64,000 nt of DNA from Dehalococcoidia bacterium (lineage in GTDB: Bacteria > Chloroflexota > Dehalococcoidia > Lucifugimonadales > UBA1127). The stretch's first letter is position 1, and each line of letters starts with the position of its first letter. The notes beneath the pieces were generated by a model. That model was given only the letters and a program-made list of their open reading frames with translations, was not told the DNA's origin and made no database searches. The stretch lies in contig OZ252225.1 of assembly GCA_965249315.1 (NCBI GenBank), positions 1,255,973 through 1,319,972 on the forward strand, in the 5' to 3' direction. Position numbers and translations under genes: made by a program. Positions 1 through 64,000 of this stretch are shown here, piece by piece.

Positions 1-1
1 A

Positions 2-106
2 GGGCAACCACGAGGGTTGCCCCTACACCGGGGGAGCTGCGGTAGCTGTGACCTCACCCGCCGCCGTACGGCGGCACCCTCACCCTAGCCCTCTCCCAGA
101 GGGAGG
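2..106 (+). repeat. REP-like palindrome cluster (GTAG-type REP plus a BoxC-like CCCTCACCCTAGCCCTCTCCC...GGGAG element)
   Basis: GGGCAACC-ACGAG-GGTTGCCC-CTAC at 2-26 (reverse complement begins GTAG); CCCTCACCCTAGCCCTCTCCCAGAGGGAGG at 77-106. Confidence 0.7.
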
Positions 107-224
107 CGGCATCACCGCCCAAGCTGGCGGCGTTGGGGCCGGGCTGCTGTTGGAGTGGAGTGGCCATGGTTGAAGCGCGGCGACCCCCGGAGTAGGCTAG
201 GGGCACTATCGGAGGGGAGGGCGC

Positions 225-554
225 ATGGCCAGTCCACGGATCATCGAGCCGACGAACGTCCAGCTTCTGCCGGAGGGCATCGCCATCCAGTGGGCGGACG
301 GCCACATGAGCCTGTACGTGCACCGGGAGCTCCGGCTCCAGTGTCACTGCGCGGAGTGCATCGGGGAGTGGCCAAACCGCCGGCAGGTAGACACCGACGC
401 GGTGCCGTCGGACGTCGTCGCGGTGGAGTACCAGCCGGTGGGCCGCTACGCCATCCAGTTCCTGTGGAGCGACGTCCACTACACGGGCATCTACCCCTAC
501 ACGCTGCTGCGGGAGCTGTGCCCGTGCCCGGCCTGCGCCGGGGACGAAGGGTGA
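225..554 (+). CDS. DUF971 / gamma-butyrobetaine hydroxylase N-terminal-like metal-binding protein
   Basis: IQWADGH, LRLQCHCAEC, VGRYAIQFLWSDVHYTGIYPY and C-terminal CPCPAC; GGAGG RBS upstream. Confidence 0.85.
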   Translation: MASPRIIEPTNVQLLPEGIAIQWADGHMSLYVHRELRLQCHCAECIGEWPNRRQVDTDAVPSDVVAVEYQPVGRYAIQFLWSDVHYTGIYPYTLLRELCPCPACAGDEG

Positions 555-1081
555 CGACCGGGCCACCGATCTCGGCAAGAGGCTGGCCGCTCACCTTCGA
601 CAGGGTCATACAGTACACCCTGGTCTACCTCACGAATCAGGGCAACGTGCTGCTCATCAAGAAGGCCCCAGGACGCTCGCACGCGGGCCAGTGGATCGGC
701 CTCGGAGGCAAGCTGGAGCGCTGCGAGGACCCGGTGGCATCGGCTGTTCGTGAGCTGCAGGAGGAGTCGGGGCTGACCGTCGCAGACCCGAAGCTCCGGG
801 GGACGTTCATCTGGATCGACGACGTGCAGTGCGGGATCGTCTACATCGTCACGGGAACCAGGTGGGCCGGCACGCTGGCCGAGTCCGACGAGGGCGCGCT
901 CCAGTGGCACCGCATCGCCGACCTGCCCTCGCTGGAGGGCCTGGCACGGCACCAGCGGCTCTTCCTGGACCGCATCCTCTGCGACAGTCCCAACTTCTAC
1001 TCAGGCGTCGCGGTCTATCACGGGAACGAGATGGTCGAGTACCTAGACGGCGACAGGTCGTTGGAGCAGCGGAGCGTCTAG
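551..1081 (+). CDS. NUDIX hydrolase (8-oxo-dGTPase-like)
   Basis: Nudix box GGKLERCEDPVASAVRELQEESGL; GTG start overlaps the upstream stop (GTGA). Start uncertain. Confidence 0.85.
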   Translation: MTTGPPISARGWPLTFDRVIQYTLVYLTNQGNVLLIKKAPGRSHAGQWIGLGGKLERCEDPVASAVRELQEESGLTVADPKLRGTFIWIDDVQCGIVYIVTGTRWAGTLAESDEGALQWHRIADLPSLEGLARHQRLFLDRILCDSPNFYSGVAVYHGNEMVEYLDGDRSLEQRSV

Positions 1082-1097
1082 GCCATCGCGCCGTGGG

Positions 1098-1688
1098 CTA
1101 GGCGGTGCCCATCTCCTCGCGGAGGTCCTGGAGGGACTGGGCGGTGCTGCGGCGGTTGGGGTCGGAGCGGGAGGCGGCCCGCTGCTCCAGCGTGCGGATG
1201 TCCGGGACGGTGTGGCAACAGATGAGCGCGGGACCGTCCTGTTGGAAGACGTCTCCGATGGTGTTCTCGAAGGTCTCCAAGTCGTCGAAGTCGTAGGCGA
1301 CGGGGTAGCCCGCCGCGAGGGCCATGTCCCGGAAGTTGACGACACCCGCGCCGGGGATGGGCTGGCCGCCCGTCATGGCGTACATGTCGTTCTGGATGAC
1401 GAAGTGGTAGAAGTTCTTGGGCGCCTTGTTGGCCACGGTGACCAGGGAGCCCAGGTTCATCTCGAGGCTACCGTCGCCGTCGAAGAGGATGACGCGGAGG
1501 TCGGGGCGGGCGAGGGCGAGGCCCAGGGCAATGGAGGAGCCCTTGCCCATGGCGCCCATGGAGAAGTCCCGCCGCGGAGTGTCGGTGACCTTAACCCAGC
1601 TTCGCATGGCCATGAAGATGGGCATGACGACGCCGTTCTCCCGGTAGCGGTTCACCACTCGCATCATGTCAACCTGGTCCATGGCCAT
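1098..1688 (-). CDS. TPP-binding decarboxylase subunit (sulfopyruvate/phosphonopyruvate decarboxylase beta-like)
   Basis: GAMGKGSSIALGLALARP, TPP motif DGDGSLEMN...IQND, YAMTGGQP. Confidence 0.8.
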   Translation of the reverse strand: MAMDQVDMMRVVNRYRENGVVMPIFMAMRSWVKVTDTPRRDFSMGAMGKGSSIALGLALARPDLRVILFDGDGSLEMNLGSLVTVANKAPKNFYHFVIQNDMYAMTGGQPIPGAGVVNFRDMALAAGYPVAYDFDDLETFENTIGDVFQQDGPALICCHTVPDIRTLEQRAASRSDPNRRSTAQSLQDLREEMGTA

Positions 1689-1900
1689 GGGGCGATCCTC
1701 CGTCAGCGGGTTGGAACGTCGCCAGTGTAGAGATGGGGGGCTTCCCGTGTCAATGCTGGGGCCCGCGGCTGCCCTCGGTTGTGTTTTCTGGAGGCTGCGT
1801 CCCCCATTCCCCCGCTTAGGTCCGCCCTACGACCCCGAGGTTTTTGTCCGCGCAGAAACGACGGCGGCTGTAGGAGCGCAAGGGTGCCGACAGGGGGGCG

Positions 1901-3190
1901 TCAGGCGGCGGGGGGCTCGATGGTGGCGAAGCCAGTGTAGGGCTGCAGCTCTTCAGGGATGGCCACGGAGCCGTCCTCCTGCTGGTAGGTCTCCAACAGG
2001 GCGACCATGGTGCGGGGCAGAGCCAGGCCGGAGCCGTTCAGGGTGTGGACAAACTCGGGGCGCGCACCGGGACCGGGGCGGTACCGGATGTTCGAGCGGC
2101 GGGCCTGGAAGTCGGTGCAGGTGGAGCAGGAGCTGACCTCCAGCCACTCACCGCACCCCGGCGCCCATACCTCGATGTCGTAGGTCATGGCGGAGGGGAA
2201 GCCCAGATCGCCGGCGCAGAGCTGCAGCACGCGGTAGGGCAGGCCCAGCCTCCGGCAGAGCGACTCGGCGCTGGCGACCAAGCGCTCCAGGGCCTCCTCG
2301 GAGTGCTCCGGCTCCACGAAAGAGTACATCTCCACCTTCTGGAACTGGCGCACGCGCTTGATGCCGCGGGTGTCCCGCCCGGCCGCGGCTTTCTCCCGGC
2401 GGAAGCAGGGCGTGCTGGCGACGTAGTTGATGGGCAGCGCACCCGGCGCAAGGATCTCGCTCCGGTGGAGGCTGGTCAGCGGGACCTCGGCGGTGGGGAT
2501 GAGCCACAGGTCCTCCTCGGCGTCCCGGTAGAGGTTGTCGCCGAACTTGGGGAGGTTGCCGGAGCCGACGAGGACCTCCTCCCGGACGAGGGCGGGGGGT
2601 TGGACCTCGACGTAGCCGCTCTCCCGAGTGTGGATGTCCAGCATCCAGTTGACCAGGGCCCGCTCCAGGCGTGCGCCCGCGCCCATGAGGACGAAGAATC
2701 GGGAGCCGGACAGCCTGGCGCCGCGCTCCAGGTCAAGGATCCCCAGCCGCTCCCCCAGATCCCAGTGAGGCTGTGGCTCGAAGGAGGGCGTGGGCCGCTC
2801 TCCCCACTCTCGCACGATGGTGTTGGCGGACTCGTCCAGGCCGTCGGGGACCTGGGGCAGGGGCAGGTTGGGAAGGCCCAGCAGCAGCTCCTGAAGCTGG
2901 CCCTCCACCTGGGCCGCCTCCTCCTCCAGGCGAGCGGTGCGCTCTGCTACGGCGGCGATGTCGCGGCGCAGGTCAGCCAGGGCGTCCTCGCCGCCTTCCT
3001 GCCGGAGCGCGCCAAAGCGGCGGCTCAGCTCGTTGTGTTGGCCCCGAAGCGTGTCTCGCTCGGTGACAAGAACGCGACGGCGGGCGTCCATCTCCGCCGC
3101 CTGCAGGACCGCCTCGGCGTCCTCGCCGCGGCGCGCGAGGGCCTGCTGCACCATGTCCTGCTTTCTACGTATGAGGTCAAGGCTGAGCAT
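1901..3190 (-). CDS. serS: serine--tRNA ligase
   Basis: LIPTAEVPL, CFRREKAAAGRDTRGIKRVRQFQKVE, EVSSCSTCTDFQARR, HTLNGSGLA. Confidence 0.97.
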   Translation of the reverse strand: MLSLDLIRRKQDMVQQALARRGEDAEAVLQAAEMDARRRVLVTERDTLRGQHNELSRRFGALRQEGGEDALADLRRDIAAVAERTARLEEEAAQVEGQLQELLLGLPNLPLPQVPDGLDESANTIVREWGERPTPSFEPQPHWDLGERLGILDLERGARLSGSRFFVLMGAGARLERALVNWMLDIHTRESGYVEVQPPALVREEVLVGSGNLPKFGDNLYRDAEEDLWLIPTAEVPLTSLHRSEILAPGALPINYVASTPCFRREKAAAGRDTRGIKRVRQFQKVEMYSFVEPEHSEEALERLVASAESLCRRLGLPYRVLQLCAGDLGFPSAMTYDIEVWAPGCGEWLEVSSCSTCTDFQARRSNIRYRPGPGARPEFVHTLNGSGLALPRTMVALLETYQQEDGSVAIPEELQPYTGFATIEPPAA

Positions 3191-3199
3191 CGGCGCACG

Positions 3200-4864
3200 T
3201 CACCCTTTCCGCTCTTCTGCCGAGCTTGCCACGCGGCTGCGGAGCTGGTCCTCCGTGATGCGGACCTGGAGCTCCCGGGGCAGCGCGGCCTTCACGCGTT
3301 CCATAAGTGTCTCCACCGGGAGGAGGCCGTCAGCCGTTATGGCCGCGACCTGCTGGTCCACGGCACGAAAGAGCTCCTCCTGGGACCAAGAGAGGTGCGG
3401 GAAGAGCAAGACCTCTCTGATGGAGGGCTGGCCGCTGAGCACCATCACCAGCCGGTCGATGCCAATGCCGAGGCCGCCCGTTGGGGGCATGCCGTACTCC
3501 AGGGCGGTGAGGAAGTCCTCGTCCAGGCGGTCGAACTCCTCGTCACCGTGTCGGCGGCGGAGCTCCTCCTGCTCCTGGAAGCGGCTGCGCTGCTCCAGGG
3601 GGTCGTTGAGCTCGGTAAAGGCGTTGGCGATCTCCATCCCGCCCATGAAGGCCTCGAAGCGCTCCACGTAGCTGGGGTCGTCCGGCTTCGTCTTCGCCAG
3701 GGGAGACATCTCGACAGGGTAGTCGACGAGGAAGGCGGGCTGTACCAGCGTGGGCTCCACCCTGTCGGACAGGAGCTTGTCGACTAGGCGGCCCCAACTC
3801 ACCTCCTGGGTGACCGGGACGCCCATCTCCCGCATGCGACGGGCCAGGGCCGCGGCGTCCCGCAGCTCCGCGATGTCCACGCCGCTGTGCTCCAGCACCG
3901 CGCTGCGGAGGTCGATGCGGGGCCAGGGGGGCTTCAACTCTATCGTCTGGCCCTTCCAGGTGATCACGGTCGTGCCCAGGACCTCCTGGGCGACGGTGGA
4001 GACCATATCCTCCACCATTCGCATGACGTCGGTGTAGTCGGCGTAGGCCTCGTAGCTCTCCAGGAGCGTGTACTCGGGGTTGTGGTCGGCGTCCAAGCCT
4101 TCGTTGCGGAAGACGCGGCCTATCTCAAATACGCGCTCCAGGCCGCCGACGATGCACCGCTTGAGGTAGAGCTCGATGGCGATGCGCAGGTAGAGGGTGC
4201 GGTCCAAGGCGCTATGTCGCGTGACGAAGGGCTGGGCCATGGCGCCGGCAGGCACGGGCACCAGCATGGGGGTCTCCACCTCCACGAAGCCGCGACCGAC
4301 GAGGAAGCGGCGGATGGCGTCGACGACGCCGCTGCGGAGGAGGAAACGCTCCCGGACCTCCTCATTGGACAGAAGGTCGGCTTCACGCTGGCGGAAGCGC
4401 TGCTCCACGTCTCGCAGGCCGTGCCACTTCTCCGGGGGCGGACGCAGGGCCTTGCTAAGAAGCATGACCCTGTGGGCCTCGACGGTGGCCTCGCCGGTGC
4501 GGGTGCGGAAGACGGGGCCCTCCACGCCCAGGATGTCGCCAAGGTCTAGATCCTTCAGCAGGCCATAGGCCTCGCCTAGGAGGTCCCTGCGGAGCTGGGC
4601 CTGAAGGCGGCCAGCGCCGTCGCGCAGGTCGAGGAAGGCTGTTCGACCCATGACGCGCTGGGCCATGATTCTTCCGGCTACGACCACGGGCTGGGAGCGG
4701 GCCCCCGGGCCGCCTTCGTCCTCCGCGGCCTGGAGCTCCCGTGCCGCGTCCACGGCCGTATGCGTCCGGGGAAAGCGTGGCGGATAGGGGTCTACGCCGG
4801 CGTCGCGAAGACGTAGGAGTTTCTGGCGTCGGACCTGAACCTGCTCCTCGCGGCGGTCAGCCAA
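3200..4864 (-). CDS. lysS: lysine--tRNA ligase (class II) with C-terminal extension
   Basis: PPPEKWHGLRD, LYLRIAIELYLKR, FRNEG, EIANAFTELNDP, YGMPPTGGLGIGIDRLVM. Confidence 0.97.
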   Translation of the reverse strand: MADRREEQVQVRRQKLLRLRDAGVDPYPPRFPRTHTAVDAARELQAAEDEGGPGARSQPVVVAGRIMAQRVMGRTAFLDLRDGAGRLQAQLRRDLLGEAYGLLKDLDLGDILGVEGPVFRTRTGEATVEAHRVMLLSKALRPPPEKWHGLRDVEQRFRQREADLLSNEEVRERFLLRSGVVDAIRRFLVGRGFVEVETPMLVPVPAGAMAQPFVTRHSALDRTLYLRIAIELYLKRCIVGGLERVFEIGRVFRNEGLDADHNPEYTLLESYEAYADYTDVMRMVEDMVSTVAQEVLGTTVITWKGQTIELKPPWPRIDLRSAVLEHSGVDIAELRDAAALARRMREMGVPVTQEVSWGRLVDKLLSDRVEPTLVQPAFLVDYPVEMSPLAKTKPDDPSYVERFEAFMGGMEIANAFTELNDPLEQRSRFQEQEELRRRHGDEEFDRLDEDFLTALEYGMPPTGGLGIGIDRLVMVLSGQPSIREVLLFPHLSWSQEELFRAVDQQVAAITADGLLPVETLMERVKAALPRELQVRITEDQLRSRVASSAEERKG

Positions 4865-4918
4865 TGGGCTCTTCCTCAGCAGGGGCGGGCAACTCGAGAG
4901 TCGATAGCCCCAGACGGG

Positions 4919-5389
4919 CTACTCGATCTTCACGACGGTCAGCTTCAAGGGCCCCGTGGGCGTCTGGGCCTCGCCCTTCTGGCCCTTGCGCTTTCCCAGG
5001 ACCGCGCTACCGACGGGGGACTCGTTGGAGATGCGGCCGTGGAGGGGGTCGGCCTCTGCGCTGCCGACGATGGTGTACTCGGCCTGGACCCCCTTCCCGT
5101 CCAAGACCGTGACCCGCGACCCTATCTCCACAGTCTCAGAAGGGGCGTCGTGGTCGGGAATGATGATTGCGTGCTGGAAGAGGGCCTCCAGGGTCTGGAT
5201 ACGCCGCTCGACGGCGTCCTGCTCCCGCTTGGCCTCGTCGTACTCTGCATTGTCGACGGAGCCGCCGACCTCGGCCGCCTTCTTGAGGCTCTCCGCCACG
5301 GCCCTGCGTCGCACGGTGCGCAGGTGCTCCAGCTCCTCGCGGAGCTTGGCTGCGCCCTCCGGCGTCAGGTAGGTCTCGCGGGTAACCAT
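4919..5389 (-). CDS. greA: transcription elongation factor GreA
   Basis: YLTPEGAAKLREELEHL, DNAEYDEAK, IVGSAEADP, ISNESPVGSAVLG; start placed at MVTRE. Confidence 0.95.
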   Translation of the reverse strand: MVTRETYLTPEGAAKLREELEHLRTVRRRAVAESLKKAAEVGGSVDNAEYDEAKREQDAVERRIQTLEALFQHAIIIPDHDAPSETVEIGSRVTVLDGKGVQAEYTIVGSAEADPLHGRISNESPVGSAVLGKRKGQKGEAQTPTGPLKLTVVKIE

Positions 5390-5493
5390 CTCGTACGCTG
5401 CTCCGAATAGAAAAAGCTGAGAGGAGGGGGCGTTCGTCATCTCTCAGCACCGCCGATTGTACGCTTGGAGGCGCGGTGTGTAAAGAGGCGGGC

Positions 5494-5655
5494 GGGCGGC
5501 AGTGCCGCTCTTGCCTGGGGAGGTGGTCCCCGGTGCCGGTTGGGCCCACCCGCCCGGTGCTTTTCTTCTGGGGGCTGCGGCGGCAGAGCCGCCCTAGCAT
5601 GGGCTCCGCGCCCCCATCCGCCGCTATGCGCCGGCCTCTCCCGGAGGGGAACCTC
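5494..5655 (+). repeat. intergenic palindromic mosaic repeat
   Basis: Modules GCGGCAGTGCCGC, TGGGCCCACCCGCCC, TTTTCTTCTGGGGGCTGCG, GGCGGCAGAGCCGCCCTAGCATGGGC and GGCCTCTCCC, shared with many other intergenic regions. Confidence 0.8.
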
Positions 5656-5744
5656 GATTGACAGGGTCTCTTGCAAGGTGGGAACATGGGCCCCGGCTCA
5701 GCTTGCGCTCAGCCCATTCCCTCCAGCACACGAGGCCAGTTGAC

Positions 5745-6512
5745 GTGGGGCGTGGCATCGTCTTGCATACACAGGACCAGGTTGCCTGGATCACGCTGGA
5801 GCGCCCCGCACAGGGCAACGCTCCCGACGCGGAGATGGCGGCGGCGCTGCGTGAGACTTGCGAAGCACTGGGCCAGGACATCGGGGTCCGCGTCATCGTC
5901 GTTGCAGGCACGGGCGAGCACTTCTGCTCGGCTCCGCAGCGCCCGCTCCCCCTGAGCTCCAACGGGGCCGGCGACGCGATGCAGCCCCCGCGGGTTGCGG
6001 CGACGGTGGCCGCGCTGGAGGCACCCGTCATCGCCGCGATCAACGGCCCGGCCATCGGCCAGGGGCTGGAGTTGGCCCTGGCCTGCGACCTTCGCATCGC
6101 CGCCGAGGGGGCACGGTTCGCCATGCCCCAGGTCCCGGCGGGCGTGCTGCCGTGGGACGGCGGGACGCAGCGGCTTCCTCGCATCGTCGGCAGGGCGCGG
6201 GCCATGGAGCTGCTCATGACGGGCCGGGAGGTCGATGCCCAGGAGGCCCTCGACATGGGCCTAGTCAACGAGGTTGTTCCCCAAGCGGACCTCAACGCCC
6301 GCGTCCAGGCCGTTGCAGAGAGCATCGCCGCCGCGGCGCCCGTCGCGCTCCGCTACACCAAGGAGGCTGTCCTACGAGGCGTCGACATGGACCTGGAAGC
6401 GGGCCTGCGACTCGAGGCGGACCTGAACATCCTCCTGCAGAGTACGGCAGACCGTGCCGAGGGCGTCCGGTCCTTCCTGGAGCGGCGTGCACCCCGCTTT
6501 CGAGGGCAGTAG
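5745..6512 (+). CDS. enoyl-CoA hydratase/isomerase family protein
   Basis: PVIAAINGPAIGQGLELALACDLRIA, GGTQRLPRIVG, EGVRSFLERRAPRF; GTG start inferred. Confidence 0.9.
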   Translation: MGRGIVLHTQDQVAWITLERPAQGNAPDAEMAAALRETCEALGQDIGVRVIVVAGTGEHFCSAPQRPLPLSSNGAGDAMQPPRVAATVAALEAPVIAAINGPAIGQGLELALACDLRIAAEGARFAMPQVPAGVLPWDGGTQRLPRIVGRARAMELLMTGREVDAQEALDMGLVNEVVPQADLNARVQAVAESIAAAAPVALRYTKEAVLRGVDMDLEAGLRLEADLNILLQSTADRAEGVRSFLERRAPRFRGQ

Positions 6513-6514
6513 CG

Positions 6515-6766
6515 ATGAAGCCCGCCCCCAGACCCCAACGCTTCCGAGGCCTGCGATACACCGCGGTCCTCTGGGGCGGCGGAGGTCTCCTACTGAACAT
6601 GACGGTGGGGTTGCTCCTCTTTCGCGACTCCGTTTGGGCCCTCGTCTTCGCAGGGTTCGGCCTCCTCCTGGGGATGGCTATGGCCGTGGTGGAGTCGCGC
6701 CTCCAGTCTCGGTCCGCCTCAAACGCAACCCAATCGGACGGAGAGCGGCATGGCCAGGAGCTTTGA
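6515..6766 (+). CDS. small membrane protein, two predicted TM helices (83 aa)
   Basis: ATG 2 nt after the upstream stop; two hydrophobic stretches; fills the gap within the operon. Confidence 0.6.
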   Translation: MKPAPRPQRFRGLRYTAVLWGGGGLLLNMTVGLLLFRDSVWALVFAGFGLLLGMAMAVVESRLQSRSASNATQSDGERHGQEL

Positions 6767-7484
6767 GGCGCTGCTCTTCCACAAGGAGGAGGGCGTAGCG
6801 CACATCACACTGGACCGCCCCCACGTCCTCAACGCGTACAACACGCAGATGCGCGACGACCTGTGGCAGGCCCTGGAGGCCGTGCGGGACGACCCTGAGG
6901 TGGCGGCGGTGGTGCTGGCCGGAGCGGGTGAGCGGGCCTTCTGCGCGGGCGCCGACCTCACGGAGTTCGGGGCTGCGGCCTCGCAGGCGAACGCCCGGCA
7001 GGTGCGCTTCGAGCGGGACGTTTGGGGGCTGTTGCTGTCGCTGCGTGTGCCGGTCGTGGCTGCGCTCCACGGCTACGTGCTGGGCGCGGGCCTGGAGATG
7101 GCGCTGCTGTGCGACCTTCGCATCGCAAGCGACGACGCCGAGTTCGGCCTTCCCGAGACGGCGCTGGGGATGGCCCCCGCCGCGGGTGGAAGCCAGACCC
7201 TCCCCCGCATCGTCGGGGTCCCCGCGGCCCTGGACCTGCTGCTCAGCGCGCGCCGCATCGGCGCTGCGGAGGCGCTCCGGCTGGGGGTCGTCCATCGCGT
7301 CGTGTCCCGCGAGCGGCTTCGTGCCGAGGCGACGGCGCTGGCAGCGCGCCTGGCAGCCACCCCTCGTCACGTGATGGCGGCGCTCAAGGAGGCGGTGCAT
7401 CGGGGCGCCGACCTTCCCGTGGACCAAGCGCTAGCCCTGGAGGAGCGCCTGGCCCACCTGACCCTGGCAGGAGTTGGCAGATAG
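6750..7484 (+). CDS. enoyl-CoA hydratase/isomerase family protein
   Basis: ITLDRPHVLNAY, RAFCAGADL, ALHGYVLGAGLEMALLCDLRIAS, FGLPE. Confidence 0.92.
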   Translation: MARSFEALLFHKEEGVAHITLDRPHVLNAYNTQMRDDLWQALEAVRDDPEVAAVVLAGAGERAFCAGADLTEFGAAASQANARQVRFERDVWGLLLSLRVPVVAALHGYVLGAGLEMALLCDLRIASDDAEFGLPETALGMAPAAGGSQTLPRIVGVPAALDLLLSARRIGAAEALRLGVVHRVVSRERLRAEATALAARLAATPRHVMAALKEAVHRGADLPVDQALALEERLAHLTLAGVGR

Positions 7485-9050
7485 ATGAACATCAGCGAGT
7501 TCCTCACGATTACCGCGGCCATCGTGCCGGAACGGGAGGCGCTAACCTTCGAGGGGCGACGGACGACCTACGAGTCGCTGCAGGAGCGGGCGGACCGCCT
7601 GGCGAGCGCTCTGGCGGGGCTTGGCGTGGGCCCGGGAGACCGAGTGGCCACGCTCCAGGTGAACTGTCCCGAGCTGGTGGAGACAGTCTTCGCCACGGCA
7701 AAGCGGGACGCGGTCTACGTCCCCCTCAACTTCCGCGCGAAGGCGGACGAGCTGGCGGCCATGCTCAACGACGCTGAGCCCACGGTGCTCCTGGTGGGGC
7801 AGCGGTACGTCGACCTGGTCGAGTCCACCCTGCCATCGGTGGAGGGCCTGCAGCACGTGGTGGCCCTGGAGTCGCCCCACGGCGACTGGCCCTACTACGA
7901 CGACCTGCTGGCCGGGACCGCCCCCGGCGAGCACACGCCCATGGCCGACGAGGAGGAGCTGGCGGTGCTGATGTTCACGGCGGGCACGACGGGGGCGCCG
8001 AAAGCGGTGATGCTCAGCCACAACAGCTTCTCCTCCTACACGCTGGCCAACGTGGAGCCCGCGGACCCGGAGATGGAGGAGAAGAACATTCTCACGGTGC
8101 CGATGTACCACATCGCCGGGCTCCAGGCTGTGATGGCCGCAGTCTACGGCGGGCGCACCCTGGTCGTGCAGCGCCAGTTCGAGCCCCAGGCGTGGATGGG
8201 CCTGGTCGAGGAGGAGCGGGTGCAGCGGGCCATGATGGTGCCCACAATGATCAAGCAGCTCATGGACCATCCCGACTTCGCCCGCTTCGACCGCTCCAGC
8301 CTCCAGGTGATCACCTACGGCGCCGCCCCCATGCCGCTGCAGGTGATCCGCCGAGCGCTGCAGGAGTTCCCCGGCTGCCGCTTCATCAACGCCTTCGGCC
8401 AGACGGAGACGGCCTCGACGATTACGATGCTTGCCCCGGAGGACCACGACATTCCGGCCGACCTTCCCCCGGAGGAGCGGGAGCGCCGCCTGGCACGCCT
8501 CGCGTCCATCGGGAGGCCGCTGCCCGACGTGGAGGTGCGCATCGTGGACGAAGTGGGCGCGGACGTGCCGATGGGAGGGGTGGGGGAGATCGTGGCCCGC
8601 GGCTCGCGGCTAATGAAGGGCTACTGGCGCAGTGAGGCGGTCACCCAGGAGGTGATGCGGGGCGGCTGGCTCTACACCGGCGACCTGGGCTACTGGGACG
8701 AGGAGGGCTACATCTACCTGGCAGGCCGCGCAAAGGACACGATCAAGCGCGGTGGGGAGATGGTGTCGCCGTTGGAGGTGGAGGGGGTCCTGCGCACGCA
8801 CCCCGCGGTGGAGGACGCGGCGGTCATCGGCGTGCCGGACGTAGAGTGGGGGGAGCAGGTGCGGGCGGTGGTGACCCTGCGACCGAACGAGCCCCGCCCC
8901 AGCGCGTCGGAGCTGGTTGAGCACTGCCGGAGCCGCCTGGCGAGCTTCAAGAAGCCGGAGTCCGTGGTCTTCGTCGACGAGCTGCCGCGCAACGCTCTGG
9001 GCAAGGTGCTCAAGCGAGTGCTGCGGGAGGAGTACGGCGGGGAGGGCTAG
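7485..9050 (+). CDS. acyl-CoA synthetase / long-chain fatty acid--CoA ligase
   Basis: AMP-binding motif FTAGTTGAPKAV, AFGQTET, YTGDLG, LPRNALGKVLK. Confidence 0.93.
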   Translation: MNISEFLTITAAIVPEREALTFEGRRTTYESLQERADRLASALAGLGVGPGDRVATLQVNCPELVETVFATAKRDAVYVPLNFRAKADELAAMLNDAEPTVLLVGQRYVDLVESTLPSVEGLQHVVALESPHGDWPYYDDLLAGTAPGEHTPMADEEELAVLMFTAGTTGAPKAVMLSHNSFSSYTLANVEPADPEMEEKNILTVPMYHIAGLQAVMAAVYGGRTLVVQRQFEPQAWMGLVEEERVQRAMMVPTMIKQLMDHPDFARFDRSSLQVITYGAAPMPLQVIRRALQEFPGCRFINAFGQTETASTITMLAPEDHDIPADLPPEERERRLARLASIGRPLPDVEVRIVDEVGADVPMGGVGEIVARGSRLMKGYWRSEAVTQEVMRGGWLYTGDLGYWDEEGYIYLAGRAKDTIKRGGEMVSPLEVEGVLRTHPAVEDAAVIGVPDVEWGEQVRAVVTLRPNEPRPSASELVEHCRSRLASFKKPESVVFVDELPRNALGKVLKRVLREEYGGEG

Positions 9051-10219
9051 GGGCTAGATTCTCCCAATCGTATCCCAGTTGGCGGCCTACGGGCTGTGAA
9101 CCTCCGCATGAACTCCAGGTTCGCCTTCAGAGTATCTCCCGCCACCACAACAAGTCCCAGCTTCTTCAAGGCATTGATGTCCCGCGTCAGAGTCTTGGTT
9201 GTGACACCCCTGTAGAGGGCGGAAAGGGGGTGTCCTCCGGCCCGCAACGCTCCAAGGGAAATAGGCTCGCGTCCCAGTCCAAGAAGAAACATGAACTGTC
9301 TTTTTCCAACGGGCGTACCCAGCTTGTTCTCTCCAGAGAGAGCTTCCCGAGCATAGTCTCTGAACGAAATGAGCCGGACTTCCCGCAGGACTTCTGCATG
9401 TACCTCCTCCAGCTCTTCAACCAACCCTCGGAGCGCAAAGAGGACGAAGGGTGTGAGGTCCGGGTCAGTTTGGAACCTGACCCTGTCCAGCTCCTCGAAG
9501 TACTGTGGCCGATTTCGATAGTAGAAATTGGCCAGGGAATAAAAGCCTCGTGCATTGATCCCTGCCAGGTACAACAGGTAGCTCTCCACGGCGCGGGAGG
9601 TACGGCCATTCCCATCGCCGAACGGGTGGATGCTGATGACGTAGAAGTGGGCGGCGACCGCACGAACTATCGGGTCCCATGCGGCTGGCGCTCCCGTGGC
9701 GAACCACCGCATGAACTCCGCCATGAGCCGGGCGACCTCTTCGCCATCCTCTGGAGGCACGTAGCTGCCAGCCACCACCCGATGGGTCCTGTACCGGCCA
9801 GGTACGTTGTAGAGGTAATCAATATTGTGGGTGACAATGGAATGGATGGCCTGCACAAGCGCTTCACTCAGCGGCGCTCCCTGGGCGTTCTCCAACGTTT
9901 CGGCCACAGCGTGCATGAGGGCCGCGGCGTTCTTCACCTCCTGCTCTTCCCGCTCACGGCTGCCGGCCAGGACCCGCGTTCCTGCGGGCGCATCCAGGAC
10001 CTCACCGACCTCCTCCTCGGACAGCTCGACCCCCTCAATGCCGGTGGTCCCCCGGACCGCTCTCACGATGTTCAGACGGTCCAGTCGCTCCTGTAGGTGA
10101 GGAGGAATGGGGATGCCGTGGATTACGGAGGCAAGCGCTCGAGCCTTGGCTACGAGGCCGACAAGCTCAGGGTCTCCCGTCCGAACGTGCATGTCGAAAT
10201 GGACATTCCACCTGGGCAC
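9047..10219 (-). CDS. Fic family protein (class II-like) with C-terminal winged-helix-like tail
   Basis: Canonical HPFGDGNGRTSR; inhibitory-type motif TTGIEG; tail TTKTLTRDINALKKLGLV; visibly lower GC than neighbours. Confidence 0.9.
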   Translation of the reverse strand: MPRWNVHFDMHVRTGDPELVGLVAKARALASVIHGIPIPPHLQERLDRLNIVRAVRGTTGIEGVELSEEEVGEVLDAPAGTRVLAGSREREEQEVKNAAALMHAVAETLENAQGAPLSEALVQAIHSIVTHNIDYLYNVPGRYRTHRVVAGSYVPPEDGEEVARLMAEFMRWFATGAPAAWDPIVRAVAAHFYVISIHPFGDGNGRTSRAVESYLLYLAGINARGFYSLANFYYRNRPQYFEELDRVRFQTDPDLTPFVLFALRGLVEELEEVHAEVLREVRLISFRDYAREALSGENKLGTPVGKRQFMFLLGLGREPISLGALRAGGHPLSALYRGVTTKTLTRDINALKKLGLVVVAGDTLKANLEFMRRFTARRPPTGIRLGESSP

Positions 10220-10237
10220 TCTGTGGACTCCTTTTCA

Positions 10238-10337
10238 GTGGACAGTGTCCCGGACAGTGTCCACTTGTATATTCTATCTGGAGTATATTTGCAAATAGCG
10301 GACATGGGAATGGACAGTGTCCCGTACAATGTCCGCT
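10238..10337 (-). promoter_or_regulatory. putative fic promoter flanked by GGACAGTGTCC operator-like palindromes
   Basis: GGACAGTGTCC at 10240, 10252 and 10312, degenerate copies at 10300 and 10324; minus-strand TTGCAA-17 nt-TATACA lies between the two groups. Confidence 0.55.
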
Positions 10338-10354
10338 CTTGGGGTCGGAGTGGG

Positions 10355-11317
10355 CTAGGTGACGACGTGGGTGGGAGCGCCGCTGAGCCAGGCCTCGATG
10401 TTCTCTGCGACCATCTCCAGGCCCCGCAGGCCGGCCTCCGGCGTCATGGCCGCGTTGTGGGGCGACAGCACGACGTTGTCGAGCGCGGCCAGGGGGTGTC
10501 CCAGGGGAAGAGGCTCCTCGCTGTAGGCGTCCAGCCCTGCGCCGGCCAACCGGCCCTCCCGCAGGGCCTCGGCAAGGGCCTCCTCATCCACGATGGCGCC
10601 CCGGGCCGTGTTCACCAGCAGCGCCGTCGGCTTCATCAGGGACAACTCGCGGCGGCCTAGGAGCCCGCGGCTGCGCTCGGAGATGGGGAGGTGGAGCGAG
10701 ACGACGTCGGCGGAGCGCAGCAGCTCCTCGAGGGGTACGAAGGGCGCTCCGAACTCCTCTGCGCGATCGGTGGAGGGGCGGAAGGTCCAGGCCAGCACCT
10801 CCATCCCCAGGGACCGCCCAAGCTCGGCCATACGCTTCCCGATGGGACCGGCGCCAACGACGCCCAATGTCTTGCCCGCAAGCTGCACCACGGGGCTGCG
10901 GGCCCAGCTCCCCTCCCGCACGGCGCGGTCGTTCTGCGGCAGCGCCCGGGCGACGGCGAGGGCCAGGCCTAGGGCATGCTCCGCCACGGCCAGCGTGGAG
11001 TGGCCCGGCGTGTTGGTGACGACCACGCCGCGGTCCCCACAGGCCGCTAGGTCCACGTTGTCGACGCCCACACCGAGGACTGCGACATACCGCAACTCCG
11101 GGCAGGCGGCCACGACGTCGGCGCTGAAGGGCGACGAGGAGCGGATGTTGACGGCCACGTGCGCTCCCTGGAGCCGCTCGGCGAGGGTGGCCGGGTCCGA
11201 GGCGATGGAGTCGTAGAGGGTCACGTCGCCCAGCGCCCGTAATCGGGCCTCGACGGGAGTGCCCGCCAAGGCAGGCGGCGCGTCGTCCGGGACGACGATG
11301 CGAAGCGGGGGCGTCAT
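10355..11317 (-). CDS. D-isomer-specific 2-hydroxyacid dehydrogenase (phosphoglycerate dehydrogenase-like)
   Basis: GVGVDNVDL, GVVGAGPIG, LVNTARG, AGLDAYSEEP, LSPHNA. Confidence 0.92.
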   Translation of the reverse strand: MTPPLRIVVPDDAPPALAGTPVEARLRALGDVTLYDSIASDPATLAERLQGAHVAVNIRSSSPFSADVVAACPELRYVAVLGVGVDNVDLAACGDRGVVVTNTPGHSTLAVAEHALGLALAVARALPQNDRAVREGSWARSPVVQLAGKTLGVVGAGPIGKRMAELGRSLGMEVLAWTFRPSTDRAEEFGAPFVPLEELLRSADVVSLHLPISERSRGLLGRRELSLMKPTALLVNTARGAIVDEEALAEALREGRLAGAGLDAYSEEPLPLGHPLAALDNVVLSPHNAAMTPEAGLRGLEMVAENIEAWLSGAPTHVVT

Positions 11318-12255
11318 CGGGCGACCGCGGGCTCAAGCCGCGCACCGGCCTCGTCCCGGCGAAGCTTTGCCAGGCGCTCCTCGGCGCGACGGCAGTAGTC
11401 GGCGGAGACGTCGTAGCCAACGAAGCGCCGTCCCGCCCGCGCTGCGGCGACCGCGGTGGCGCCGACGCCCATGAAGGGGTCCAGCACGACCTCTCCCTCG
11501 TAGGTGTAGAGTTGGATGCAGCGGTAGGGCAGTTCCACGGGGAAGGGCGCCGGGTGGCCGATCCTTCGCGCCGACTCGGCGGGGAAGGTCCAGACGCTCT
11601 TCGTGTACTCCAGGAACTCGACATCCGTGATGGTGGGCTCCCGTCCGGGCAGCTTGGGGCGGCGGTAGGTCTCCTTGCAGAAGACCAGGATGTACTCGTG
11701 GGTGTCCCGCAGGGTGGGGTTGGAGGCGGAGCGCCAGCTGCCCCATGCGGTGGAGGCGGCGGCGGAGGCGCCCTTGTCCCAGATGACTTCGCCTCGCATG
11801 AGAAAACCCACGTCGGCTGCGTCTTGTGCCACGTACAGGTGCAGGGGAACGTAGGGCCTCCGGCCCAGGTTGGCGACGTTGATGCACAGACGGCCGCCAG
11901 GCACCAGGACCCGGTAGGTCTCCGCCATCACCCGTTGGAGCAGGCCCCGGTAGTCCGCGAGGGAGAGGTCTTGGTCGTACTCCTTGCCGACGTTGTAGGG
12001 GGGCGAGGTGACGGCGAGGTGGACGGAGCAGTCCGGCAACTCCTCCATACGCTCGCTGGTGTGAGGGAAGATGCGGTCAGCGACGTCGGGTGGCAGGGGA
12101 GTCTCGCAGTACTCCACGTTCTTCTCGGACTGCGCGTCCGGGTAGAGTCGCCTGCGGTAGAAGGCGGAGGAGTCGTGGCTTATGCGCCCCGACGAGCCGA
12201 AGGCGCTGGTGTGCGTGCCCCTACCGCTTCGGCGCTGTGCCCGGCGTTCCGCCAT
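11314..12255 (-). CDS. orphan beta-class amino-DNA methyltransferase (probably N4-cytosine)
   Basis: TSPPY precedes HPAPFP and DPFMGVGAT; start MAERR follows an extended -10 (TGcTATAAT, minus strand, about 12286-12294). Confidence 0.88.
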   Translation of the reverse strand: MAERRAQRRSGRGTHTSAFGSSGRISHDSSAFYRRRLYPDAQSEKNVEYCETPLPPDVADRIFPHTSERMEELPDCSVHLAVTSPPYNVGKEYDQDLSLADYRGLLQRVMAETYRVLVPGGRLCINVANLGRRPYVPLHLYVAQDAADVGFLMRGEVIWDKGASAAASTAWGSWRSASNPTLRDTHEYILVFCKETYRRPKLPGREPTITDVEFLEYTKSVWTFPAESARRIGHPAPFPVELPYRCIQLYTYEGEVVLDPFMGVGATAVAAARAGRRFVGYDVSADYCRRAEERLAKLRRDEAGARLEPAVAR

Positions 12256-12298
12256 AAGCGACCCGCTCCCCACTAGGCTGGGGGAATTATAGCAGGGT

Positions 12299-12440
12299 TG
12301 GGCCCGCCCACTCGCCCTTGATATTGCTGGGGGCGCGGCCCCCAGACCCCACGGCAGTGCTCTGTCCCCTCTGGGTGCTGGCGCTCTCGGAACGACGAAG
12401 GGGAACGCCCTCACCCCTGCCCTCTCCCAGAGGGGGAGAG
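12299..12440 (+). repeat. intergenic palindromic mosaic repeat
   Basis: TTGGGCCCGCCCACTCGCCC, CTGGGGGCGCGGCCCCCAGACCCC, CCCTCACCCCTGCCCTCTCCCAGAGGGGGAGAG. Confidence 0.75.
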
Positions 12441-12454
12441 CCGTTGCATCCCGG

Positions 12455-13387
12455 CTACCACCAGAGGCGGTTGTCGGGGTCGCCGTGGACGCGGAGAAGC
12501 GGCTCGGCGCCGAGAAGCGTGGGAGTATAGCGCCAGCCGGTGTCGGCGAGCAGGGCGACCACGTTGCCCCGGTCCATGCGACGGGCCACGCGGAGGGCGG
12601 CGTGGAGCACGGCCCCGGAGGAGACTCCGGCGAAGAGCCCTTCTCGCTCCAGCAGGGTCCGCATGGCGCTGAAGCTCTGGGCGCTGTCGACCAGGAAACG
12701 GCTGTCCAGGAGGGCCTCGTCCAGCAGGGGCGGCGTGTAGCCCTCCTCCAGGCTGCGAATGCCCTGGATCTGGTCGCCCAGCTGCGGCGTGACGCCAATG
12801 ATCCGGCGTCGGGGGTTGTCCTCCTTGAGTCGCCGACCGACGCCGGTTATCGTGCCTCCCGTGCCGATGCCGGCGACGAAGGCGTCGACGTCGGGCAGAG
12901 CGTCCAGGACCTCCTGGCCCGTCGTCTCGTAGTGGGCGCGAACGTTGGCCTGGGCCTGGAACTGGCGGGTGGCGTAGCAGCCGGGCTCTTCGGCCAAGCG
13001 CAGGGCCCTTTCGATGGGCCCGCGCATCCCCGCCTCGAACGGGGCGGGGACCACCCGGGCGCCCAAAAGGCCGAGCATCTCCGTCACGCCCGGCGCGACC
13101 ATGGGCGGCGCAACGACCACCAGGCCGTACCCCTTCTGCTTGGCCACCAGTGCCAGGGAGAGGGCCATGTTGCCGGTGCTGGCCTCGACCAGAGTCATCC
13201 CCGGCTGCAGGTCGCCCCGGGCCTCCGCCTCCTCAACGATGGCACGGGCAACGCGGTCCTTGATGCTCCCCGTGGGGTTTAGGCCCTCCAGCTTGGCGTA
13301 GAGTCGCACCCCAGGCTTGGGGCTGAGGTGTGTGAGCTCCACCAGGGGCGTGTTGCCGATGGTGTCGAGGATGCTTGAAGAGGTCAT
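12455..13387 (-). CDS. cysM: PLP-dependent cysteine synthase (CysM-like)
   Basis: IGNTPLVEL, KLEGLNPTGSIKDR, ASTGN, GIGTGGT, GVSSGA; C-terminal ...RLWW tail recalls actinobacterial CysM. Confidence 0.8.
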   Translation of the reverse strand: MTSSSILDTIGNTPLVELTHLSPKPGVRLYAKLEGLNPTGSIKDRVARAIVEEAEARGDLQPGMTLVEASTGNMALSLALVAKQKGYGLVVVAPPMVAPGVTEMLGLLGARVVPAPFEAGMRGPIERALRLAEEPGCYATRQFQAQANVRAHYETTGQEVLDALPDVDAFVAGIGTGGTITGVGRRLKEDNPRRRIIGVTPQLGDQIQGIRSLEEGYTPPLLDEALLDSRFLVDSAQSFSAMRTLLEREGLFAGVSSGAVLHAALRVARRMDRGNVVALLADTGWRYTPTLLGAEPLLRVHGDPDNRLWW

Positions 13388-13412
13388 GTACGCTCCCGCG
13401 TGAAGGTGTGTG

Positions 13413-13565
13413 CCCTCACCCCGCCCTCTCCAGAGAGACCTTTGCGCAATGGCGGGCTTTGGAAAGCCCACCCACCCGCCCGATGTTTTTCTTCTGGGGG
13501 CTGCGCTCCCAGACCCCCTCTGCCAGCGCTCTCTCACCCCAGTTGTCTCCCGGAGGAGAGAGAGT
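13413..13565 (+). repeat. intergenic palindromic mosaic repeat
   Basis: CCCTCACCCCGCCCTCTCC, GCCCACCCACCCGCCC, TTTTTCTTCTGGGGGCTGCGCTCCCAGACCCCC. Confidence 0.75.
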
Positions 13566-13738
13566 TACGCAAGGGTCCCCAGAGAGGGGACGTGTACTGT
13601 CTCCACGCGGGATTGTAGTTACCCGTCGGCTGGCAGTAAACCGCCAGCAACAACGCAGTGCGAAGCGGATGGCCGAGGCTCCTCCAGAGGCTGATACAAT
13701 GAGGGGGTCACCCGTCTCCCGGCGGTCATGGGGGTCCC

Positions 13739-14914
13739 ATGCACCTGACGCACCTGACGTTGCGGAACTTTCGCAACTACCGTTCGCTCGACCTGGAGCT
13801 GGCGCCGGGCCTGACAGTCCTGGCGGGCGACAACGCCCAGGGAAAGAGCAACCTGCTGGAGGCGATCTACCTCCTGGCCCTGACCAAATCCCACCGGGCC
13901 GAGAACGACCGGGAGACGGTGCGCATCGAGAGCCTGGAGGACGAGCCGTACACGCGGGTGGCGGGCACCGCTCGGCTTCGGGACGGAAGCGATCTGCGGG
14001 TGCAGGTCGACATGGGGCTTCCCCAGCCGGGCGCGGCGCCGGGTGCTGGGCCCGGAGGCGGGACGCTTAGCAAGCGGCTGCGGGTCAACAGGGCGCCCAA
14101 GCCGGCTGCGGAGGTGGTGGGCATGCTCAGCGCGGTCCTCTTCTCCGCGGAGGACATCGGCCTGGTGTACGGCCCTCCGGCAGGAAGACGCCGCTTCCTG
14201 GACGTCCTCCTATCGCAGATGAGCCGCGACTATCTCCGGACGCTCCAGGGCTACCAGAAGGTGCTGGCGCAACGGAACCACCTGCTCCGGCGCATTGCGG
14301 ACGGCCACGCCCACCCGGACGAGCTCCCCTTCTGGGACGAGGAACTCTGCGTCCGCGGCGGGCAGGTGGTCCAGGAGCGGGACTGGGCAGTCAAGGCCCT
14401 GGGCCCCCTGGCCGCCGAAATCCACGCTGTCGTGGCCTCCCCGGAGCCCTCGCTGTCGGTGGTCTACGAGACGCGCGTGGCGCCCGGGGAGTCGACGGAG
14501 GAGACTGCCCAGCGGCTTCGAGACCGGCTGGAGCAGGGACGCCGCCGGGAAATCCTTCTAAAGCAGACACTGGTAGGCCCGCATCGAGACGACGTCCATC
14601 TGCTGCTGGACGGGCGGGACGCGGACCTCTACGGCTCCCGCGGCCAGTCTCGCACGGTGGCGCTGGCTCTTCGCCTGGCGGAGGCGCGACTGCTCGCCAC
14701 GCGGCGGGGCGAAGAGCCGCTCCTCCTCCTGGACGACGCGCTGGCGGAGCTGGACGCGGCCCGGAAGGAGCGACTCCTGGAGATGGCGTGCGCCTTCGAG
14801 CAGGCTCTGCTGACCACCATCGGCGGCACAGAGCACCCTACTTTGGCCTCCAGGGCCCGGGCGTGGCTGTGGGTGCGGGAGGGAACGGTCTCGCCGGCGA
14901 CCGTGGACGGGTGA
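13739..14914 (+). CDS. recF: DNA replication/repair protein RecF
   Basis: NFRNY, Walker A GDNAQGKSNLLEAI, RRRFLD, GPHRDD, GSRGQ, LLLLDDALAELD. Confidence 0.96.
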   Translation: MHLTHLTLRNFRNYRSLDLELAPGLTVLAGDNAQGKSNLLEAIYLLALTKSHRAENDRETVRIESLEDEPYTRVAGTARLRDGSDLRVQVDMGLPQPGAAPGAGPGGGTLSKRLRVNRAPKPAAEVVGMLSAVLFSAEDIGLVYGPPAGRRRFLDVLLSQMSRDYLRTLQGYQKVLAQRNHLLRRIADGHAHPDELPFWDEELCVRGGQVVQERDWAVKALGPLAAEIHAVVASPEPSLSVVYETRVAPGESTEETAQRLRDRLEQGRRREILLKQTLVGPHRDDVHLLLDGRDADLYGSRGQSRTVALALRLAEARLLATRRGEEPLLLLDDALAELDAARKERLLEMACAFEQALLTTIGGTEHPTLASRARAWLWVREGTVSPATVDG

Positions 14915-14990
14915 TTCCAGCCAGGGCCGCGTGCAGCGTCGGTACGGGGGCCGGTGCTATAATCGCAGTGCTAGTCAGTTGGAGGGCATC

Positions 14991-15551
14991 GTGCCGAAGC
15001 TGTACACGAAATACGGGGACCGCGGCGAGACGGGCCTGCTCTACGGAGGCCGGGTCCCCAAGACCGACTTGCGGGTGGAGGCGTACGGGACGGTGGACGA
15101 GGCGGTGGCGGCGCTGGGGCTGGCCCGCGCCCTCGCGACGACTCCCAGAGTGAAGCAGATCACCCTGGAGGTGCAGCGAGCGCTCTTCACCGTCGCAGCG
15201 GAGCTGGCGACCTCCCCCTCACACTACGAGACGTTCAAGACGCACTTCCGTCCCACCACGCCGGAGATGACGGCAGAGATCGAGCAGACCATCGACGCGC
15301 TGGCGGAGGAGGTGCAGCTGCCGCGCTCCTTCGTCATTCCCGGGGCGTCGGCGGCGTCCGCAGCCCTGGACATGGCCCGCTCGACTCTGCGGCGGGCCGA
15401 GCGCCGCGTGGCAGGCATGAAGGAGGAGGGGCTGCTCGCGAACGAGGAGGACCTGCGCTACCTGAACCGGGTCGCAGACCTGCTCTTTCTCCTCGCCCGT
15501 TACGAGGACAGGGCCCTTCCGCCCGAGCTGCTGACCGGGCAGGGACGCTAG
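14991..15551 (+). CDS. pduO: PduO-type cob(I)alamin adenosyltransferase
   Basis: KLYTKYGDRGETGL, RVEAYGTVDEA, ARSTLRRAERR, YLNRVADLLF; TGcTATAAT at 14955-14963 and GGAGG RBS. Confidence 0.9.
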   Translation: MPKLYTKYGDRGETGLLYGGRVPKTDLRVEAYGTVDEAVAALGLARALATTPRVKQITLEVQRALFTVAAELATSPSHYETFKTHFRPTTPEMTAEIEQTIDALAEEVQLPRSFVIPGASAASAALDMARSTLRRAERRVAGMKEEGLLANEEDLRYLNRVADLLFLLARYEDRALPPELLTGQGR

Positions 15552-15556
15552 CCTCC

Positions 15557-16321
15557 ATGCGGTCCTTCAGCGCCATGGCCCACCGAGCCCGGATGCTCTC
15601 TCAGGCCCGCGTCGCCCTCCTAGCCGCTCTGCTTGCAGCCGTGGCGGCCCTGGCCTGCGGCGGGGAGGAGCAGGCGCGGGCGGAGTGTCCGGCCGTGGGA
15701 GCGTCCTCGTACACGCCCGTGGCGTTCGCGACCAAGGACAACGTGACCCTCTGCGGACGCCTGTACGGGGCAGGTCAGCCGTCGGTGGTGCTGGCCCACA
15801 TGCAGCCGACGGACCAGGAGAGCTGGGCGGACTTCGCCGAGACGGCGGCGCAGCAGGGCTACACGGCCCTGACCTTCAACTTCCGGGGCTATGCTCCCTC
15901 GGGCGGCGAGCGGGAGATCTCCAAGCTGGACGTGGACGTGGAGGCGGCGGTGGACTTCCTGCTGCGCAGGGGCGCCAAGGGGATCTTCCTGATAGGGGCC
16001 AGCATGGGGGGTACGGCGTCCGTAAAGTATGCGTCCCGAGAGGGGGTTCTGGGCGTGGTGGCCCTGTCCGCGCCCACGGAATTCCAGGGCCTGGAAGGCC
16101 TAGAGGACGCGGGGGAAGTGACGGGGCCGAAGCTCTTCATCGCAGCCGAGGGCGACCGGAGCGCCCAGCAGGCCGCGGCGGCCTACTACGAAGCCACGCC
16201 GGAGCCTCGCATCCTGGAGATATACACGGGCAGCGACCACGGCACGAACCTCCTGGAAGGCACGCACGCCGCGCAGGTCAGGGGGCGGCTGTTGGAGTTC
16301 CTGGAGATCTACTCCCCATGA
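15557..16321 (+). CDS. alpha/beta-hydrolase lipoprotein
   Basis: Lipobox ALAC, nucleophile GASMGG, catalytic His in SDHGT. Start uncertain. Confidence 0.8.
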   Translation: MRSFSAMAHRARMLSQARVALLAALLAAVAALACGGEEQARAECPAVGASSYTPVAFATKDNVTLCGRLYGAGQPSVVLAHMQPTDQESWADFAETAAQQGYTALTFNFRGYAPSGGEREISKLDVDVEAAVDFLLRRGAKGIFLIGASMGGTASVKYASREGVLGVVALSAPTEFQGLEGLEDAGEVTGPKLFIAAEGDRSAQQAAAAYYEATPEPRILEIYTGSDHGTNLLEGTHAAQVRGRLLEFLEIYSP

Positions 16322-16944
16322 GACCAGTCCAGGTAGCTGTGGTGGACTACGGGGCCGGCAATCTGCGGAGCGTCGCCAAGGCCCTGGAGTACCTGGGGGC
16401 AGAGCCGGTGGTGACCAGCGACCCCGACGCCCTGTCGAAGGCGCAGGCCATCATTCTTCCTGGACAGGGTGCGTGCGATTCGGCGATGAGGGCGCTCGAA
16501 GACCTAGGGCTGGTCGACCCGGTGCGGCAGGCGATACGAGGGGGCGTGCCGTTCTTCGGCGTCTGCCTGGGCCTCCAGCTGCTGTTCGACGTGTCGGAGG
16601 AGGGGGACGTGGAGTGCCTCGGCATCCTTCCCGGCAGGGTCCGCCTCCTGGACGACGGGTTGAAAGTGCCGCACATGGGGTGGAGCAGCGTCTCCTTCCA
16701 GACGGACCACCCGGTGTTCGAGGGGGTGCCGCAGGAGAGCTACTTCTACTTCGTGCACAGCTACTACCCGGAGCCTGACGACGCAGGCATGGCCGCGGCC
16801 ACGGCGTCCTACGGCCGAACGTTCTGCTGCGCCGTGGCCCAGGGCACGATGATGGCCACGCAGTTCCACCCGGAGAAGAGCGGGCGGTGGGGGCTCCGGC
16901 TCTACGAGAACTTCCTCCGCTTCGTCCGGCAGCGGGCCTCCTGA
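16318..16944 (+). CDS. hisH: imidazole glycerol phosphate synthase, glutaminase subunit
   Basis: VVDYGAGNLRSV, GVCLGLQLL, KVPHMGW, YFVHSY, QFHPEKSG. Confidence 0.96.
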   Translation: MRPVQVAVVDYGAGNLRSVAKALEYLGAEPVVTSDPDALSKAQAIILPGQGACDSAMRALEDLGLVDPVRQAIRGGVPFFGVCLGLQLLFDVSEEGDVECLGILPGRVRLLDDGLKVPHMGWSSVSFQTDHPVFEGVPQESYFYFVHSYYPEPDDAGMAAATASYGRTFCCAVAQGTMMATQFHPEKSGRWGLRLYENFLRFVRQRAS

Positions 16945-16952
16945 TCCGGGCC

Positions 16953-17684
16953 ATGGAAGTCATCCCCGCCATCGACCTGAAGGGTGGCCGCTGCGTGCGG
17001 CTCTACCAGGGCGACTACAACCGGGAGCAGGTCTTCTCAGACGACCCCGTTGCAGTGGCGCTGGAGTGGCAGCGACGGGGCGCCCGACGGCTGCACATCG
17101 TGGACCTGGAGGGCGCGCGCGACGGACGCCCGGTGAACCTGGGCGCCGTAGAGGCCATCGCCGCGCAGGCCTCAGTCCCGCTCCAGGTGGGCGGGGGCAT
17201 CCGCGACCGGGCCACGGCCCAACACCTGCTGGCTGCAGGGGCGCAGCGGGTGGTCCTGGGCACCGCAGCGGTGGAGACGCCGACACTGGTGGAGGCGGTT
17301 ATGGACGGCTACGGCGCCGACGCGGTGGTCGTCTCCATCGACGCACGGGACGGCCTGGTGGCCCTCCGGGGGTGGCGGACAGCGTCCCAGGTGACCGCCC
17401 GCGATCTCCTCTCGTCGATGGTCGAGCGGGGCGTACGGCGCTTCGTCTACACGGACATCTCCAGGGACGGCACGATGACGGCGCCCAATTTCGACGCGTT
17501 GGAAGAGATTGTGGCCGCCACGCAGGGTGCGGTCCTCGCTGCGGGAGGCATCGCCTCCGTGGAGCACTTGGTCCGCCTGGCGCAGACAGGGGTGGAGGGG
17601 GCAATCGTCGGGCAGGCGCTGTACGTGGGGGCGTTCTCCCTGGCGGAAGCGCTGGACCGGGTGGGCCGCGGCGCGGCGTCCTGA
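16953..17684 (+). CDS. hisA: ProFAR isomerase
   Basis: MEVIPAIDLKGGRCVRLYQGDY, QVGGGIR, YTDISRDG. Confidence 0.96.
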   Translation: MEVIPAIDLKGGRCVRLYQGDYNREQVFSDDPVAVALEWQRRGARRLHIVDLEGARDGRPVNLGAVEAIAAQASVPLQVGGGIRDRATAQHLLAAGAQRVVLGTAAVETPTLVEAVMDGYGADAVVVSIDARDGLVALRGWRTASQVTARDLLSSMVERGVRRFVYTDISRDGTMTAPNFDALEEIVAATQGAVLAAGGIASVEHLVRLAQTGVEGAIVGQALYVGAFSLAEALDRVGRGAAS

Positions 17685-17761
17685 ACCGACTCCTCCCCCG
17701 GCCTCGGTGCGGTATACTGAGGGCCACGTCCAACGAGGCGATCACGCGGAGGAGACCAATC

Positions 17762-18325
17762 GTGCCAACAAAAGCCAAGGCGAAGAGCGCAGAGGAAGAG
17801 GTCAGCAACCCCATCGAGCATGTGGACCCCCTGCGGCTCATCGCCCTTCTACCGTTGCGCCCCCATAACGTGGTGGCGATCATTCAAGCAGGCGCAGGGC
17901 ACCTTGCGATCCCGCTGGCCAAGTACCTCTACTCCGGGAAGGTCTACGCCGTGACGGACGGCACTGAGACGGGCAGGGCGCTCAAGGAGAAGCTCACCAA
18001 GATCCGGCTGACCAACGTGGTCATCCTGCAGGAGTCCGGGCAGAGCAAAGTCCCCAAGGAGGGGCTGGACGGCATCCTCCTTCCCCTTACGCTCAACGGT
18101 GCTGCCAACAAGAAGACCTACCTGCGCAAGACGGCGGACCTACTCAAGCCCGGGGCCTGGGCGGCCGTGTTGGAGTGGTACAAGAAGGAGACGCCGGAAG
18201 GGCCGCCCGTGAGGCGGCGTCTCGATGCGGCGACGGTCATGGAGCTGGCCAAGGAGACCGGCTATCGCTTCAGCGAGCGGCGGGACTTGGACGACCAGCG
18301 TTACATGGTGGTGCTGCGGAAGTAG
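17762..18325 (+). CDS. class I SAM-methyltransferase-like protein with degenerate motif I
   Basis: [46 protein letters not shown]; GGAGA RBS before the GTG start. Confidence 0.65.
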
Positions 18326-18332
18326 CGTGTCT

Positions 18333-19127
18333 ATGCTCACCAAGCGCATCGTTCCCTGCCTGGACGTCCGAGGAGGGCGAGTGGTCAAGGGCGTGCGGTT
18401 CCTGGATCACCGCGACGCCGGCGACCCCGTGGATATGGCCATTCGCTACGACCGCGAGGGCGCGGACGAGCTGGTCTTCTACGACATCACCGCCTCCGCC
18501 GAGGAGCGGGGCATCATGCGGGAGGTGGTGGCCCGAGTGGCGGAGCAGGTCTTCATCCCCCTTTCCGTCGGGGGCGGTCTCCGGTCGGTGGAGGACATGC
18601 AGGCGATGCTCAAGACCGGGGCCGACAAGGTCTCCATCAACACGGCCGCAGTCGAGAACCCCGAGCTCATCCGGGAGGGGGCTGACCGCTTCGGCAGCCA
18701 GTGTATCGTCCTGGGGCTGGACGCCATGCGAGCGTCCGACAGCCCACCACGGTGGGAGGTCCGAGTGCGGACGGGCCGCGGCGGCGGGAAGCCCACGGGC
18801 CTGGACGCGATCGAGTGGGCTGCACGGGCCATCGAGTTGGGTGCGGGAGAGATCGTGGTGAACAGCATGGACGCGGACGGCACCCGGCAAGGGTACGACC
18901 TGGACCTGCTGCGAGCCCTGGCCGACGTGGCAACGGTCCCCGTCGTCGCCAGCGGAGGCGCGGGGAGCCCGGAGCACATGTATCAGGCTCTTGCCGATGG
19001 CAGGGCCGACGCCGCCCTCGCCGCCAGCATCTTCCACTACGGGAGCCATCCCATCCCGGAAGTGAAGGCCTACCTGGCAGCCCGGGGCATTCCCGTGCGG
19101 CCCTACGACGACGGGGTCGGCGGCTGA
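18333..19127 (+). CDS. hisF: imidazole glycerol phosphate synthase, cyclase subunit
   Basis: [41 protein letters not shown]. Confidence 0.97.
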
Positions 19128-19128
19128 G

Positions 19129-19863
19129 GTGCAGGCTGTGCCGCTGAAGGCCGTCGTCTTCGACGCGTACGAGACGCTCGCGCTGAACAAGCCGTCCTTC
19201 TGGCATGACTCCTTCCGGCAGCTGTGCCGGGAGCAGGACCTCTCGGTCGACCCGCTGGCCCTCTGGGGCCGGTGGCTGCCCTTGGAGCGGACCTTCCGTC
19301 GCGTTCGCCTGGACCGGGACACCATGCAGCAGCGAGAACCATTCCAGAGCTACACGGAGGCGTGGACGGACTGCTTTCGCCACGTCTTCGAGGAGATGGG
19401 CCTCGCGGGAGACCCCGAGGCGGCTACCAAGGTCTGCATCCAGGGCCTTGGCCGCAGGCCTCTCTTCTCGGATACGGTCCCGACGCTGGAGGGCCTGGCG
19501 GGCCAGGTGAAGCTCGCAGTGCTGTCGAACGCCGACTGCTCCTACCTCTACCCACTTCTGGACCACCACGGAGTGGGCGACCGCTTCGACGCAGTGCGGT
19601 GCTCGGAGGAGACGCGGTCCTACAAGCCGCATCCGGGCATCTTCGAGCAGACGCTGCAGGCGCTCGGGGTGGCCCCGGAGGAGGCGGTCCAGGTAGGGGA
19701 CACCTTGCAGGAGGACGTGCTGGGTGCGAAGCTGGTGGGGATGCGGACCGTCTGGGTCAGCCGCTCCGGCGGGGCGCCCGACCCGGCAGGGCCGGCACCC
19801 GACTACCAGGTGCGGGACCTCCGAGAGCTGATACGGATCGTCAGCGGACTTATCGACGGATAG
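19129..19863 (+). CDS. HAD-superfamily hydrolase
   Basis: AVVFDAYETL, VLSNAD, YKPHPGIF, VGDTLQEDVLGA. Confidence 0.88.
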   Translation: MQAVPLKAVVFDAYETLALNKPSFWHDSFRQLCREQDLSVDPLALWGRWLPLERTFRRVRLDRDTMQQREPFQSYTEAWTDCFRHVFEEMGLAGDPEAATKVCIQGLGRRPLFSDTVPTLEGLAGQVKLAVLSNADCSYLYPLLDHHGVGDRFDAVRCSEETRSYKPHPGIFEQTLQALGVAPEEAVQVGDTLQEDVLGAKLVGMRTVWVSRSGGAPDPAGPAPDYQVRDLRELIRIVSGLIDG

Positions 19864-19919
19864 GAGGCGCGCTCCATCGAGCGTCCTCACTCACGCCAGT
19901 GTTTCGGTGGGAGGTGAAC

Positions 19920-20552
19920 ATGGCCTTGGAGTTGCAGCTGGACAAGGACGGCCTGGTGCCCGCCATCGCCCAGGACGCGGAGACAGGCCAGGTGCTCATG
20001 CTGGGGTACGTCTCGCCGGGCTCCCTGCGCCGTACCATCGAGGGGGGGAGCGCCGAGTTCTACAGCCGCAGCCGGGAGGACCTCTGGCACAAGGGCGAGG
20101 TGTCCGGCAACTTCCTCCACGTCCAGTCCATCACCACCGACTGCGACGGTGACACGCTGCTGCTGGCCGTCAAACCCGACGGCCCGGCCTGCCACACGGG
20201 CAACACGTCCTGCTTCTTCACCACCATGGAGGAGCTTCCGGACAGCTTCCGCCGCCAGGACCGGGGGTCGGGAATCCTGGAAGACCTCTTCGCCGTGGTG
20301 CGAGAGCGGCAGAAGGAGATGCCGGAGGGCAGCTACACGGCCACCCTGCTGGAGGCGGGCACCGCGCGTGTGGCGCAGAAGGTGGTGGAGGAGGCGGGCG
20401 AGACCGCCATCGCCGCCGCCCAGGGCCAGAACGAGCAGCTAGCCGGCGAGGTGGCCGACCTCTTCTACCACACGCTGGTCCTCCTGGCCGCATCAGGCCT
20501 GACGCCAGAGAGGGTCTGGGCGGAGCTGCGAAGGCGCCGACAGGGCGAATAG
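19920..20552 (+). CDS. hisIE: bifunctional phosphoribosyl-AMP cyclohydrolase / phosphoribosyl-ATP pyrophosphatase
   Basis: GLVPAIAQD, YSRSREDLWHKGEVSGN, DCDGD, PACHTGNTSCF, QKVVEEAGE, EVADLFYH. Confidence 0.96.
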   Translation: MALELQLDKDGLVPAIAQDAETGQVLMLGYVSPGSLRRTIEGGSAEFYSRSREDLWHKGEVSGNFLHVQSITTDCDGDTLLLAVKPDGPACHTGNTSCFFTTMEELPDSFRRQDRGSGILEDLFAVVRERQKEMPEGSYTATLLEAGTARVAQKVVEEAGETAIAAAQGQNEQLAGEVADLFYHTLVLLAASGLTPERVWAELRRRRQGE

Positions 20553-20565
20553 GGTCGCTCCTCCG

Positions 20566-21471
20566 ATGCACACACGTGTTGAGGTAGCCGCCCCAGCCAC
20601 GACGGCCAACCTGGGCCCTGGCTTCGACTGCCTGGCCATGGCGCTTGACCTGTGGAACACGGTCACGCTGGAGGTGGGCCAGCGCGGCGTGGAGGTCCGA
20701 GGCGAGGGCGAAGGGGTCCTCAGCCTCGGCGCGGACAACCTGGTCCATCGAGCGGCGGAGGCCCTCTTCCACGAGGCGGGGGTCTCGCCGCCGGACTTCG
20801 CTCTGACCTGCCACAACGCAATCCCCCTGGAGCGAGGGCTGGGCAGCAGCGCGGCCGCGGTGGTTGGGGGCCTGCTGGCCGCGAATGCGCTGTGCGAGGA
20901 TCCCCTGTCGCCCCAGGAGCTGCTGCGCTTGGCTGTCCGGTTGGAAGGACACCCGGACAACGCCGCGGCGGCCCTCTTCGGGGGGTGTCAGATCGTAGCG
21001 CAGGACGGCGATGATCTGCTGTGCGCTTCGGCTGCGCTGCCGTCGGGCCTACGAGCGGTCCTGTTCATCCCGGACGAGGCCATGAACACGGCTCAGGCCC
21101 GTGCCGTCCTTCCGCCCATCGTCTCCCGGCAGGACGCGGCCTTCAACGCGGCTCGCACGGCCCTGCTGGTGAACGCGCTGGCCACGGGCCGCCTGGAGCA
21201 CCTTCGTACTGCGACGCAGGACCGGCTGCACCAGCCGCAGCGGGAGGTCCTGTTCCCTGCCATGCGGCTGATCTTCTCGGCGGCGCTGAACGCAGGGGCC
21301 CACGGCGTCTTCCTCTCAGGCGCCGGGTCCACGGTGCTGGCGTTGGCCAGCGCACGCGAGATGACCATCGGCTACGAGATGGCGGACGTGGCCGAGAAGG
21401 CGGGAGTGCGGGGCGACATTCGAGTGGTGGACCTAGGCCCCCGAGGTGCGCACGTGGTGCGGGTGGAGTGA
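20566..21471 (+). CDS. thrB: homoserine kinase
   Basis: PATTANLGPGFD, IPLERGLGSSAAA, EGHPDN, SGAGST. Confidence 0.96.
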   Translation: MHTRVEVAAPATTANLGPGFDCLAMALDLWNTVTLEVGQRGVEVRGEGEGVLSLGADNLVHRAAEALFHEAGVSPPDFALTCHNAIPLERGLGSSAAAVVGGLLAANALCEDPLSPQELLRLAVRLEGHPDNAAAALFGGCQIVAQDGDDLLCASAALPSGLRAVLFIPDEAMNTAQARAVLPPIVSRQDAAFNAARTALLVNALATGRLEHLRTATQDRLHQPQREVLFPAMRLIFSAALNAGAHGVFLSGAGSTVLALASAREMTIGYEMADVAEKAGVRGDIRVVDLGPRGAHVVRVE

Positions 21472-21484
21472 GGGGCCTCGCCGT

Positions 21485-22966
21485 CTAGCGCCGCAGAACG
21501 GGAAGCAGGGGCGGGAACATCTCTTCGGACGAGCGATTGGCATGGTCCCGGTCCACGATGCCCTGCTTGTAGCGCAGCCAAGCGTCCTGCGTGCGGGCCC
21601 CCAGCTCCTCCTCGTCCACACCCACCACGCGACCGCCTTCCACCACGACGTTGCCGTCCACCAGCACGGTGTCACAGTTGTGGCGGTTGCAGAAGTGGAT
21701 CAGGGATCGCAGGGGGTCGTCGATGGGGCCCGCGGTCAGGGGCGGAAGGTTGAAGATGCTGATGTCAGCCACGCATCCGGGAGCCAAGCGTCCCAGGTCG
21801 TCCCGGCCCAGGGCCCTGGCGCCGCCGACAGTCGCGGCGTTGTAGAAGTCCCGCATCAGGCCCGCCAGCCGGTCGCGCTCCACCACCTTGTTGACCATTG
21901 AGCCGACGCGCATCTCCTCCAGCAGGTCCGGCGGGAAGGTGTCGCAGCCCAGGCCCATGTTCACGCCTGCGGCCACGTAGCGGCTGAAGGACTCCAGGGT
22001 CACTCCGCCCCGAGCGTACACAACGGGGCAGTGGCAGACACTGGTCCCGCTGCCGGCGAGAAGCTCCAAGTCCCGTCCCGGCGGGTCTCCCGTTCGGCTG
22101 TGGCCAGCGACGTAGAGGGCGTGGACGAGGGTCACCTGGGGCCCCAGGAAGCCGATGCCGTCCAGCCACTCCGCCATGGACACGCCGGTCCGCGCTCGCG
22201 AGTCCTCAAACTCGTCCACGTGCTGGGAGAAGTGGGAGCGGACGTGAACGTCACCCAGGAGCTTGGACTGGCGCATGGTCTCCTTGAGGAGGTCATCGGA
22301 GCACTTCTCGGACCGATAGGGGAAGAGGAAGCCGCTGAGACGCCCGTTGGCCCGTCCGCGCAGGTGCTTGATGAAGTCGATGGCCCGGTCCATTCCCGCC
22401 TGGGCCTTGGCCGGGTCCCACCGGGTGTGGCGCGTGCCGTCGGAGTCCGTGTAGTCGCAGCCCTCCATGTAGATGTGGGACAGCCAGGCCCGGGCGCCCA
22501 TGCGCTCGGCGGCTTCGGCCAGAGCGTAAGGCTCCTGGGACGGGTCCTCCCAGAGCTTGGTTGAGCCGGTGGTGACGGCGCCGAAGGAGGTGTTGCCCGC
22601 CTTCAGCAGGGCGGCCACGCAGAACTCGGCGCTGGTGCGGAAGTCGGCGTCGGAGAAGACGTGGGCCCGGTCGGGGTCAAGGTCCAGCAGCGACGGAGGA
22701 CGGTTGTAGCCCGCGCCCCGCGCCTGGTCGATGCTTAGCACCTGGAGGTCCAGGTTGGCGATGCAGTGCAGGTTGACGAGGCCGGGGGAGACGATCTTGC
22801 CTTTCGCGTCGAGGGTCCGGTCCGCCGTGGGGCAGTCGGGGTCGTCGGGGAAGCCGACGAAGGCGATGCGGTCGTCCTCGATGACCACAACGCCACCCTC
22901 CATAGCCTGGTGGCCGCTAGGCCCCCAACCGATGACCCAGCCACCTTGAATCGCAGTGCGAACCAT
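21485..22966 (-). CDS. amidohydrolase family protein (AtzA/TrzA-like chlorohydrolase/deaminase group)
   Basis: SPGLVNLHC, RSHFSQ, TLVHA, CHCP, GLGCDTFPPD, ATVGGARALGRDDLGRLAPG. Confidence 0.85.
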   Translation of the reverse strand: MVRTAIQGGWVIGWGPSGHQAMEGGVVVIEDDRIAFVGFPDDPDCPTADRTLDAKGKIVSPGLVNLHCIANLDLQVLSIDQARGAGYNRPPSLLDLDPDRAHVFSDADFRTSAEFCVAALLKAGNTSFGAVTTGSTKLWEDPSQEPYALAEAAERMGARAWLSHIYMEGCDYTDSDGTRHTRWDPAKAQAGMDRAIDFIKHLRGRANGRLSGFLFPYRSEKCSDDLLKETMRQSKLLGDVHVRSHFSQHVDEFEDSRARTGVSMAEWLDGIGFLGPQVTLVHALYVAGHSRTGDPPGRDLELLAGSGTSVCHCPVVYARGGVTLESFSRYVAAGVNMGLGCDTFPPDLLEEMRVGSMVNKVVERDRLAGLMRDFYNAATVGGARALGRDDLGRLAPGCVADISIFNLPPLTAGPIDDPLRSLIHFCNRHNCDTVLVDGNVVVEGGRVVGVDEEELGARTQDAWLRYKQGIVDRDHANRSSEEMFPPLLPVLRR

Positions 22967-22981
22967 TATCTCCTCCGACGT

Positions 22982-23923
22982 TCAGACCCTGCGGTACTTG
23001 GAGAGGCTGCGGAGCTCCCGGGGCGGGTCCATCTCAGAGCCCCGGATGGTGTAGGAGACCTCCGAGACGTAGAGGTCGCCGCGGGAGTCGACGGCAATGC
23101 CGTGAGGGGCGATGAACTGGCCCGGCCCTTCGCCCTCCTCGGGGGCGCCGAAGCGGCAGACCAGCTTCCCTTCCAGGTCGTAGATGCTCACCCGGTGGCC
23201 CAGGCCTGGAGCGTCGTCCACGCCCTTCATGCCGTTGAGCTCGCCGATGTAGATGTGGTCCTCCCACAGGACCATGGAATCCGGCCGGTGGATGTTGCTC
23301 CACATGGTGATGAACCGGCCCGTGGAGTCAAAGACCTGGATCCGGTGACACTCGCGGTCGGCCACGTACACCCGCTCATCCCGGCCTATGACGACGTTGT
23401 GGGGCCGGATGAACTGGCCGGCGTCGATGCCGGAGCTGCCCCAGGAGCGCTCGTGCTCCCCCTGCGGTGAGAAGACGTGAACGGCGGCGTTGCCGTAGCC
23501 GTCGGTGATGTAGAGCTGGCCAGTCCGAGGCATGATGGCTGCGGAGGTGGGACGGTTGAAGGGCTGGCCTCCCCACTTGGGCGCCGGACGGCCCCGTTCT
23601 CCGATCTCCTGGAGCCGCTCGCCCTGCGGGGTGAACCTCTGTACGGTGTGTATGCCATCGTCCACCGCCAGCACCGAGTCGTCGGGGGCGATGGCCAAGC
23701 CGTGGGTCCGGTCGGTGAAGAGCCCTTCGCCGAAGGAGCGCAGGAAACGCCCTTCGCGGTCGAAGACGATGATGGGGTGTTCGCCCCGGGTGAGGACGTA
23801 GACGTTGTCCTGGGAGTCGACGGCCACGCCGGGACACTCCAGGAAGCGCCAGCCGTCGGGCAGCTTCGCCCAGTCCTCCACGTACTCGAACCGGAAATCG
23901 CCGGTACCGTAGGTTTCAGCCAT
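22982..23923 (-). CDS. NHL-repeat beta-propeller protein (PAM lyase-like)
   Basis: Repeated motifs GVAVDSQDNVYV, YITDGYGN, GQFIRPHN, GQFIAPHGIAVDSRGDLYV. Confidence 0.88.
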   Translation of the reverse strand: MAETYGTGDFRFEYVEDWAKLPDGWRFLECPGVAVDSQDNVYVLTRGEHPIIVFDREGRFLRSFGEGLFTDRTHGLAIAPDDSVLAVDDGIHTVQRFTPQGERLQEIGERGRPAPKWGGQPFNRPTSAAIMPRTGQLYITDGYGNAAVHVFSPQGEHERSWGSSGIDAGQFIRPHNVVIGRDERVYVADRECHRIQVFDSTGRFITMWSNIHRPDSMVLWEDHIYIGELNGMKGVDDAPGLGHRVSIYDLEGKLVCRFGAPEEGEGPGQFIAPHGIAVDSRGDLYVSEVSYTIRGSEMDPPRELRSLSKYRRV

Positions 23924-23952
23924 CTACGCCCTCTCTTTCCGCACCCTGGTCG

Positions 23953-24948
23953 CTACTCCTCTACCAGCCCGGAGAGCACTTCGGCGAGGCCCTCAATGTC
24001 ATCCACGCCAACCTGGCCGGCCACGGTGAGCACTTCGCCTTCAACGCTCACATCAAGACTGTCCAAGAGCTCGCTCAGCTCCGGGGCGCCGGAGAAGAGC
24101 GTGACGAGACCAAGCAGGGCCTCGACGGCCTGCTTGGCGCTGCTCGCCTGTTCTGCGTCGGGGTAGGCCATGGTCAGCGAGAAGGCGAAGTCCTGCTGCA
24201 CGGCCTCGACGCTGACGCCGACGGAGCGGACGTTGGTAAGGAGGCTCAGGTCTACCGGTAGGTCGTCAAGGGCAAAGTCGCCGTCCCTGCCCTCCTGGGC
24301 CTTGTCGAAGAGCCCCTCCGGCGTGAGGACAAAGAACTTCGCCGGGGGGTCTCCCAAGGCCACGAAGGAGTCCCGAAGCTCCCCATCCAGGGCAGCCGCC
24401 TCCCCCGCTCGGACGTCGATGACCGCCTTCGCCGACTCCAACTTACCCATGAGCAGCAAGTCGTCAGCGAGAAAAACCAAGGTTGCGCCTTCCTCGGCCG
24501 TATGGAGGTCATAGCCCCTGTGGATGGTGACCGAAAGATCGCCGAGTTTCTCCTCGGCAGCGTCCTTTATCTTCGCCTCGCTGTACGGGCCTGAGATGAG
24601 GGCTGCGCCCTCTTCCTGGGCCGTCCCGAAGACGAGGACCTCCCGCACAGCCGCAGGATCAATGCCGCTGCCCTCCTGCGCCTGCGCCAAGGCATCCTCC
24701 AGCGTCTTATCGCCGAAGTGGCCGACGAGATGGTCGAGGCTCTCTCGTGCATCCGAATCCCCGAGGGCCTGCTGGGGCTGTACCGAGCCCAGCATCACGG
24801 CATCGGCTGGCACGGAGTCCAGCAGGAGGGAGTCCTGCCCTCCCGCGGTGCAGGCCGCCAGCGCAAGGGCAGTCGCGAGGGCGCTTGCGAGCAGGAGGCG
24901 CTGGAGAAGGCGCCGGGCGCCCCTGTCGTTGTTCACTCTGGCCTTCAT
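23953..24948 (-). CDS. hypothetical lipoprotein
   Basis: Signal peptide with lipobox LAAC; acidic mature domain; long ORF with normal codon pattern. Confidence 0.7.
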   Translation of the reverse strand: MKARVNNDRGARRLLQRLLLASALATALALAACTAGGQDSLLLDSVPADAVMLGSVQPQQALGDSDARESLDHLVGHFGDKTLEDALAQAQEGSGIDPAAVREVLVFGTAQEEGAALISGPYSEAKIKDAAEEKLGDLSVTIHRGYDLHTAEEGATLVFLADDLLLMGKLESAKAVIDVRAGEAAALDGELRDSFVALGDPPAKFFVLTPEGLFDKAQEGRDGDFALDDLPVDLSLLTNVRSVGVSVEAVQQDFAFSLTMAYPDAEQASSAKQAVEALLGLVTLFSGAPELSELLDSLDVSVEGEVLTVAGQVGVDDIEGLAEVLSGLVEE

Positions 24949-25059
24949 GTCAATCAAGGTCTGCCATACGTGCATGATACAGGGGTCGGGCCAATCTGGC
25001 GACAGAAGACACCTACATGTTACGGGCAGAAGGCCGTCTCATCCGACGGCCTGGGGCAG

Positions 25060-25101
25060 AAAAAAGTAGGAGGGGGCCCTTCCAGAGAGCCCCCTCCTAC
25101 T
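25060..25101 (-). terminator. rho-independent terminator of the collagen-like gene
   Basis: 13-bp stem AGTAGGAGGGGGC/GCCCCCTCCTACT followed by a T-run on the minus strand, just after the stop at 25115. Confidence 0.85.
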
Positions 25102-25114
25102 GAGAGCCTAACTG

Positions 25115-26227
25115 CTAGTTGACCAGGGCACAGACGGCGTAGGCCCGCACACTCCAGTCGCTGTTCTCGGGGCCTTCGGCTGCCACCTGCCAGCCACCCG
25201 GCACCTCTCCGGCAATCCCGGTCGGGCGGGTCTCGGTGACGGTCACGCCGTCGGCGGAGCCGCGCACTTCCACGCCACCGGATATGGCACGGTGGTCTTC
25301 GCCGGCACTCGAGCAGCTGGCTGTGGCCGACTGGCTACCATCGGCATCGTTGGCCGGGCTGTCCGACGTGACGATGATGAGGTCGCTCACTCCCGGCTCG
25401 CCCTGGATTCCCTGGGCGCCATGGGGTCCCTGGGGACCCTCTGGGCCTGCGGCCCCTCGCGGGCCCTGGGCACCCTGCGGGCCAACCGGTCCTTCAAGTC
25501 CCTGGGGGCCCTGAGGACCCGATATTCCCTGCTCCCCACGATCACCCTTTACACCCTGAGCGCCCGGCGCTCCGGGGGTGCCAGGAGGTCCGGGAAGGCC
25601 CTGCTCACCCTGGGGGCCCTGCTCGCCCTGGGAACCCTGCTCGCCCTGGGGACCCTGGGGGCCCTGCTCGCCGCGGGGGCCCTGAATGCCCGGGGGACCT
25701 GTTAGACCCGTGTCACCCTTGTCACCGGGGTCACCCTTCCGTCCCTGGGGTCCGGCCGGTCCTTCCTTGCCCCGCTCTCCTTGCGGTCCGCCCGATGGTC
25801 CAACTGCGCCCTGGGGACCCTCGGGGCCCTTGGGGCCTTCGGGACCCAGCTCACCCTGGATGCCCTGGACGCCCTGGGGACCCTGCGGGCCTCCAGCGGG
25901 ACCCTGCGGGCCCTCGGGACCCTGCGATCCTGTGTTGCCCTTCAGTCCCTGGGGGCCCTGAACGCCCGCGTTGCCCTGATCGCCCTGGGGGCCCCGATCA
26001 CCCTGGGGCCCTTCTACGCCCTGGACGCCCTGCGGGCCCGAGGGGCCCGGAACGCCCAGAGCGCCCTGGGGACCCTGAACACCCTGCTCTCCCTGGGTCC
26101 CCTGGGGACCCTGCGGTCCTGTATCTCCGACACAGGCGGCGGCAAGGATCGCAACGACGACCATGAAAGCCGCGAGGCCTAGCCTCCGTGGGGCCGAAGC
26201 TCCTGACGGGCGAATAGTGCTCTTCAT
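25115..26227 (-). CDS. collagen-like (Gly-X-Y) lipoprotein with C-terminal globular domain
   Basis: Lipobox LAAAC, about 82 GXY triplets by manual count with two single-Gly interruptions, then a small domain with two Cys; upstream TTGACA-18 nt-TACGTT. Confidence 0.92.
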
Positions 26228-26545
26228 GGCAGAAGAAGCCTCCTGTTGCTTGAAAGTCCTAGCGCAAAACGTAGCATCCTGTTGGGGTGAGTGTCAAGGG
26301 GGCTGTGGGAAGATGTGGACGTGTTTAGCGAGCCTGTTTCCGGTCGATTTTGCGAACGGAAAGGGCAGTCCGGAGCGTCTGTCCGAACGCCTGCCCTCGG
26401 GGCGTCCGCTCGCCGGGTCAGAATTTCGGGCCGGAGGCGCAATCCTCAGGCGCCGGTCAGGCGCCTCTGTAAGTGTACGGGGAGGGAGTCGCGTCGCGCC
26501 TCCGCCGTCGGGTTGTGGCGGTGCAGGAGCCTGCCCAGATCTCCC

Positions 26546-27478
26546 CTACGCGGTGCGTGAGGTCTGGGCGCCCAGGGTCTGAGGGAGCTCGTCCGGGACG
26601 GGGAGGGTTGGCCGGATGACCAAGACCGGTCGCCCGGAGCTGCGCAGGACGTGGTCGGCGACGCTGCCCAGAACCCAGCGGCCCACGCCGGACCGTCCTC
26701 GGGTGCACATGACGGCCAGGCGGTTGGGGGCGTCCTGCATAAGAGCGACCAGCTGAGGCGCCGGAGGGCCGTGGAGGACCTGCGTGCTGACCTGGAGCCC
26801 GCGATGCGTCAGGAAGCTCTGGTGCTGCTCCAGGTAGCTCCGGGCGGAGCTCTCCGCATGCTCGGCCAGCTCCCAGGCGTACTCCGGAGGGTCCAGCAGA
26901 GGCCCGGGGTAGTCCAGGTGCGAAGCAGCCCCCAGCGCACGACCGGATAGCGCGGCCTCCGAGACTGCCCGGACCAGCGTCAAGCCCAGGCCCAGGGCGG
27001 AACCCAAGGTCTCGGCGATGGGGAGGGCGGCCTCGGAGAGGGGGGAGCCGTCCAGAGGTACGACGATGCCCTGCAGAGGAGCGCCGCCGGCCGCGGGCTG
27101 CTCCTGGGGGCTAATCAGCAGCAGCGGCGTCTCCGTGCCGTGGAGGACCCTGTCCGCAACGCTGCCATAGGCGAGGCGGTTGAGACCGTGGCGTCCGCGC
27201 GTGGACATGGCAATGAGATGGAACCCCTCCTCCTCCGCATAGCGCACGATCGCCGCGGCGGGCCTTCCCCGCACGGATGCGGTCTCCACCCGGAGGTCCT
27301 GACCCCGCAAGGCCTCGGCGGTCCGTTCCAGGTACTCCGGCCCCCGGCTGCGGCCGCCCGTCGATGCATGGAAGAGGGTCAGAGGAGACCCCAACGCCCG
27401 AGCGACCTGGGCCGCGTAGGGGATGATCGCCTCCCCCGGGGTTGATCCATCCAGGGGGAGCAGTATGCGCCCAAACAT
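26546..27478 (-). CDS. tandem universal stress protein
   Basis: Two USP domains: ILLPLDGS...MSTRGRHGLNRLAYGSVADRV and IVVPLDGS...TRGRSGVGRWVLGSVADHV. Confidence 0.92.
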   Translation of the reverse strand: MFGRILLPLDGSTPGEAIIPYAAQVARALGSPLTLFHASTGGRSRGPEYLERTAEALRGQDLRVETASVRGRPAAAIVRYAEEEGFHLIAMSTRGRHGLNRLAYGSVADRVLHGTETPLLLISPQEQPAAGGAPLQGIVVPLDGSPLSEAALPIAETLGSALGLGLTLVRAVSEAALSGRALGAASHLDYPGPLLDPPEYAWELAEHAESSARSYLEQHQSFLTHRGLQVSTQVLHGPPAPQLVALMQDAPNRLAVMCTRGRSGVGRWVLGSVADHVLRSSGRPVLVIRPTLPVPDELPQTLGAQTSRTA

Positions 27479-27593
27479 GTCCGTTTCTCCTCCGAGGGTT
27501 GGGGCCCAGATCCTTGGCAACGGGGGGCGCCGGAGGTGGTCAGGTCGATGCGCCCCGCTCTCCGTGCCCCGTTACCGGCAGGATGGCCGCAAT

Positions 27594-28562
27594 TTACGTT
27601 TCGCCAGAGCCCCGCAACTCCCGCTCCGCACTGGCCGCCAGGTGAATGAGGGTGTTGCTGTAGCGGGCCGCAAAGATCTGGGCGGCTGATCGGTAGACGT
27701 GGCTGCCCAGGGCCGGCTCACGCTCGCACAGGGCGGAAAGCTCCGCAACGGGGATTGCGAGGACGTCCATCTCCGTGATGGCCTCGCCGGAGGTGATGAG
27801 GGTGCCGGAGCCCAGAAGCGCCGCGAGGGGGAAGGACTCGCCGGGGCCCGCGACCCGCACGGTAATCTCACCCATGTCCGAGTAGGCCGAAAGCTGGGCC
27901 TCCCCCTGGATGATGACAAACAGCTTCTGGGCCGGCTCGCCGTGCACGCCCAAGGCATCGCCGACGGTAAACTGAATGCGCTCCCCCAGAGCCGTCACCC
28001 GGTCGACCTGGTCCAGCGAGAGGTCCCGGAAGAGGTCCGTCTCTCTGAAGACGCCACTGGTCAGCGGAGGGGTGGAGGGCTCCATTCCAGCGGCAGCCAT
28101 GGCTGCGGCAACCGCTCCCACGGGCACTCTCTCCGCCACTTCTGCGGCGGTGAGGACCTGGACCTCCACGGGGGAGCTCCGTATGACCTCCCGAGCGATG
28201 TTGCCCTTCATCATCCGGGCGAGTCCATGGCGGTCATGGGTGTACATGGCGATGAGGTCGACGCCTTCTCGCACCGCGGCCTTGACGATGCCTTCGGGCA
28301 CGGAGTCGGCTATGGTGGCCTCGCACCGCACCCGCTCGTCGGCGCCAGCCAGGCCACGGAGGTAGGAGAGGGCGTTGCCCCGCTCCGACTCGTCCTGCTG
28401 GCTGCCTATGAGCACGTGGCCCCCGACCACTCGGGTCCTGGCAGGGGGATTGATCTGGAGGAGGACCAACTCTCCATCGGAGGCTAGGTCCTCCAGTACG
28501 ATCTGGAAGAGCCCCTCCGCTTCGCGGGTCCCATCTATAGGCACAAGAACTTTGCGGTACAT
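27594..28562 (-). CDS. USP plus cyclic-nucleotide-binding domain fusion
   Basis: N-terminal MYRKVLVPIDG...IAMYTHDRHG; C-terminal LFRDLS...LFVIIQGEAQL...GPGESF. Promoter TTGACT-17 nt-TACGCT at about 28671-28699. Confidence 0.82.
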   Translation of the reverse strand: MYRKVLVPIDGTREAEGLFQIVLEDLASDGELVLLQINPPARTRVVGGHVLIGSQQDESERGNALSYLRGLAGADERVRCEATIADSVPEGIVKAAVREGVDLIAMYTHDRHGLARMMKGNIAREVIRSSPVEVQVLTAAEVAERVPVGAVAAAMAAAGMEPSTPPLTSGVFRETDLFRDLSLDQVDRVTALGERIQFTVGDALGVHGEPAQKLFVIIQGEAQLSAYSDMGEITVRVAGPGESFPLAALLGSGTLITSGEAITEMDVLAIPVAELSALCEREPALGSHVYRSAAQIFAARYSNTLIHLAASAERELRGSGET

Positions 28563-28751
28563 GTGTCACCCCCTATGGTCATGTTCGCCCGAGGCCGCTC
28601 TCTGCTCGGCCACGGACGGCCCGGAAAGCTCGCACAACTCCCTCATGGGGTACAGGGACGCTGTAGTTGGAGCGTAGTGTCTCATTTCGCAATAGTCAAC
28701 ATCGTTCGGCTCGTCACAACTTTTGCCTGCCGGACGTAGGGAACCGACTCC

Positions 28752-29975
28752 CTAGAGAGCACGCATCTCCCGGGCCCGCCAGGCCCAGAGGAGGACGAGG
28801 ACGAACCCGACACCGGCGCTGTAGCTCACCGCGCTGCCGGGCCCGGTGACCTGGGCCAAGGCGCCCAAGCCCAGCATTCCAATGGGGAGGACCCCCACAG
28901 CCGTATTCTGGAGACCCATGGCGCGGCCTCGCATCTCCTCCGGGACGGACAGGAGGACGAGAGTGGCCTGCATGGTGGCGAACCCCGCCGTCCCCGCTCC
29001 GGCGGCAATCAGGGCGGCCACGGAGAGGGGATACACGGTGGAGAGGGCGAAGACCTGGAGGAAGGCCAGGGCCCCCAGGGAGCCGACGATGTAGTAGGTG
29101 GACCGCCGTCGTATGGCCGGCCGGGTGACGATAAAGAGGGTGCCTACCACGGCGCCGATGCCCTGGCACGCTCCAAGAAGGCCCATGAGGGTGCGGTTGA
29201 CGTGGAGGACGTCCTGGGCGAAGACGGGCACCAGGGGCGTGTAGGTGAAGAAGGTCAGATTGAACAGGCAGGTGATGCCAAGCACGCCGACGACGGCACG
29301 GTTGCGCGCCACCACTCGCACCCCCTCCCCCATGAGGTGCAGCAGTGACCAGGTGGGAATCGAGCCGCTTTGGCCGCGGCGCAAGCTCGGGAGGGGGAGG
29401 AGAAGGAGGCCACCCAGCCCGCACAGACCGGCGATGACGAGGAAAGGCCCCGCGGACTCTTCGCCTTCGGCCAAGGGGAGGACCTCCAGGAGGACGCCGC
29501 CCAACAGGGTGCCCAGGACGAAGCCGATGGTGAACGCGAGGCCCTGGAGGGCGATAGCGTAGGGCAGCAGTGCGCTGCCCACCAGATCGACGGTGAACGC
29601 GCCCCGGGTCACCTGGTCCATGGTGGCGAAGACGCCGTAGACCAGGCTCAGAACAACGACGTGCCACCAGGCGATGAGGCCCGTGAGGACGAGAGACCCG
29701 GCCAGCACGGCCACTCCGAGGTTGATCAGATGGTTGGCCAGAAGGACGCTGCGCCGGTTGAAGGCGTCTGCCACCACGCCGCTGACCGCGCCGGTGACGA
29801 GCTGGGGGAAGGCCAGGGCAGCGCCGGTGAGCTGGGTGAGGAAGGTGGAGTCGGTGAGGCGAAAGACCAGGTAGGTGGCAACGAGCATCCACATCCAACG
29901 GCCCGACTGCCACAGGAGGTTGTCGACCCAGAGGCGGCGGTAGTCGCTCCGGGCGAGGAGCTGGATGGCGGGCAT
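28752..29975 (-). CDS. MFS transporter
   Basis: About 12 hydrophobic helices, GVVADAFNRR (motif A), VPEEMRGRAMG. Confidence 0.88.
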   Translation of the reverse strand: MPAIQLLARSDYRRLWVDNLLWQSGRWMWMLVATYLVFRLTDSTFLTQLTGAALAFPQLVTGAVSGVVADAFNRRSVLLANHLINLGVAVLAGSLVLTGLIAWWHVVVLSLVYGVFATMDQVTRGAFTVDLVGSALLPYAIALQGLAFTIGFVLGTLLGGVLLEVLPLAEGEESAGPFLVIAGLCGLGGLLLLPLPSLRRGQSGSIPTWSLLHLMGEGVRVVARNRAVVGVLGITCLFNLTFFTYTPLVPVFAQDVLHVNRTLMGLLGACQGIGAVVGTLFIVTRPAIRRRSTYYIVGSLGALAFLQVFALSTVYPLSVAALIAAGAGTAGFATMQATLVLLSVPEEMRGRAMGLQNTAVGVLPIGMLGLGALAQVTGPGSAVSYSAGVGFVLVLLWAWRAREMRAL

Positions 29976-30045
29976 CGGCGCGGGCGCGGCGCCGCGCCTC
30001 ACCGTGGGAGTCGCCCCTGGGCTAGGCCGGACACGGGGAGTCCAC

Positions 30046-30801
30046 CTACTGGGCCACCCAACCGCCGTCGATGAGCAACTCGCTGCCGGTGATGAACGAC
30101 GACTCGTCGGAGGCGAGGAAGAGGACCCCCTGGGCCACCTCCTCCGGCCTGCCGAGCCGGCCCAAGGGGACGCGGTCGACCAGGTAGCGCCCCTGCTCCG
30201 GGTTGGCCGCGACGCCATCCATCATCCGCTGGGTGCCGATGGGCCCGGGGTGGACCGAGTTGACCCGGATGCCTTCCTTCGCGTACTGGATGGCCGCGGT
30301 CTTGGAGAACATGCGGACGGCGCCCTTGGAGGTCTGGTAGACGACGTTCGCGTTGGTGGAAGCGGCGATGCCCATCTGGGAGGAGATGTTGATGATGGAG
30401 CCGCCCCCGGCCTTTCGCATCTCCGGGACGGCCGCGGCGGTGCCGAGGAAGACGCCGGTGGAGTTCACCGCCATGACGCGGTCCCAGAAGTCGCGCGTCG
30501 TGTCCTCGATGGTGCCGGGACCGCCCATGGCGGCGTTGTTGACCAGGACGTTCAACGGCCCGAACTCCCGGACCGTCGCCTGTATGGCGGCACGCCACTG
30601 CTCCTGGCTGGTGACGTTGAGGGGGACGTAGAGGACGCTGGCGCCGGCGGCCCTGAGCTCGGCCTCGAGCGCGCGGCCCTCCTCCTCCAGGATGTCGCCG
30701 AAGCCGACGCTGGCGCCCTCCCGGACGAAGATGCGGACGTCCGCCTCACCGAGGCCGCGAGCGCCGCCGCTGACGAAGGCCACCTTCCCCTGAAGTCGCA
30801 T
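30046..30801 (-). CDS. short-chain dehydrogenase/reductase
   Basis: SGGARGLG, VNNAA, NISS, YQTSK, IRVNSVHPG, ITGSELLIDGG. Confidence 0.95.
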   Translation of the reverse strand: MRLQGKVAFVSGGARGLGEADVRIFVREGASVGFGDILEEEGRALEAELRAAGASVLYVPLNVTSQEQWRAAIQATVREFGPLNVLVNNAAMGGPGTIEDTTRDFWDRVMAVNSTGVFLGTAAAVPEMRKAGGGSIINISSQMGIAASTNANVVYQTSKGAVRMFSKTAAIQYAKEGIRVNSVHPGPIGTQRMMDGVAANPEQGRYLVDRVPLGRLGRPEEVAQGVLFLASDESSFITGSELLIDGGWVAQ

Positions 30802-30879
30802 GCTCGTCCTCCTTCACGGAATGGGTGATGGTTAGGTCTAGCACCCAGGCCACTGCAGCTCGCATCAGGTACTGGAACT

Positions 30880-31305
30880 CTAGAGTTGTCCTTGGTTGGC
30901 CAGTGCTACGAATGACTCCAGAGACCGGAACTCCACGAGGTCGCTATGCTGAAGATGAGCGTTCAATCCACCTTCCAGGTAGAACTTCCTTAGGGACCAG
31001 CCATCTCCTCCGAGCACCAGGTAGGCCTTATGGTACTGCTCCTTCCCCGTCCGCACCGCCTCCGCAAGGCAGATTGCCTCGAAGGGCACTTTCTGCTCAG
31101 CAGTGCCTGATACCTGCTGCCATTTCAGCGAAATCAAGTACTTGCGTCCCTGCGGGTCGGTGGCAAGAACATCGATCACATGCCGTCGCCCTCCAGGACG
31201 TTCACCTATGCGAGCCTGCTTCTGGTAGCTGTAGCCACCCATGCTCAAGGCAGGGAGAACCATCTGCTCAAGGACACTGCCCGTCCCAGTATTCCTAGGA
31301 ACCAT
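30880..31305 (-). CDS. small PD-(D/E)XK family nuclease (putative restriction endonuclease)
   Basis: HVIDVLA...LISLKWQQVSGTAEQKVPFE (D...xK and SGTxExK pattern); lies in a lower-GC island with a methyltransferase. Confidence 0.7.
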   Translation of the reverse strand: MVPRNTGTGSVLEQMVLPALSMGGYSYQKQARIGERPGGRRHVIDVLATDPQGRKYLISLKWQQVSGTAEQKVPFEAICLAEAVRTGKEQYHKAYLVLGGDGWSLRKFYLEGGLNAHLQHSDLVEFRSLESFVALANQGQL

Positions 31306-31308
31306 CGT

Positions 31309-31974
31309 TCATGCCTTTCCTGTTGAGCCCTGAGCTTTGGCGAGCAGCTGACGGAGCTCTTCCAAATCCAGCCAGTCCTTTCCGCGACGATGAACCATCC
31401 TATGGCAGTTGGCGCATAGAGGAATCAGGTCCTTTTGCGGGTCGACTTCCTTTGGCCCTTCAGAAAGGGGATGGATGTGATGAACCTCAATGTAGCCTTT
31501 CGAGTGTTCTTGTGTATACACGAGGTCAAAGGAGAATCCGCAGCCAAAGCAGCTAACGCCGTGATACAAAATGGCCTTGGCCCTATTGCGCGGGTCACGT
31601 TCATAGACCCTGTGTGCGCGCCAGGTGGGCGTTCCCTCAATTCTCCCTGGGGTTTCCTGGGTCTCTTGGTCTGCTATCTCAATGGTGTCCTGATCAGGGA
31701 TGGCTGCGCCGCGAGCTACACCCTCGGTAAAAGCGCACGAAGCGCACTTGTGCCGGGCTGGGTTGCCCTGATACACAGGCAGGTTCTGCAAGACCTGAAC
31801 CGGAGCAAGGCTTCCATGTCCGCAAGATTCCATGCCAGCCCCAAATATTGTGTGCGCCGTGCCCTTCTCGTAGGCACAAACCGGGCATCTGTGTCTCCCG
31901 GTGCCGCCCTGCGAATCCTTGAGCCCCTGTACCAGCTCATCCGGCATTGAGGAGCCGTGTGGGCATTCCGTCAT
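31309..31974 (-). CDS. McrA-like HNH endonuclease with duplicated N-terminal Cys/His module
   Basis: YERDPRNRAKAI, CFGCGF, IEVHHIHPLS, LCANCHRMVHR. Confidence 0.85.
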   Translation of the reverse strand: MTECPHGSSMPDELVQGLKDSQGGTGRHRCPVCAYEKGTAHTIFGAGMESCGHGSLAPVQVLQNLPVYQGNPARHKCASCAFTEGVARGAAIPDQDTIEIADQETQETPGRIEGTPTWRAHRVYERDPRNRAKAILYHGVSCFGCGFSFDLVYTQEHSKGYIEVHHIHPLSEGPKEVDPQKDLIPLCANCHRMVHRRGKDWLDLEELRQLLAKAQGSTGKA

Positions 31975-32008
31975 TGCGCCGTCAGTCCTGTCCGGTCAGC
32001 TCAGAGCG

Positions 32009-32914
32009 TCAAGCGACCGTACGTCCATTCTGCGCCCGTGATGACTCTGACCTTCTTTCGAATAGCCTCCGCTGGCCTGCGCCAATCGGTACAGCATAGA
32101 CACGATCGTAAGAGGCGCCAGCGACTGCGGACAGCCTTGTGGATGTAAGCTCAACGAACTCGGCCTCCCGCTCACATCCTATGAAACGTCGGTCCAATCT
32201 CAGCGCAGCCACTCCCGTCGCGCCTGACCCCGCAAACGGATCGACGACCAAGTCGCCGGGGTTGGTGCTCGCTCGGAGGCATCGGTCTATCAACGCGACG
32301 GGCTTCTGCGTAGGATGTTTGCCATAGACCTTCTCATCCTTCCCGGCAGCGGAGAACCGCCACACGCTCTTCATCTGCTTGCCGTTGTTCTCTTCACGCA
32401 TGGCATCGTAATTGAAGGTATAGCGATGCTTGCTGCCCTTCTGCGCCTTGGTAGCCCAAAGGACAACTTCCGAGGCATGTGTAAAGCACCGTCGGCCGAG
32501 GTTGGGAGGTGGGTTGGGCTTCTCCCAGATGATGTCATTGAGTATGCGGAAGCCCTGTTGCAGCATGGCCATCCCCACGCTCAGATAGACATGAAGGGTA
32601 CCCGTGACCCAGATGGTTCCTTCGGGCTTGAGGACTCTGTAGCACTCAGCAAGCCACTCTTGGTTGGACTGATGATCTAGCTCTAGGCCTCGGCTCCTGT
32701 CCCACTCTCCTTTGTTGACCTTAACCCTCCGGCCTGCAATACACGTGGTTCCGTCGTTGGATAGGAAGTACGGCGGATCCGTCCAAATGCAGTCTGCGGA
32801 GCCGTCATCCAGGGTAGCCAGGAAGTCGAGACTATCCCCGCGGTAGAGGTAGGAACGACCATCCTCTGAACGCCAGGCTATCTTCCCAGCCGATAGAGTC
32901 TCGAGAGCCGCCAT
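32009..32914 (-). CDS. beta-class adenine DNA methyltransferase (M.DpnIIB/MboIB-like)
   Basis: DPPYFLSNDG...VNKGEWD, IIWEKPNPPPN, GKHPTQKP, DPFAGSGATG. Confidence 0.9.
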   Translation of the reverse strand: MAALETLSAGKIAWRSEDGRSYLYRGDSLDFLATLDDGSADCIWTDPPYFLSNDGTTCIAGRRVKVNKGEWDRSRGLELDHQSNQEWLAECYRVLKPEGTIWVTGTLHVYLSVGMAMLQQGFRILNDIIWEKPNPPPNLGRRCFTHASEVVLWATKAQKGSKHRYTFNYDAMREENNGKQMKSVWRFSAAGKDEKVYGKHPTQKPVALIDRCLRASTNPGDLVVDPFAGSGATGVAALRLDRRFIGCEREAEFVELTSTRLSAVAGASYDRVYAVPIGAGQRRLFERRSESSRAQNGRTVA

Positions 32915-32961
32915 CTACATGCCTCCTTCCTTAAAAGGGGCCGCCCCGCGCGGTTGCGGGG

Positions 32962-34935
32962 CTAGGCCGCGGGCTGTGGGCCGCCACCGCCCACGAAGCG
33001 ATCGATCCAGGCGAGGGTGCGGGCCAGGTATTCCTTTCGCAGCACGGGGTGGCCGGTTCGCCGGAAGAGGTGGGAGCAGCCGGGGAATCGGACGAGCTCC
33101 ACCTCCTTGCCCTGTCGCTTGAGGGCGACGAAGTACTGCTCGCTCTGCTCCATGGGACAACGAACGTCGTCTTCGCCGTGGAGGAGGAGCACGGGCGTCT
33201 CCACGTTGGGGGCGTAGGTGAGCGGCGAGTGCTGCCGGAAGGCCTCCTCCAAGTCCCACCAGGCCCCGCCCCACTGGATTTCGCCGAAGCTGACGCCGAT
33301 GTCGGAGGTGCCGTACATGCTGTTGAGGTTGATGCACGGCGCGCCCACGACTGCGGCCTTGAAGCGGGTGGTGTGGCCCACGACCCAGCTGGTCATGAAG
33401 CCGCCGTAGCTGTAGCCGTGGACGCCCAGCCGGTCCGAGTCGACGTAGGGCCGGGCGCAGACGTAGTCGACGGCGGCCATGATGTCCTGGTAGTCCTCGC
33501 CACCCCAGTCCTGCTGGACCGCGACGGTGAAGTCGGCGCCGTAGGTGGAGGAGCCGCGAGGGTTGACCAGCAGCACCAGGTAGCCGTTGGTGGCCACGAC
33601 CTGCTGGGCGGGCTCGAAGGTGTCGTAGAAGGCGCCGTGGGGGCCGCCGTGGATGTCGACGACGAGGGGGTAGCGGGCCGTGGGGTCGAAGTCGGGAGGG
33701 AAGAGGAGGCGGCTCTCGATCTCCATGCCGCCCCGGGTGATGGTGAACTTCTCAACACCCGCCGTGGGGTGCTCCTGGAAGTAGGCGACGTTCTCGCTGG
33801 TGAGCTGCGTCATTGCGCCGCCGGCGACGTCGATGCAGTGGAGGTCTCCGGCTGAGGTGGGCGAGGCGGCGAGGACCACGGCCCGCCGGCCGCCGGCGTC
33901 GACGGAGGCGTTGGTCATCTGCATGCCGCCGCCGGCAATGTGACGCAGCTCGCCGGTGCCCTCGTTGACCTCGCAGAGGTGGGACTCTCCCCGGGAGTCG
34001 CCGACGAAGACGATGCGACCGTCGGCGGTCCAGCGCAGGTCCGGCGACGGGGAGATGGGCGGCATGCCTCCCAGGGGCCGGACGGCGTCCGGCGTGAGCC
34101 GCCGCGGGGCCTCGCCCCGGGCAGCGACGAAGAGGGCGCCCTGGATGCCGGCGCTCAGGACGTCGCTGTCGGAGCCTATGAGCGCTAGCATCTTCCCATC
34201 GGGCGACCAGGCGAGGCCGGCGATGCTGGAGAGGCCCTGCGACACGACATGGGGCTCTCCGCCATGGGAGGAGACGATGTAGGCCTCGGTGTGGGGCGTG
34301 AAGTCCCGGTCGTCCAGGCGGGAGGAGACGAAGGCGATGTGAGAGCCGTCAGGGGACCAGGCGGGCATGTGGTCGTCCCAGTCGCCGTCGGTGATCTGGC
34401 GGGCGTCGCCGCCAGCGACGTCGATGACAAAGGCGTGCCAGTGGGCATCGCCGCGCCAGCCGACGGTGTCGCCGCGGTACTTGATACGCCGGACGACGCG
34501 AACCCGGGGCTCCTTCTTCGGGTCGTGGTCGTCGGGGGGGCGGTCCGGGTCGACGTCCGAGACGAAGGCCATGCGGGAGGAGTCGGGCGACCAGGAGAAC
34601 TCCGCAACGCCGGCAGGGGCGTGGGTGAGCCGGCGGGCCTCGCCGCCGTTGGCGGGGATGAGCCATACCTGGCGACGGCCCTTGGCATCGGCGCGGAGGA
34701 AGGCGATGGTGTCGCCGTCGGGGGAGAAGCGGGGCGCGCCGTCCTTGGGGCCCGCGGTGAAGGGGCGGGACTCGCCGCCGGGCAACTCCATGAGGAGCAC
34801 CTGGGAGCGGGACTCGCCCGACTCTCGGTCCACGCAGGAGCGGGTGAAGGCCAGGCAACTGCCGTCGGGGGAGATGCTGGGGTCGGCGACAGTAGTGAGC
34901 TCGTAGACGACGTCAGGGGTGATGGGGCTGGACAT
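32962..34935 (-). CDS. S9 family peptidase (acylaminoacyl/dipeptidyl peptidase) with PD40 repeats
   Basis: WSPDG repeats, IHGGP, GYSYGG, LLHGEDDVRC, GCSH; start placed at MSSPITPD. Confidence 0.93.
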   Translation of the reverse strand: MSSPITPDVVYELTTVADPSISPDGSCLAFTRSCVDRESGESRSQVLLMELPGGESRPFTAGPKDGAPRFSPDGDTIAFLRADAKGRRQVWLIPANGGEARRLTHAPAGVAEFSWSPDSSRMAFVSDVDPDRPPDDHDPKKEPRVRVVRRIKYRGDTVGWRGDAHWHAFVIDVAGGDARQITDGDWDDHMPAWSPDGSHIAFVSSRLDDRDFTPHTEAYIVSSHGGEPHVVSQGLSSIAGLAWSPDGKMLALIGSDSDVLSAGIQGALFVAARGEAPRRLTPDAVRPLGGMPPISPSPDLRWTADGRIVFVGDSRGESHLCEVNEGTGELRHIAGGGMQMTNASVDAGGRRAVVLAASPTSAGDLHCIDVAGGAMTQLTSENVAYFQEHPTAGVEKFTITRGGMEIESRLLFPPDFDPTARYPLVVDIHGGPHGAFYDTFEPAQQVVATNGYLVLLVNPRGSSTYGADFTVAVQQDWGGEDYQDIMAAVDYVCARPYVDSDRLGVHGYSYGGFMTSWVVGHTTRFKAAVVGAPCINLNSMYGTSDIGVSFGEIQWGGAWWDLEEAFRQHSPLTYAPNVETPVLLLHGEDDVRCPMEQSEQYFVALKRQGKEVELVRFPGCSHLFRRTGHPVLRKEYLARTLAWIDRFVGGGGPQPAA

Positions 34936-35022
34936 GGCACACCTCCGGGGGTTCGGGGGATCGCGGGGGCACTGTACCACAGTCGGGCAGGGGGAAGGGA
35001 GGCGGGTCACTGCGTGACGGCA

Positions 35023-35419
35023 AAGGCAGGGCAAGCCCTGCACCCTCAGCTTGCTTCGGCAGGGCGTCGGCCCCTTCCTCGGAGAAGCCCGATAACGCTC
35101 CCCTCCAATGCCCTGGTCGAACGGCGGTTTGAGTTGCTTTGAATTGTCCGTCGCGTTTTTTCCGGCCAGTCCTGCCTGGGGCGACGCGGTGCAGCCTGGG
35201 TTTGAGCGGATCTGGACAAGTGGACAAAGGGAGACAAGTCGTATCTGCCAGGCACTGGCCGGACGGTGGTCGGACGGCCCCGCTGGGGGGCGTCGGAAGA
35301 GTCGACAAGGGGGAACAAGTCGTATCTGGCAAGGCGCGAGCCGAACGGAGGCCGAGGGCCTGGGTGAAGGATGGCCCGAAGTCGACAAAGGGAAACAAGG
35401 CAGGGCAAGCCCTGCACCC
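35023..35419 (+). repeat. degenerate tandem repeat of about 80 bp bracketed by a 23-bp perfect direct repeat
   Basis: AAGGCAGGGCAAGCCCTGCACCC at 35023 and 35397; RAGTSGACAARGGGRRACAAG at 35218, 35299 and 35379. Confidence 0.75.
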
Positions 35420-35469
35420 ACACCTTGCGGCGGCAGCCGCCAGGGGGAGACTTGGGTCGGCATTGCGAC

Positions 35470-36150
35470 GTTGGTTGGGCCCACCCGCCCGGCGGCAGTG
35501 CCGCCCTAGCATGGGCCCCCGCTGGGGGCGACTGGCGCGCTGCTGGAGGCGGGAGCTAGGTTCTCCCCTGCGCAGGAGCGACGAAAATCGTCGGGCGCGT
35601 GCACGTGTGCATGGGGGTAGGGTAGGGGATGGAGGGGGTGAGGGGTAGGAGCGGATGGCACCAGCAAAGCTGGCATAGCTTGCGGCGGTTGGGTTGCAGC
35701 GGAGTTGGTCCTTCGTAGGGTCGGTGGTGGGTGGAGGTAGAGATCGTAGCCCTACGGAACGATCTTGGGTGGGCCCACCCGCCCACCCTCGGACCTATTT
35801 GATAACTGGGGGCACATCCCCCAGGCCCCTTGCCAGAGGGGAAACCCCTCTGGACTCCCCCTGACGGGGCGGCAGAGCCGCCTTACCTCTTCCGACCGCC
35901 CCACACCACCAACGCATTTCCCACCCAGCCCACCCTGAGATTCTTCTCTTGGGGGGCTAAGCACCCCCCAGACCCCCGCTGGGGGTGCGGGCGGTTCGCG
36001 AACCGCCCCTACGGTAGGCGCACACCCCACCCCTGGATTCCGGCTCGGAGGCCGGAAGGACGACCCTTCGACAGGTTCAGGGTGAGCGGAGTCAGGACGG
36101 AGGGGACCCCCTCACCCTAACCCTCTCCCGCGCAGGGGGGAGGGGGCATA
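35470..36150 (+). repeat. large intergenic palindromic mosaic
   Basis: GGGTGGGCCCACCCGCCC, TAACTGGGGGCACATCCCCCAG, AGAGGGGAAACCCCTCTGGACTCCCC, GTAG-type GGGCGGTTCGCGAACCGCCCCTAC, CTGGATTCCGGCTCGGAGGCCGGAA, CCCTTCGACAGGTTCAGGGTGAGCGG, CCCTCACCCTAACCCTCTCCC. Confidence 0.85.
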
Positions 36151-36170
36151 GGCGGGAGAGAGGGGTGTTA

Positions 36171-37382
36171 CTAGGCGATGAGGCGTTCCCCGTAGAGCCG
36201 GACGGAGTTGTCCCAGAGGATCTTGCGCTTGGCGGACTCGGGGATGTCCTGGTCCAGGAGGAAGGGTACGGCCTTGTCCGGGTCGGGAGCGTCGGGGTGG
36301 GAGTAGTCGGTGTTCCAGACGATGTTGTCCTCGCCGACCAGCATGACGACGCCCTTGAGGCCGAACTCGTCGGGGTCGCAGGCGACGAAGCCCTGTCGCA
36401 GGAAGTACTCGCTGGGCTTCAGGGGCAGCGCCTGGGCGTCGAACCACATGCCCTGGCGTCGGTTGCGGTCGCAGTGGTCGTCGAGGCGGCCGAGCCAGAA
36501 GGGGAGCCAGCCTGCGTTGCCTTCGAGGAAGGAGGCGCGCATCTTGGGGAACTTCTCGAGGATGCCCAGGAAGATGACGTGGCCCATAGAGACCATGTTC
36601 TCGAAGGCGAAGCCGGCAGCGTGGTCCAGCGCGATCTCGGGCCCGGTGACGCGGCTGCGGGGCTGGTATCGGGAGGCGACGTGGGGCAGGCCGCTCATGA
36701 CGCCGTGGAAGGACATGGGGAAGTCCAACTCCTCAGCCAAGGCCCAGTAGCCATCGTAGTCGGGATGATGCCAGGCCTTTCCCTTGGCAGGGATAGGGGT
36801 GGCCATGGTGACGCCGCCCAGCTTTTCGACGACACGGCGGGTCTCGGCGACCAGTCCCTCGGGGTCGTGCTGGTTGGGGACGACACCCACCATCTTGAGG
36901 CGGGAGGGGTCGGTCTGGGCGAAGGCGTGGGACCAGTCGTTGTAGGCGCGTGCGCAGGCCCAGAGGAGGGCCTGGTCTGCACCTTCGTGGATGCCGCGCA
37001 TGGGTGCGGGGAAGTTGTCGACGAGGACCATCTTGTCCCAGCCGAGGCGGTCCATGTCCCGGAGGCGGCTTTCGACCGTGAACTCCTCCTCGTAGGCCTG
37101 GCCGTACTTGTCCCGCATGTAGTTGTCCCGCAGGAGCATGCCGGTGCCGAGCTCCTTCCGGCGGGCGCTGTCCTGCTGCTTGGCGATGCCGCGGCCCTGC
37201 ATGCCGTTGGGGAAGAGCTCGCAGGGGAGGAAGGCGTTGCTGCGGGCGCCGCGCTGACCGGGCTCCCGGGGCGGCACGAGGGGGCGACGGTCGTAGAAGT
37301 CGCGGTCGATGTAGTCGCTCCAGAGGTCGTGGGGCTCGTAGATGTGGGCGTCGGCGTCGCAGACTTTGTAATCGTTGTACAT
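36171..37382 (-). CDS. amidohydrolase_2 family protein
   Basis: DADAHIYEP, RAYNDW, GILEKFPKMRASFLEGNAGW, WNTDYSHPD, ILWDNSVRLY. Confidence 0.92.
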   Translation of the reverse strand: MYNDYKVCDADAHIYEPHDLWSDYIDRDFYDRRPLVPPREPGQRGARSNAFLPCELFPNGMQGRGIAKQQDSARRKELGTGMLLRDNYMRDKYGQAYEEEFTVESRLRDMDRLGWDKMVLVDNFPAPMRGIHEGADQALLWACARAYNDWSHAFAQTDPSRLKMVGVVPNQHDPEGLVAETRRVVEKLGGVTMATPIPAKGKAWHHPDYDGYWALAEELDFPMSFHGVMSGLPHVASRYQPRSRVTGPEIALDHAAGFAFENMVSMGHVIFLGILEKFPKMRASFLEGNAGWLPFWLGRLDDHCDRNRRQGMWFDAQALPLKPSEYFLRQGFVACDPDEFGLKGVVMLVGEDNIVWNTDYSHPDAPDPDKAVPFLLDQDIPESAKRKILWDNSVRLYGERLIA

Positions 37383-37448
37383 TGCAGCCTCCAGGTTCGT
37401 CTTGCTGTGGAACTGAGACTAGCCGGGGGAGTGCTGGGCGTCAAGAGG

Positions 37449-38080
37449 GCAGGGCGAGCCCTGCCCTCTCAGCTTGGGGTGTTGTGACGCAGCGGGGTTT
37501 GGTTTTTCGAAGGGGCGATGGGGCCTGCGGTGGGGGGGTATCCCTACGGAGCGGTCTTGGGTGGGCCCGCCCACCCGCCCTCGGAGGTTATTTTGGTAAC
37601 TGGGGGCACATCCCCCAGGGCGGCTCGCCGGCCCAGAAAGGGGGGCTTCCCCCTCTGGACTCCCCCTGATGGGGCGGCACTGCCGCTTTCGCTCTCGGCG
37701 TTGGGCTGCGATGGAGTTTGGTCCTTCGAAGGGGCGATGGGAGCTGAAGGTGGGTGGGGGGTATCCCTACGGAGCGGTCTTGGGTGGGCCCGCCCGCCCG
37801 CCCTCGGAGGTTATTTTGGTAACTGGGGGCACATCCCCCAGGGCGGCTCGCCGCCCCAGAAAGAAGGGAGACCCCTCCGGACTCCCCCTATGGGTCCCCG
37901 CCCGGCGGCCAGCCGCCAAAGCATGGGCTTGCCACGTTGGGCTGCGGCGAGGTTTGCAGGTGGGAGGCGTCGAGGTTTCTGCCTTCGCAGGAACGACGGC
38001 CCTTCGACAGGCTCAGGGTGAGCGGAATCCAAGACAGAGGGGACTCCCTCACCCCAACCCTCTCCCAGAGGAAGAGGGGA
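37449..38080 (+). repeat. intergenic palindromic mosaic containing a tandem duplication with 223-bp period
   Basis: GTATCCCTACGGAGCGG...GGCTCGCCG near-identical at 37538 and 37761; then CCCTTCGACAGGCTCAGGGTGAGCGG and CCCTCACCCCAACCCTCTCCC. Confidence 0.88.
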
Positions 38081-38101
38081 TGGTTCGGGAGAGGCGAGGC
38101 G

Positions 38102-38764
38102 CTAGGCTTCGCTGCGGTCCCAGCCGGGGAGGGTCCAGTAGCCGAGCCATGGGAGGGGGACGGTGGACTGGAGGCCCTGGGCGCGCTTGAGCCGCTGGAC
38201 GTTGTAGAAGTGGGTGGCCATCTCCGCTTCGCTGTGGCGGAAGTTGCCCTCCAGGGTGGTGCGCCAGAGGCCCGGCCGGTCCGGGTCTGGGTAGAGGGTG
38301 CCAGGGTAGCGATGGGCGATCATGGCGTAGAAGGAGTCGGCGGGCTGTCCGATGCTCTTCTCTCGCACGGAGGCGACAGTCTCGCGGGTGAGGATGTCTC
38401 GCACCAGGGCCAGGGCCTGCTCCAGCTTCTCCAGGACCTCGGGGATGCTCCGCCATCGGGTCTCGTCGAGGTAGCGATGGGGAAGGGCGGCCATGGCGTG
38501 CAGGTCCTCCCAGTAGGGCTTGCGGCCGGGAAAGAGGGCGTCGCCCCAGTTGCGGGAGAGGAGGTAGTGGCGGAAGAGGTGGGAGGCGGCGTGGCTGACG
38601 TTCTGTCGAATGCTCCAGCCGGACCAGCTCCAGTTGGGGCTGGTCCACTCCCACTGGGCGTCGGTGAGGCCGTCCGTCTCCCGGGCGACCATGTCGCCGA
38701 GGCTCTCGTAGATGGGGAAGAGGGTGAGGGCGGGGGCGTCCGCTGCGGGGAGCACTGCGCTCAT
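38102..38764 (-). CDS. DinB-like family protein
   Basis: DGLTDAQW, WSIRQNVSH, HxxxExxxHFYNVQRLK; AAGGAG RBS. Confidence 0.7.
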   Translation of the reverse strand: MSAVLPAADAPALTLFPIYESLGDMVARETDGLTDAQWEWTSPNWSWSGWSIRQNVSHAASHLFRHYLLSRNWGDALFPGRKPYWEDLHAMAALPHRYLDETRWRSIPEVLEKLEQALALVRDILTRETVASVREKSIGQPADSFYAMIAHRYPGTLYPDPDRPGLWRTTLEGNFRHSEAEMATHFYNVQRLKRAQGLQSTVPLPWLGYWTLPGWDRSEA

Positions 38765-38780
38765 GGGGGACTCCTTCAAA

Positions 38781-40100
38781 CTAAGATGACGCCTGCATGG
38801 CTGTCGCTGAGCGGGGCAGGCTGATCGCCGCGACGGCGCCGACGAGGTAGAGGATGGCGGCGTAGGGGAAGATGACCTCGAAGCCGAAGACGCCTACCAG
38901 ACCGCCGAGAATCAGGGGCGGGAAGAAGCCGAAGGCTGCATTGCTTCCCCAGAGAAGGCCGATGAGGCTGCCTTCCAGCCGCTTGCCCTCCCCCAGGTCC
39001 ATTGCGGCGGCCTGGACGAGGGAGTTGATGGAGAACATGACGGTGCCGAGAAGGGCAACCAGCAGGATCAGAGGGGTCCCGCTGTTGCCGATGATCATCA
39101 AGCCAGCAATGACCGCGGAGACGACCATAACACCCACCATGACGGGCTTGCGCCCGATGCGGTCGGAGAGGACGCCGATGAGGGGGCCGCAGACTATGGC
39201 GGCGGCGGTGAGGAGGGAGAGATGGACGCCCTGCATGACGGTGTCCATGCCCAACTCCTCGGAGAGGTAGAGGGGAAGGAAGAGGAGAAGACCCCGGTCG
39301 CCCATGCCGCGGACGCCGGAGACGACGATGAGGGAGAGGAGGCCGCGGTTCCGGAGCAGGCCGCCGAGGTCTCGGAACTGCTGGCCGAGCCCGCGACCTC
39401 CCTGCTTCGTCGAAACGCGGGGGCCGCCGACGTTCCACAGGAGGAGCATGATGCCCACGGCCACGACCAAGGTGGGAACGGCCGCCCACAGAAGCACCGT
39501 CTGCCACGCGATGACGGCCAGCAGTGCGCCAACGAGGATCGGCGCGATTGTCTCCCCAAGGTTGCCCGTCGAGCGGTGCAGCGACAGCATAAGCCCCCGA
39601 CGCTGAGGGTACCGCTGCGAGAGGATGCCGAGGGCCGGAGGGTGCCACAGGGAGCCGGCGGACGCGGCGAAGCTCAGGGCAACGAGGATCAGCAGGTAGG
39701 AGGGCGCGAGCCCCACGACCAGGTAGCCCAGGGCCATAAGCGCCAGGCTGGCACCCAGGAACAGGCCCCGCAGGTGCTGGAGCCGGTCCACCATCATGCC
39801 GCCGCCCATGCTGAAGAGGCCGCCACTGCCCTGCCGGACCGCATCGAGGAGGCCGACCTGGATGGGAGCAAGGCCCAGGGCGGCGTAGATCTGGGGGATG
39901 ATGACCAGGAAGCCGCGCTGGTACATGTGCTGGATGCTGTGGCTGCCGATAAGGGTGGAGGCGACGACCGCGTTCGAGCCCTGGCGCTGGTCCGGGGCGT
40001 TCGGGGTTGCAGTTTGCTCGCGGGCCAAGGCTCCTCCGGGCGTCGTGGATTCGAGGGGGCGCAGCCCTGGTACCCTATCCCGCTCGTCGGCGGGCGTCAA
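38781..40100 (-). CDS. MFS transporter
   Basis: About 12 TM helices, WHPPA, LSDRIGRK; TTG start overlaps the upstream stop. Confidence 0.88.
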   Translation of the reverse strand: MTPADERDRVPGLRPLESTTPGGALAREQTATPNAPDQRQGSNAVVASTLIGSHSIQHMYQRGFLVIIPQIYAALGLAPIQVGLLDAVRQGSGGLFSMGGGMMVDRLQHLRGLFLGASLALMALGYLVVGLAPSYLLILVALSFAASAGSLWHPPALGILSQRYPQRRGLMLSLHRSTGNLGETIAPILVGALLAVIAWQTVLLWAAVPTLVVAVGIMLLLWNVGGPRVSTKQGGRGLGQQFRDLGGLLRNRGLLSLIVVSGVRGMGDRGLLLFLPLYLSEELGMDTVMQGVHLSLLTAAAIVCGPLIGVLSDRIGRKPVMVGVMVVSAVIAGLMIIGNSGTPLILLVALLGTVMFSINSLVQAAAMDLGEGKRLEGSLIGLLWGSNAAFGFFPPLILGGLVGVFGFEVIFPYAAILYLVGAVAAISLPRSATAMQASS

Positions 40101-41344
40101 GGGCCGTCATCGTCGTCGTCATCGTCAACGGGCGCGGGGATGAGGCGGATGGCGCCAAGACGGCGCGGCCGGGTCTCGGGGAGCCGGGAGCCGGCCACGG
40201 CGAGGCTCCAGGCCAGCACGGCGAAGAGGGAGAAGCCCGGCAGATAGCTGCCCGTGAGGTCCGTCAGGGCGCCCGCGGCCAAGGGCGCAATGAAGGTCAG
40301 GGTGCCACCCACGGTCATGATGGCGGCCCACATGAGGGAGACCTGCTCGGGGGACATGCGGGGCAGCTCCATGGGGACGGTGAGGAGGACGGGAACGTAG
40401 AGCCAGGACGCGACCCCCAAGAGCAGCAGGGGGACGTAGACGAGGGAAGAGTCCGCGAGGAGGAAGCTGCCGAACCCGGCGAAGCCCACCATGATGCCGG
40501 GTATCAGAAGGAAGGGACGCCGACGCTGGACCCGTACGGAAATCAGGCCAACAGCGATGAGGGCAACAAAGCCCGCGAGGGGCAGCAGGCTGAGCATCGA
40601 GCCGGCCTGGACCAGGGATATGCCATGCACCTCGAAGTAGAAGGCGGGAAGCCAGGCGACCAGCACGGTGTACTGGGCAACGGGCCCGGCGTCGGCGGCA
40701 GCCAGGAGGAGGGCCGGCCGGGACTTCATCACCCTCCACGCATGGCCCAAGGAGAGGCCCCTGACGGGGGACTTTGCACTCTGCCCCACACGTCCGAGGG
40801 TCATCCAGGCCAGAGCGCCCGCGAGGTTGAAGAAGCCGAAGACGCTCAACGCGGCCTTCCATCCTATCGCCTCGGACATGGGGGCCGCGACGAAGGTGGA
40901 CAGGGCCATGGCCAGGGTGATGCTGGCCTGGCTGAGGCCATTCACGAGGGGCAGCTCGCTGGGGCGGAACCAGTACATGAGCAGTGGGCCCAGGGAGGGA
41001 AGGAGGATGGCGATGGAGGCGCCAAACATGATCCGCGTAGCGAGGAGCACAGGGTAGTCGAAGGCGAGTAGGGTGAGGGCCGGGGAGGCAGCCAAGAACC
41101 AGCCCAGTGCGATGAGGACCTTCAGAGGGACCCGGCCCACCAACATGCTGCAGGGGAGGGCCAGGGTGGTTGCCAGGAGAGTGAGGCCAGTGAGCAGACC
41201 GGCCTCACTGTAGCTGATGTCGTACTCTTCGATGATGTGGGGGGCAATGGGGCCGACGACGAAGAAGCTGAGGCCGAAGGAGGCCTTGAGCAGCAAGACC
41301 AGCCCCGCGACAACGAAGCGATAGGGGCTGTCCTGGGGGTCCAC
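40097..41344 (-). CDS. MFS transporter (CynX-like), second tandem paralog
   Basis: Closely similar to 41376..42635 along its whole length; GTG start VDPQDSPYR aligns with MDPQNSPYR. Confidence 0.88.
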   Translation of the reverse strand: MDPQDSPYRFVVAGLVLLLKASFGLSFFVVGPIAPHIIEEYDISYSEAGLLTGLTLLATTLALPCSMLVGRVPLKVLIALGWFLAASPALTLLAFDYPVLLATRIMFGASIAILLPSLGPLLMYWFRPSELPLVNGLSQASITLAMALSTFVAAPMSEAIGWKAALSVFGFFNLAGALAWMTLGRVGQSAKSPVRGLSLGHAWRVMKSRPALLLAAADAGPVAQYTVLVAWLPAFYFEVHGISLVQAGSMLSLLPLAGFVALIAVGLISVRVQRRRPFLLIPGIMVGFAGFGSFLLADSSLVYVPLLLLGVASWLYVPVLLTVPMELPRMSPEQVSLMWAAIMTVGGTLTFIAPLAAGALTDLTGSYLPGFSLFAVLAWSLAVAGSRLPETRPRRLGAIRLIPAPVDDDDDDDGP

Positions 41345-41375
41345 GGACGAGGTCAACGGAGGACCGCAGCGAGTG

Positions 41376-42635
41376 TCATGGGCTGCCTTCGTCGTCATCG
41401 TCTTCGCCGCCTTTGGTGGGCGCGTCGACGAGGCGGATGCCGCCAATAGGGCGCGCTCGCGGCTCGGGGAGCAGGAAGCCAGCCACGGCCAGGCTCCAGG
41501 CCAGCACGGCGAAGAGGGAGAAGCCCGGCAGGTAGCTGCCCGTCAGGTCCGTCAGGGCGCCCACGGCCAGCGGCGACACGAAGGTGAGCGTGCCGCCCAC
41601 GGTCATGATGGCTGCCCACATGAGGGAGACCTGCTCGGGCGCCATGCGCGGCAGCTCCATGGGGAGGGTCATCAGAATGGGGACGTAGAGCCAGGACGCC
41701 ACGCCCAGGAGCAACAGGGGGATGTAGACGAGGGAGGAGTCCGCAAGGAGGAAGCTGCCGAACCCGGCGAAACCCACCATGAAGCCGGGTATCAGGAGGA
41801 AGGGACGCCGGCGCTGGACCCGCATGGTGAGCAACCCGACGGCGAGAAGGGTCACGAAGCCGGCGAGGGGCAGCATGCCGAGCATGGTGCCGGCCCGTAC
41901 CAGGGATATGTCGTGCACCTCGAAGTAGAAGGCGGGCAGCCACGCGACCAACGCGGTGTACTGGGCAAGCGGGCCGGCGTCGGCGGCAGCCAGGAGGAGG
42001 GCCGTCTTTGACTTCATCACCCTCCAGGCATGGCCCAGGGACAGGCCCCTGACGGGGGCCTTCGCACTCTGTCCCACGCGCCCGAGGAACACCCAGACCA
42101 CAGCGCCCGCGAGATTGACGAAGCCGAAGACGCTCAAGGCTTCCTTCCAGCCTATGGCCTCCGACAGGGGGGCCGCGAGAAAAGTGGACAGGGACATGGC
42201 CAGGGTGGTGACAGCCAGGTTCAGCCCGTTCACCAAGGGAAGCTCACGAGGTCGGAACCAGTACATGAGCAGGGGTCCCAGTGCGGGAAGGAGGAGGGCG
42301 AAGGAGGCGCCGAAGACGATCCGGGTGATGAGGAGCACGGAGTAGTCGAAGGCGAGAAAGGTGAGGGCCGGGGCCGCAGCCAGGAACCAGCCCACGGTGA
42401 TGAGGACCTTCACGGGGATGCGCCCCACCAGCATGCTGCCGGGGATGGCCAGGGTGGTCTGGGCCAGGATGGTGACGCCGGTGAGAAGGCCCGTCGCAGT
42501 GTGGCTGATGTGGTAGTCGTCGATGATGTAGGGAGCGACAGGGCCAATCACAAAGAAGCTGAGGCCGAAGCAGGCGTTGAGCAGGAAGGCCAGCCCCGCG
42601 ATGACGTAGCGATAGGGGCTGTTCTGCGGGTCCAT
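41376..42635 (-). CDS. MFS transporter (CynX-like), first tandem paralog
   Basis: About 12 TM helices, WFRPRELPLVNG, GALTDLTGSY. Confidence 0.9.
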   Translation of the reverse strand: MDPQNSPYRYVIAGLAFLLNACFGLSFFVIGPVAPYIIDDYHISHTATGLLTGVTILAQTTLAIPGSMLVGRIPVKVLITVGWFLAAAPALTFLAFDYSVLLITRIVFGASFALLLPALGPLLMYWFRPRELPLVNGLNLAVTTLAMSLSTFLAAPLSEAIGWKEALSVFGFVNLAGAVVWVFLGRVGQSAKAPVRGLSLGHAWRVMKSKTALLLAAADAGPLAQYTALVAWLPAFYFEVHDISLVRAGTMLGMLPLAGFVTLLAVGLLTMRVQRRRPFLLIPGFMVGFAGFGSFLLADSSLVYIPLLLLGVASWLYVPILMTLPMELPRMAPEQVSLMWAAIMTVGGTLTFVSPLAVGALTDLTGSYLPGFSLFAVLAWSLAVAGFLLPEPRARPIGGIRLVDAPTKGGEDDDDEGSP

Positions 42636-42677
42636 GGGGGTGGTCAGAGGGGGGCGATCGCGAGCGTCATGGTCACG

Positions 42678-43385
42678 CTACCGCAGCCCTCGCGCCGCCG
42701 CCCAGTCGTGGACCGAGCCGATGGTGGGGTTGTCGGGGCGCTCGCGGTAGAAGGGAAGGAGGGGACGGAATGCGTCGAAGAGGCGGCGGAGCTCCGCCAT
42801 GGGCGTGTCGTGGTCGTCGACGCGGAGGGTGACGAGGGGGAAGACGTCGCCCTCGTAGACGAGGATGGCGGCGGAGCGCTGGCCGTTGGGCTGGCCCCCG
42901 GCGGCGGTGCCAGCCTCGATGGCGCGGACGAGGCGCTCCTCGAGGTCCTCCTCGACGGAGTCCCGCATGGCCTGGGCCATGGCCGCGGCGACGCCCTCGT
43001 CGACGAGGTAGTTGCCCATGGTGATCCAGCCGTCGCCGGTGAAGTGGCCGGCCCAGTCCCGGTTGTTCGCCCCGGTGCGGACGGCAGTGTGTCCCCAGCG
43101 GTCGACGACGCCAATCTGGCGGTGCTCGATGTAGGGGTCGCTTACCTCCAGCTCGGCGATGACGCGGTGGGCAGGGTAGCCCAGCTCCAGGAGGTGCAGG
43201 CCCAGCGGGCCGAGGCGGGGGTCCGTGGAGGCCTGGGTGGCGACGGCGCCGACGTGGGCCTTTATGGTGGGCACCCGGCCGCCGGTGGCCATTTCGCTGG
43301 TGGTCACGGCGATGCCGAGCTTGCCCGTTCGGGGACAGCGGGCGATGGCCGTGAAGGTGTTGGTCTCCCGTCCGAGCCGGAACAC
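42678..43385 (-). CDS. DUF1028 (Ntn-hydrolase-like) protein
   Basis: TFTAIARCPRTGKLGIAV, VGAVATQA, RQIGVVD, AGGQPNGQRSAA, LRVDDH; GTG start after GGAGG. Confidence 0.85.
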   Translation of the reverse strand: MFRLGRETNTFTAIARCPRTGKLGIAVTTSEMATGGRVPTIKAHVGAVATQASTDPRLGPLGLHLLELGYPAHRVIAELEVSDPYIEHRQIGVVDRWGHTAVRTGANNRDWAGHFTGDGWITMGNYLVDEGVAAAMAQAMRDSVEEDLEERLVRAIEAGTAAGGQPNGQRSAAILVYEGDVFPLVTLRVDDHDTPMAELRRLFDAFRPLLPFYRERPDNPTIGSVHDWAAARGLR

Positions 43386-43459
43386 TCCGCCTCCTGTGCG
43401 ATGCGGCGTTGCACTGCCGCAAAAGAGTATACACCAGCCAAGGCGTCGTGGATTGCAGG

Positions 43460-43810
43460 GGGTTTCCCCTACGGTAGGCGTTGGGTGGGCCCACCCACCC
43501 GCCCTCGGACGTTTTTTTGGTAACTGGGGGCACATCCCCCAGAGCGGCTCGCCGCCCTAGAGGGAGGGGAGACTCCTCTGGACTCCCCCTGAGGTACCCG
43601 CGCACTCGGCGGCATCGCCGCTTTCGCTTGGCCTGTCCTCCCACGTTTCCCACCCGCCCACCCTGGGATTTCTTTGGGGGGCTGCGGCGGCATCGCCGCC
43701 CTAGCATGCCCCGCGCCCTCACGCGCCGCTACGCGTCGGCCTCTCCCCCAGGAGAGGCGGGAGGGGTGCCTTCCCCCCACTCCCGGATTCCAGCTCGGAG
43801 GCAATAGCGG
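43460..43810 (+). repeat. intergenic palindromic mosaic repeat
   Basis: CCCTACGG, TTGGGTGGGCCCACCC, GGTAACTGGGGGGCACATCCCCCAG, CTCTGGACTCCCC, GCGGCATCGCCGC twice, GGCCTCTCCCCCAGGAGAGGC. Confidence 0.85.
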
Positions 43811-43898
43811 CCATGCAAGGGTTTCCAGAGGGAGAAGGCGGCGCTGCAGGGGGTATGATGGGGAGTCGCAGAGGACCCACTTTCGAGTCAGGAGGCGC

Positions 43899-45127
43899 AT
43901 GGCACAGTCCAGAGCGACGCTGCCGCCGGAGCGGAGTCCCGCACGCTGGCTGATGCTGGCGCTGGTGTGGCTGCTCTATGGTTGCTTCGGCCTGACGCAG
44001 GGGAGCATCCCGCCGCTTGTGCAGCCGGTGGTGGAGGACCTGGGCATGACCTACGGGCAGATGGGCGTGATCCTGGGCATCTGGCAGCTGGTGTACATCG
44101 GAACAGCCTCGCCGCTGGGGACGCTGGTGGACCGGTGGGGGGTGCGCCGCTCCATGGCAGCGGGGCTCTTCCTGATTCTGCTATCGCTGGTGCTGCGAGG
44201 ACTGGCGGTGGACTTCTACACGATGCTGCTGGCGGTGGCGCTGTTCGGGGTGGGCGGGCCGGTCATCTCCATCGGCGCGCCGAAGGTGGTGGCGCTGTGG
44301 TTCCAGGGGCGTGAGCGCGGCATGGCGGCGGGGGCGTACACAACGGGGCCAATCGCGGGGAACGCCATAGCGCTGATGACAGCGGCGGGAGTGCGGACGC
44401 TGACCGGGACGTGGCGGGGCATTGCGCCGGTCTACGGGAGCCTGCTCGTGGCGGTGATGGCCGCGTGGTGGCTGCTGGCCAGAGAGGCGCACTCCTCCAG
44501 CGACCAGCCGGAGATAGCAGCTCGCATGCCCGGACGCCAGGTTCTCCGCAGGCTGCTGGGCATCGGGAACGTACGGACGGTGCTGATGCTGTCGGTGGGG
44601 ACGTTCCTGCTGAACCACGGTCTGGGGGCGTGGCTTCCCACGGTGCTCCAGGAAGGCGGCATGAGCCTGTCGGAGGCGGGCCGGTGGGCGGCGGCGGGGA
44701 CGGCCGCAGGCGTAGTGGGAATACTGACGATGCCGCTGCTGGGACGCCGCGGCGCGCGGGTGACGGCCCTGGCCGCGCTCTTCGCCGTGACGGCGGCGAC
44801 GAACGTGGGGCTGGTGACGCTGAGCGGACCCGCTCTGATCGGGGCGGTGCTGCTGTCGAACGTCGCGCGGGGCCCGATGATGCCCCTGCTGATGCTGGTG
44901 CTGATGGAGACCCCAGGCGTGGGCGCGGCCTTCATGGGCGCGGCGGCGGGCTCTTCTTTGCGACGGCGGAGATAGGGGGCTTCGGCGGGCCGTTCCTGCT
45001 CGGGGTGCTGCGGGACGCGACGGGCGCGCTCACGTCGGGCGTTCTGGCGCTGGCGGGGGTGGCGGTCGTCATGGCCCTGGCCGTCCCGGCGCTGCGGCTG
45101 GACCCGGGGGGAACGCGCGGCTGCTGA
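43899..45127 (+). pseudogene. MFS transporter (CynX/NimT-like) with a 1-nt deletion near 44949
   Basis: The frame reads ...FMGAAAG and continues as LFFATAEIGGFGGPFLLGVLRDATG in another frame; one G is missing from a short G-run. May be an assembly error. Confidence 0.75.
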
Positions 45128-45138
45128 TTCGCTCCGGT

Positions 45139-45984
45139 TCAGGCGCCGGACGCGGGCTGCTGGGAGGCCTCTTCGACCGAATCGTCCACCGGCGCGGCGA
45201 TGGGGCGCTGCTTCTTGGCGGCGGCAACGCTGGCTCGGAGGGCCTCCATGAGGTCCGTCACCCTGCTGGGGGCCACGGGCGCGGGGGCGACGGGCATCTG
45301 GGCGCCCAGCTTGCCCTCGATTACGCGTTCGAGCTGCAGACGGTACTCGTCCTGGTAACCGACGGCGTCGTAGGGGGCGGTGAGCTGGTCGATGAGCATG
45401 GTGGCCATGGCCATCTCCTGCTCGGTGATGGAGGTCCGCTCTTCCGGCAGCTCCAGCTCGTTGTTCCCCCGAATCTCGTCGGGATAGAACATGGTGTGCA
45501 TCGTGAGGCCGTGCTCGAAGGGGCGGAGGCAGCAGATGTGCTCCTTCTGGCGCAGGGAGACCTTGGCCAGGGCCACCCGGTTGGCGCTCTCCAGGGCCTG
45601 TTTCATGAGGTAGAAGGGCTTGATGCCCATGGCGTCGGGCTCCAAGACGTAGGTGCGCTCGAAGCTGATGGGGTCGATGGAGGAGAGGTCGCAGAACTGG
45701 GTGATCTCGATGGTGTGCGCGGATGGGACGGGGAGGTTGTCGAAGTCGCCCTCCTCCATGAGGACGTACTGCTCCTTGGCGAACTCGTAGGCGCGGGCGA
45801 CCTCCGAAGGTTCGACCTCCATTTCGTGGGAGGGGCAGAAGCGGCGGTGGCGGAGTCGGGTGTTGCAGGAGCGATGGAGGGTGACGAAGGCGATGTCCTT
45901 GCTCTCGGTGGCGGTGTAGAGCTTGACGGGGATGGCGACCATCCCGAAGCTGACCAGGCCCTTCCAGATTGCTCGTCTCGCCAT
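45139..45984 (-). CDS. ku: NHEJ Ku protein
   Basis: RAIWKGLVSFGMVAIPVKLYTAT, AYEFAKEQYV, YQDEY, DLMEALRASV; promoter TTGACC-18 nt-TAACAT at 46046-46075. Confidence 0.95.
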   Translation of the reverse strand: MARRAIWKGLVSFGMVAIPVKLYTATESKDIAFVTLHRSCNTRLRHRRFCPSHEMEVEPSEVARAYEFAKEQYVLMEEGDFDNLPVPSAHTIEITQFCDLSSIDPISFERTYVLEPDAMGIKPFYLMKQALESANRVALAKVSLRQKEHICCLRPFEHGLTMHTMFYPDEIRGNNELELPEERTSITEQEMAMATMLIDQLTAPYDAVGYQDEYRLQLERVIEGKLGAQMPVAPAPVAPSRVTDLMEALRASVAAAKKQRPIAAPVDDSVEEASQQPASGA

Positions 45985-46099
45985 GACCGGACCTCCTGTG
46001 GTGTGCCCTCACCCCAGGCGGGGGCGGCAGTGCCCCAAAGCGCTTATGTTAAGCCACAGCTTGCAGGCAGGTCAAACGTGGAGGGCCTGTAGTGCAACC

Positions 46100-46195
46100 T
46101 TGGGTGGGCCCACCCGCCCGCCCTCGGACGTTTTTGGTAACTGGGGGCACATCCCCCAGACCCCTTGCCAGAGGGGTCTCCCCTCTGGACTCCCA
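46100..46195 (+). repeat. intergenic palindromic mosaic repeat (compact core copy)
   Basis: TTGGGTGGGCCCACCCGCCCGCCCTCGGACGTTTTTGGTAACTGGGGGCACATCCCCCAGACCCCTTGCCAGAGGGGTCTCCCCTCTGGACTCCC. Confidence 0.88.
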
Positions 46196-46235
46196 CTGAC
46201 GAGGAACACGCGGCGGGTAGCGGTATAATGGCCGC

Positions 46236-46946
46236 ATGGGCACGATTTGGGTGGGGACGTCCGGCTACAACTACGCTGAGTGGAAGGGGAGCTTCTACCC
46301 GCAGGAGCTGCCCGCCTCGCAGATGCTTGGCTACTACTCGGCGCGCTTCTCGACGGTTGAGATCAACTACTCGTTCTACCGGCTGCCGAGTGAGAAGAGC
46401 ATCGGCAGGTGGGCGGAGACGACGCCGACCGGCTTCGCCTTCACGCTGAAGGCCCCGCGCCGGATCACCCACGAGGCGCGCCTGCGGGACTGCGAGGAGC
46501 TGACGGCGCTCTTCTGCGCTCGAGCGCAGACGCTGGGGCCCAAGCTGGGGGTGCTGCTGTTCCAGCTGCCGCCGTACCTCCGTGCGAACGTTGAGGCGCT
46601 GGAGGAGTTCGTGGGGTGGCTGCCGCCCGGCGTGCGGGCCGCGTTCGAGTTCCGTCACGCGTCCTGGCTGTGCGAAGAGGTGCACGCGTGCCTGCGGGCA
46701 CGCAACCTGGCGCTGTGCGTGACGGACAGCGAGACGACAACGACGCCCCTGGTGAGGACGGCGGACTACGCCTACTTCCGCCTGCGGGACGAGGGCTACG
46801 AGGAGGGCGACATCCGCGGCTGGGCGGACACGGTGCGGGAGGCAGCTGAAAGCGGCGCGGACGTGTTCGTCTACTTCAAGCACGAGGAGGCGGGCACGGG
46901 ACCGGTCTTCGCCCGCGCGCTGCTGGAGGCCGTGGGGGCGCGATGA
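46236..46946 (+). CDS. DUF72 family protein
   Basis: VGTSGYNYAEWKGSFYP, VEINYSFYR, FTLKAPRRITH, LFQLPP, EFRHASW; TATAAT 6 nt before the ATG suggests a leaderless mRNA. Confidence 0.93.
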   Translation: MGTIWVGTSGYNYAEWKGSFYPQELPASQMLGYYSARFSTVEINYSFYRLPSEKSIGRWAETTPTGFAFTLKAPRRITHEARLRDCEELTALFCARAQTLGPKLGVLLFQLPPYLRANVEALEEFVGWLPPGVRAAFEFRHASWLCEEVHACLRARNLALCVTDSETTTTPLVRTADYAYFRLRDEGYEEGDIRGWADTVREAAESGADVFVYFKHEEAGTGPVFARALLEAVGAR

Positions 46947-49663
46947 GGAAGCTGCAGAGCTACCGTCGCAAGCGGGACTTCGCCCGCACGCCGGAGCCGG
47001 GGCCGGAGGCGGGAGTCGAGTCGCAGGCGAGTCTGCGCTTCGTGGTGCAGAAGCACGCGGCGCGACGGCTCCACTACGACTTCCGGCTGGAGATGGACGG
47101 CGTCCTGAAGTCGTGGGCGGTGCCCAAGGGCCCGTCCGTGGACCCTCAGCAGAAACGCTTCGCGGCGCTGGTGGAGGACCACCCGCTGGACTACGCTACC
47201 TTCGAGGGAGTCATCGCCGACGGGAACTACGGGGCCGGGCACGTCATCGTGTGGGACACGGGCATCTACTCGCCCGACGACGATAACCGGCTCGCCTTCG
47301 GCGACCGGACCGCCTCCGAGGAGCGAATGCGCCGCCAGCTGGAGGCGGGGAAGCTCTCGATCACGCTGCGGGGACACAAACTGCGTGGCTCGTGGACGCT
47401 GGTGCGCACGGCCAAGGGGCCGACGGAATGGCTGCTGATCAAGCACCGGGACGCCCACGCCGACCCGGAGCGGGAGGTGCTGGAGCACGAGGGATCGGTG
47501 CTCACGGGGGCCACGATCACGGACCTGCGGGCAGGGCGCTCGGCGGGGCATCCGGGCGGGAGCGCGCGGGAGCAGGCGCAGGCCCTGGGACGCCGCGCTC
47601 CCTACCCGACGACGGTGAAACCGATGCTGGCCCGGCTGGTGGACGGGCCCTTCTCCCATCCGGCGTGGCTGTTCGAGCCGAAGCTGGACGGCTACCGGAT
47701 CGTGGCCTTCGTGCAGCCGGGGGGCGTGACCCTGCGCAGTCGCAACGGCAAGGACCTGACGTCGCTGCTTCCGGAGGTGGCGCAGGAGTTGGCGGAGCAG
47801 GCCGAGGAGGAGATGGTCCTGGACGGCGAGGTGGTGGCCCTTAACGCCGAGGGCCTGCCGGACTTCGGCCTGCTGCAGGAGGCGCTGGGCCGGGACCGCC
47901 GCCTGGGGTCGGCAGGGCCGGCGGCGCCGCTGGTCTACTACCCGTTCGACTTGCTCTACCTGGCCGGGGTCTCCCTTCGGCAGACGCCGCTGATGCAGCG
48001 CAAGGGCCTGCTGGGCCAGGCGCTGGTGCCGGGGGACGCCGTGCGGCCGGTGGAGTACGTGGAGGGCAGCGGCGAGGCGTTCTTCGAGGCGGCGGTGGCC
48101 CTGGGGCTGGAGGGGATGCTGGCCAAGCGCAAGGACAGCAGCTACGAGCCCGCGGCCCGCAGCGCGGCCTGGCTCAAGGTGAAGGCCGTGCAGTCGCAGG
48201 ACTTCGTCGTCGCGGGCTACACGCCCGGCGAGGGGGCGCGGGCCAGCACGCTGGGGGCCATCCTCGTGGGCCTGTACGACGGAGGGAAGCTGCAGTTCGC
48301 CGGGCGCGTGGGCAGCGGCTTCGACCAGGCGGAGCTGGACGATCTGCTGGCGCTGATGGGACCGCTGCACACACGTCGCTGTCCCTTCGAAACGACGCCG
48401 GACCTGCAGGGCTCGGCGGCCCAGTGGGTGCGGCCAAACCTGGTGGCGCGGGTCAAGTTCTCGCAGTGGACCAAGGACGGACTGCTACGTGCGCCGGTCT
48501 TCGAGGGCCTTCGACGGGACGCGTCGCCCCGCTCCGTGACGCGGGAGGAGGGCGCGGACGTGCGCCAACTGCTCGGCGACGATGCCAGGACTGCGGAGGG
48601 CCCGCAGAGCGAGACGGAGGCCGTGCTGGCGCAGCTTTCGGGGCGGGAGGACAGGGTGCTCCTGGAACTGGCGGGAGAGCGGCTGTCGCTGACCAACCTC
48701 AACAAGGATCTGTGGCCCGCGACGTCGGATGCGCCGCCGGTGACGAAGCGGGACATGATCCGCTACTACGTCCAGATTGCGCCGGCGCTGCTGCCCCATC
48801 TGCAGGACCGCCCGATGACGCTGACCCGCTACCCGAACGGCATCGGTGGCAAGAGCTTCTACCAGAAGCACTGGGGAGGCCCGATGCCCGGCTTCGTGGA
48901 GACGGTGCGGCCCTTCTCCTCGCACCGGGAGGGTGACGGCGAGTACATCCTGGTGGACAACCTGGCGACGCTGGTCTGGCTGGCCCAGCTGGCCGACATC
49001 GAGCTGCACCCGTGGCTCTCCCGGGTGGTCCGGGAGCCGGACGCGCTGCACACCGGCACGGTGCTCACCGGGTCGAAGGAGGCGGTGGAGTCGAGCGTGC
49101 TCAACCACCCGGACTTCCTGGTGTTCGACCTGGACCCGTACACGTACTCGGGGAAGGAGGCGGCGGGGGCGGAGCCGGAGCTCAACCGTCGCGCCTTCTC
49201 GCAGGCCGTGGAGGTGGCGCATTCGCTGCGGGAGCTGCTGGAAGGGCTGACGCTGAAACCGTTCCTCAAGACGTCCGGCAGGACGGGGCTGCACATCTAC
49301 GTGCCCGTGCTGCGGCAGTACGACTTCTCCGTGACGCGCAGGGCCTGCCAGACAGTGGGGCAGTTCCTGCTGCAGCAGCGGTTCCGGGACGTCACACTGG
49401 AGTGGTCCGTGGAGAAGCGGACGGGGAAGGTGTTCCTGGACTACAACCAGAACTCCCGGAGCCGGAACATGGCGGCGGCGTACTCGCTGCGACCGCTGCC
49501 CGGCGCGCCGGTCTCGACGCCGCTGAGCTGGGAGGAGCTGGAGCACGTCTTCCCAACGGACTTCACGATCTGGAGCGTACCACAGCGGGTGGAGCGGCTG
49601 GGCGACCTGTGGGGCGGCGTGCTGGAGGCGAAGCACGACCTGAGGGGGCTGCTGGAGGGGTGA
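46943..49663 (+). CDS. ligD: NHEJ DNA ligase D (phosphoesterase-ligase-polymerase order)
   Basis: FVVQKHAARRLHYDFRLE, SWAVPKGPS, EPKLDGYR, LEGMLAKR, WLKVK, RYPNG, FDLDP, KTSGRTGLH. Confidence 0.96.
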   Translation: MRKLQSYRRKRDFARTPEPGPEAGVESQASLRFVVQKHAARRLHYDFRLEMDGVLKSWAVPKGPSVDPQQKRFAALVEDHPLDYATFEGVIADGNYGAGHVIVWDTGIYSPDDDNRLAFGDRTASEERMRRQLEAGKLSITLRGHKLRGSWTLVRTAKGPTEWLLIKHRDAHADPEREVLEHEGSVLTGATITDLRAGRSAGHPGGSAREQAQALGRRAPYPTTVKPMLARLVDGPFSHPAWLFEPKLDGYRIVAFVQPGGVTLRSRNGKDLTSLLPEVAQELAEQAEEEMVLDGEVVALNAEGLPDFGLLQEALGRDRRLGSAGPAAPLVYYPFDLLYLAGVSLRQTPLMQRKGLLGQALVPGDAVRPVEYVEGSGEAFFEAAVALGLEGMLAKRKDSSYEPAARSAAWLKVKAVQSQDFVVAGYTPGEGARASTLGAILVGLYDGGKLQFAGRVGSGFDQAELDDLLALMGPLHTRRCPFETTPDLQGSAAQWVRPNLVARVKFSQWTKDGLLRAPVFEGLRRDASPRSVTREEGADVRQLLGDDARTAEGPQSETEAVLAQLSGREDRVLLELAGERLSLTNLNKDLWPATSDAPPVTKRDMIRYYVQIAPALLPHLQDRPMTLTRYPNGIGGKSFYQKHWGGPMPGFVETVRPFSSHREGDGEYILVDNLATLVWLAQLADIELHPWLSRVVREPDALHTGTVLTGSKEAVESSVLNHPDFLVFDLDPYTYSGKEAAGAEPELNRRAFSQAVEVAHSLRELLEGLTLKPFLKTSGRTGLHIYVPVLRQYDFSVTRRACQTVGQFLLQQRFRDVTLEWSVEKRTGKVFLDYNQNSRSRNMAAAYSLRPLPGAPVSTPLSWEELEHVFPTDFTIWSVPQRVERLGDLWGGVLEAKHDLRGLLEG

Positions 49664-49667
49664 GGGG

Positions 49668-49785
49668 GGCGGCGGCAGAGCCGCTTTCGCTTACCCTTCC
49701 TCCCCGCTCCACCGCCGCGTTTCCCACCCGCCCGCCCTCGGAAGTTCTTCTGGGGGCTGCGCCCCCCGGGCCCCCGCACCCTCGC
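49668..49785 (+). repeat. intergenic palindromic mosaic repeat
   Basis: GCGGCAGAGCCGCTTTCGCT, TTTCCCACCCGCCCGCCCTCGG, TTCTTCTGGGGGCTGCGCCCCCC. Confidence 0.8.
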
Positions 49786-49895
49786 GCGACGCTGTGCGTC
49801 GGAAAGGATTCCCATACAGCCACTTCCCACGCGCATTCAAGAAATACGTATACATACACACACGCACGCAGAGTGGTGGTGTCGGACCGGATGGC

Positions 49896-49926
49896 CGTTG
49901 ACGCGTAACGAAAAAATAGTTAACAT
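49896..49926 (+). promoter_or_regulatory. sigma70-type promoter of the HTH-ino1 gene with an overlapping palindrome
   Basis: TTGACG (49898) + 17 nt + TAACAT (49921), 8 nt before the ATG; CGTT-GACGCGT-AACG covers the -35 box. Confidence 0.65.
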
Positions 49927-49934
49927 GGGCCATC

Positions 49935-51443
49935 ATGAACTACGCAAAGCAGATCATAGAACGTTTCGGCGGTCAGTCCTCGCTGGCTGCCCTACTTGGA
50001 AAACGCCAGAGTACGGTCCAGCACTGGGCTCGGACCGGAAGAATACCGTCGCAGTGGCAGAAGCGACTCCTGGAGCTTGCCTTTCAGCAAGGAATTCGGC
50101 TGGAACCCAAGGACTTCGTCGCAAGTGACACGCCCACCATCAGTCCGGCGAGCGGAAAGCTTGGCGTGCTGATGGTGGGGTTGGGAGCAGTGTCCTCCAC
50201 CTTCATCGCCGGCGTCGAACACATCCGGCGCGGAACCGGACGGCCGGTGGGCTCTCTCACCCAACTGGGCACCATCCGCCTTGGCAAGCGACCCGACAGG
50301 CGGACTCCCCTCATTAGGGAATTCGTTCCGCTGGCAGACCTCGACCAGATGGTATTCGGAGGTTGGGACCCCATACCAGACGACGCCTTTGAAGCTGCCA
50401 CGAAGGCCGGCGTACTAGACCGCCACGAACAATTGGAACCAGTCGCGGATTTCTTGAAGTCGATAGAACCGATGCCAGCCATCTTCGACAACGAGTACGT
50501 GCGGGCCATCAATGGGAGCAACGTCAACGTGACCGGCTCCAAGCGTGCTTCGGTGGAGGCCATACGGAGCGACATCCGACGCTTCAAGGAGGAAAACGAT
50601 TGTGACCGGTTGGTGATGGTCTGGTGTGCCTCCACCGAAAAATTCATTAGGGAGGCAGCCGTTCACCAGGACATCGAGAGCTTTGTTGGTGGGATTCATG
50701 AAGACGACGAGAATATAGCGCCTTCAATGCTGTACGCCTACGCGGCTCTGATGGAGGGCGTGCCCTTTGTGAACGGGGCCCCCAACCTCACCGTGGACAT
50801 TCCCGCCTTGGAAAGGCTGGCTAAGAGCCAAGGCGTGCCCGTGTGCGGCAAAGACTTCAAGACGGGACAGACCCTGGTGAAAACCGTCCTGGGGCCGATG
50901 CTCAAAGCCAGGATGCTCGGGCTAGACGGCTGGTTCTCCACGAACATACTGGGAAACCGGGACGGCGAGGTCCTCGACGAACCGGAGAACTTCAAGACCA
51001 AGGAGGAGTCCAAACTGGGAGTCCTCGAGTACATCCTGCAACCCGACCTGTACCCGGAGCTGTATTCCGACGCGTATCACAAAGTGCGCATCAACTATTA
51101 CCCTCCACGAGGAGACAACAAGGAGGGGTGGGACAACATCGACATTTTCGGCTGGCTCGGACGCCGGATGCAGATCAAAGTCAACTTCCTATGCTCGGAC
51201 TCGATTCTTGCCGCACCCTTAGTCCTTGACCTCGTCCTGTTCATGGACCTGGCACAGCGTGCCGGCATGTCGGGCATCCAGGAGTGGTTGTCGTTTTACT
51301 TCAAGAGCCCGCAGCACGCACCGGAAGTCTATCCGGAGCACGACCTATTCATACAGCAGACGAAGCTCAAGAACACCCTCCGGTGGCTTATGGGGGAGGA
51401 ACAGGTCACCCATCTCGGCATGGAGTATTACCGGCGCGGTTGA
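49935..51443 (+). CDS. ino1: myo-inositol-1-phosphate synthase with N-terminal Cro-like HTH domain
   Basis: GLGAVSST, VWCASTE, NGAPN, GKDFKTGQT, STNILGNRDG, RGDNKEGWD, DSILAAPLVLDL, FYFKSP; the first ~62 aa (FGGQSSLAALLGKRQSTVQHWARTGRIP) look like an HTH. Confidence 0.92.
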   Translation: MNYAKQIIERFGGQSSLAALLGKRQSTVQHWARTGRIPSQWQKRLLELAFQQGIRLEPKDFVASDTPTISPASGKLGVLMVGLGAVSSTFIAGVEHIRRGTGRPVGSLTQLGTIRLGKRPDRRTPLIREFVPLADLDQMVFGGWDPIPDDAFEAATKAGVLDRHEQLEPVADFLKSIEPMPAIFDNEYVRAINGSNVNVTGSKRASVEAIRSDIRRFKEENDCDRLVMVWCASTEKFIREAAVHQDIESFVGGIHEDDENIAPSMLYAYAALMEGVPFVNGAPNLTVDIPALERLAKSQGVPVCGKDFKTGQTLVKTVLGPMLKARMLGLDGWFSTNILGNRDGEVLDEPENFKTKEESKLGVLEYILQPDLYPELYSDAYHKVRINYYPPRGDNKEGWDNIDIFGWLGRRMQIKVNFLCSDSILAAPLVLDLVLFMDLAQRAGMSGIQEWLSFYFKSPQHAPEVYPEHDLFIQQTKLKNTLRWLMGEEQVTHLGMEYYRRG

Positions 51444-51479
51444 TGGGGACCCGATTTCTGTGAGCGCACACCCCGGCGG

Positions 51480-51562
51480 TTTCTGGGGGCTCCGCTGCGG
51501 CGGGGCTTGGTCCTTCGAAGGGGGATGGTGAGTGGGCGGGGGTGAGTCGCATCCCTACGGGC
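51480..51562 (+). repeat. partial mosaic repeat
   Basis: TTTCTGGGGGCT, GCTGCGGCGGGGCTTGGTCCTTCGAAGGGG, ATCCCTACGG. Confidence 0.55.
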
Positions 51563-51683
51563 CACCCTGCGTGGCACTCTCCCAGACGGGGAAGCGCAGA
51601 TAGCGCCCAAATGTGTATAATGTAGGCACCGCAGAAGGAACGCTGCGGCGTTCCCATTAGGCGAGCAGAGGGCAAAGACGACA

Positions 51684-52736
51684 ATGCCAGTGAGTCTTGA
51701 GCTCTACCGGGAGTCTTTCCGCAACACCGAGTACGAGGTGGACGTAGCGGCGAACGCGGAGAAGGTCCGCCGCATCCTCCAACTCAAGGAGGAGAAGAAC
51801 GTCCTCATCCTGGGGCACAACTACATGCACCCCCTGGTCTTCGGCCTGTCGGACAAGGCGGCGCGGGGGGACTCGCTGGCCCTGGCCCGCCACGCCGCCG
51901 AGACGAGCTGCCCGATCATCCTGATGGACGGCGTGCGGTTCATGGCGGAGACGGCGAAGATCCTGAACCCCGACAAGAAGGTGCTCATTGCGAGCAAGCT
52001 GGCGGGCTGTAGCCTCGCGGACCCGGTGAGAGCGGAGGACGTGCGGGCCCTCAAGGCGGCGCACCCGGGCGTGCCGGTTGTGATGTACATCAACAGCTAC
52101 GCGGACGCGAAGGCCGAGGCGGACATCTGCTGCACCTCCTCGAACGCGCTGGAGGTGATCCTCCACATGGCGCAGACCACCGGCAGCAGCAGGGTCATCT
52201 TCCTGCCGGACACGCTCATGGGCATGAACCTGCAGACGGAGCTCGAGGCGCTGGGCCACGACCTGGACCTCATCTACCCGGGCAAGAGCAACAGCCTGCG
52301 AGAGGCGAAGTGCGAGGTCCACGAGCAGTTCACCGTGGAGGACCTGCAGCTCATTCGTCAGCAGCATGACATTCCCAAGGGGCACCCCGGCCGGGTCATC
52401 CTGGCCCACTGGGAGTGCCCGCCCGACGTGCTCCGTGAGGCGGACTTCCACGGCAGCACGTCGCAGATGTCGAACTACATCCGGGAGCACCAGCCCGAGC
52501 GGGCGTACCTGGCCACCGAGTGCGAGATGGCGGCGAACCTGGAGGCGGAGTTCCCGCAGACCGAGTTCGTGCGCGCGTGCGCCATCTTCTGCAGCCACAT
52601 GCGCCGCATTGGCCTCAACGGCATCCTCTCCGCGCTGGAGACGGAGGACCCGGAGAGGCACGAGATTACCGTCGACGAAGAGGTCCGGGTGCGGGCGCTA
52701 GCGCCCATCGAGCGGATGCTGGAGCTCTCCGCCTGA
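51684..52736 (+). CDS. nadA: quinolinate synthase
   Basis: ILGHNY, GDSLAL, GVRFMAETAKILNPDK, AGCSLA, YINS, CCTSSNA, CEVH, AHWEC, CSHM; TGTGTATAAT at 51612-51621. Confidence 0.95.
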   Translation: MPVSLELYRESFRNTEYEVDVAANAEKVRRILQLKEEKNVLILGHNYMHPLVFGLSDKAARGDSLALARHAAETSCPIILMDGVRFMAETAKILNPDKKVLIASKLAGCSLADPVRAEDVRALKAAHPGVPVVMYINSYADAKAEADICCTSSNALEVILHMAQTTGSSRVIFLPDTLMGMNLQTELEALGHDLDLIYPGKSNSLREAKCEVHEQFTVEDLQLIRQQHDIPKGHPGRVILAHWECPPDVLREADFHGSTSQMSNYIREHQPERAYLATECEMAANLEAEFPQTEFVRACAIFCSHMRRIGLNGILSALETEDPERHEITVDEEVRVRALAPIERMLELSA

Positions 52737-52756
52737 CGGGGGAGGGCGCCGCGGCG

Positions 52757-53641
52757 ATGGGGGAGATGCACCGGCTGCGGATCGACGCTGCGGTCACGGC
52801 GCTCATCGACCGGTCCCTGGCCGAGGACCGCACTTCCCACGACGTCACCACGGACACGCTCATCCCGCCCGGCCTGCCCGGCGCCGCCACGCTCATAGCC
52901 AAGTCGCCCGGCGTCCTCGCGGGTGGAGAGGTGGCCCGCGCAGTGTTCCTGCGGGCCGACCCCAACCTTCGAGCGGAGCTGCTCATCGAGGACGGCGCCA
53001 CCCTGCAACCCGGCGACGTCATCGCCAGGGTCGAGGGGCCGGTGGGCGGCATCCTTCGAGCGGAGCGCTGCGCCCTCAACTTCCTGCAGCACATGAGCGG
53101 CATCGCCACGGAGACGGCGCGGTACGCGGCGGCGGTGTCGGGGACGCGAGCGGCCATCGTCGACACGCGCAAGACCGTGCCGGGGCTCCGAACACTGCAG
53201 AAGTACGCGGTGCTGGTGGGCGGCGGCAGGAACCATCGCATGGACCTGGCCGACGGCGTCCTCATCAAGGATAACCACATCGCGGCGCTGCGGGCGCGGG
53301 AGGTGGGGCTGGCCGAGATCGTGCGGCGGGCCAAGGAGGGAGCGCCTCACACGCTGAAGGTGGAGATTGAGGTGGAGAGCATGGAGGAGGCCCGGGAGGC
53401 GCTGGACGCCCGCGCGGACGTCATCCTGCTGGACAACATGCCGCCGGAGGAGATGCGACGGGTGGTGGAGATGATCGGCGGCAGGGCGGTGGTGGAGGCG
53501 TCGGGGGGGATCACGCTGGAGAGCGTCCGCGAGGTGGCGGAGACGGGAGTGGACATCATCTCGGTGGGAGCGCTGACGCACTCGGTGAACGCGCTGAACA
53601 TCAGCCTGGACCTAGAAGTCACGTGGGGTGATGGCCAGTAG
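52757..53641 (+). CDS. nadC: nicotinate-nucleotide pyrophosphorylase (carboxylating)
   Basis: AERCALNFLQHMSGIAT, DTRKTVPGLR, NHR, LIKDNH, ILLDNM, EASGG, ISVGALTHS. Confidence 0.96.
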   Translation: MGEMHRLRIDAAVTALIDRSLAEDRTSHDVTTDTLIPPGLPGAATLIAKSPGVLAGGEVARAVFLRADPNLRAELLIEDGATLQPGDVIARVEGPVGGILRAERCALNFLQHMSGIATETARYAAAVSGTRAAIVDTRKTVPGLRTLQKYAVLVGGGRNHRMDLADGVLIKDNHIAALRAREVGLAEIVRRAKEGAPHTLKVEIEVESMEEAREALDARADVILLDNMPPEEMRRVVEMIGGRAVVEASGGITLESVREVAETGVDIISVGALTHSVNALNISLDLEVTWGDGQ

Positions 53642-54384
53642 CCGGAGTGATCGGACCGTGGACCCCTTTGGACAGCAGGTCTACGACCACCATCGCGGCC
53701 TCATACCGGATGGCTTTCGTGAAGTCGGCGAGCGCGATGACGGCGATCTCCAGGTGTACGAACATCCAAGATGGTACTTTGCTCCGTTCGATGAGTGGGC
53801 CCCGCACCTTCAGGAAGCGATGCAGTATGTCCGGGGAAGGACCCTCGACATCGGGTGCGGCGCCGGTCGCGTGACTCTGCCGCTGCAGCAGAGGGGCGTG
53901 GATATCCTCGGCATCGACAATTCCCCCCCTGGCCGTCCAGACGTGCACGGAGAGAGGCGTCCACGACGTGCGGCTCCTCTCCATCACGCAGATCAGCGTC
54001 AACAGGCTGGGCACGTTCGACAGCATCCTGATGTTCGGCAACAACTTCGGGCTATTCGGCAATCGGAACCGGGCCCGCCGGCTGCTGCGACGCCTGCACA
54101 GGATGACAACGGAGCAAGGGCGCATAGTGGCCGAAACCACGGACCCCTACGCGACCAGTGACCCCATCCTTCGGGCGTACCAGGAGCGGAACCGGGCACG
54201 AGGCAGGATGAGCGGGCAGTACCGTCACCGTGACTGCTACCGCAACCTGAAGGGGCCCTGGCACGACTGGTTGTTCGTATCGAGGGATGAGATGCGGGAG
54301 ATCGTGGCCGGGACGGGGTGGAGAGTGCGCAGGTTCGTTGAACCCGAGGGCGCTCAGTACGTTGCCGTGATCGAGAAGGAGTAA
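53631..54384 (+). pseudogene. class I SAM methyltransferase with a +1 frameshift in a C7 tract at 53923-53929
   Basis: TLDIGCGAGR...GIDNSP in one frame; (L)AVQTCTERGV...FDSILMFGNNFGLFG continues in another; removing one C joins them. Confidence 0.8.
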
Positions 54385-54396
54385 GCACACAGCAAG

Positions 54397-54550
54397 GCGG
54401 CGGCGGCATCGCCGCTTTTGCTTGCGGTGTTGGGCTGCGGCGGAGTCTGATCCTTCGGAGGGGTGGGACCTTACGATGGTTGGGCCCACCCGCCCACCCT
54501 ATGAGTTTTTCTTGGGGGGCACCCCCCCAGACCCCCGCTGGGGGCGGTAG
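54397..54550 (+). repeat. intergenic palindromic mosaic repeat
   Basis: GCGGCATCGCCGCTTTTGCT, GGGCTGCGGCGGAGTCTGATCCTTCG, TTGGGCCCACCCGCCCACCCT, TTTTTCTTGGGGGGCACCCCCCAGACCCCCGCTGGGGG. Confidence 0.82.
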
Positions 54551-54556
54551 AGAGGT

Positions 54557-54940
54557 ATGAAGTACGTACGCGTGCAAGCGCGGTATACGGGTAGAACGGG
54601 AAAACCTGTTGGAATCTTCACTGCCTGTCACCATCTGAAGCGGAAGGGGATTCTCACTGCGGAAGAGGCCAGGCTGTTCAAGAACATCGATAGCTGGTTC
54701 GACCTGTATCTTCCCAATCCTCCGTTCTATCAGGGTGGCAACAAGATCCGCGGCATCACGTGGTTCAAGTCCTCCGCGAGGGGAATGCTCAAGGCGCTGG
54801 TCCCACTACTGGCTCTGCTCAGCAAGTACGACGTGACATGCGACGTCGTTGAGACGGACGACCCCGGCTGCATCGTGTACGAAGACGAGTGGCAAGTCGG
54901 GACCGTTTTATGCGGCCTAGAGCTGCCCGCCCCGCCCTAG
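54557..54940 (+). CDS. hypothetical protein (127 aa, lower GC)
   Basis: AGAGG RBS and ATG; protein-like composition (DDPGCIVYEDEWQV); flanked by mosaic repeats. Confidence 0.65.
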   Translation: MKYVRVQARYTGRTGKPVGIFTACHHLKRKGILTAEEARLFKNIDSWFDLYLPNPPFYQGGNKIRGITWFKSSARGMLKALVPLLALLSKYDVTCDVVETDDPGCIVYEDEWQVGTVLCGLELPAPP

Positions 54941-55030
54941 GAACTCCTGGTAACTAGGGCACGGCCCCCAGACCCCCGCGCCCTCACCCGCCGCTGTGCG
55001 GCGGCCTCTCCCCCAGGAGAGGCGGGAGGC
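54925..55030 (+). repeat. intergenic palindromic mosaic repeat
   Basis: GGTAACTAGGGCACGGCCCCCAGACCCCCGCGCCCTCACCCGCCGCTGTGCGGCGGCCTCTCCCCCAGGAGAGGCGG, near-identical to about 55733-55798. Confidence 0.82.
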
Positions 55031-55590
55031 TACCGCACGACCATTTCCACGGACGCGCAGCCGGACAGCACGCTCTCGAGTGCGTCCGCCTCGGCGCGGT
55101 CGATGGTGAGGGCGTACTTCTGGCGCACCTGGACGACGCGGTCTGCGAACCAGCACCTGTTCTGCTGCGGCAACCACTCCGCCGCGTCGTAGGCCCGCTT
55201 CTGCTCCCGGTTGACCTGCGGGGCCGCCAGCGTGAGGTTGAGGACGTCGGAGACAAAGCGAGCGCGAGTCTCGTCGCTGGCGGCGCAGAGGCCGCTGTCG
55301 TGGGCCTCGGAGCGGGCGACGATGTGCTCGATGTCCGTCTGCCGCATGTTCGAGAACCGGCGGCCCGTGTACGGCCCGTAGATGACGCCGCCCATGCCTG
55401 CGACGATGCGAGGCTCGACGGACTGGGGGTAGGAGTAGTCGTCGGAGTCGTAGGGGGAGCAGCGGTCTTCGTCGGCGACGGTCAGGCCGCGCCAGGTGGC
55501 TGCGGGAGCGGGGCCATCTTCGTCTGGCGGCGCGGTGCAGGCGGCCGTCCATGCGAGAGCACCCAGGACAAGGACGAACAGCAGTCTCAC
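55030..55590 (-). CDS. secreted lipoprotein, HNH-type (DUF1524-like) nuclease
   Basis: Lipobox TAAC, YGPYTG, TDIEHIVARSEAHDSG, NLTLAAPQVNREQK, DAAEWLP. Confidence 0.75.
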   Translation of the reverse strand: MRLLFVLVLGALAWTAACTAPPDEDGPAPAATWRGLTVADEDRCSPYDSDDYSYPQSVEPRIVAGMGGVIYGPYTGRRFSNMRQTDIEHIVARSEAHDSGLCAASDETRARFVSDVLNLTLAAPQVNREQKRAYDAAEWLPQQNRCWFADRVVQVRQKYALTIDRAEADALESVLSGCASVEMVVR

Positions 55591-55635
55591 AACATTTCGC
55601 CTACAGAGCGCGTTCGGACGGCCTGTGGTCCGACC

Positions 55636-55800
55636 TTGGGTGGGCCCACCCGGCGGCAGTGCCGCTCTTGCTGGGGTGTCGAGTCGCGGCGGAGTGTGGT
55701 CCTTCGAGAGACGGTGGTTGTCTTCTGGAGGCGCGGCCCCCAGACCCCCGCGCCCTCACCCGCCCGCTGTGCGGCGGCCTCTCCCCCAGGAGAGGCGGAT
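55636..55800 (+). repeat. intergenic palindromic mosaic repeat
   Basis: TTGGGTGGGCCCACCC, GCGGCAGTGCCGC, TGGTCCTTCGA, CGGCCCCCAGACCCCCGCGCCCTCACCC, GCCTCTCCCCCAGGAGAGGC. Confidence 0.82.
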
Positions 55801-55850
55801 GCGCACTGGGTGACCGGAAGGGGGAGGGGGCCTGCAGGGGACAATCGTAG

Positions 55851-55927
55851 TGGCGACCCGGAGGGGATTCGAACCCCCGATCTCCGCCTTGACAGGGCGG
55901 TATGTTAGGCCACTACACCACCGGGCC
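55851..55927 (-). tRNA. tRNA-Asp (GTC)
   Basis: Acceptor stem GGCCCGG/CCGGGTC, anticodon arm CCGCC-CTGTCAA-GGCGG, T-loop GGTTCGAATCC, encoded CCA end. Confidence 0.97.
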
Positions 55928-56000
55928 GCGTGTCTCCGTCGAACGGTCTGACGCCGTGGCGCTCAGACCTGGACGTGTCGTCTTGTGAATCGAGCGCCGG

Positions 56001-56708
56001 TCACCTGCCGGCGTCGAGCTGCTCCTTCTGCCATGCGTAGTCGACCTGGCCCTCGTAGAACCGGTCGGGGTTTTCCACCGCCCATATCTGCTTACGTATG
56101 ACGTAGTTGTCCGGTTGCACGGCGACCCCGCGCCGCCACGCCGCTACGGCCTCGTCCACCCTGCCCTGCCGGTACAGGCCCAGCCCTTCCCGGTAGTGCT
56201 CCAGCGCCTCGCCTGCGACGTCGTCTGCGCCCCCCGTCGCCGCGCCGTCGACGGAGGCGCCGGCGGCCCAGCTTTCGGCGGCCTGCGCGTACTCGGGTTT
56301 ACGGATGTCGAAGCCGCCCCGCTTGATGTACCGGACGACCCCGTCAGCGTCGACGAAGACGGTGTTGGGGATGGCCTTGCAGTCGAAGAGCTGGCCGAGG
56401 ACGTTCTCCCCATCGACGACCGTTGGGAAGGTGGCCGCGGCCTTTTCGACGTAGGGACGCGCCTTGTCGGGGCCCTGGGCGTCGACGGCTACGGAGAGGA
56501 CCTCAACGCCCTTCGACTGGTGCCTCTGGTAGTAGTCCTGCCAGACCGGCAGTTGCTCGCGGCAGGCTCACCAGGAGGCCCACATGAAGAGGACAAGCTG
56601 TTTGCCTCGATAGGAATCGAGGGCGACTTCGCCGCCGTCCAAGGACTGCAGTGTGAGTGGGGGGAGCACCCCTCCCACGCCCACGCTCGTTTCGTACTGG
56701 ACCGCCAC
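56001..56708 (-). CDS. predicted selenoprotein: TlpA/ResA-like thioredoxin fold with WASW-U-AC and a C-terminal TPR-like helix pair (235 aa)
   Basis: Manual translation from GTG 56708 gives ...LDSYRGKQLVLFMWASW*ACREQLPVWQ...AIPNTVFVD...NYVIRKQIWAVENPDRFY; the single in-frame TGA (56568-56570) sits at the redox site and is followed by the hairpin CTGCC-GGTCT-GGCAG. Confidence 0.88.
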
Positions 56709-56753
56709 AGCTTCTCTCCGGGGTAGGTTTCTGCGAGGTCGACGACCTCGCGG

Positions 56754-56987
56754 CTAGTAGGCTCAGCCCACGCCGCCGTAGCCGACGGTGACGAGCTCGC
56801 CCTCGATGATGACGGGGGTTATGCGCTCTCCGCCCGTGAGCCGCTCCAGCTCCTCGGTGGCGCCGTCGACGAGTGTGACGTCGATCTGCTTGAAGGGGAT
56901 GCTGTCCTTCTGCAGGTCCGCCAAGGCAGCCTGGGAGTAGGCGCAGTCCGGGTGCGTGTAGATGGTAAGCGTCGTCTCCTGGGTCAC
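56754..56987 (-). CDS. predicted selenoprotein: glutaredoxin-like UXX-star-type protein ending GYGGVG-U-A-Y-stop
   Basis: IYTHPDCAYS...RITPVI; TGA (56763-56765) is followed by GCC TAC TAG and then the hairpin GCGAGGTC-GTC-GACCTCGC. Confidence 0.85.
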
Positions 56988-57171
56988 GGCATCACCTCGT
57001 ACAGGGGCTGAAGTTCCAGTGTACCCGTGCGGGCGGCTCTCGTAAAGGCGGCACTGCCGGCGGCCAGCCGCCCTAGCATGGGCCTACGCCGTCACGCCTG
57101 GTGAGCTGTGGGAGCAGATGGCGTCGAGGTTCCACTGCCTGCGCAGAAACGACGTGACGACTTTGGGGGTG

Positions 57172-57387
57172 CTAGTGCCCCATGTCGATGCGCTTTTCGC
57201 CGGAGAGGTAGGCTTTCGGCTCCTTGGAAAAGGCGACACGGCAGCCGGGCCCGCAGAAGTAGTAGGTGACGCCGTTGTGGTGGTGTGTGCCGCCGGGAGG
57301 TTTGCCGACGTCGACCTGCATGTGGCAGACGGGGTCCTCCGCGCGCTCCTTCTTGCCTCCCAGGACTCCGAGGATCTTGCCTATCAT
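57172..57387 (-). CDS. YHS-domain metal-binding protein
   Basis: EDPVCHMQVD, GVTYYFCGPGCRVAFSKEPKAY; AGGAGG RBS. Confidence 0.9.
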   Translation of the reverse strand: MIGKILGVLGGKKERAEDPVCHMQVDVGKPPGGTHHHNGVTYYFCGPGCRVAFSKEPKAYLSGEKRIDMGH

Positions 57388-57534
57388 GGATGCTCCTCCT
57401 GTGTTCTGTCTCGCTGGAGTTCGTGGCGGGAGTAGGCCAGGGGTTGTGCCGTCGAATCTTAGCATAGGTGGCGCTCCCCAATACACCGAGGCTCCTAAGC
57501 CACGGTCTTGTCTTGACGACCCGGTCCGTGCGGT

Positions 57535-60500
57535 CTAGCCGTTACAGAAGGGAAGGGCCACGTCATCGAAGTCGTGCCCGGGAACGGACCTCAACGCTGC
57601 CGGTATGCAGCCGGCGAGCTGGTTGCCGCGAAGATGCAGGCTGTCCAAGCCGGCAAGGTTGCCCAACTCCGGCGGAATCGGCCCGCTCAACCGGTTTTCA
57701 TATAGGTACAGCTCTTCCAAGTTTGGAAGGTCGCCCAGATCAGGTGGTATCAGCCCGCTCAGCTGGTTACCACCGAGGCTCAGATAGGAGAGTCTTGAGA
57801 GGGCGCCCAGCCATGCCGGTATCTCGCCGGTCAGTTGGTTTCCCCAGAGGACCAAGCGTTCCAAGTTGGCCAGCTTCCCCAGTCCCCCTGGTATCTCTCC
57901 GCTCAACTGGTTCTCATTGAGGTGGAGCTCTTCCAAGTTGGAAAGGTCGCCCAGACCAGGTGGTATCGGCCCGCTCAGCTGGTTCTTGCTAAGGTCCAAG
58001 TAGCCCAGGCCGGAGAACCGGCCCAGCTCCGGCGGTATCGGCCCGCTCAACTGGTTCTTGCTAAGGTCCAAGTAGCCCAGACCGGAGCCCTGCCCCAGCT
58101 CCGGCAGTATCAGTCCGCTCAGCCCGGAGAGCTGCCCCAGCTCCGGCGGTATCAGCCCGCTGAGCTGGTTGCCACCGAGGTTCAGATAGGATAGTCCTGA
58201 GAGGGCGCCCAGCCACGCCGGGATCTCGCCGGTCAACTGGTTCTCCGAGAGGTCCAGGCGCGCCAAGCCGGCGAGCTTCCCCAGCTCCTCCGGTATCTCT
58301 CCGCTCAACTGGTTTCCGCTGAGGTCCAAGTAACCCAGGCCGGAGAGGTTGCCCAGCTCCGGCGGTACGGGCCCGCTCAACTGGTTCCCGCTCAAGTCCA
58401 GTGCGACGACGGAACCTTCACAGTCGGCGATTACCCCGTGCCATTCGTCCAGCGGGGCGTCGCTCAACCAGTTCTCGCTGTTCTCCCACCCAGGGCCGTT
58501 GGTAGCATTGTAGACCGCTACCAATGCGTTTCTTACCTCGCTCGAAGGCGCGGCCCTGGGTGCAGCGGTATAGCCGGCAACCGGTCTTCCGTGAAGACAG
58601 TGGTACAGGAGACGGAACTCATCCTGCTGCGATGGCGGGGTGTTCCTCAGCAACGTCTGGTATATCTTGTCTTCCGTCGTCCTTTCGTAGCTACGGGTCT
58701 CGTACAACTCCCGTAGGGCAAATGATACAACCTCATGCCCCAAGGCATGATGCAGTCCCGCCAGGAAGTGAGTGCCCAGCCAATACGGGCACCGACGCGG
58801 CGTTCCGTCATCACCAATTAGGCTCAACCCGGAATCGGCCCACCCTTGAATATTCGTCACACCGAAGGGATCGCAATCCTCAGCAATCTGCACCTTCAAA
58901 GCCAAGTGGGCCGCCCGGAAGGAGATTTCGCCTCCGGCCGCCTTCAAAGCAGTGTAGTGCGCCACGAAATTCGCCCCTCCTTCAGTTAGCCAAGTCGGAG
59001 TGCGGGTTCCCCAGTATGAGGAGAAGTAGAAGTGTGCCACCTCGTGGTGAACCACAAAGTTGGTCGGTTGCTTGAGGAGCAGGTGAGTCCCATAGTTCAG
59101 ACCCAGACCCCTGAACGAGGACCCGTGGTGTTCGGTTTCCACCAACATGATGACATCGGACTTTGGCCACGGTGTCCCCAGGAGATTCTCCGACTGCTCG
59201 GCGGCGAGGGCCGCCGCGTCCAGCGCGTTTTGCAACCAGAACCCCGACCTTCCGACCGCGAACAGGTCCACCTCGCCGGCCAGGGGAAGAGAAATCGTTT
59301 CCGGCCACACCTGGCCGTTCTGTGCCAGGTCCTCAAAGAGCGCCTCGGAAGGAGCAACACTTCGCAGCGTGACTACCAGCGCCGCCTCCTCTGCGGTCAG
59401 GCCGTCCTGCGCCCAGGGCTGACTCAGGATCCACTCCGCTCGTCCGGGGTAATGCGAGACCCGTCGCAGACTGGACGCCGTGTCCAGCATGAGGCTCCCC
59501 GTCCGGTCCGGAATGGTCGTAACCACGGCGGCTGCTTCCTGCCAGTTGGCGGTCAAGCCAAAGAGATCGGACAGTGCCTGGAGCTCCTCTTCGGTGACAC
59601 CATCCGAGAGCCACGGCGCGGCCACAACTCGCTGAGCAATTGCAGAGTCAATCCGCTCGAAAGCTCGAATGTGACCGTCTGCGAGTCTCTCGTTATCGGT
59701 GAGGCCGTCCTGCACCCACGGCAGCCGCCCCTTGCTAAACGGTGAGACAGTAACGGCCACCCCGTTGGAGCAATTGTTGGTCGTGTTCGTCTCGCCGGAC
59801 GCCGGGTCTACACAGACGCCGTAGTGGTACGTGCCCGGCGCGGACGGCGCCCGCGTGAAGACGGACTCCGCGCTGCTGCCGGACACACTCAGCCTGGAAA
59901 CGTGGTCCCTGCCCACTTCGGCGTCGTCTGCCGTGACGGTGGCGTCGGTTGAGCGATAGTAGCGCAGCGTTGTGGGGCTGGAAGGTCCGTCTCCCCGGTT
60001 CCGTACCACGACGCTCAATGCCAGGTGTTGGTCCGCCATCAGGTCGCTGTCGCTCACCGTTAGCGGGTCCACCTCCAGGTCGGGCGGGGGTGGACGCACG
60101 CGAATGGCGAGGGCAGCGGAGCAGTTGTTGGTTGTGTCGGACTCGCTGGACAGCGGGCCCACGCAGACCCCGTAGTAGTACGTACCCGGCGCGGACGGCG
60201 CCTGCGTGACGAGCGACTCAGCGCTGCTGCCGGATGCATCCAGCCCGGAAATCTGCACCGTACCCAACTCGGGATCATCAGGGGTGATGGTGGAGTCGCT
60301 GGAGCGATGGTAGCTCAATGTCGTGGGACCTGAAGTCCCGTCTCCCTGGTTCCGTACGACGACGTTCAGCGTGAGGGACTGGTCCGCCATTGGGCTGCTG
60401 TCGCTCACCGTTAGCTGGTCCACCAGTAGATCGGACGGCGGTAGCACCACTGTGACGGCTACGGGACCGGAGCAGTTGTTGGTTACGTCGACCTCGCGGG

Positions 60501-61074
60501 GCAACGGCCCCACGCAGACGCCATAGTGGTACGTGCCCGGCGCGAATGGCGCCTGCGTGACGAGCGACTCCGTGCTGGTGGCCGATGGCGTGAGTCCGGA
60601 AATCTGCACCGTGCCCAACTCGGGATCATCGGGAGTGACGTTGGCGTCAGTGGAGCGGTGGTAGCTCAATGTTGTGGGGCTCGAAGGCCCGCCTCCCTGG
60701 TTTCGTACGATGACGTTCAGCATTAGGGATTGGCCTACCGTCGGGCTGCTGTCGCTGACCGTTGGCAGGTCCACCGTTAGGTCGGGCGGGGATGGCGCCG
60801 GGGTCGGTGTGGGCGGCACGGTTGGTATCGGCGTGGCAGTTGCGGTAGGCGAGGAAGCGGGACTGGCAGTCGGTGCGGGAGTGGGCGGGGGAGTCGATAT
60901 CAGGATTGATATCGGCGTCGGCGTGCCGACAGAAGCGAGCGGGGGCGGAGTGGGCTCATCTTCGCATGCTGACAGTAGTGCGGCAACGGCGGCGCAGGCC
61001 GCTACGAACACCGCACAGCGTATCAGGGTGCTCCGTAATTCATGGCGTTCAGAGTAAACCGGCCTGTTTGTCAC
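57535..61074 (-). CDS. large lipoprotein: Pro/Thr linker, three CARDB/Ig-like repeats, zinc metallopeptidase domain, plant-type LRR array
   Basis: Lipobox LSAC; three repeats of PDLxV...VRNQGxG...APxAPGTYxYGVCV...NNCS; HHEVAH...WLTEGGANF; about 11 LDLSxNQLSGxIPxELGxL repeats preceded by ALVAVYNATNGPGW. Confidence 0.92.
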   Translation of the reverse strand: MTNRPVYSERHELRSTLIRCAVFVAACAAVAALLSACEDEPTPPPLASVGTPTPISILISTPPPTPAPTASPASSPTATATPIPTVPPTPTPAPSPPDLTVDLPTVSDSSPTVGQSLMLNVIVRNQGGGPSSPTTLSYHRSTDANVTPDDPELGTVQISGLTPSATSTESLVTQAPFAPGTYHYGVCVGPLPREVDVTNNCSGPVAVTVVLPPSDLLVDQLTVSDSSPMADQSLTLNVVVRNQGDGTSGPTTLSYHRSSDSTITPDDPELGTVQISGLDASGSSAESLVTQAPSAPGTYYYGVCVGPLSSESDTTNNCSAALAIRVRPPPPDLEVDPLTVSDSDLMADQHLALSVVVRNRGDGPSSPTTLRYYRSTDATVTADDAEVGRDHVSRLSVSGSSAESVFTRAPSAPGTYHYGVCVDPASGETNTTNNCSNGVAVTVSPFSKGRLPWVQDGLTDNERLADGHIRAFERIDSAIAQRVVAAPWLSDGVTEEELQALSDLFGLTANWQEAAAVVTTIPDRTGSLMLDTASSLRRVSHYPGRAEWILSQPWAQDGLTAEEAALVVTLRSVAPSEALFEDLAQNGQVWPETISLPLAGEVDLFAVGRSGFWLQNALDAAALAAEQSENLLGTPWPKSDVIMLVETEHHGSSFRGLGLNYGTHLLLKQPTNFVVHHEVAHFYFSSYWGTRTPTWLTEGGANFVAHYTALKAAGGEISFRAAHLALKVQIAEDCDPFGVTNIQGWADSGLSLIGDDGTPRRCPYWLGTHFLAGLHHALGHEVVSFALRELYETRSYERTTEDKIYQTLLRNTPPSQQDEFRLLYHCLHGRPVAGYTAAPRAAPSSEVRNALVAVYNATNGPGWENSENWLSDAPLDEWHGVIADCEGSVVALDLSGNQLSGPVPPELGNLSGLGYLDLSGNQLSGEIPEELGKLAGLARLDLSENQLTGEIPAWLGALSGLSYLNLGGNQLSGLIPPELGQLSGLSGLILPELGQGSGLGYLDLSKNQLSGPIPPELGRFSGLGYLDLSKNQLSGPIPPGLGDLSNLEELHLNENQLSGEIPGGLGKLANLERLVLWGNQLTGEIPAWLGALSRLSYLSLGGNQLSGLIPPDLGDLPNLEELYLYENRLSGPIPPELGNLAGLDSLHLRGNQLAGCIPAALRSVPGHDFDDVALPFCNG

Positions 61075-61243
61075 TTGCCATTCCGTGTGACCCCGTGTGA
61101 CCGTCTGCCTCTACAGGAATCTGGCAAACGGTGAGCAAAGGGTGCGCGCGGTCGAATCTTAGCATGGATGGCACGGAAGGGCAGAGAGCCAGGCTGACTA
61201 GCGTCTGAGGCGAGTCCCAATGTGGGAGTTCCCTATATTTGCT

Positions 61244-61972
61244 TTATAGATGATCGGCCGCCTTGCCGGATACCTCTGCGACGATTCCGAAATGGTCCGA
61301 TAGCACTGCAGCACCTTGGATGTTGCCTAGCACGTGCAGGGACTGAACGACCAGGTCTTCGCTCAGGGCAATGTGGTCGATGCTCTCGCGTCCCCCGAAT
61401 GCAAGGCTCGACGTGGCAATGCTGACCGTGGGCGGGAAGGCCCCGAGAAGCGCCTGTCGCAACGCGGTGGGCGCACGGCCCTTTGCCCCGAGAGCCTGAT
61501 TGAAGTCTCCCATAATGAGCAGGCGCTTGGTAGGCGCCCGTGCGAGCACTTCCGTCAGACCCACCAGGTATTCCTCGTGGTCCTGCCACCGCCTCCGGCG
61601 CCCCGAATTGCGGCTGGCTTCGGTGCGCGATCCAAACCAAGGGATGCCGATGCCGATGACCGTGACTTCGCCAAGGGACGTTTGCGTGACTCCCGCTACG
61701 AATCGCCCAGGCGGCAGGGACTTGTTTCCCACGCAGTCGACCTGGGTCCACGGTTGTTGTGACCAGAGCACGACCTTCCGCCGGGTCTCCTTCGCCTCAT
61801 ACCCGTAATCCCTCTGAGCGGAGACTGTATGGCCTGACCGAGACAGCAGTTCCACATGTGTCTCAGTGAGACAGACAACCTCGGGAGAGTATCGCTCAAG
61901 ACGCCTCAGGAGTTCGTGGGTACGCCGTGAGGCGGGCGTCGCCCACTGGACGTTCCACGTTGCAACCCACAT
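61244..61972 (-). CDS. endonuclease/exonuclease/phosphatase family protein
   Basis: VATWNV, VCLTE, MGDFN, IDHI, LSDHFG. Confidence 0.88.
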   Translation of the reverse strand: MWVATWNVQWATPASRRTHELLRRLERYSPEVVCLTETHVELLSRSGHTVSAQRDYGYEAKETRRKVVLWSQQPWTQVDCVGNKSLPPGRFVAGVTQTSLGEVTVIGIGIPWFGSRTEASRNSGRRRRWQDHEEYLVGLTEVLARAPTKRLLIMGDFNQALGAKGRAPTALRQALLGAFPPTVSIATSSLAFGGRESIDHIALSEDLVVQSLHVLGNIQGAAVLSDHFGIVAEVSGKAADHL

Positions 61973-61976
61973 TGGG

Positions 61977-64000
61977 CTAGCCGGGGCGGAGGCGGCGGAG
62001 GCGCAGGGAGTTGCCGACGACGGAGACGGAGCTGAGGGCCATGGCCAGGGCCGCGAGGACGGGGTTCAGGAAGCCCCGGTCGCCGAAGAAGGGCTCAAGC
62101 CCACCGGGGACGCCGCCGAGGGTCTGGAAGAGGGGGTAGAGGGCGCCCGCAGCCACGGGGATGAGCAGGACGTTGTAGAAGAAGGCCCAGAAGAGGTTCT
62201 GTCGAATGGTGCGGACGGTGGAGCGGCTGAGCCGGAGCGCCGTGAGGACGCCCCGCAGGTCGCCGCGCATCAGGGTGACCTCCGCCGCCTCGACGGAGAC
62301 GCCGGCGCCGGTGCCCATGGCGATGCCCACGGAGGCCTGGGCGAGTGCGGGAGCGTCGTTGACGCCGTCGCCGACCATTGCCACCACCTGGCCCTCGTCC
62401 TGCAGGGCGCGAACCTGGGCGGCCTTGTCCTGGGGCAGCACCTCGGCGACGACGCGGTCGACGCTGAGCTCCCGGGCCACGGCCTCCGCCGTCCGCGAGT
62501 GGTCGCCGGTGAGCAGAACGACGCCGATGCCCATCTGCCGCAGACGTGCGACAACCTCGGCGGCCTCGGGCTTCAGCGTATCGGCGACGGCGAGGAGGCC
62601 CAGCGCCCGGCCGTCGGCGGCGACGAAGACGGCGGTGACGCCGCGAGCGGAGAGCTCCTCCCACCGCGCCTCCAGGCCGTCGAGGGGGATGCGGTGGGAC
62701 TCCATGAGGGCCCGGTTGCCGATGACGACCTGCCGGCCATCGACCGTGGCTTCGACGCCCAGGCCGGGCGCCGCCTGGAAGTCCTGCGGCTCGGCCAGAG
62801 CGATCCCCTCGCTGCGGGCTGCTTCGACGATGGCCTCGCCCAGGGCATGCTCCGACGCTCGCTCGGCCGATGCTGCGAGACGCAGGACCTGCTCGCGGTC
62901 GTCTGCGGGGACGACGTCGGTGACGGTGGGCGTCCCGCGGGTGACCGTGCCGGTCTTGTCCAGGACGACCGTCGTCACTCGGTGGGCCTGCTCCAAGGCC
63001 TCTGCGCTGCGGACCAGTACGCCGTACTCGGCGCCCTTCCCAATGCCCACCATGATGGCGGTGGGCGTGGCGAGGCCCAGGGCGCAGGGGCACGCGATGA
63101 TGAGGACGGTCACAAAGGTGAGCAGCGAGTAGGTCAGGGAGGGCTCAGGGCCGAGCATCAGCCAGAGGAGGAAGGAGAAGGAGGCGACGGCGATAACCGC
63201 CGGCACGAAGTAGGCAGCGACCCTGTCGACAAGCCGCTGGACGGGGGCACGGGAACCCTGGGCGGTCTCGACGAGGCGGATGATCTGGGCGAGGACGGTG
63301 TCGCGGCCCACCTGGGTGGCCTGGAAGGTGAAGCTGCCGGTGCGGTTGAGGGTGGCCCCGAAGACCCTGTCGCTCGGCCCCTTCTCGACGGGCATGCTCT
63401 CGCCGGTGAGGGTGGACTCGTCGAGGGTGGAGGCGCCCGCGGTCACGACGCCGTCGACGGGCACCTTCTCGCCGGGGCGCACTAGCACGAGGTCGCCGGG
63501 CACGACCTCCGCGATGGGCACGTCCACGGCGTCGCCATCGCGCTGGACGCGGGCGGTCTGGGGCTGGAGGCCCAAGAGCGTGCGAATGGCCTCCGAGGTG
63601 CGGCCCTTCGCCCGGGCCTCGAGGAGGCGTCCGAGGAGGACGAGGGCGATGATGAGGGTGGAGGTGTCGAAGTAGACGCCGATCTCCACGCCGCGGTCGG
63701 CAAAGAAGCCGGTGAAGAGGGTGACGGCGACACTGAAGAGATAGGCGGTACTGGTGCCCAGGACGATGAGGGTGTGCATGTTGGCGGTGCGGTGTCGCAG
63801 GGCGCCCAGGCCGGAGACGTAGAACTGCCAGCCCGCCCAGAACTGGACGGGCGTGGCCAGGGCCCAGAGGACGTACCAGTCCTGCAGGAAGGCCGGGACC
63901 CAGGGGAAGAGGTCCGGCATGCTGCCCAGCAGGACCGCAAGGCCCAGGAGACCCGCGACGGCGAGACGCCTCTGCAGGCCGCGGATTTCCGCCGTGCGGG
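61977..64000 (-). CDS. copA: Cu(I)-translocating P1B-type ATPase (5' part outside the window)
   Basis: [46 protein letters not shown]; the frame stays open to the window edge. Confidence 0.95.

Follow-up and report, generated by a model that had tools for sequence, protein, structure and literature searches.

Orientation of intergenic repeat mosaics in a Dehalococcoidia genome relative to replication-type strand asymmetry

Most long intergenic regions in a stretch of 64,000 nucleotides of a Dehalococcoidia genome (G000; ‘the window’ means this whole stretch) are filled by short hairpin modules, which a preliminary description placed in about 15 loci and read as shuffled members of one shared kit, all facing the same way. 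The question raised by the locus is what kind of repeat this kit represents, and what its common orientation follows when the neighbouring genes point in either direction.

Repeat loci of the window

Comparison of the intergenic DNA with itself by BLAST gave 18 merged repeat stretches totalling 3,591 bp, one of which is a tRNA, and recovered 14 of the 15 loci. The fifteenth, near 1784, was missed by BLAST at E 1e-4, and the stretch concerned (1760..1895, + strand) matched nothing by BLAST or module HMMs, but it does hold degenerate modules within an insertion of about 120 bp specific to G000, the gap alignment setting 134 bp of G000 against 16 bp in the congeneric genome G001.

The other loci, all on the + strand, combine the core and module families F2 to F7. 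The window begins with a mosaic at 2..155 (BLAST stretches 2-33 and 71-155), in which an F6/F5-type module, a CCCTCACCC ... CCTCTCCC hairpin, starts at 71 by its F6 profile match. The mosaic at 5486..5650 comprises F7 (5495), an F4 short core (5545) and F2 (5578) by BLAST and profiles, and is missing from the orthologous G001 site. Profile matches place a short core (12296-12374, or 1268268-1268346 in genome coordinates) and then F6 (12399) in 12296..12442, and BLAST and profile agree on an F4 short core at 13466..13528. The first of two large mosaics, at 35111..36160, carries F2 (35490), F3 (35690), a full core (35762-35865), F4 (35926) and F6 (36051) by both methods and is flanked on both sides by minus-strand genes according to the gene calls. 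The second, resolved by profiles at 37442..38084, has F3 (37485), core (37555-37671) and F7 (37673) followed by F3 (37702), core (37778-37892) and F6 (37987); its orthologous G001 site has only about 28 bp. A further mosaic at 43455..43794 unites core (43478-43593), F7 (43608), F4 (43652), F2 (43685) and F5 (43714) by BLAST and profiles, while a profile match shows one full core standing alone (46097-46200) between divergent genes at 46080..46216.

The remaining loci were found by both BLAST and profiles. F7 (49671) and an F4 short core (49726) at 49670..49802 lie immediately 3' of the LigD stop codon, and are followed by an F3 module (51494) at 51480..51560, by F7 (54402), F3 (54431) and a short core (54474-54536) at 54385..54548, and by a degenerate short core and then F5 (54979) at 54931..55029. 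The mosaic of F7 (55652) and F5 (55751) at 55616..55805 adjoins a tRNA-Asp on the minus strand (55851-55927), and an F2 module (57061) lies at 57046..57158. Against Rfam 15, only a tRNA reached the gathering score in the window, and at E<=5 the region 35400-38200 gave chance-level matches only.

The claim that asymmetric modules read on the + strand held under systematic scanning, in which all 40 nhmmer profile matches in the window were on + (core 7, F4 11, F7 6, F3 5, F2 4, F6 4, F5 3) and minus-strand copies in comparable numbers were not found. Repeat-to-repeat HSPs inside the window were direct in 35 of 35 cases, with none inverted. As exact strings, the long asymmetric modules occur on + only within the window; the 8-9-mers CCCTCACCC (8 plus, 4 minus), CCTCTCCC (9 plus, 5 minus) and CCCTACGG (6 plus, 1 minus) have minus-strand matches in it too, several of them inside genes, and GGGTGGGCCCACCC and GCGGCAnnGCCGC, being palindromic, have no polarity of their own. 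The mosaics are co-oriented and keep a loosely fixed module order, as had been described, and all four arrangements of flanking genes are seen around them.

Orientation and GC skew across the chromosome

A profile scan of the whole genome on both strands, which the preliminary description had proposed to set against GC skew, found 74 core copies, all intergenic (46 plus, 28 minus). Among 151 mosaic loci, 150 are internally co-oriented and one is mixed, and the number of orientation runs is 21, where 67.9 would be expected (z = -8.65), so that their co-orientation is not due to chance. The orientation equals the sign of the flanking GC skew (+-5 kb) at 134/151 loci and at 128 of the 137 loci where |skew| > 0.015. 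Seven of seven module families follow the skew sign, with strong-skew counts from 25/31 to 52/54. Gene strand and repeat orientation are uncorrelated (r = -0.14), and the skew itself is a chromosome-strand effect, since the top-strand skew of positive blocks is +0.046 in + genes and +0.048 in - genes and the third-position skew shifts by about +-0.10 whichever way the gene points. The rule is repeated in G001, where 94/102 matches and 27/27 core copies agree with the skew. Hence, orientation follows replication-type strand asymmetry and not transcription in this genus, as had been supposed from the window.

The term ‘leading strand’ rests here on the general rule of G over C, because the cumulative skew is patchy, without a V shape (skew is positive over 44%, negative over 14% and near zero over 43% of the genome), and origin, terminus and replichores could not be placed on it. 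The dnaA gene maps to 1,363,686 (1.364 Mb), next to a block of positive skew, and a search of G000 for clusters of at least four DnaA-box-like sites gave none. Repeat orientation offers a second, skew-independent marker of ancestral fork direction in rearranged metagenome-assembled genomes.

Such linkage could be a product of history only, in which local copying preserves orientation and inversions of segments flip skew and repeats together, with no causal tie to replication or present-day selection. Local co-orientation is in fact observed in every genome examined, even those with no skew signal, for example in G028 (15 runs against 38 expected) and in the multi-copy loci of G194 (8/10 uniform in orientation). 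However, random founders predict that about half of the blocks carry the wrong sign, whereas 17 of the 21 orientation blocks agree with the skew sign (p = 0.0036), including every block with |skew| > 0.035. G001 obeys the rule with the same sign, as do 9/11 strong-skew loci of the distant genome G123, where none is fully opposite. This purely historical account is thus very unlikely.

The polarity is not general to the repeat family. It is missing in G194, where insertion orientation is random (17/34 agree with skew; 23 runs against 21.6 expected), and partial in G123 (37/55). It is undetectable in G028, in which 22/48 agree with a weak skew, that is, no link; the 86 copies on its contig C5 (1.13 Mb) correlate at -0.21 with the balanced third-position skew, which is so weak that the value is uninformative.

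The conserved core and its mobile form

The conserved core of about 85-105 nt is made of five parts, namely a C-tract box with a G3N1 G-quadruplex (G4) motif on the complementary strand, a T-run, one hairpin whose conserved loop contains ACAT, another whose loop is free, and a GGACTCCC tail. As ssDNA, the solitary core at 46097-46200 folds into three hairpins (-26.5 kcal/mol, z = -3.28). The loop of hairpin 2 is conserved, and the stem of hairpin 3 keeps its pairing through a GC-to-AU change (13 sequences vs 13). Core identity is about 80-87% in G194 and G123, and 21 columns are invariant among 28 sequences of 5 genomes; across genera and families, conservation is higher in the core than at the element termini. 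It is present in 36/201 sampled genomes of the class, representing 32/143 genera, and in 15/41 relatives, whereas several genomes in the same family, each a single contig, yielded none. In an RNA-library run (X19, assembled contigs), parts of an amidohydrolase gene are covered, core copies are without cover, and high summed depth is confined to the F6/F5-type module, a pattern that proves neither transcription nor silence.

MITEs are non-autonomous derivatives of DDE transposons, an example being the Correia elements of Neisseria. The core of G194 lies within just such a frame, an element of 143 bp bounded by terminal inverted repeats (TIRs) of 12 bp and target-site duplications (TSDs) of 4 bp, the copies of this subfamily being nearly identical. 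Exact matches to the TIR GAGCYTGTCTCA number 19 in the forward and 19 in the reverse orientation, where the control gave 0, and they pair at 143 bp; the TSD is perfect in 6/10 copies and has 3/4 bases or is unclear in the others. Such TIRs and TSDs are what a DDE-type transposase working in trans leaves behind. Unlike what the MITE model would lead one to expect, no autonomous partner was found in G194, where a search allowing 0 or 1 mismatch gave no plus/minus pair of TIRs separated by 0.7-3 kb. For G000 itself, no TSDs are recognisable, as it is adjoining modules that border the 59 cores and 8 arm pairs inspected, and TIRs are not demonstrable, as conserved sequence continues beyond both arms. 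Its inverted arms share TCGAAGGG in 8 pairs lying 161-595 bp apart; one end bears GTTTGGTCCTTCGAAGGGG and the other CCCTTCGACAGGYTC, and the spacing is about 280-300 bp in 4/8 pairs.

Like MITEs, the present repeats are short, non-coding, multicopy and intergenic, with a structured interior carried from site to site. They differ in that the copies of G000 and G001 show no TIR or TSD and are fused into co-oriented mosaics, that across genera the interior is conserved better than the termini, and that polarity relative to GC skew holds for about 90% of the copies. The copies in this genus are old and decaying and differ between the two congeners; those of G000 have a mean identity of 83% and do not cluster by species. 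The kit is read here as an old, decaying non-autonomous MITE-type family native to Dehalococcoidia-class Chloroflexota, with its MITE form displayed by the relative G194.

The preliminary description had instead framed the kit as REP/BIME arrays moved by a RAYT. The basic BIME unit is described as two inverted REPs, with one RAYT per family (PMC6006769). Both systems form intergenic mosaics of short GC-rich palindromic units in many combinations, and ssDNA hairpins are proposed for both. CTAC-containing motifs adjoin many cores, in that CTACGG and CTACGC flank them, yet they do not mark the foot of any defined REP hairpin. With a genome only 92% complete, the RAYT could lie outside the assembly. 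However, PF01797 (Y1 transposase, RAYT) has no match in G000 nor in any of 41 genomes of the order (0/41), with controls positive in 6/14, inverted REP doublets are absent and a single mosaic of 151 is mixed, and the TIR and TSD of G194 imply another mechanism. A RAYT-like layout is not seen either. Four neighbouring pairs of repeats are inverted, and the genes that they enclose are not transposases; they encode an Era-like GTPase, molybdopterin oxidoreductase, amidohydrolase, CTP synthase, transaldolase and Rho, that is, housekeeping or metabolic proteins, plus one PIN-domain protein. The REP/BIME frame is largely refuted and retains hardly any likelihood.

The statement that the window has no transposase stands, and none of the tested families was found in the genome either. 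Neither TnpB (PF07282) nor the IS110 transposase (PF01548) was detected in G000. The search for Y2 (PF04986) also gave no match there, but is uninformative as its control was positive nowhere. PF00078 retrieved only a group II intron, which with an IS3-like pair makes up the mobile genes seen in G000.

Readings of the polarity

The account tentatively preferred here, at somewhat less than even confidence, is that fork direction decided which copies of an old, decaying MITE family were retained or inserted. The mosaics would be differently deleted, duplicated or nested remnants of longer composite units, and their retention would depend on orientation at the replication fork. Copies that place the more structured, G4-capable strand on the lagging-strand template would be lost or selected against, and the survivors would be those with their C-tract strand in the G-rich leading strand. 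Among the 66 tight G4 motifs of the genome, 61 are within repeats, and tight motifs lie opposite the G-rich strand in 34/39 cases in positive-skew blocks and 10/10 in negative-skew blocks; 84 core copies hold the motif 61 times on the minus strand and 0 times on the plus strand. Loose G4 motifs outside repeats follow the skew (for example, 83 vs 38 in coding DNA of positive blocks), which implies no general avoidance of G4 on that strand. G4-based loss fits poorly with G123, partly polar with G4 in only 11/72 copies, and with G028, G4-rich (60/86 copies) and without a link to skew. The seven module families also count against loss, as each would need filtering unless all descend from one composite unit. 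If orientation-dependent loss is true, the genus offers a natural experiment on the tolerance of hairpins and G4 on two template strands. A wider role of G4 as a general selective agent was considered and rejected, since the loose motifs outside repeats track skew and the cross-genome pattern is mixed.

The same polarity may arise at entry, if fork-coupled mobilisation inserts copies into one template strand in one orientation, by ssDNA hairpin recognition as in IS200/IS605 or by a clamp-biased transposase, with later modules entering earlier ones in a fixed relative orientation. In the proposed comparison of occupied and empty sites in a close relative, orthologous sites of G000 and G001 hold different module subsets, and lineage-specific presences are skew-concordant in 46/48 cases in G000 and 24/25 in G001 (70/73 together). 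As these are as polar as the rest, polar insertion fits equally well, gain and loss being inseparable without an outgroup. The co-orientation of 150/151 mosaics agrees with it, and F2-type hairpins sit at the same place inside the C-tract box in several copies (window 35470-35520; G000 1726 kb), which suggests site- and orientation-specific nesting. On the other side, no Y1 transposase was found in 41 genomes of the order, G000 has no TnpB or IS110 transposase and shows only the IS3-like pair and the intron as mobile genes, the young related MITE of G194 inserts without polarity, and the G000 copies are old. Strand-specific insertion is possible though doubtful; polar insertion would imply that uncultured Chloroflexota possess an unknown enzyme for fork-coupled mobilisation.

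IS200/IS605 elements are not known to carry TIRs or TSDs. Their hairpins are prominent, as here, and they share the orientation bias with the present repeats (134/151 mosaics in G000, 94/102 matches in G001); they differ in that no TnpA/TnpB was found in G000 and that the G194 relative has TIRs and TSDs. The replication-linked bias is a behaviour shared with IS200/IS605 and not proof of membership. In that group the bias is tied to replication direction (PMC3971601), and it has precedents in IS91, IS110 and several DDE families (PMC3971601 and PMC6006769). Replication-linked orientation is already known for whole insertion sequences, and the present repeats add a new case. In the literature searched, no description was found of a short non-coding repeat family more than 90% polar in genomes without a detected Y1; the supplementary per-family orientation tables of PMC3971601 might hold comparable cases.

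The core (C-tract/G4 box, ACAT-loop hairpin and second hairpin) might also be a strand-specific ssDNA element, moved by an undescribed fork-coupled enzyme other than a Y1 transposase or taken over as a host polar signal on the lagging-strand template. Either version is unlikely but would explain both the class-wide conservation and the replication polarity of more than 90% in this genus. As a domesticated cis-element of the host, working either in single-stranded form on one of the two template strands or by binding a protein with polarity, the core could act in priming/restart or in fork or chromosome orientation, the MITE being its vehicle only. Its conservation above that of the element termini, the 21 invariant columns, the conserved hairpin 2 loop, the compensatory change in hairpin 3 and the spread over 32 genera speak for domestication, whereas the patchy distribution (15/41 relatives), the lack of polarity in G194, the high turnover between congeners and the failure to identify a partner protein make it very unlikely, as does the difference between the genome's own skewed oligomers and those of the element.

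Polar oligomers such as Chi and KOPS/AIMS resemble the repeats in having an orientation coordinated with replication-type asymmetry over the whole chromosome. Unlike the 100-nt intergenic mobile repeat, they are words of 5-8 nt that also occur in genes, and the GCTGG-type skewed words of this genome are distinct from the repeat. Outside the repeats, the G-rich strand is enriched in Chi-like GCTGG oligomers. The idea that the repeat is a carrier of such polar words was rejected, as the top skewed oligomers outside repeats are of GCTGG type and, among the top words listed, only CTGGAC occurs in the core.

Orientation of the repeat mosaics

Inspection of 15 intergenic loci named in the preliminary description confirmed that they are genuine mosaics, in which the same short hairpin modules recur. 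In an all-against-all BLAST of intergenic DNA, 3,591 bp of the window fell into 18 repeat stretches, a tRNA among them. Of the 15 loci, 14 were recovered in this way; the one missed, near 1784, is a ~120-bp insertion relative to the congeneric genome G001, with degenerate modules. Repeat matches internal to the window number 35, every one of them direct. Profiles were made for the core, a main unit of ~105 nt, and for six further modules, and all 40 of their hits in the window lie on the + strand. Minus-strand matches occur as well for the shortest strings (8-9-mers) alone, and some of these are within genes. The mosaics are adjoined by genes of both strands; A (35111-36160) and B (37442-38084), for instance, are found among minus-strand genes.

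The source genome (G000) carries 74 copies of the core, 46 plus and 28 minus, none within called genes. The seven families pooled make up 151 mosaic loci, 22 kb altogether, and 150 of these are internally co-oriented. Orientation comes in blocks, with 21 runs observed against 67.9 expected (z = -8.65). The flips keep step with GC skew: the orientation of 134 of the 151 loci matches the sign of the flanking skew (±5 kb), as does that of 128 of the 137 loci with |skew| > 0.015. With ±25 kb skew the observed agreements number 130, whereas circular shifts of the labels never gave more than 122. When the mosaics were masked, 17 of the 21 orientation blocks still matched the skew sign (p = 0.0036), and skew in the four discordant blocks is no more than 0.032. 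The rule holds in each of the seven families alone, the agreement per family in strong skew ranging from 25/31 to 52/54. When all pairs of intergenic repeats were counted in an unsupervised way, there were 990 direct versus 127 inverted pairs at equal skew sign, and 48 direct versus 528 inverted pairs at opposite signs.

The proposed independence from transcription is borne out by the low correlation of orientation with the local gene-strand share (r = -0.14). Flanking genes, taken in the element's own frame, are arranged as -- at 45 loci, -+ at 44, +- at 32 and ++ at 30 (n = 151). Orientation is tied to a replication-type asymmetry, not to genes.

GC skew and replication

The window spans bases 1,255,973-1,319,972 of the G000 assembly, a single contig of 2,279,006 bp (66% G+C, 92% complete). 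The G000 seryl-tRNA synthetase shares at most 65% identity with those in public Dehalococcoidia MAGs, which marks the organism as an uncultured representative of this Chloroflexota class. The GC skew is patchy, without a V shape, being positive over 44%, negative over 14% and near zero over 43% of the genome. Top-strand skew in the positive blocks is +0.046 over plus-strand and +0.048 over minus-strand genes, and in the negative blocks -0.047 and -0.041, respectively. Third codon positions carry a block effect of about ±0.10, which is added to the coding-strand bias. The most skewed oligomers of the G-rich strand, repeats left out, are of the GCTGG type (e.g., GCGCTGGA, 204 vs 83), and resemble the Chi-rich leading strands known elsewhere. 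The strand asymmetry of G000 is therefore of the replication type.

The dnaA gene lies at 1,363,686 (~1.364 Mb of G000), at the edge of a positive-skew block; a search of the genome for a DnaA-box cluster found none. The skew patches are taken to be traces of inversions in the past, or possibly of joins in the assembly. Viewed together with the position of dnaA, they suggest that inversions were numerous, that the replichores are laid out in a strongly unbalanced way, or that the assembly contains joins. Since skew and repeats are both reversed by an inversion, the link between the two records the fork direction at the time when the signals were laid down.

A decaying family of MITE origin

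The preliminary description had proposed a REP-like system. This was not supported, as the Y1 transposase (PF01797, RAYT) was found in neither G000 nor any of 40 relatives, whereas the control searches gave hits. TnpB and IS110 transposases were also absent from G000, a search for IS91 transposases gave no hit there and neither did its control, and Rfam holds no family matching the repeats. Where two neighbouring mosaics point in opposite directions, as in four pairs, the genes between them are ordinary. By definition, BIMEs consist of REPs paired in inverted orientation and have a RAYT (PMC6006769). The only mobile genes seen in G000 are those of an IS3-like element, present twice, and of a group II intron, of which a second copy is partial. 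Apart from the IS3-like element, its family assigned from layout alone, no recent insertion sequence was seen in G000; the 1,337-bp copies of this element (636721-638057 and 1795799-1797135) are 100% identical, and each has inverted ends and two ORFs (94 and 316 aa). The intron (407088-408800, plus strand) encodes a 570-aa RT-maturase-HNH protein between two Rfam Intron_gpII matches, and its second copy, near 655500, is truncated.

The origin of the core is visible in G194, a relative in which it sits within a sharply bounded 143-bp element. The terminal inverted repeats of this element are 12 bp long and gave 19 exact matches in the forward and 19 in the reverse direction, vs 0 in the control. 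Its target duplications are of 4 bp and vary in sequence; 6 of 10 copies have a perfect one. These features make it a classical MITE, although a longer partner sharing its ends was not found in G194. Related-looking inverted arms, which share TCGAAGGG, occur in G000 as 8 pairs 161-595 bp apart, four of them at ~280-300 bp; no target duplications are visible at these pairs, and conserved sequence extends past the arms.

The core or its two-hairpin half was found in 15 of 41 relatives and, across a sample of the class, in 36 of 201 genomes and 32 of 143 genera. As single-stranded DNA, either strand of the core is predicted to fold into three hairpins (z -2.8 to -5.5). When 28 copies from five genomes were aligned, 21 columns proved to be invariant and the loop of hairpin 2 to be conserved; hairpin 3 contains a GC-to-AU compensatory pair (13 vs 13 sequences). 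Several cores hold an F2 GGCGGCAnnGCCGCC hairpin at the same place inside the C-tract box (e.g., window 35470-35520 and G000 1726155-1726303), and in other copies hairpins 2 and 3 are separated by a mini-hairpin of 14 nt of the GCGGCTCGCCGC type. Both look like site-specific nesting of still smaller elements.

The congener G001 shares 85-91% identity with G000 in syntenic genes and follows the same skew rule, with 94 of 102 family hits (across 18 loci) and 27 of 27 core copies concordant. Turnover of the repeats is seen in 44 orthologous intergenic gaps that differ by at least 60 bp. For example, mosaic B occupies ~610 bp in G000 and the orthologous site ~28 bp in G001; certain orthologous sites contain different module sets. 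The mean identity of core copies is 0.83 within G000, 0.85 within G001 and 0.83 between them, and the copies do not cluster by species; therefore, the family predates the split. The repeats are a MITE-derived, class-wide family, whose copies in this genus are old and decaying. Longer composite units that were differentially deleted, duplicated and nested would be expected to leave behind modules that are co-oriented and loosely fixed in order.

The polarity is strongest in the genus of G000 and G001 and is not a constant of the family, as skew agreement differs among other genomes. The young, near-identical subfamily of G194 agrees with skew in 17 of 34 copies tested, with 23 runs against 21.6 expected for 43 copies. 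The 86 copies on contig C5 of G028 show no link to a very weak skew (22/48; r = -0.21) and form 15 runs against 38 expected. Among the 72 copies of G123, agreement is 37/55 (p = 0.007), and at |skew| > 0.03 nine of 11 loci are uniform and concordant, none being fully opposite.

The complement of the core C-tract box is a tight G-quadruplex (G4) motif. Of the 66 G3N1 motifs in G000, 61 lie inside the repeats; the strand opposite the G-rich one carries 34 of 39 where the block is positive and 10 of 10 where it is negative. Polarity may arise if a copy whose more structured, G4-capable strand falls on the lagging-strand template is lost faster or is harmful. It is known from classical work in E. 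coli that the deletion of asymmetric hairpin inserts on the lagging strand depends on their orientation. The random orientation of the young copies in G194 and the polarity of the old ones in G000 and G001 agree with such loss. The matter is decided neither by the G4 pattern of G123 and G028, which is mixed, nor by the equal polarity of lineage-specific modules (46/48 concordant in G000, 24/25 in G001). Polar insertion by an unseen enzyme is nearly as likely as orientation-dependent loss. Replication-linked orientation bias is documented for IS200/IS605, IS91, IS110 and several DDE families (PMC3971601); PMC2718517 describes gene-end bias only. The literature searched, subscription journals and supplements aside, gave no account of these repeats or of a replication-polarised Chloroflexota MITE.

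Module abundance and neighbouring genes

The CCCTCACCC...CCCTCTCCC hairpin module (~33 bp; window 38046-38078, also 36100-36135) reached a summed depth of 13,000-25,000 in contigs of three DNA metagenome runs, against ~20-40 for its adjoining genes, and was joined to dozens of different flanks. Therefore, it is extremely abundant in those communities, and is probably present in many organisms. Its depth in an RNA-library run was 589 vs 2-5.

Between mosaics A and B lies an Amidohydro_2 (PF04909) gene (36171-37382, minus strand) of a large paralogue family; over this gene, a 19-kb query matched G001 in more than 20 places, with identities of 65-79%. When contigs of the RNA-library run X19, labelled as a sponge metagenome, were compared over 33000-39000, they matched this gene with 0-8 differences per piece. 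A complete LigD of 906 aa (46943-49663, plus strand), comprising phosphoesterase, ATP-dependent ligase and primase-polymerase domains, has its stop codon directly adjoining a repeat mosaic. The myo-inositol-1-phosphate synthase (49935-51443, plus strand) has a weak N-terminal YdaS-like helix-turn-helix match, below the cut-off (E = 2.6e-4). A 1,079-aa 'eukaryote-like' repeat protein with CARDB domains and many leucine-rich repeats is encoded at 57535-60774 on the minus strand.

Follow-up and report, generated by a model that had tools for sequence, protein, structure and literature searches.

The locus analysed here raises the question of why two genes with in-frame UGA codons stand head to tail in a Dehalococcoidia genome, between a YHS-domain gene and a tRNA gene, and whether their products work together. 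Within the window, the 64-kb stretch of DNA that was analysed, the order on the minus strand is YHS gene, gene 1, a 45-nt spacer (56709-56753), gene 2 and tRNA-Asp. Gene 1 (56754-56987; 77 codons, GTG start) has its TGA at 56763-56765, followed by GCC TAC and the true stop TAG (56754-56756). Gene 2 (56001-56708; 235 codons, with a GTG start at 56706-56708) has its TGA at 56568-56570, again followed by GCC. The spacer holds a hairpin belonging to gene 1 and the ribosome-binding site of gene 2, GGAGAG (56714-56719), which direct reading of the sequence places 5 nt before the start codon. The gene for tRNA-Asp(GUC) (55851-55927; called by ARAGORN, 63.6 bits with Rfam) follows 73 nt after the gene 2 stop. 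All of this core arrangement, as described in an earlier sequence-only reading, is present: two co-oriented genes 45 nt apart, the hairpin and GGAGAG between them, and tRNA-Asp on the same strand. That reading also placed YHS and copA upstream, and both are there. The YHS gene (57172-57387, minus strand, 71 codons; PF04945, 35.7 bits) lies 184 nt upstream of gene 1, and a copA-like P-type ATPase gene (61977 to beyond 63998, minus strand; E1-E2_ATPase 200.9 bits, Hydrolase 133.2 bits) runs off the window end. However, copA is not contiguous with YHS, as two unrelated genes intervene, an LRR/CARDB gene for 1179 aa (57535-61074) and an Exo_endo_phos gene (61244-61972). Membership of the YHS protein in the YHS selenoprotein family was considered and ruled out, its gene having no in-frame TGA and no NCBIfam match.

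It is conceivable that both UGAs are ordinary stops or lesions, in which case gene 2 would be a broken redoxin gene and the glutaredoxin-like product of gene 1 would end at 74 residues. Gene callers and most public records adopt this interpretation: records of gene 2 homologues are mostly cut at the UGA, two read it as Trp, and most homologues among the matches listed are 5'-truncated, with 132-193 aa. However, every examined locus retains TGA at the site concerned: 80 of 80 metagenome loci of UXX-star, the family of gene 1, have it at an identical position, 80 of 80 species-level loci have it at the Sec position of gene 2, and protein conservation runs on past both codons. The genome also encodes a complete Sec machinery, with tRNA-Sec (71.1 bits, anticodon TCA), SelA (557 bits), SelB (349 bits, its neighbours in frame) and SelD (388 bits, with one in-frame TGA of its own). 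Since gene 1 moreover passes a curated selenoprotein model and both hairpins covary, we give the view that the UGAs are stops or lesions almost no credence. The two are genuine selenoprotein genes, head to tail on the minus strand, with Sec predicted at both UGAs, and the earlier proposal that both are selenoprotein genes with SECIS hairpins is borne out by the machinery in the genome and by compensatory changes in the hairpins. The GCC codon after both UGAs had been considered as a possible signal as well; we dismiss it because the codon following UGA varies among relatives, so that its recurrence here looks like chance.

Gene 1 is a member of the UXX-star (seleno)protein family 2, which is already catalogued, and not a new kind of selenoprotein. 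With U read as C, the protein scores 106.7 bits against NF041211 (cut-off 100) and 92.9 bits against the parent model NF041212 (cut-off 66); a six-frame search of the genome, which cannot score the stop, yields 99.7 bits for NF041211. The score against PF00462 is 31.3 bits. The protein is predicted to adopt a glutaredoxin fold with a Cys-x-x-Ser motif (C15-A-Y-S18) at the usual active-site position and Sec three residues from the C-terminus, in the ending G-V-G-U75-A-Y-stop. Cys15, Ser18, T57-P58-V59 and G72/G74/U75 are invariant among 29 sequences, and the ending G-x-G-U-x-[FYW]-stop with TGA recurs in 30 of 30 related UXX-star loci. A natural Cys counterpart exists in locus L122, where the UXX-star protein ends in G-I-G-C-N-F. 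Gene 1 shares the glutaredoxin fold, the G-x-G-U-x-x-stop end and the SECIS past the real stop with the NF041211 family, with no structural difference. To our knowledge, UXX-star proteins have no known function or client. Family 2 (NF041211) is listed in a review (PMC13188914) and credited there to Haft and Tolstoy (2025, mSystems).

The hairpin of gene 1 (56733-56751; GCGAGGUC-GUC-GACCUCGC, an 8-bp stem with a GUC loop) begins 11 nt past the UGA, with 2 nt separating it from the true stop, and therefore lies in the intergenic spacer. Because single-sequence folding energies are not distinctive (z-scores of -1.26, 0.01 and -0.42), we take the support for this hairpin from covariation. Across 30 loci (alignment A3), both-sided changes occur in seven of the eight pairs. 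There are 35 cells with both-sided changes against 13.6 ± 3.0 in shuffles, none of 500 shuffles reaching 35, and 79.7% of cells are paired versus 36-54% when the partner column is slid. The hairpin of gene 2 (56538-56552; CUGCC-GGUCU-GGCAG) is placed differently, its stem beginning within the codons for Q-L-P-V-W-Q, 15 nt past the UGA. All 84 of 84 distinct sequences have YUG as the Leu codon in it, whereas at the other Leu codons of these genes YUG accounts for 53%, and the closing pair between Leu base 1 and Gln base 3 (n = 82) is C-G in 69 cases, U-A in 7, U-G in 6 and C-A in none. Like the fdhF-type SECIS of E. coli, both hairpins start 11-15 nt after the UGA and have a G and a U in the loop at about positions 23-26 (numbered, as for the fdhF element, from the U of UGA). 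Unlike the fdhF type, the gene 1 element lies beyond the true stop, in intergenic RNA, which is a hallmark of the 'star' families and not of classical bacterial selenoprotein genes. An Rfam scan returned no SECIS family match, tRNA-Asp alone scoring above gathering. The same collection gave a sub-threshold whalefall-1 match outside the two-gene region.

Gene 2 likewise is not a new kind, being a short form of the known UGC-type ResA/TlpA-like selenoproteins, and the idea that the pair consists of novel selenoproteins has to be given up for both genes. The protein has the motif W-A-S-W-U47-A-C49-R, scores 72.2 bits against PF00578 and 63.5 bits against PF08534, and ends in a highly conserved TPR-like tail; TPR_2 scores 26.6 bits, just under the gathering cut-off of 27. 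With its pfam00578 domain and U-x-C motif (U-A-C), it answers to the description of the 'Prx-like (UGC-containing)' selenoproteins in Table 2 of Zhang and Gladyshev (2008; PMC2398784). It resembles NCBIfam NF041054 (ResA-like WAxxUGC motif-containing protein, WAxxUGC_long) in its thioredoxin fold, in the W-A-x-x-U-x-C motif, where a single residue separates Sec from Cys, in its TPR-like C-terminal region (model positions 275-330) and in its GGUCU-type SECIS loop. It has Ala instead of Gly between U and C, and both are common in the short form (Gly 42, Ala 36, counted over the eight commonest codons in 84 distinct sequences). However, with 143.7 bits it fails the curated cut-off of 300 for NF041054: the match covers model positions 84-195 and 275-330, and the N-terminal 83 of the 354 positions are absent. 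The 235-residue protein thus differs from the model by the N-terminal signal or extra domain that long forms in other phyla possess. No signal peptide or N-terminal domain was found in gene 2, and no hydrophobic segment in the 14 residues before the redoxin domain. The reading frame does not stay open beyond 45 nt upstream of the start, and the start position agrees with the ATG start of a homologue from the same genus (L045). Having neither signal peptide nor membrane anchor, the protein is therefore presumably cytoplasmic. A natural Cys form is known here too (P0117, W-C-T-C). Because the curated model fails and the public records are mostly cut at the UGA, counts of Dehalococcoidia selenoproteins probably miss this short form.

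The best non-selenoprotein sequence matches of gene 2 are to ResA, StoA and TlpA, all below the curated cut-offs (73.8 versus 170, 55.4 versus 210 and 49.9 versus 230 bits, respectively). These three are dedicated extracytoplasmic thiol-disulfide oxidoreductases with CxxC, from which gene 2 departs by its U-x-C, one residue shorter than CxxC, by its lack of a membrane anchor or signal peptide and by the presence of the TPR tail. TlpA reduces the copper chaperone ScoI as well as CoxB. As with UXX-star, we know of no function or client for UGC-type ResA-like selenoproteins.

Do the two genes then belong together? Loss of the adjacency had been named beforehand as the observation that would speak against a joint function, and upon comparison the adjacency proves to be conserved. 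A gene 2 orthologue lies directly downstream of UXX-star in 15 of the 20 related genomes carrying gene 2 (in 13 of 30 related UXX-star loci), and 38 of 79 informative gene 2 loci at species level have UXX-star as their immediate, co-oriented upstream neighbour. These 38 paired loci fall into 15 unrelated upstream groups, and the 33 with enough downstream flank into 10 downstream groups, the largest comprising 20 loci in which the next gene resembles a short-chain dehydrogenase, by its N-terminal glycine-rich motif only. In the species-level loci the pair is always on the same strand, in the same order and with short gaps, the matched stretches of the 38 being separated by 46-228 nt. From gene 1 stop to gene 2 start, most related loci measure 45-203 nt; in two outliers the first possible gene 2 start is nearer to the gene 1 stop. 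The two genes form a cassette that recurs in Dehalococcoidia and keeps together while its flanks change. The pairing is not obligatory. No UXX-star is found within 3 kb in 40 of the 79 gene 2 loci, gene 2 is present in 11 of 64 informative loci of a UXX-star-centred metagenome sample, and 15 of 32 related genomes with UXX-star have no gene 2 orthologue at E <= 1e-20. Only the short form is paired; a UXX-star gene was never found near the long secreted gene 2 forms of other phyla. The side-by-side arrangement, which sometimes adjoins copper-export genes, appears to be undescribed, the original description of family 2 lying outside this comparison.

It is possible that the genes are independent and that their adjacency is simply inherited gene order round tRNA-Asp in one bacterial class, with gene 2 as a mere insertion. 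Indeed, tRNA-Asp accompanies UXX-star family 2 genes more steadily than gene 2 or any other neighbour, so part of the adjacency may be inherited synteny. Of 30 related UXX-star loci, 20 contain a tRNA-Asp gene, and in 49 of 57 informative metagenome UXX-star loci without gene 2 such a gene directly follows UXX-star, on the same strand and at most 450 nt downstream. In a sister genus (g6), loci have the same flanks whether or not they carry gene 2, and each gene is often found without the other. However, inherited order round the tRNA gene accounts poorly for a pair that is kept in so many upstream and downstream contexts, most of them without tRNA-Asp, and in which strand and order are constant and the gaps short. 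We consider independence of the two genes unlikely.

Same strand, short gap and adjacency kept across changing flanks are what a two-gene operon would display. Contigs assembled from sequencing libraries lend weak support to co-transcription: one from an RNA-seq library (X16 record 15; 56686-56990), in which DNA carry-over is possible, covers gene 1 and the spacer and extends 23 nt into gene 2, and a second that bridges both genes (X15 record 6; 56559-56904) comes from a run that is only guessed to be RNA and may hold DNA. The stretches that RNA-library contigs leave uncovered (55968-56191 and 57032-57199) carry no evidential weight. A scan of 55700-57600 for promoters and terminators gave no sigma-70-like promoter and no intrinsic terminator. 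The sequence-only reading went further and proposed that gene 2 translation could be tuned via the 45-nt spacer, either by SelB bound to the gene 1 hairpin or by how efficiently the UGA is read through. The hairpin ends 13 nt before GGAGAG, and a ribosome or SelB could in principle occlude or open this site. However, the spacing is not conserved, ranging from about 45 to about 230 nt, no alternative pairing between hairpin and ribosome-binding site is predicted, and loci lacking gene 2 have the hairpin in unchanged form. Gene 1 mostly occurs without gene 2, and gene 2 without gene 1 in the 40 loci mentioned above. Such tuning is very unlikely, and the comparison lends the proposal no support.

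Taken as a whole, the locus is best explained by a recurrent Sec pair that is co-transcribed and whose products engage in thiol/selenol exchange with one another or with a shared client, and on balance we lean slightly towards this explanation. According to this scheme, Sec would be inserted into gene 1 at the UGA with the help of the hairpin just past the true stop, and UGA recoding would make both products dependent on the selenium supply. The two genes would be transcribed together, and their products would act on one another or on a common client by thiol/selenol exchange. Most plausibly, the C-terminal Sec75 of gene 1 and Cys15 would form a selenenylsulfide, a bond that the U47-x-C49 centre of gene 2 would in turn make or reduce. 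The role so assigned to gene 2 is borrowed from ResA, TlpA and StoA, where one redoxin serves one dedicated client. The recurrent same-strand pairing provides the first testable partner for each of the two families.

A hint to the client may come from the copper genes. The earlier suggestion of a link to copper, offered as speculative, is upheld in part: clusters of copA, YHS and the pair do occur, in the order copA-YHS-UXX-star(-gene 2), at about a dozen gene 2 loci, but these are a minority. In relatives, YHS or UXX-star is immediately preceded by a gene for an HMA-domain P-type ATPase. Of 10 wider contexts, 5 have this ATPase gene upstream of UXX-star and co-oriented with it, two of them with a gene for a MerR-family regulator in between, and in one locus (L067) copA directly precedes gene 2. 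Of 30 related loci, 14 have a YHS homologue ahead of UXX-star, as do 11 of 80 gene 2 loci and 12 of 80 metagenome UXX-star loci. In the latter sample copA is upstream in 14 of 80 loci; of the 30 loci whose upstream sequence reaches 3 kb or more, 2 have it. In some lineages, the ancestor of the present locus among them, the cassette would be attached to a copA-YHS (and MerR) copper-export cluster, and its client or signal may for this reason be copper-related.

We infer that the pair functions either in such a redox relay or in the handling of soft metals. In the latter case Cys15...Sec75 and U-x-C would not form a relay but bind Cu(I) (or Hg/Ag) and pass it on or buffer it for YHS and CopA. 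The gene orders with copA, YHS and MerR speak for this possibility, including the locus with copA next to gene 2. CxC and CPC motifs bind Cu(I) in CopA. A UxC motif is listed in the literature for a Cu/Zn efflux transporter selenoprotein. However, the copper neighbourhood is confined to a minority of loci, two unrelated genes part copA from YHS in the window itself, and both folds are classical thiol-oxidoreductase folds. Soft-metal handling is therefore a possibility that we hold to be doubtful. A further scenario would make the pair a dedicated selenium-based copper homeostasis module in marine and sponge-associated Dehalococcoidia. The C-terminal selenolate arm of the glutaredoxin scaffold would either bind or give up Cu(I), or else mend YHS/CopA thiols oxidised by copper, and the cytoplasmic TlpA-like selenoenzyme would recycle the arm, which it would recognise via its TPR-like tail. 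Although we think this scenario improbable, it would, if true, directly link selenium and copper handling in function in bacteria and provide the first proposed client for either family. Coming back to the redox pair that we favour, the copA-YHS-MerR context found in a minority of loci offers a physiological setting in which its function can be tested.

Two adjoining selenoprotein genes occupy the locus, all of whose features lie on the minus strand by direct sequence reading. Gene 1 (56754-56987) has 77 codons, encodes a glutaredoxin-like UXX-star family 2 protein and begins with GTG, as does gene 2 (56001-56708), whose 235 codons encode a ResA/TlpA-like redoxin with a TPR-like C-terminal tail. 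The gene-1 TGA (56763-56765) is followed by GCC, TAC and a TAG stop. The 45-nt spacer (56709-56753) then holds a perfect 8-bp stem with a GUC loop (56733-56751), the gene-1 SECIS, which starts 11 nt past the UGA and 2 nt past the true stop, and a GGAGAG motif (56714-56719) 5 nt ahead of the gene-2 start. In gene 2, codons for F-M-W-A-S-W precede the TGA (56568-56570) and GCC TGC CGC follows it, the frame continuing for 188 codons beyond the TGA. A tRNA-Asp(GUC) (55851-55927) lies 73 nt past gene 2, and a 71-codon YHS-domain gene (57172-57387; PF04945, 35.7 bits) lies upstream, 184 nt from gene 1. The sequence-only reading described the genes, UGA codons, hairpin, GGAGAG and strand accurately, with the qualification that the copA-like P-type ATPase gene stands 4.6 kb off (61977 to past the window end), with a phosphatase-family gene and a gene for a 1179-aa LRR/CARDB protein between it and the YHS gene. 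The genome, a single 2.28-Mb contig, encodes a complete Sec decoding machinery: tRNA-Sec (71.1 bits, anticodon TCA), SelB (349 bits, neighbours in frame), SelA (557 bits) and a selD homologue (G000:C1:122706-123626, outside the window; 388 bits) with one in-frame TGA, so that SelD itself is apparently a selenoprotein here. Both gene products require SelB-dependent recoding; failure of Sec insertion at gene 1, whose SECIS is effectively a 3'-UTR element, leaves a protein short of U-A-Y only, and failure at gene 2 leaves a 46-residue fragment. It is very probable that these are two real selenoprotein genes of their families, in a conserved cassette.

When its U is scored as C, gene 1 passes both NF041211, 'UXX-star (seleno)protein family 2', at 106.7 bits against a cut-off of 100, and the parent model NF041212, at 92.9 bits against 66. 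Strong UXX-star matches, each with one in-frame TGA, occur in 32 of the 41 genomes compared within the order, a set that includes the window's own; all 30 fetched order-level loci end in G-x-G-TGA-x-[F/Y]-stop, and the TGA is present in all 80 loci of a UXX-star-centred metagenome sample. Cys15, Ser18, T57-P58-V59, G72, G74 and U75 are invariant across 29 aligned proteins. A hairpin with loop G-U follows just 3' of the real stop in every fetched UXX-star locus, and its 30-sequence alignment has both-side changes at 7 of 8 stem pairs, amounting to 35 such cells against 13.6 +/- 3.0 after shuffling (35 was reached in 0/500), with 79.7% of cells paired; displacing the 3' partner by 1-3 columns lowers this share to 36-54%. 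Two visibly misaligned rows (L030 and L032) were kept in, so that the covariation figures are, if anything, weighted against structure. One relative, L122, has a natural Cys-form UXX-star (2723-2935) ending G-I-G-C-N-F, directly upstream of a Sec-form gene 2 and ahead of tRNA-Asp.

Gene 2 matches AhpC-TSA (72.2 bits) and Redoxin (63.5 bits) and has one TPR-like repeat (TPR_2, 26.6 bits, just under the gathering cut-off of 27). Its W-A-S-W-U-A-C motif places one residue between Sec47 and Cys49, whereas the CxxC of ResA/TlpA is one longer, and ResA/TlpA models score it at only 50-74 bits, under their cut-offs. The best NCBIfam match, NF041054 ('ResA-like WAxxUGC motif-containing protein'), reaches 143.7 bits against a cut-off of 300, through model positions 84-195 and again 275-330; nothing in gene 2 corresponds to the first 83, and 45 nt ahead of the start the reading frame is closed. 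While the long form of NF041054, at non-Chloroflexota loci (L126-L139), has 130-190 extra upstream codons with a signal peptide and an extra domain, gene 2 is a short form that has neither and is therefore presumably cytoplasmic. Scanning one genome per species gave 80 gene-2 loci, mainly in Dehalococcoidia/SAR202 MAGs and otherwise in other Chloroflexota, Latescibacterota, Planctomycetota, Gemmatimonadota, KSB1, Poribacteria and Armatimonadia, all 80 with TGA at the Sec position. The C-terminal 60 residues are the best-conserved part of an 11-sequence alignment, in which W191, R192, P199, N201, K206, Q207, W209, A210, P214, F217, Y218, V222, D223, W226, Q227 and Q230 are invariant. The gene-2 SECIS, CUGCC-GGUCU-GGCAG (56538-56552), lies within codons for Q-L-P-V-W-Q. 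All 84 distinct sequences use CUG or UUG for its Leu, against a 53% share (825/1553) of Leu codons elsewhere in the same genes, and its closing pair covaries at synonymous sites (C-G 69, U-A 7, U-G 6, C-A 0; n=82), so that the constraint is on the RNA rather than on the protein. A homologue at L095 (around 3001-3666) has TGA at both redox positions, W-U-G-U-R, possibly a variant of U-x-C with two selenocysteines. At L045 (genome G001, same genus; 654-1448) the homologue shifts frame past residue ~125, with the TPR-like part in another frame (two tblastn pieces); it is a pseudogene with a frameshift unless the assembly is in error.

Among the best 120 gene-2 homologues listed, 117 cover 49-80% of the query with 132-193 aa, which is consistent with gene calls starting past the UGA. 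The three short homologues inspected start at or past the UAC/UGC motif, and records of this kind go by NCBI names such as 'redoxin domain-containing protein' or 'TlpA family protein disulfide reductase [Chloroflexi bacterium]'. Of six homologues inspected in all, two full-length ones have W at the Sec position (UGA read as Trp), and P0117 (298 aa) naturally carries Cys there, as W-C-T-C. Neither gene is unusual for a Dehalococcoidia genome rich in selenoproteins. Table 2 of Zhang & Gladyshev 2008 (PMC2398784) already holds 46 Prx-like (UGC-containing) sequences of pfam00578, and the BSepDB account (PMC13326102) ranks Dehalococcoidia MAGs among selenoprotein-rich bacteria. A literature search on UXX-star, WAxxUGC and SAR202 selenoproteins, with Haft & Tolstoy 2025 outside its reach, turned up no account of the pair. 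Modest, testable additions are the recurring pairing, the short form, which the curated model misses, and the copper context of a minority of loci.

Pairing was judged in the order-level sample, the species-level gene-2-centred sample and the UXX-star-centred metagenome sample. At order level, gene 2 stands directly downstream on the same strand at 13 of 30 UXX-star loci. By coordinates, an orthologue (E below 1e-40, one TGA) adjoins UXX-star in 15 of the 20 genomes having one, the others comprising two with the genes on separate contigs and three without a family-2 UXX-star; 15 of the 32 UXX-star genomes have no gene-2 orthologue at E <= 1e-20. At species level, one of the 80 loci being too short to judge, UXX-star lies directly upstream on the same strand at 38 of 79 (matched stretches 46-228 nt apart), is absent within 3 kb at 40 and lies at 958 nt in one. 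By upstream flank the 38 paired loci divide into 15 unrelated groups; by downstream flank, the 33 in which it is long enough divide into 10 groups. In the largest of these (20/33), the neighbour is a same-strand gene that is short-chain-dehydrogenase-like from its N-terminal glycine-rich motif alone; at L077 it (3704-4489) begins 2 nt past the gene-2 stop, and it may be a third cassette member in those lineages. That the pair stays together as its surroundings change argues for selection on adjacency. Mere synteny as the explanation of the pair is improbable. In the window's family, the same flanks are common to loci with and without gene 2. In the metagenome sample, 64 loci have at least 400 nt of downstream sequence, and only 11 of them carry gene 2; tRNA-Asp(GUC) follows on the same strand 32-399 nt downstream (450-nt limit) at 49 of 57 informative loci without gene 2, and is thus the commoner neighbour of UXX-star. 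It is also found in 20 of 30 order-level loci, and in a subset of loci gene 2 stands between UXX-star and tRNA-Asp. The observation made from sequence is confirmed and its interpretation borne out in part; the adjacency recurs but is not obligatory. An RNA-library contig of a relative (X17 record 19) joins UXX-star to tRNA-Asp without gene 2.

Transcription data came from assembled contigs of four runs. A 306-nt contig from a sponge metatranscriptome library (56686-56990) covers gene 1, the entire spacer with its hairpin and 23 nt of gene 2; a second spans 56714-56934, and in a run only assumed to be RNA the two genes are connected by a 346-nt contig (56559-56904). Separate contigs also cover each gene. 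Read-through of the hairpin and co-transcription are compatible with these contigs, which cannot show one transcript and to which DNA possibly contributed. No promoter-like or terminator-like sites were found between 55700 and 57600. The suggestion that SelB binding or UGA read-through tunes gene 2 is unsupported, because there is at least a fivefold variation in spacing, the hairpin keeps its form where gene 2 is missing, and folding of the window locus predicts no competing pairing between the hairpin and the gene-2 RBS.

As to what the pair does, a redox relay is a tentative reading, given somewhat less than even weight. In glutaredoxin folds the segment past the last strand sits beside the active-site Cys; Sec75, on its Gly-rich tail, could therefore plausibly reach Cys15 and form with it either a selenenylsulfide or a soft-metal site of two ligands. 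Each of ResA, TlpA and StoA reduces one dedicated client, so that by analogy their paired short U-x-C relative would be a natural candidate to reduce or form a Sec75-Cys15 bond, and docking could take place on its conserved TPR-like tail. Alternatively, the pair might handle metal, and the Sec of UXX-star proteins has been remarked in print to be perhaps a metal ligand. A YHS homologue lies upstream of UXX-star at 14/30 order-level, 11/80 gene-2 and 12/80 metagenome loci; an HMA-domain P-type ATPase lies ahead of YHS/UXX-star (at L067, of gene 2 itself) at 13 gene-2 loci, and upstream in 5 of 10 wider contexts, two of them with a MerR-family regulator between. Genome G007 (L060/L142) has the order copA-YHS-UXX-star-gene 2-tRNA-Asp, which suggests that the window locus has this order too, interrupted by two inserted genes that separate copA from YHS. 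However, the ATPase occurs in only 14 of the 80 metagenome loci, and in 2 of 30 having at least 3 kb upstream, so the copper link first proposed applies to a minority, and metal handling is an unlikely role.

The LRR/CARDB protein upstream (57535-61074) combines three CARDB domains with a long array of leucine-rich repeats at its C-terminal end. RNA-library runs with part of its gene carry the label sponge metagenome, and locus L145 has a 517-aa LRR protein close to the pair. Directly downstream of tRNA-Asp, a 186-codon GmrSD_C-like endonuclease gene (55030-55590) lies between nearly identical direct repeats of ~68 nt (54958-55025 and 55730-55798; 100% and 97% over two 35-nt blocks). Both repeats match Rfam whalefall-1 below threshold (28.4 and 17 bits; gathering 37), and the arrangement resembles either a small insertion or a dispersed repeat next to the tRNA gene.

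Follow-up and report, generated by a model that had tools for sequence, protein, structure and literature searches.

A putative short-form UGC-containing TlpA/Prx-like selenoprotein encoded beside a predicted UXX-star selenoprotein in a Dehalococcoidia bacterium

The U-x-C gene and its locus

The window analysed here is a stretch of 64,000 nt from contig OZ252225.1 of a Dehalococcoidia bacterium. Its minus strand carries at 56004-56708 a coding sequence of 235 codons that, when TGA is translated as selenocysteine (Sec, U), specifies a thioredoxin-fold protein with a U-x-C centre. The first-pass annotation of this DNA had described a single long frame with one internal TGA at codon 47, and our analysis of minus-strand positions 56001-56708 recovered exactly this arrangement, with 235 sense codons followed by a terminal TGA (56001-56003). 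UGA codon 47, which we read as Sec, lies at 56568-56570 (minus strand) in the context FMWASW-U-A-C-REQLPVW, and the partner cysteine of the U-x-C centre is encoded by codon 49 (TGC, 56562-56564, minus strand). The gene had also been reported as missing from the ORF track. This is indeed so because translation table 11 splits the frame at the TGA, yielding just two fragments of 46 aa (56568-56708) and 52 aa (56001-56159).

The GTG start codon (56706-56708) is preceded at a distance of 5 nt by a Shine-Dalgarno-like GGAGAG (56714-56719, minus strand), as read from the sequence. Upstream of the GTG, the frame leaves room for 15 codons, none of which is a start codon. In contigs from two other runs, the start codon is ATG as a result of a C>T difference at position 56708 of the plus strand.

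On the same strand, 45 nt upstream of the U-x-C gene, lies a gene for a UXX-star glutaredoxin-like protein (56757-56987, minus strand). Its product displays C-A-Y-S at residues 15-18 and ends with GVG-U-A-Y, encoded by TGA-GCC-TAC-TAG (56754-56765), in which the putative Sec codon occupies 56763-56765 and the stop codon TAG 56754-56756. This protein passes the cut-off of the NF041212 (Uxx_star) model, with 89.2 bits against 66, and scores 99.2-99.7 bits against NF041211, the cut-off of which is 100 bits; the lower value was obtained without the last 3 residues. For UXX-star family 2, the review PMC13188914, which cites Haft & Tolstoy 2025 for these proteins, gives a GxGU motif, to which the G-V-G-U-A-Y end of the neighbour corresponds.

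A hairpin, GCGAGGUC-GUC-GACCUCGC, occupies positions 56733-56751 (minus strand) of the intergenic spacer, 12 nt after the UGA of the upstream gene, and folds at -12.8 kcal/mol. In 17 of 17 orthologues of the upstream gene, the ending G-x-G-TGA-x-[YF]-stop is followed by a hairpin; the stems differ from one orthologue to the next, yet by eye they still pair and enclose a loop of the GUC/GUU type. Judged from this comparison, 56757-56987 is a second selenoprotein gene with its own covarying SECIS.

Contigs from RNA libraries, in which DNA carry-over is possible, cover 56233-56468 and 56686-56990. TGA codon 47 falls within the uncovered interval 56469-56685, and 55950-56232 is also uncovered. One of these contigs contains the UXX-star gene and the spacer and reaches 23 nt into the U-x-C gene.

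Conservation and decoding of UGA codon 47

At the position of codon 47, TGA was found in all 47 genome loci and, where the site is covered, in all 27 metagenome loci (74/74), and TGG in none of the 74. Three loci (L052-L054), whose match is confined to the TPR (residues 170-201), were left out of all counts. Orthologues are present in 20 of 41 related genomes of the same order (E <= 1.5e-42), each with one in-frame TGA, and 20 of 401 genomes sampled across the phylum yielded a match at E <= 1e-30, again with the TGA in 20/20. The family also occurs on many marine metagenome contigs. The orthologues are 32-62% identical and share an identical architecture.

U47 is flanked by the invariant residues W43, S45 and W46 on one side and C49, R50, Q52, L53 and P54 on the other, the C49 column being invariant in 34 sequences. 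The middle residue of the centre is A, G, V, D, R, S, M or E among the orthologues, with G in many. The protein had been singled out as a UAC variant with one-residue spacing; the first half of this description has to be abandoned, since x varies and UAC is not distinct, while the one-residue spacing turned out to be the hallmark of the whole family.

The TGA might be a true stop, in a broken gene or between two ORFs, or a sequencing error. Table 11 does split the frame there, and a frameshift, either an assembly error or a sign of decay, interrupts the copy of sister genome G001. Set against this, TGA occupies the same codon in all 74 loci, which come from many families and from metagenomes, and conservation of the protein extends to either side of this codon. 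Furthermore, DNA contigs from two other studies span the site and agree with our sequence, no difference being listed there. Conservation thus effectively refutes a stop or an error, to which we give hardly any credence.

Cysteine-containing homologues aligned at the TGA, the first check to have been proposed, were found. Cys stands at the site in P0117, the aligned Cys form of which reads WASWCTC, and in 12 of 20 full-length representatives; of these 12, 11 are one-residue-spaced (ten C-x-C and P0156 with C-G-S) and one is an ordinary CxxC protein. The residues of the 20 representatives were read by eye at the W-x-x-W motif and amount to C in 12, S in 5, D in 2 and W in 1. In seven representatives, the first redox residue is thus replaced by S or D, and in five of them the second is missing as well. 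In public databases, relatives are almost solely N-terminally truncated fragments that start after the TGA, and a query coverage above 90% was reached by 3 of the best 120 database matches. Where a truncated relative bears an NCBI name, this is 'redoxin domain-containing', 'TlpA family' or 'thioredoxin family' protein.

Tryptophan at the site was seen in three database proteins (P0005, P0055 and P0133), an observation that would suit decoding of the TGA as Trp or another standard residue through an alternative code or near-cognate read-through. All three come from metagenomic gene calls, and the contigs of the two for which a size is given measure about 1.1 kb. Metagenome gene callers can pick a code-4 model for short contigs. 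The W is most likely such a code-4 call, because every relative with readable DNA has TGA and none has TGG. A metagenome scan with P0005 gave a best match of 70% identity, and the contig of P0005 itself was not among the matches. Moreover, TGA commonly serves as a stop in this genome: of 1170 open frames with at least 400 codons, 452 end in it, and so does the U-x-C gene; selA and selB are devoid of internal stops. Together with the absence of TGG from the 74 loci and homologues that carry Cys rather than Trp, these features make decoding as a standard residue extremely improbable.

The selenocysteine machinery, the presence of which had been named as a further check, was found in full in the genome. 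It comprises tRNA-Sec (RF01852, 71.1 bits; reported by ARAGORN as tRNA-SeC with anticodon tca), selA (TIGR00474, 557 bits) in an open frame, selB (TIGR00475, 314.5 bits, rising to 349 when an additional match in that frame is counted) and selD (TIGR00476, 388 bits), which has an in-frame TGA of its own.

In bacteria, a SECIS element is a stem-loop that follows the UGA at a short distance and carries a G in its apical loop. The hairpin reported some 16 nt after the TGA was confirmed as CUGCC-GGUCU-GGCAG at 56538-56552 (minus strand), starting at nt 16 after the UGA. RNAalifold returned a consensus stem of 5 bp that is kept in 44 of 44 sequences; if a G.U pair is allowed to close the stem, the same hairpin has 6 bp and a GUC loop. 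Its GGUC apex resembles what we take to be the tip of the E. coli fdhF SECIS. Hairpins with GUC or GGU loops also follow the UGA of the neighbour gene and that of selD in the same genome.

Since the conserved peptide L-P-[VG]-W-Q largely forces four of the five stem pairs, one pair alone is free to covary. This pair (28-42) is CG in 31, UA in 8 and UG in 5 of the 44 sequences and is broken in none. The stem's Leu codon takes the form NTG in every one of the 45 genes, compared to 406 of 835 Leu codons (48.6%) in the rest of these genes. CAA is found exclusively together with TTG, in 8 of 8 cases among the 45 genes (Fisher p 6e-6, kinship ignored) and in 5 of 5 among the metagenome loci. These biases indicate that codon choice maintains the hairpin. 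An A.C mismatch in the stem (CUA) was seen in 2 of 27 metagenome loci (L084 and L097).

The hairpin is short and weak (-6.7 kcal/mol), and when the 60 nt that follow the UGA were folded as a single sequence, the result was no better than for shuffles (z = +0.27; 111 of 200 shuffles as good). The alternative stem of minimum energy, GCCUGCC/GGCAGG.C, is not kept in the orthologue alignment and was rejected. An Rfam scan of 55800-57000 returned tRNA-Asp as the one significant family.

Fold and relation to known families

A ResA/DsbE/TlpA-like thioredoxin-fold domain extends over 56259-56678 (minus strand; residues about 11-150), as delimited by Pfam, Foldseek and VIA-align. Pfam assigned AhpC-TSA (PF00578, 72.2 bits) and Redoxin (63.5 bits). 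In Foldseek searches with the AlphaFold2 model (pLDDT 92.8, pTM 0.90), the top matches were the ResA structures 1st9 and 1su9, with E 2e-11 (2.3e-11 for 1st9_B) and a target TM of about 0.8 (0.82 for 1st9_B). VIA-align of model residues 8-150 gave Z 19.3 for 3gl3_A (DsbE-like) and Z 18.8 for ResA 2f9s_A (rmsd 2.1 over 137 residues). The fold-search matches span model residues 6-154 only. In the model, U47 sits at the N-terminus of helix 48-66. The TGA had been placed at the position of the first Cys of TlpA/ResA proteins, and phmmer agrees, as it puts U47 opposite the first Cys of the CxxC of solved ResA/TlpA-type proteins; C49 falls opposite the second Cys, and all alignments shown contain a gap of one residue.

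With ResA, TlpA and CcmG (DsbE), the protein has in common the fold, the flanking motif WxxW-C..C-R/K-x-E/Q-x-P and the cis-Pro position, retained as the invariant P114. In the alignment, the invariant Gln52 takes the place of the second Glu of CREEIP in 3kcm, a position that presumably corresponds to ResA Glu80. Two further differences separate the protein from this group. First, their C-x-x-C centre is replaced by U-x-C, one residue shorter, and such a one-residue-spaced centre on a ResA fold would amount to unusual redox chemistry. Second, it is devoid of their anchor or signal peptide, but carries an additional TPR and C-terminal module. Its N-terminus, MAVQYETSVGVGGVLPPL, contains no hydrophobic segment by eye, and the first strand of the model begins at about residue 14. 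The protein is thus predicted to be cytoplasmic, with neither signal peptide nor membrane anchor.

A link to the WAxxUGC ResA-like family had been suggested, and NF041054 (ResA-like WAxxUGC motif-containing, WAxxUGC_long, 354 positions) proved to be the best NCBIfam match (E 8e-42). Both share W-A-x-x-U-x-C, which reads W-A-S-W-U-A-C in our protein and ends with U-G-C in many orthologues. However, the score of 143.7 bits lies below the cut-off of 300 bits. Eight other orthologues scored 110.7-162.3 bits, and the range was 110-166 when three Cys forms were included. The match begins at profile position 84 and protein residue 15, so that about 80 N-terminal residues of the long form are absent from the U-x-C protein. 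In longer relatives, the profile runs into the C-terminal region, to position 323 in L066 and 331 in L051. By eye, the long relatives P0127 and P0156 also have signal-like N-terminal segments, unlike the U-x-C protein. The short form without the N-terminal extension is covered by no NCBIfam equivalog model, and annotation pipelines will for this reason keep missing a real gene that ordinary gene calling has overlooked. The next NCBIfam models in rank were ResA (73.8 bits against a cut-off of 170), StoA and TlpA.

Could the protein instead be a peroxiredoxin-like Sec peroxidase rather than a protein disulfide reductase/isomerase? Sec is a good peroxide nucleophile, AhpC-TSA is the best Pfam match (72 bits), and Bcp/Prx structures align well with the model in VIA-align (5enu, Z 18.1; 3drn, Z 16.6). 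In addition, the consulted part of the 2008 GOS paper files this kind of protein under 'Prx-like (UGC-containing)', pfam00578, with 46 sequences listed (PMC2398784). On the other hand, the alignments pair U47 with the first CxxC cysteine of ResA-type proteins, WASW-U-x-C-R-x-Q-L-P matches the ResA/TlpA pattern WxxWCxxCxxExP, and NCBIfam favours ResA, StoA and TlpA over its thiol peroxidase model (E 1.4e-4). Sec-peroxiredoxins have T-x-x-U, with Sec second, and the Prx (AhpC/TSA) motif T/S-x-x-C(U) with its conserved Pro is not found in F-M-W-A-S-W-U-A-C-R. The consulted part of the Sargasso paper likewise gives Prx selenoproteins as TXXU (PMC1088965), whereas U holds the first position here. 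Taken together, the evidence makes a peroxidase an unlikely, though not negligible, alternative to a disulfide reductase/isomerase.

Based on its motif and domain, we infer that the U-x-C protein belongs to the 'UGC-containing TlpA/Prx-like' selenoprotein kind described in the consulted parts of PMC2398784 and PMC13188914. According to these parts, the published kind likewise has a PF00578/cd02966-type domain with a TlpA-type thioredoxin fold, with Sec first and Cys two residues on, and was likewise predicted from marine or environmental sequence. The literature passages on the UGC-containing kind make no mention of the TPR/RKQ-W module or of a UXX-star neighbour. To a selenoprotein specialist, the gene will come as no surprise, because the consulted passages show that the kind was predicted in 2005-2008.

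The position of UGA47 at the first-Cys site, the conservation of the TGA, the Cys in homologues and the full Sec machinery all argue for reading the codon as Sec. With a probability that we put at about 0.87, the minus-strand sequence 56004-56708 is a functional gene, and its product a cytoplasmic selenoprotein of the UGC-containing TlpA/Prx-like kind, in its short form.

The C-terminal module, the UXX-star neighbour and possible functions

Beyond the thioredoxin fold, both the TPR-like helix pair and the C-terminal aromatic motif that had been noted earlier are present. The helix pair maps to 56118-56216 (minus strand; residues 165-197), with helices 165-180 and 184-197 in the model. Pfam TPR_14 matches above its cut-off (25.1 against 23.5 bits), and TPR_2, at residues 168-201, falls just below (26.6 against 27 bits). 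The family-specific module VIRKQIWAVENPDRFY...DYAWQK follows at 56025-56102 (minus strand; residues 203-228). In 34 aligned sequences, K206, Q207, W209, P214, F217, W226 and Q227 are invariant, which gives the pattern RKQ-W...P..F...WQ; the first five of these residues lie in RKQIWAVENPDRFY.

A cytoplasmic thioredoxin domain followed by a C-terminal TPR is presumably also the architecture of the CnoX/YbbN chaperedoxins. No match of the CnoX/YbbN type was found among the listed sequence and fold matches, which cover model residues 6-154, and the thioredoxin domain is here of the ResA/TlpA type, so this likeness is a lead only.

For the preferred selenoprotein, a mechanism can be proposed. SelB and Sec-tRNA would decode UGA47, guided by the in-frame hairpin at 56538-56552, and the terminal TGA of the gene, which is followed by no such hairpin, would terminate translation. 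U47 would be the likely attacking nucleophile and C49 would resolve it, forming a small selenenylsulfide ring within U-x-C. The TPR pair and the RKQ-W...P..F...WQ module could provide a platform for binding a client or partner. Judged by its fold and motif, the protein probably serves in thiol/selenol-disulfide exchange on a specific cytoplasmic client, a role that we favour with some reserve.

The UXX-star gene was found directly upstream of the U-x-C gene and on the same strand in 33 of 75 loci. Among the 41 relatives, 15 have a UXX-star gene without a U-x-C gene and 3 have the converse, and the UXX-star gene was not found in the flanks of the 19 phylum-level loci (19/19). A link between the two genes is probable and is not obligate. 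As a two-gene unit with a second selenoprotein, the pair offers a handle on why these bacteria should invest selenium in the thiol chemistry of their cytoplasm.

More speculatively, the adjoining genes might encode a dedicated two-selenoprotein cytoplasmic relay, in which the Sec tail of the UXX-star protein charges or discharges the U-x-C centre while the module holds the client. The UXX-star protein, with a single active-site Cys (C-x-x-S) and a Sec three residues from its C-terminus, would be the mobile redox arm; the C-terminal Sec tail of thioredoxin reductase offers a comparison. This arm would act on U-x-C, the strained centre of the TlpA-like protein, whose TPR/RKQ-W module would bind the specific client. 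No description of a selenium-to-selenium hand-over between proteins encoded side by side was found in the literature searched, and we regard the relay as a tentative and rather doubtful proposal.

The neighbourhood also bears on whether the U-x-C centre and the C-terminal Sec of the UXX-star protein together bind or pass on a metal or metalloid (Cu, Hg, As or Se) rather than exchange disulfides. A YHS-domain gene (57175-57486; Pfam, 34.5 bits) lies two genes upstream of the U-x-C gene, and TlpA serves in copper-centre assembly, PDB entries 4txo and 4txv (TlpA with ScoI and CoxB) being among the fold matches. Yet the YHS gene is kept in 7 of 47 loci, one duplicate pair included, and all of them belong to close relatives; neither Pfam nor NCBIfam reported a metal-binding family for the U-x-C protein; and a nucleophile at the N-terminus of a helix in a thioredoxin fold is the classical redox arrangement. 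A role in metal handling is hence improbable, and thiol/selenol-disulfide exchange remains the function that we favour.

The C-terminal module is retained in all 7 full-length representatives that lack the first redox residue. This retention suggests that the module may have a non-redox function.

An unannotated gene with an in-frame TGA predicted to be read as Sec

Reading TGA as Sec on the minus strand gave a thioredoxin-fold protein of 235 sense codons (56004-56708, terminal stop TGA at 56001-56003), in which codon 47 (TGA, 56568-56570) is the single internal stop of the frame 56001-56708 and lies within FMWASW-U-A-C-REQLPVW. As the first-pass annotation had noticed, the gene is absent from the ORF track, and the table-11 list gives only two fragments of it, 56568-56708 and 56001-56159. 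The GTG start at 56708 has GGAGAG five bases 5', and the frame extends just 15 codons further upstream with no start codon among them. Contigs of two other public runs carry ATG at this place (56708 C>T). By eye, the N-terminus has no hydrophobic segment.

The Sec machinery on which this reading depends was found in full in the window's genome, a single contig of 2.28 Mb that is ~92% complete: tRNA-Sec (Rfam 71.1 bits; SeC with anticodon tca by ARAGORN), selA (557 bits), selB (314.5 bits, or 349 when a further same-frame match is added) and selD (388 bits, with one in-frame TGA of its own). TGA is also an ordinary terminator here, closing 452 of 1170 open frames of at least 400 codons as well as the U-x-C gene itself.

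An orthologue was detected in 20 of 41 related genomes (E <= 1.5e-42), each with a single in-frame TGA. A phylum-wide sample of 401 genomes gave 20 matches at E <= 1e-30, again with TGA in 20/20. In our own alignment the codon opposite U47 was TGA in 47/47 genome loci, whose record titles name Dehalococcoidia and Chloroflexota MAGs and one Armatimonadetes MAG, and in all 27 metagenome loci covering the site, a 28th that stops short of it being left out. Furthermore, DNA contigs from two other studies span the TGA site with no difference listed there. The family motif is W-[AG]-S-W-U-x-C-R-x-Q-L-P-[VG]-W, where x is A, G, V, D, R, S, M or E; the UAC sequence, earlier taken for a special variant, is one of the ordinary alternatives at this free position.

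Cys homologues aligned at the TGA had been anticipated, and we scored the site residue by eye in 20 full-length representatives from an exhaustive protein search. Cys occupies the Sec site in 12, and P0117 (WASWCTC) matches the family alignment column for column. One-residue spacing was seen in 11 of these 12, namely ten C-x-C proteins and P0156 (C-G-S), the remaining one being an ordinary CxxC protein; the C-x-C versions observed were CGC, CTC, CYC, CIC, CHC, CRC, CQC, CSC and CEC. The non-Cys residues were Ser (5), Asp (2) and Trp (1). Trp stands at the site in three database proteins (P0005, P0055 and P0133), all gene calls on metagenomic DNA, with contigs of ~1.1 kb for the two that have a listed length. 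Metagenome gene callers can select a code-4 model, and a metagenome scan with P0005 returned only relatives of no more than 70% identity, every one of them with TGA at the site rather than TGG. The Trp is most likely a code-4 gene call of a TGA.

The best NCBIfam model was NF041054, 'ResA-like WAxxUGC motif-containing protein' (E 8e-42). The suggested WAxxUGC kinship holds in that respect and stops short of membership, as the score of 143.7 bits is below the cut-off of 300 and the match begins at profile position 84; eight other orthologues and three Cys forms scored 110-166 bits. A full-text literature search did not find the name 'waxxugc'. The gene belongs to a related short family that has no model of its own. 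Just 3 of the best 120 database matches cover >90% of the query, and most database members begin immediately 3' of the TGA, their N-terminal part missing. This short cytoplasmic form has no annotation model and truncated database entries. Table 3 of the Sargasso Sea study lists one 'Prx-like UXC' sequence (PMC1088965), and an entry of the GOS study gives 46 sequences as 'Prx-like (UGC-containing)', pfam00578 (PMC2398784); we liken our gene to this kind by the published descriptions. Overall, 56004-56708 is a genuine selenoprotein gene that had escaped annotation, and a member of a kind already predicted.

A candidate SECIS within conserved codons

The reported hairpin, CUGCC-GGUCU-GGCAG (56538-56552, minus strand), begins at nucleotide 16 after the UGA and has a folding energy of -6.7 kcal/mol. 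Neither that energy nor the folding of this one sequence makes a convincing case: at minimum energy the 60 nt 3' of UGA47 pair differently, in a fold that does not outperform shuffles (z = +0.27). The comparative data favour the hairpin. RNAalifold recovered exactly the 5-bp stem as the consensus of 44 distinct sequences, with the outer pair being C-G in 31, U-A in 8, U-G in 5 and broken in none. Because the stem falls in the codons for L-P-[VG]-W-Q, the peptide leaves little freedom at four of the pairs. The stem Leu codon is CUG or UUG in 45/45 distinct genes, compared with 406/835 (48.6%) of Leu codons elsewhere in the same genes. Similarly, all of the stem Gln codons that are CAA (8/8) face UUG and none faces CUG (0/32), CAA making up 183/563 Gln codons elsewhere in these genes (Fisher p = 6e-6, uncorrected for relatedness). 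Metagenome loci repeat the association (CAA with UUG in 5/5), while an A.C mismatch arising from CUA in 2/27 of them (L084 and L097) counts against the hairpin. Free codon choices are, on this codon evidence, used to keep the stem paired, and the candidate SECIS is written into a conserved peptide and maintained by codon choice.

Bacterial SECIS elements usually have a G early in the loop and a loop 16-37 nt from the UGA; here, the loop Val/Gly codon starts with G in every sequence. Two more UGA codons in this genome have a hairpin behind them, GGACCUG-GGU-CAGGUCC at selD and GCGAGGUC-GUC-GACCUCGC at the upstream UXX-star gene, which makes GUC/GGU-capped stem-loops the local pattern. The selD gene (L019) lies outside the window, at ~122.7-123.6 kb of contig C1, the genome's own contig, and its in-frame TGA (LANCAG-U-ASKL) together with this hairpin points to SelD as a selenoprotein in Dehalococcoidia bacterium.

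Fold, C-terminal module and proposed chemistry

Pfam assigned the U-x-C protein to AhpC-TSA (72 bits) and Redoxin (63.5 bits). AlphaFold2, given 34 sequences and Cys in place of Sec, produced a confident model (pLDDT 92.8, pTM 0.90), whose residues 6-154 resemble ResA, DsbE-like and TlpA structures (Foldseek, 1st9_B, E 2.3e-11; VIA-align, 3gl3_A, Z 19.3, and ResA 2f9s_A, Z 18.8). The protein could alternatively be a peroxidase; Bcp-type peroxiredoxins rank slightly below the ResA/DsbE-like structures in this comparison. The TGA does fall at the first-Cys position, as proposed: phmmer alignments pair U47 with the first of the two CxxC cysteines, open a gap of one residue, and then match C49, R50 and P54 to the C, R/K and P of ResA-type proteins. 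In the model, U47 immediately precedes helix 48-66; the attacking residue of a thioredoxin fold is usually at this helix start.

Beyond a low-confidence linker (residues ~150-165), the TPR-like pair was recovered by Pfam (residues 168-201) and forms helices 165-180 and 184-197 in the model. The C-terminal aromatic motif proved to be a set of invariant residues (K206, Q207, W209, P214, F217, W226 and Q227) on the last two helices, 202-212 and 224-232. No listed structure spans this RKQ-W module plus the thioredoxin domain in whole-model Foldseek and VIA-align searches. Five relatives (P0124, P0143, P0205, P0226 and P0260) retain neither redox residue (S-x-S or D-x-S at the site) and still keep the RKQ-W...P..F module, suggesting a binding function independent of redox chemistry; the module probably binds something in its own right.

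We propose that Sec would be inserted at UGA47 in a SelB-dependent manner, that U47 would attack a disulfide or other oxidised sulfur of a client, with the TPR/RKQ-W module as the docking site for that client or for a partner, and that C49 would then resolve the adduct, closing a small selenenylsulfide ring. Compared with CxxC, the ring formed by C-x-C with its one-residue spacing is strained and more oxidising. In the clade with adjacent genes, the UXX-star protein would be the likely redox partner.

The upstream UXX-star gene and its surroundings

The glutaredoxin-like UXX-star gene starts at a GTG at 56987 on the minus strand with a 74-codon ORF to its TGA (Pfam Glutaredoxin, 31.4 bits) and ends past that TGA (56754-56987 including the stop). 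It carries C-A-Y-S at residues 15-18 and ends in GVG-TGA-GCC-TAC-TAG, that is, U-A-Y-stop, with a strong hairpin in the spacer (56733-56751). It scored 89.2 bits against NF041212, 'Uxx-star family glutaredoxin-like (seleno)protein' (cut-off 66), and 99.2 bits against NF041211 (cut-off 100), the last three residues being absent from the query. All 17 upstream orthologues have the ending G-x-G-TGA-x-[YF]-stop, followed after ~12 nt by a G+C-rich hairpin whose stem sequence varies with pairing kept (by eye). We infer that this is a second hidden selenoprotein gene, in tandem with the first.

An HMM built from these proteins located a same-strand upstream UXX-star gene in 33/75 loci: 15/20 in the order-level set, 0/19 in the phylum-level set, 4/8 other genome-contig loci (two of them duplicates) and 14/28 metagenome loci, several of which have no upstream sequence. 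Among the 41 relatives, 17 have both genes (adjacent in 15), 3 only the U-x-C gene, 15 only UXX-star and 6 neither; the two genes are not tied at the genome level. In G001, a sister genome of the same genus, the orthologue (L040/L049) keeps both the TGA and the neighbour, with a frameshift after ~residue 125 (residues 137-235 match in another frame at 75% identity) that reflects either misassembly or decay of the copy.

One RNA-library contig (56686-56990) runs from the neighbour through the spacer into the initial 23 nt of the U-x-C gene, and a second covers 56233-56430; DNA may be present in such libraries. Runs X16, X17 and X20, labelled sponge metatranscriptomes, carry parts of 55950-57000, with X16 and X17 contigs 96-99% alike and X20 holding only a small share of its words. 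Several studies have runs with nearly identical DNA.

A YHS-domain ORF of 104 codons lies two genes upstream (57175-57486, minus strand; Pfam 34.5 bits) and is found there in 7/47 loci, which all come from close relatives and include one duplicate pair; its presence is a possible hint of a link to metals. A rival to the thiol chemistry proposed here is metal or metalloid hand-over, which would draw on this gene in the closest relatives and on the possible metal binding by the UXX-star Sec raised in a review (PMC13188914).

Further upstream on the same strand, the ORF list shows a 1179-codon frame (57535-61074) in which we recognised, by eye, repeated Pro/Thr-rich CARDB-like segments, an HExxH-like HHEVAH in the central region and leucine-rich repeats at the C-terminus. 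Directly downstream of the U-x-C gene is a tRNA-Asp (GTC; 55851-55927, minus), and beyond it a 186-codon ORF with a GmrSD_C (HNH-type nuclease) domain (55033-55590, minus; 35.6 bits). Outside the window, at ~47.3-48.1 kb of contig C1, a TlpA-like frame has an in-frame TGA within YFFATW-U-PT-C-RAEF (a classical U-x-x-C) and a hairpin 3' of it; its N-terminal region is rich in Ala, Thr and Pro and contains VVACGG, which resembles a lipobox. The frame probably encodes an exported UxxC selenoprotein.
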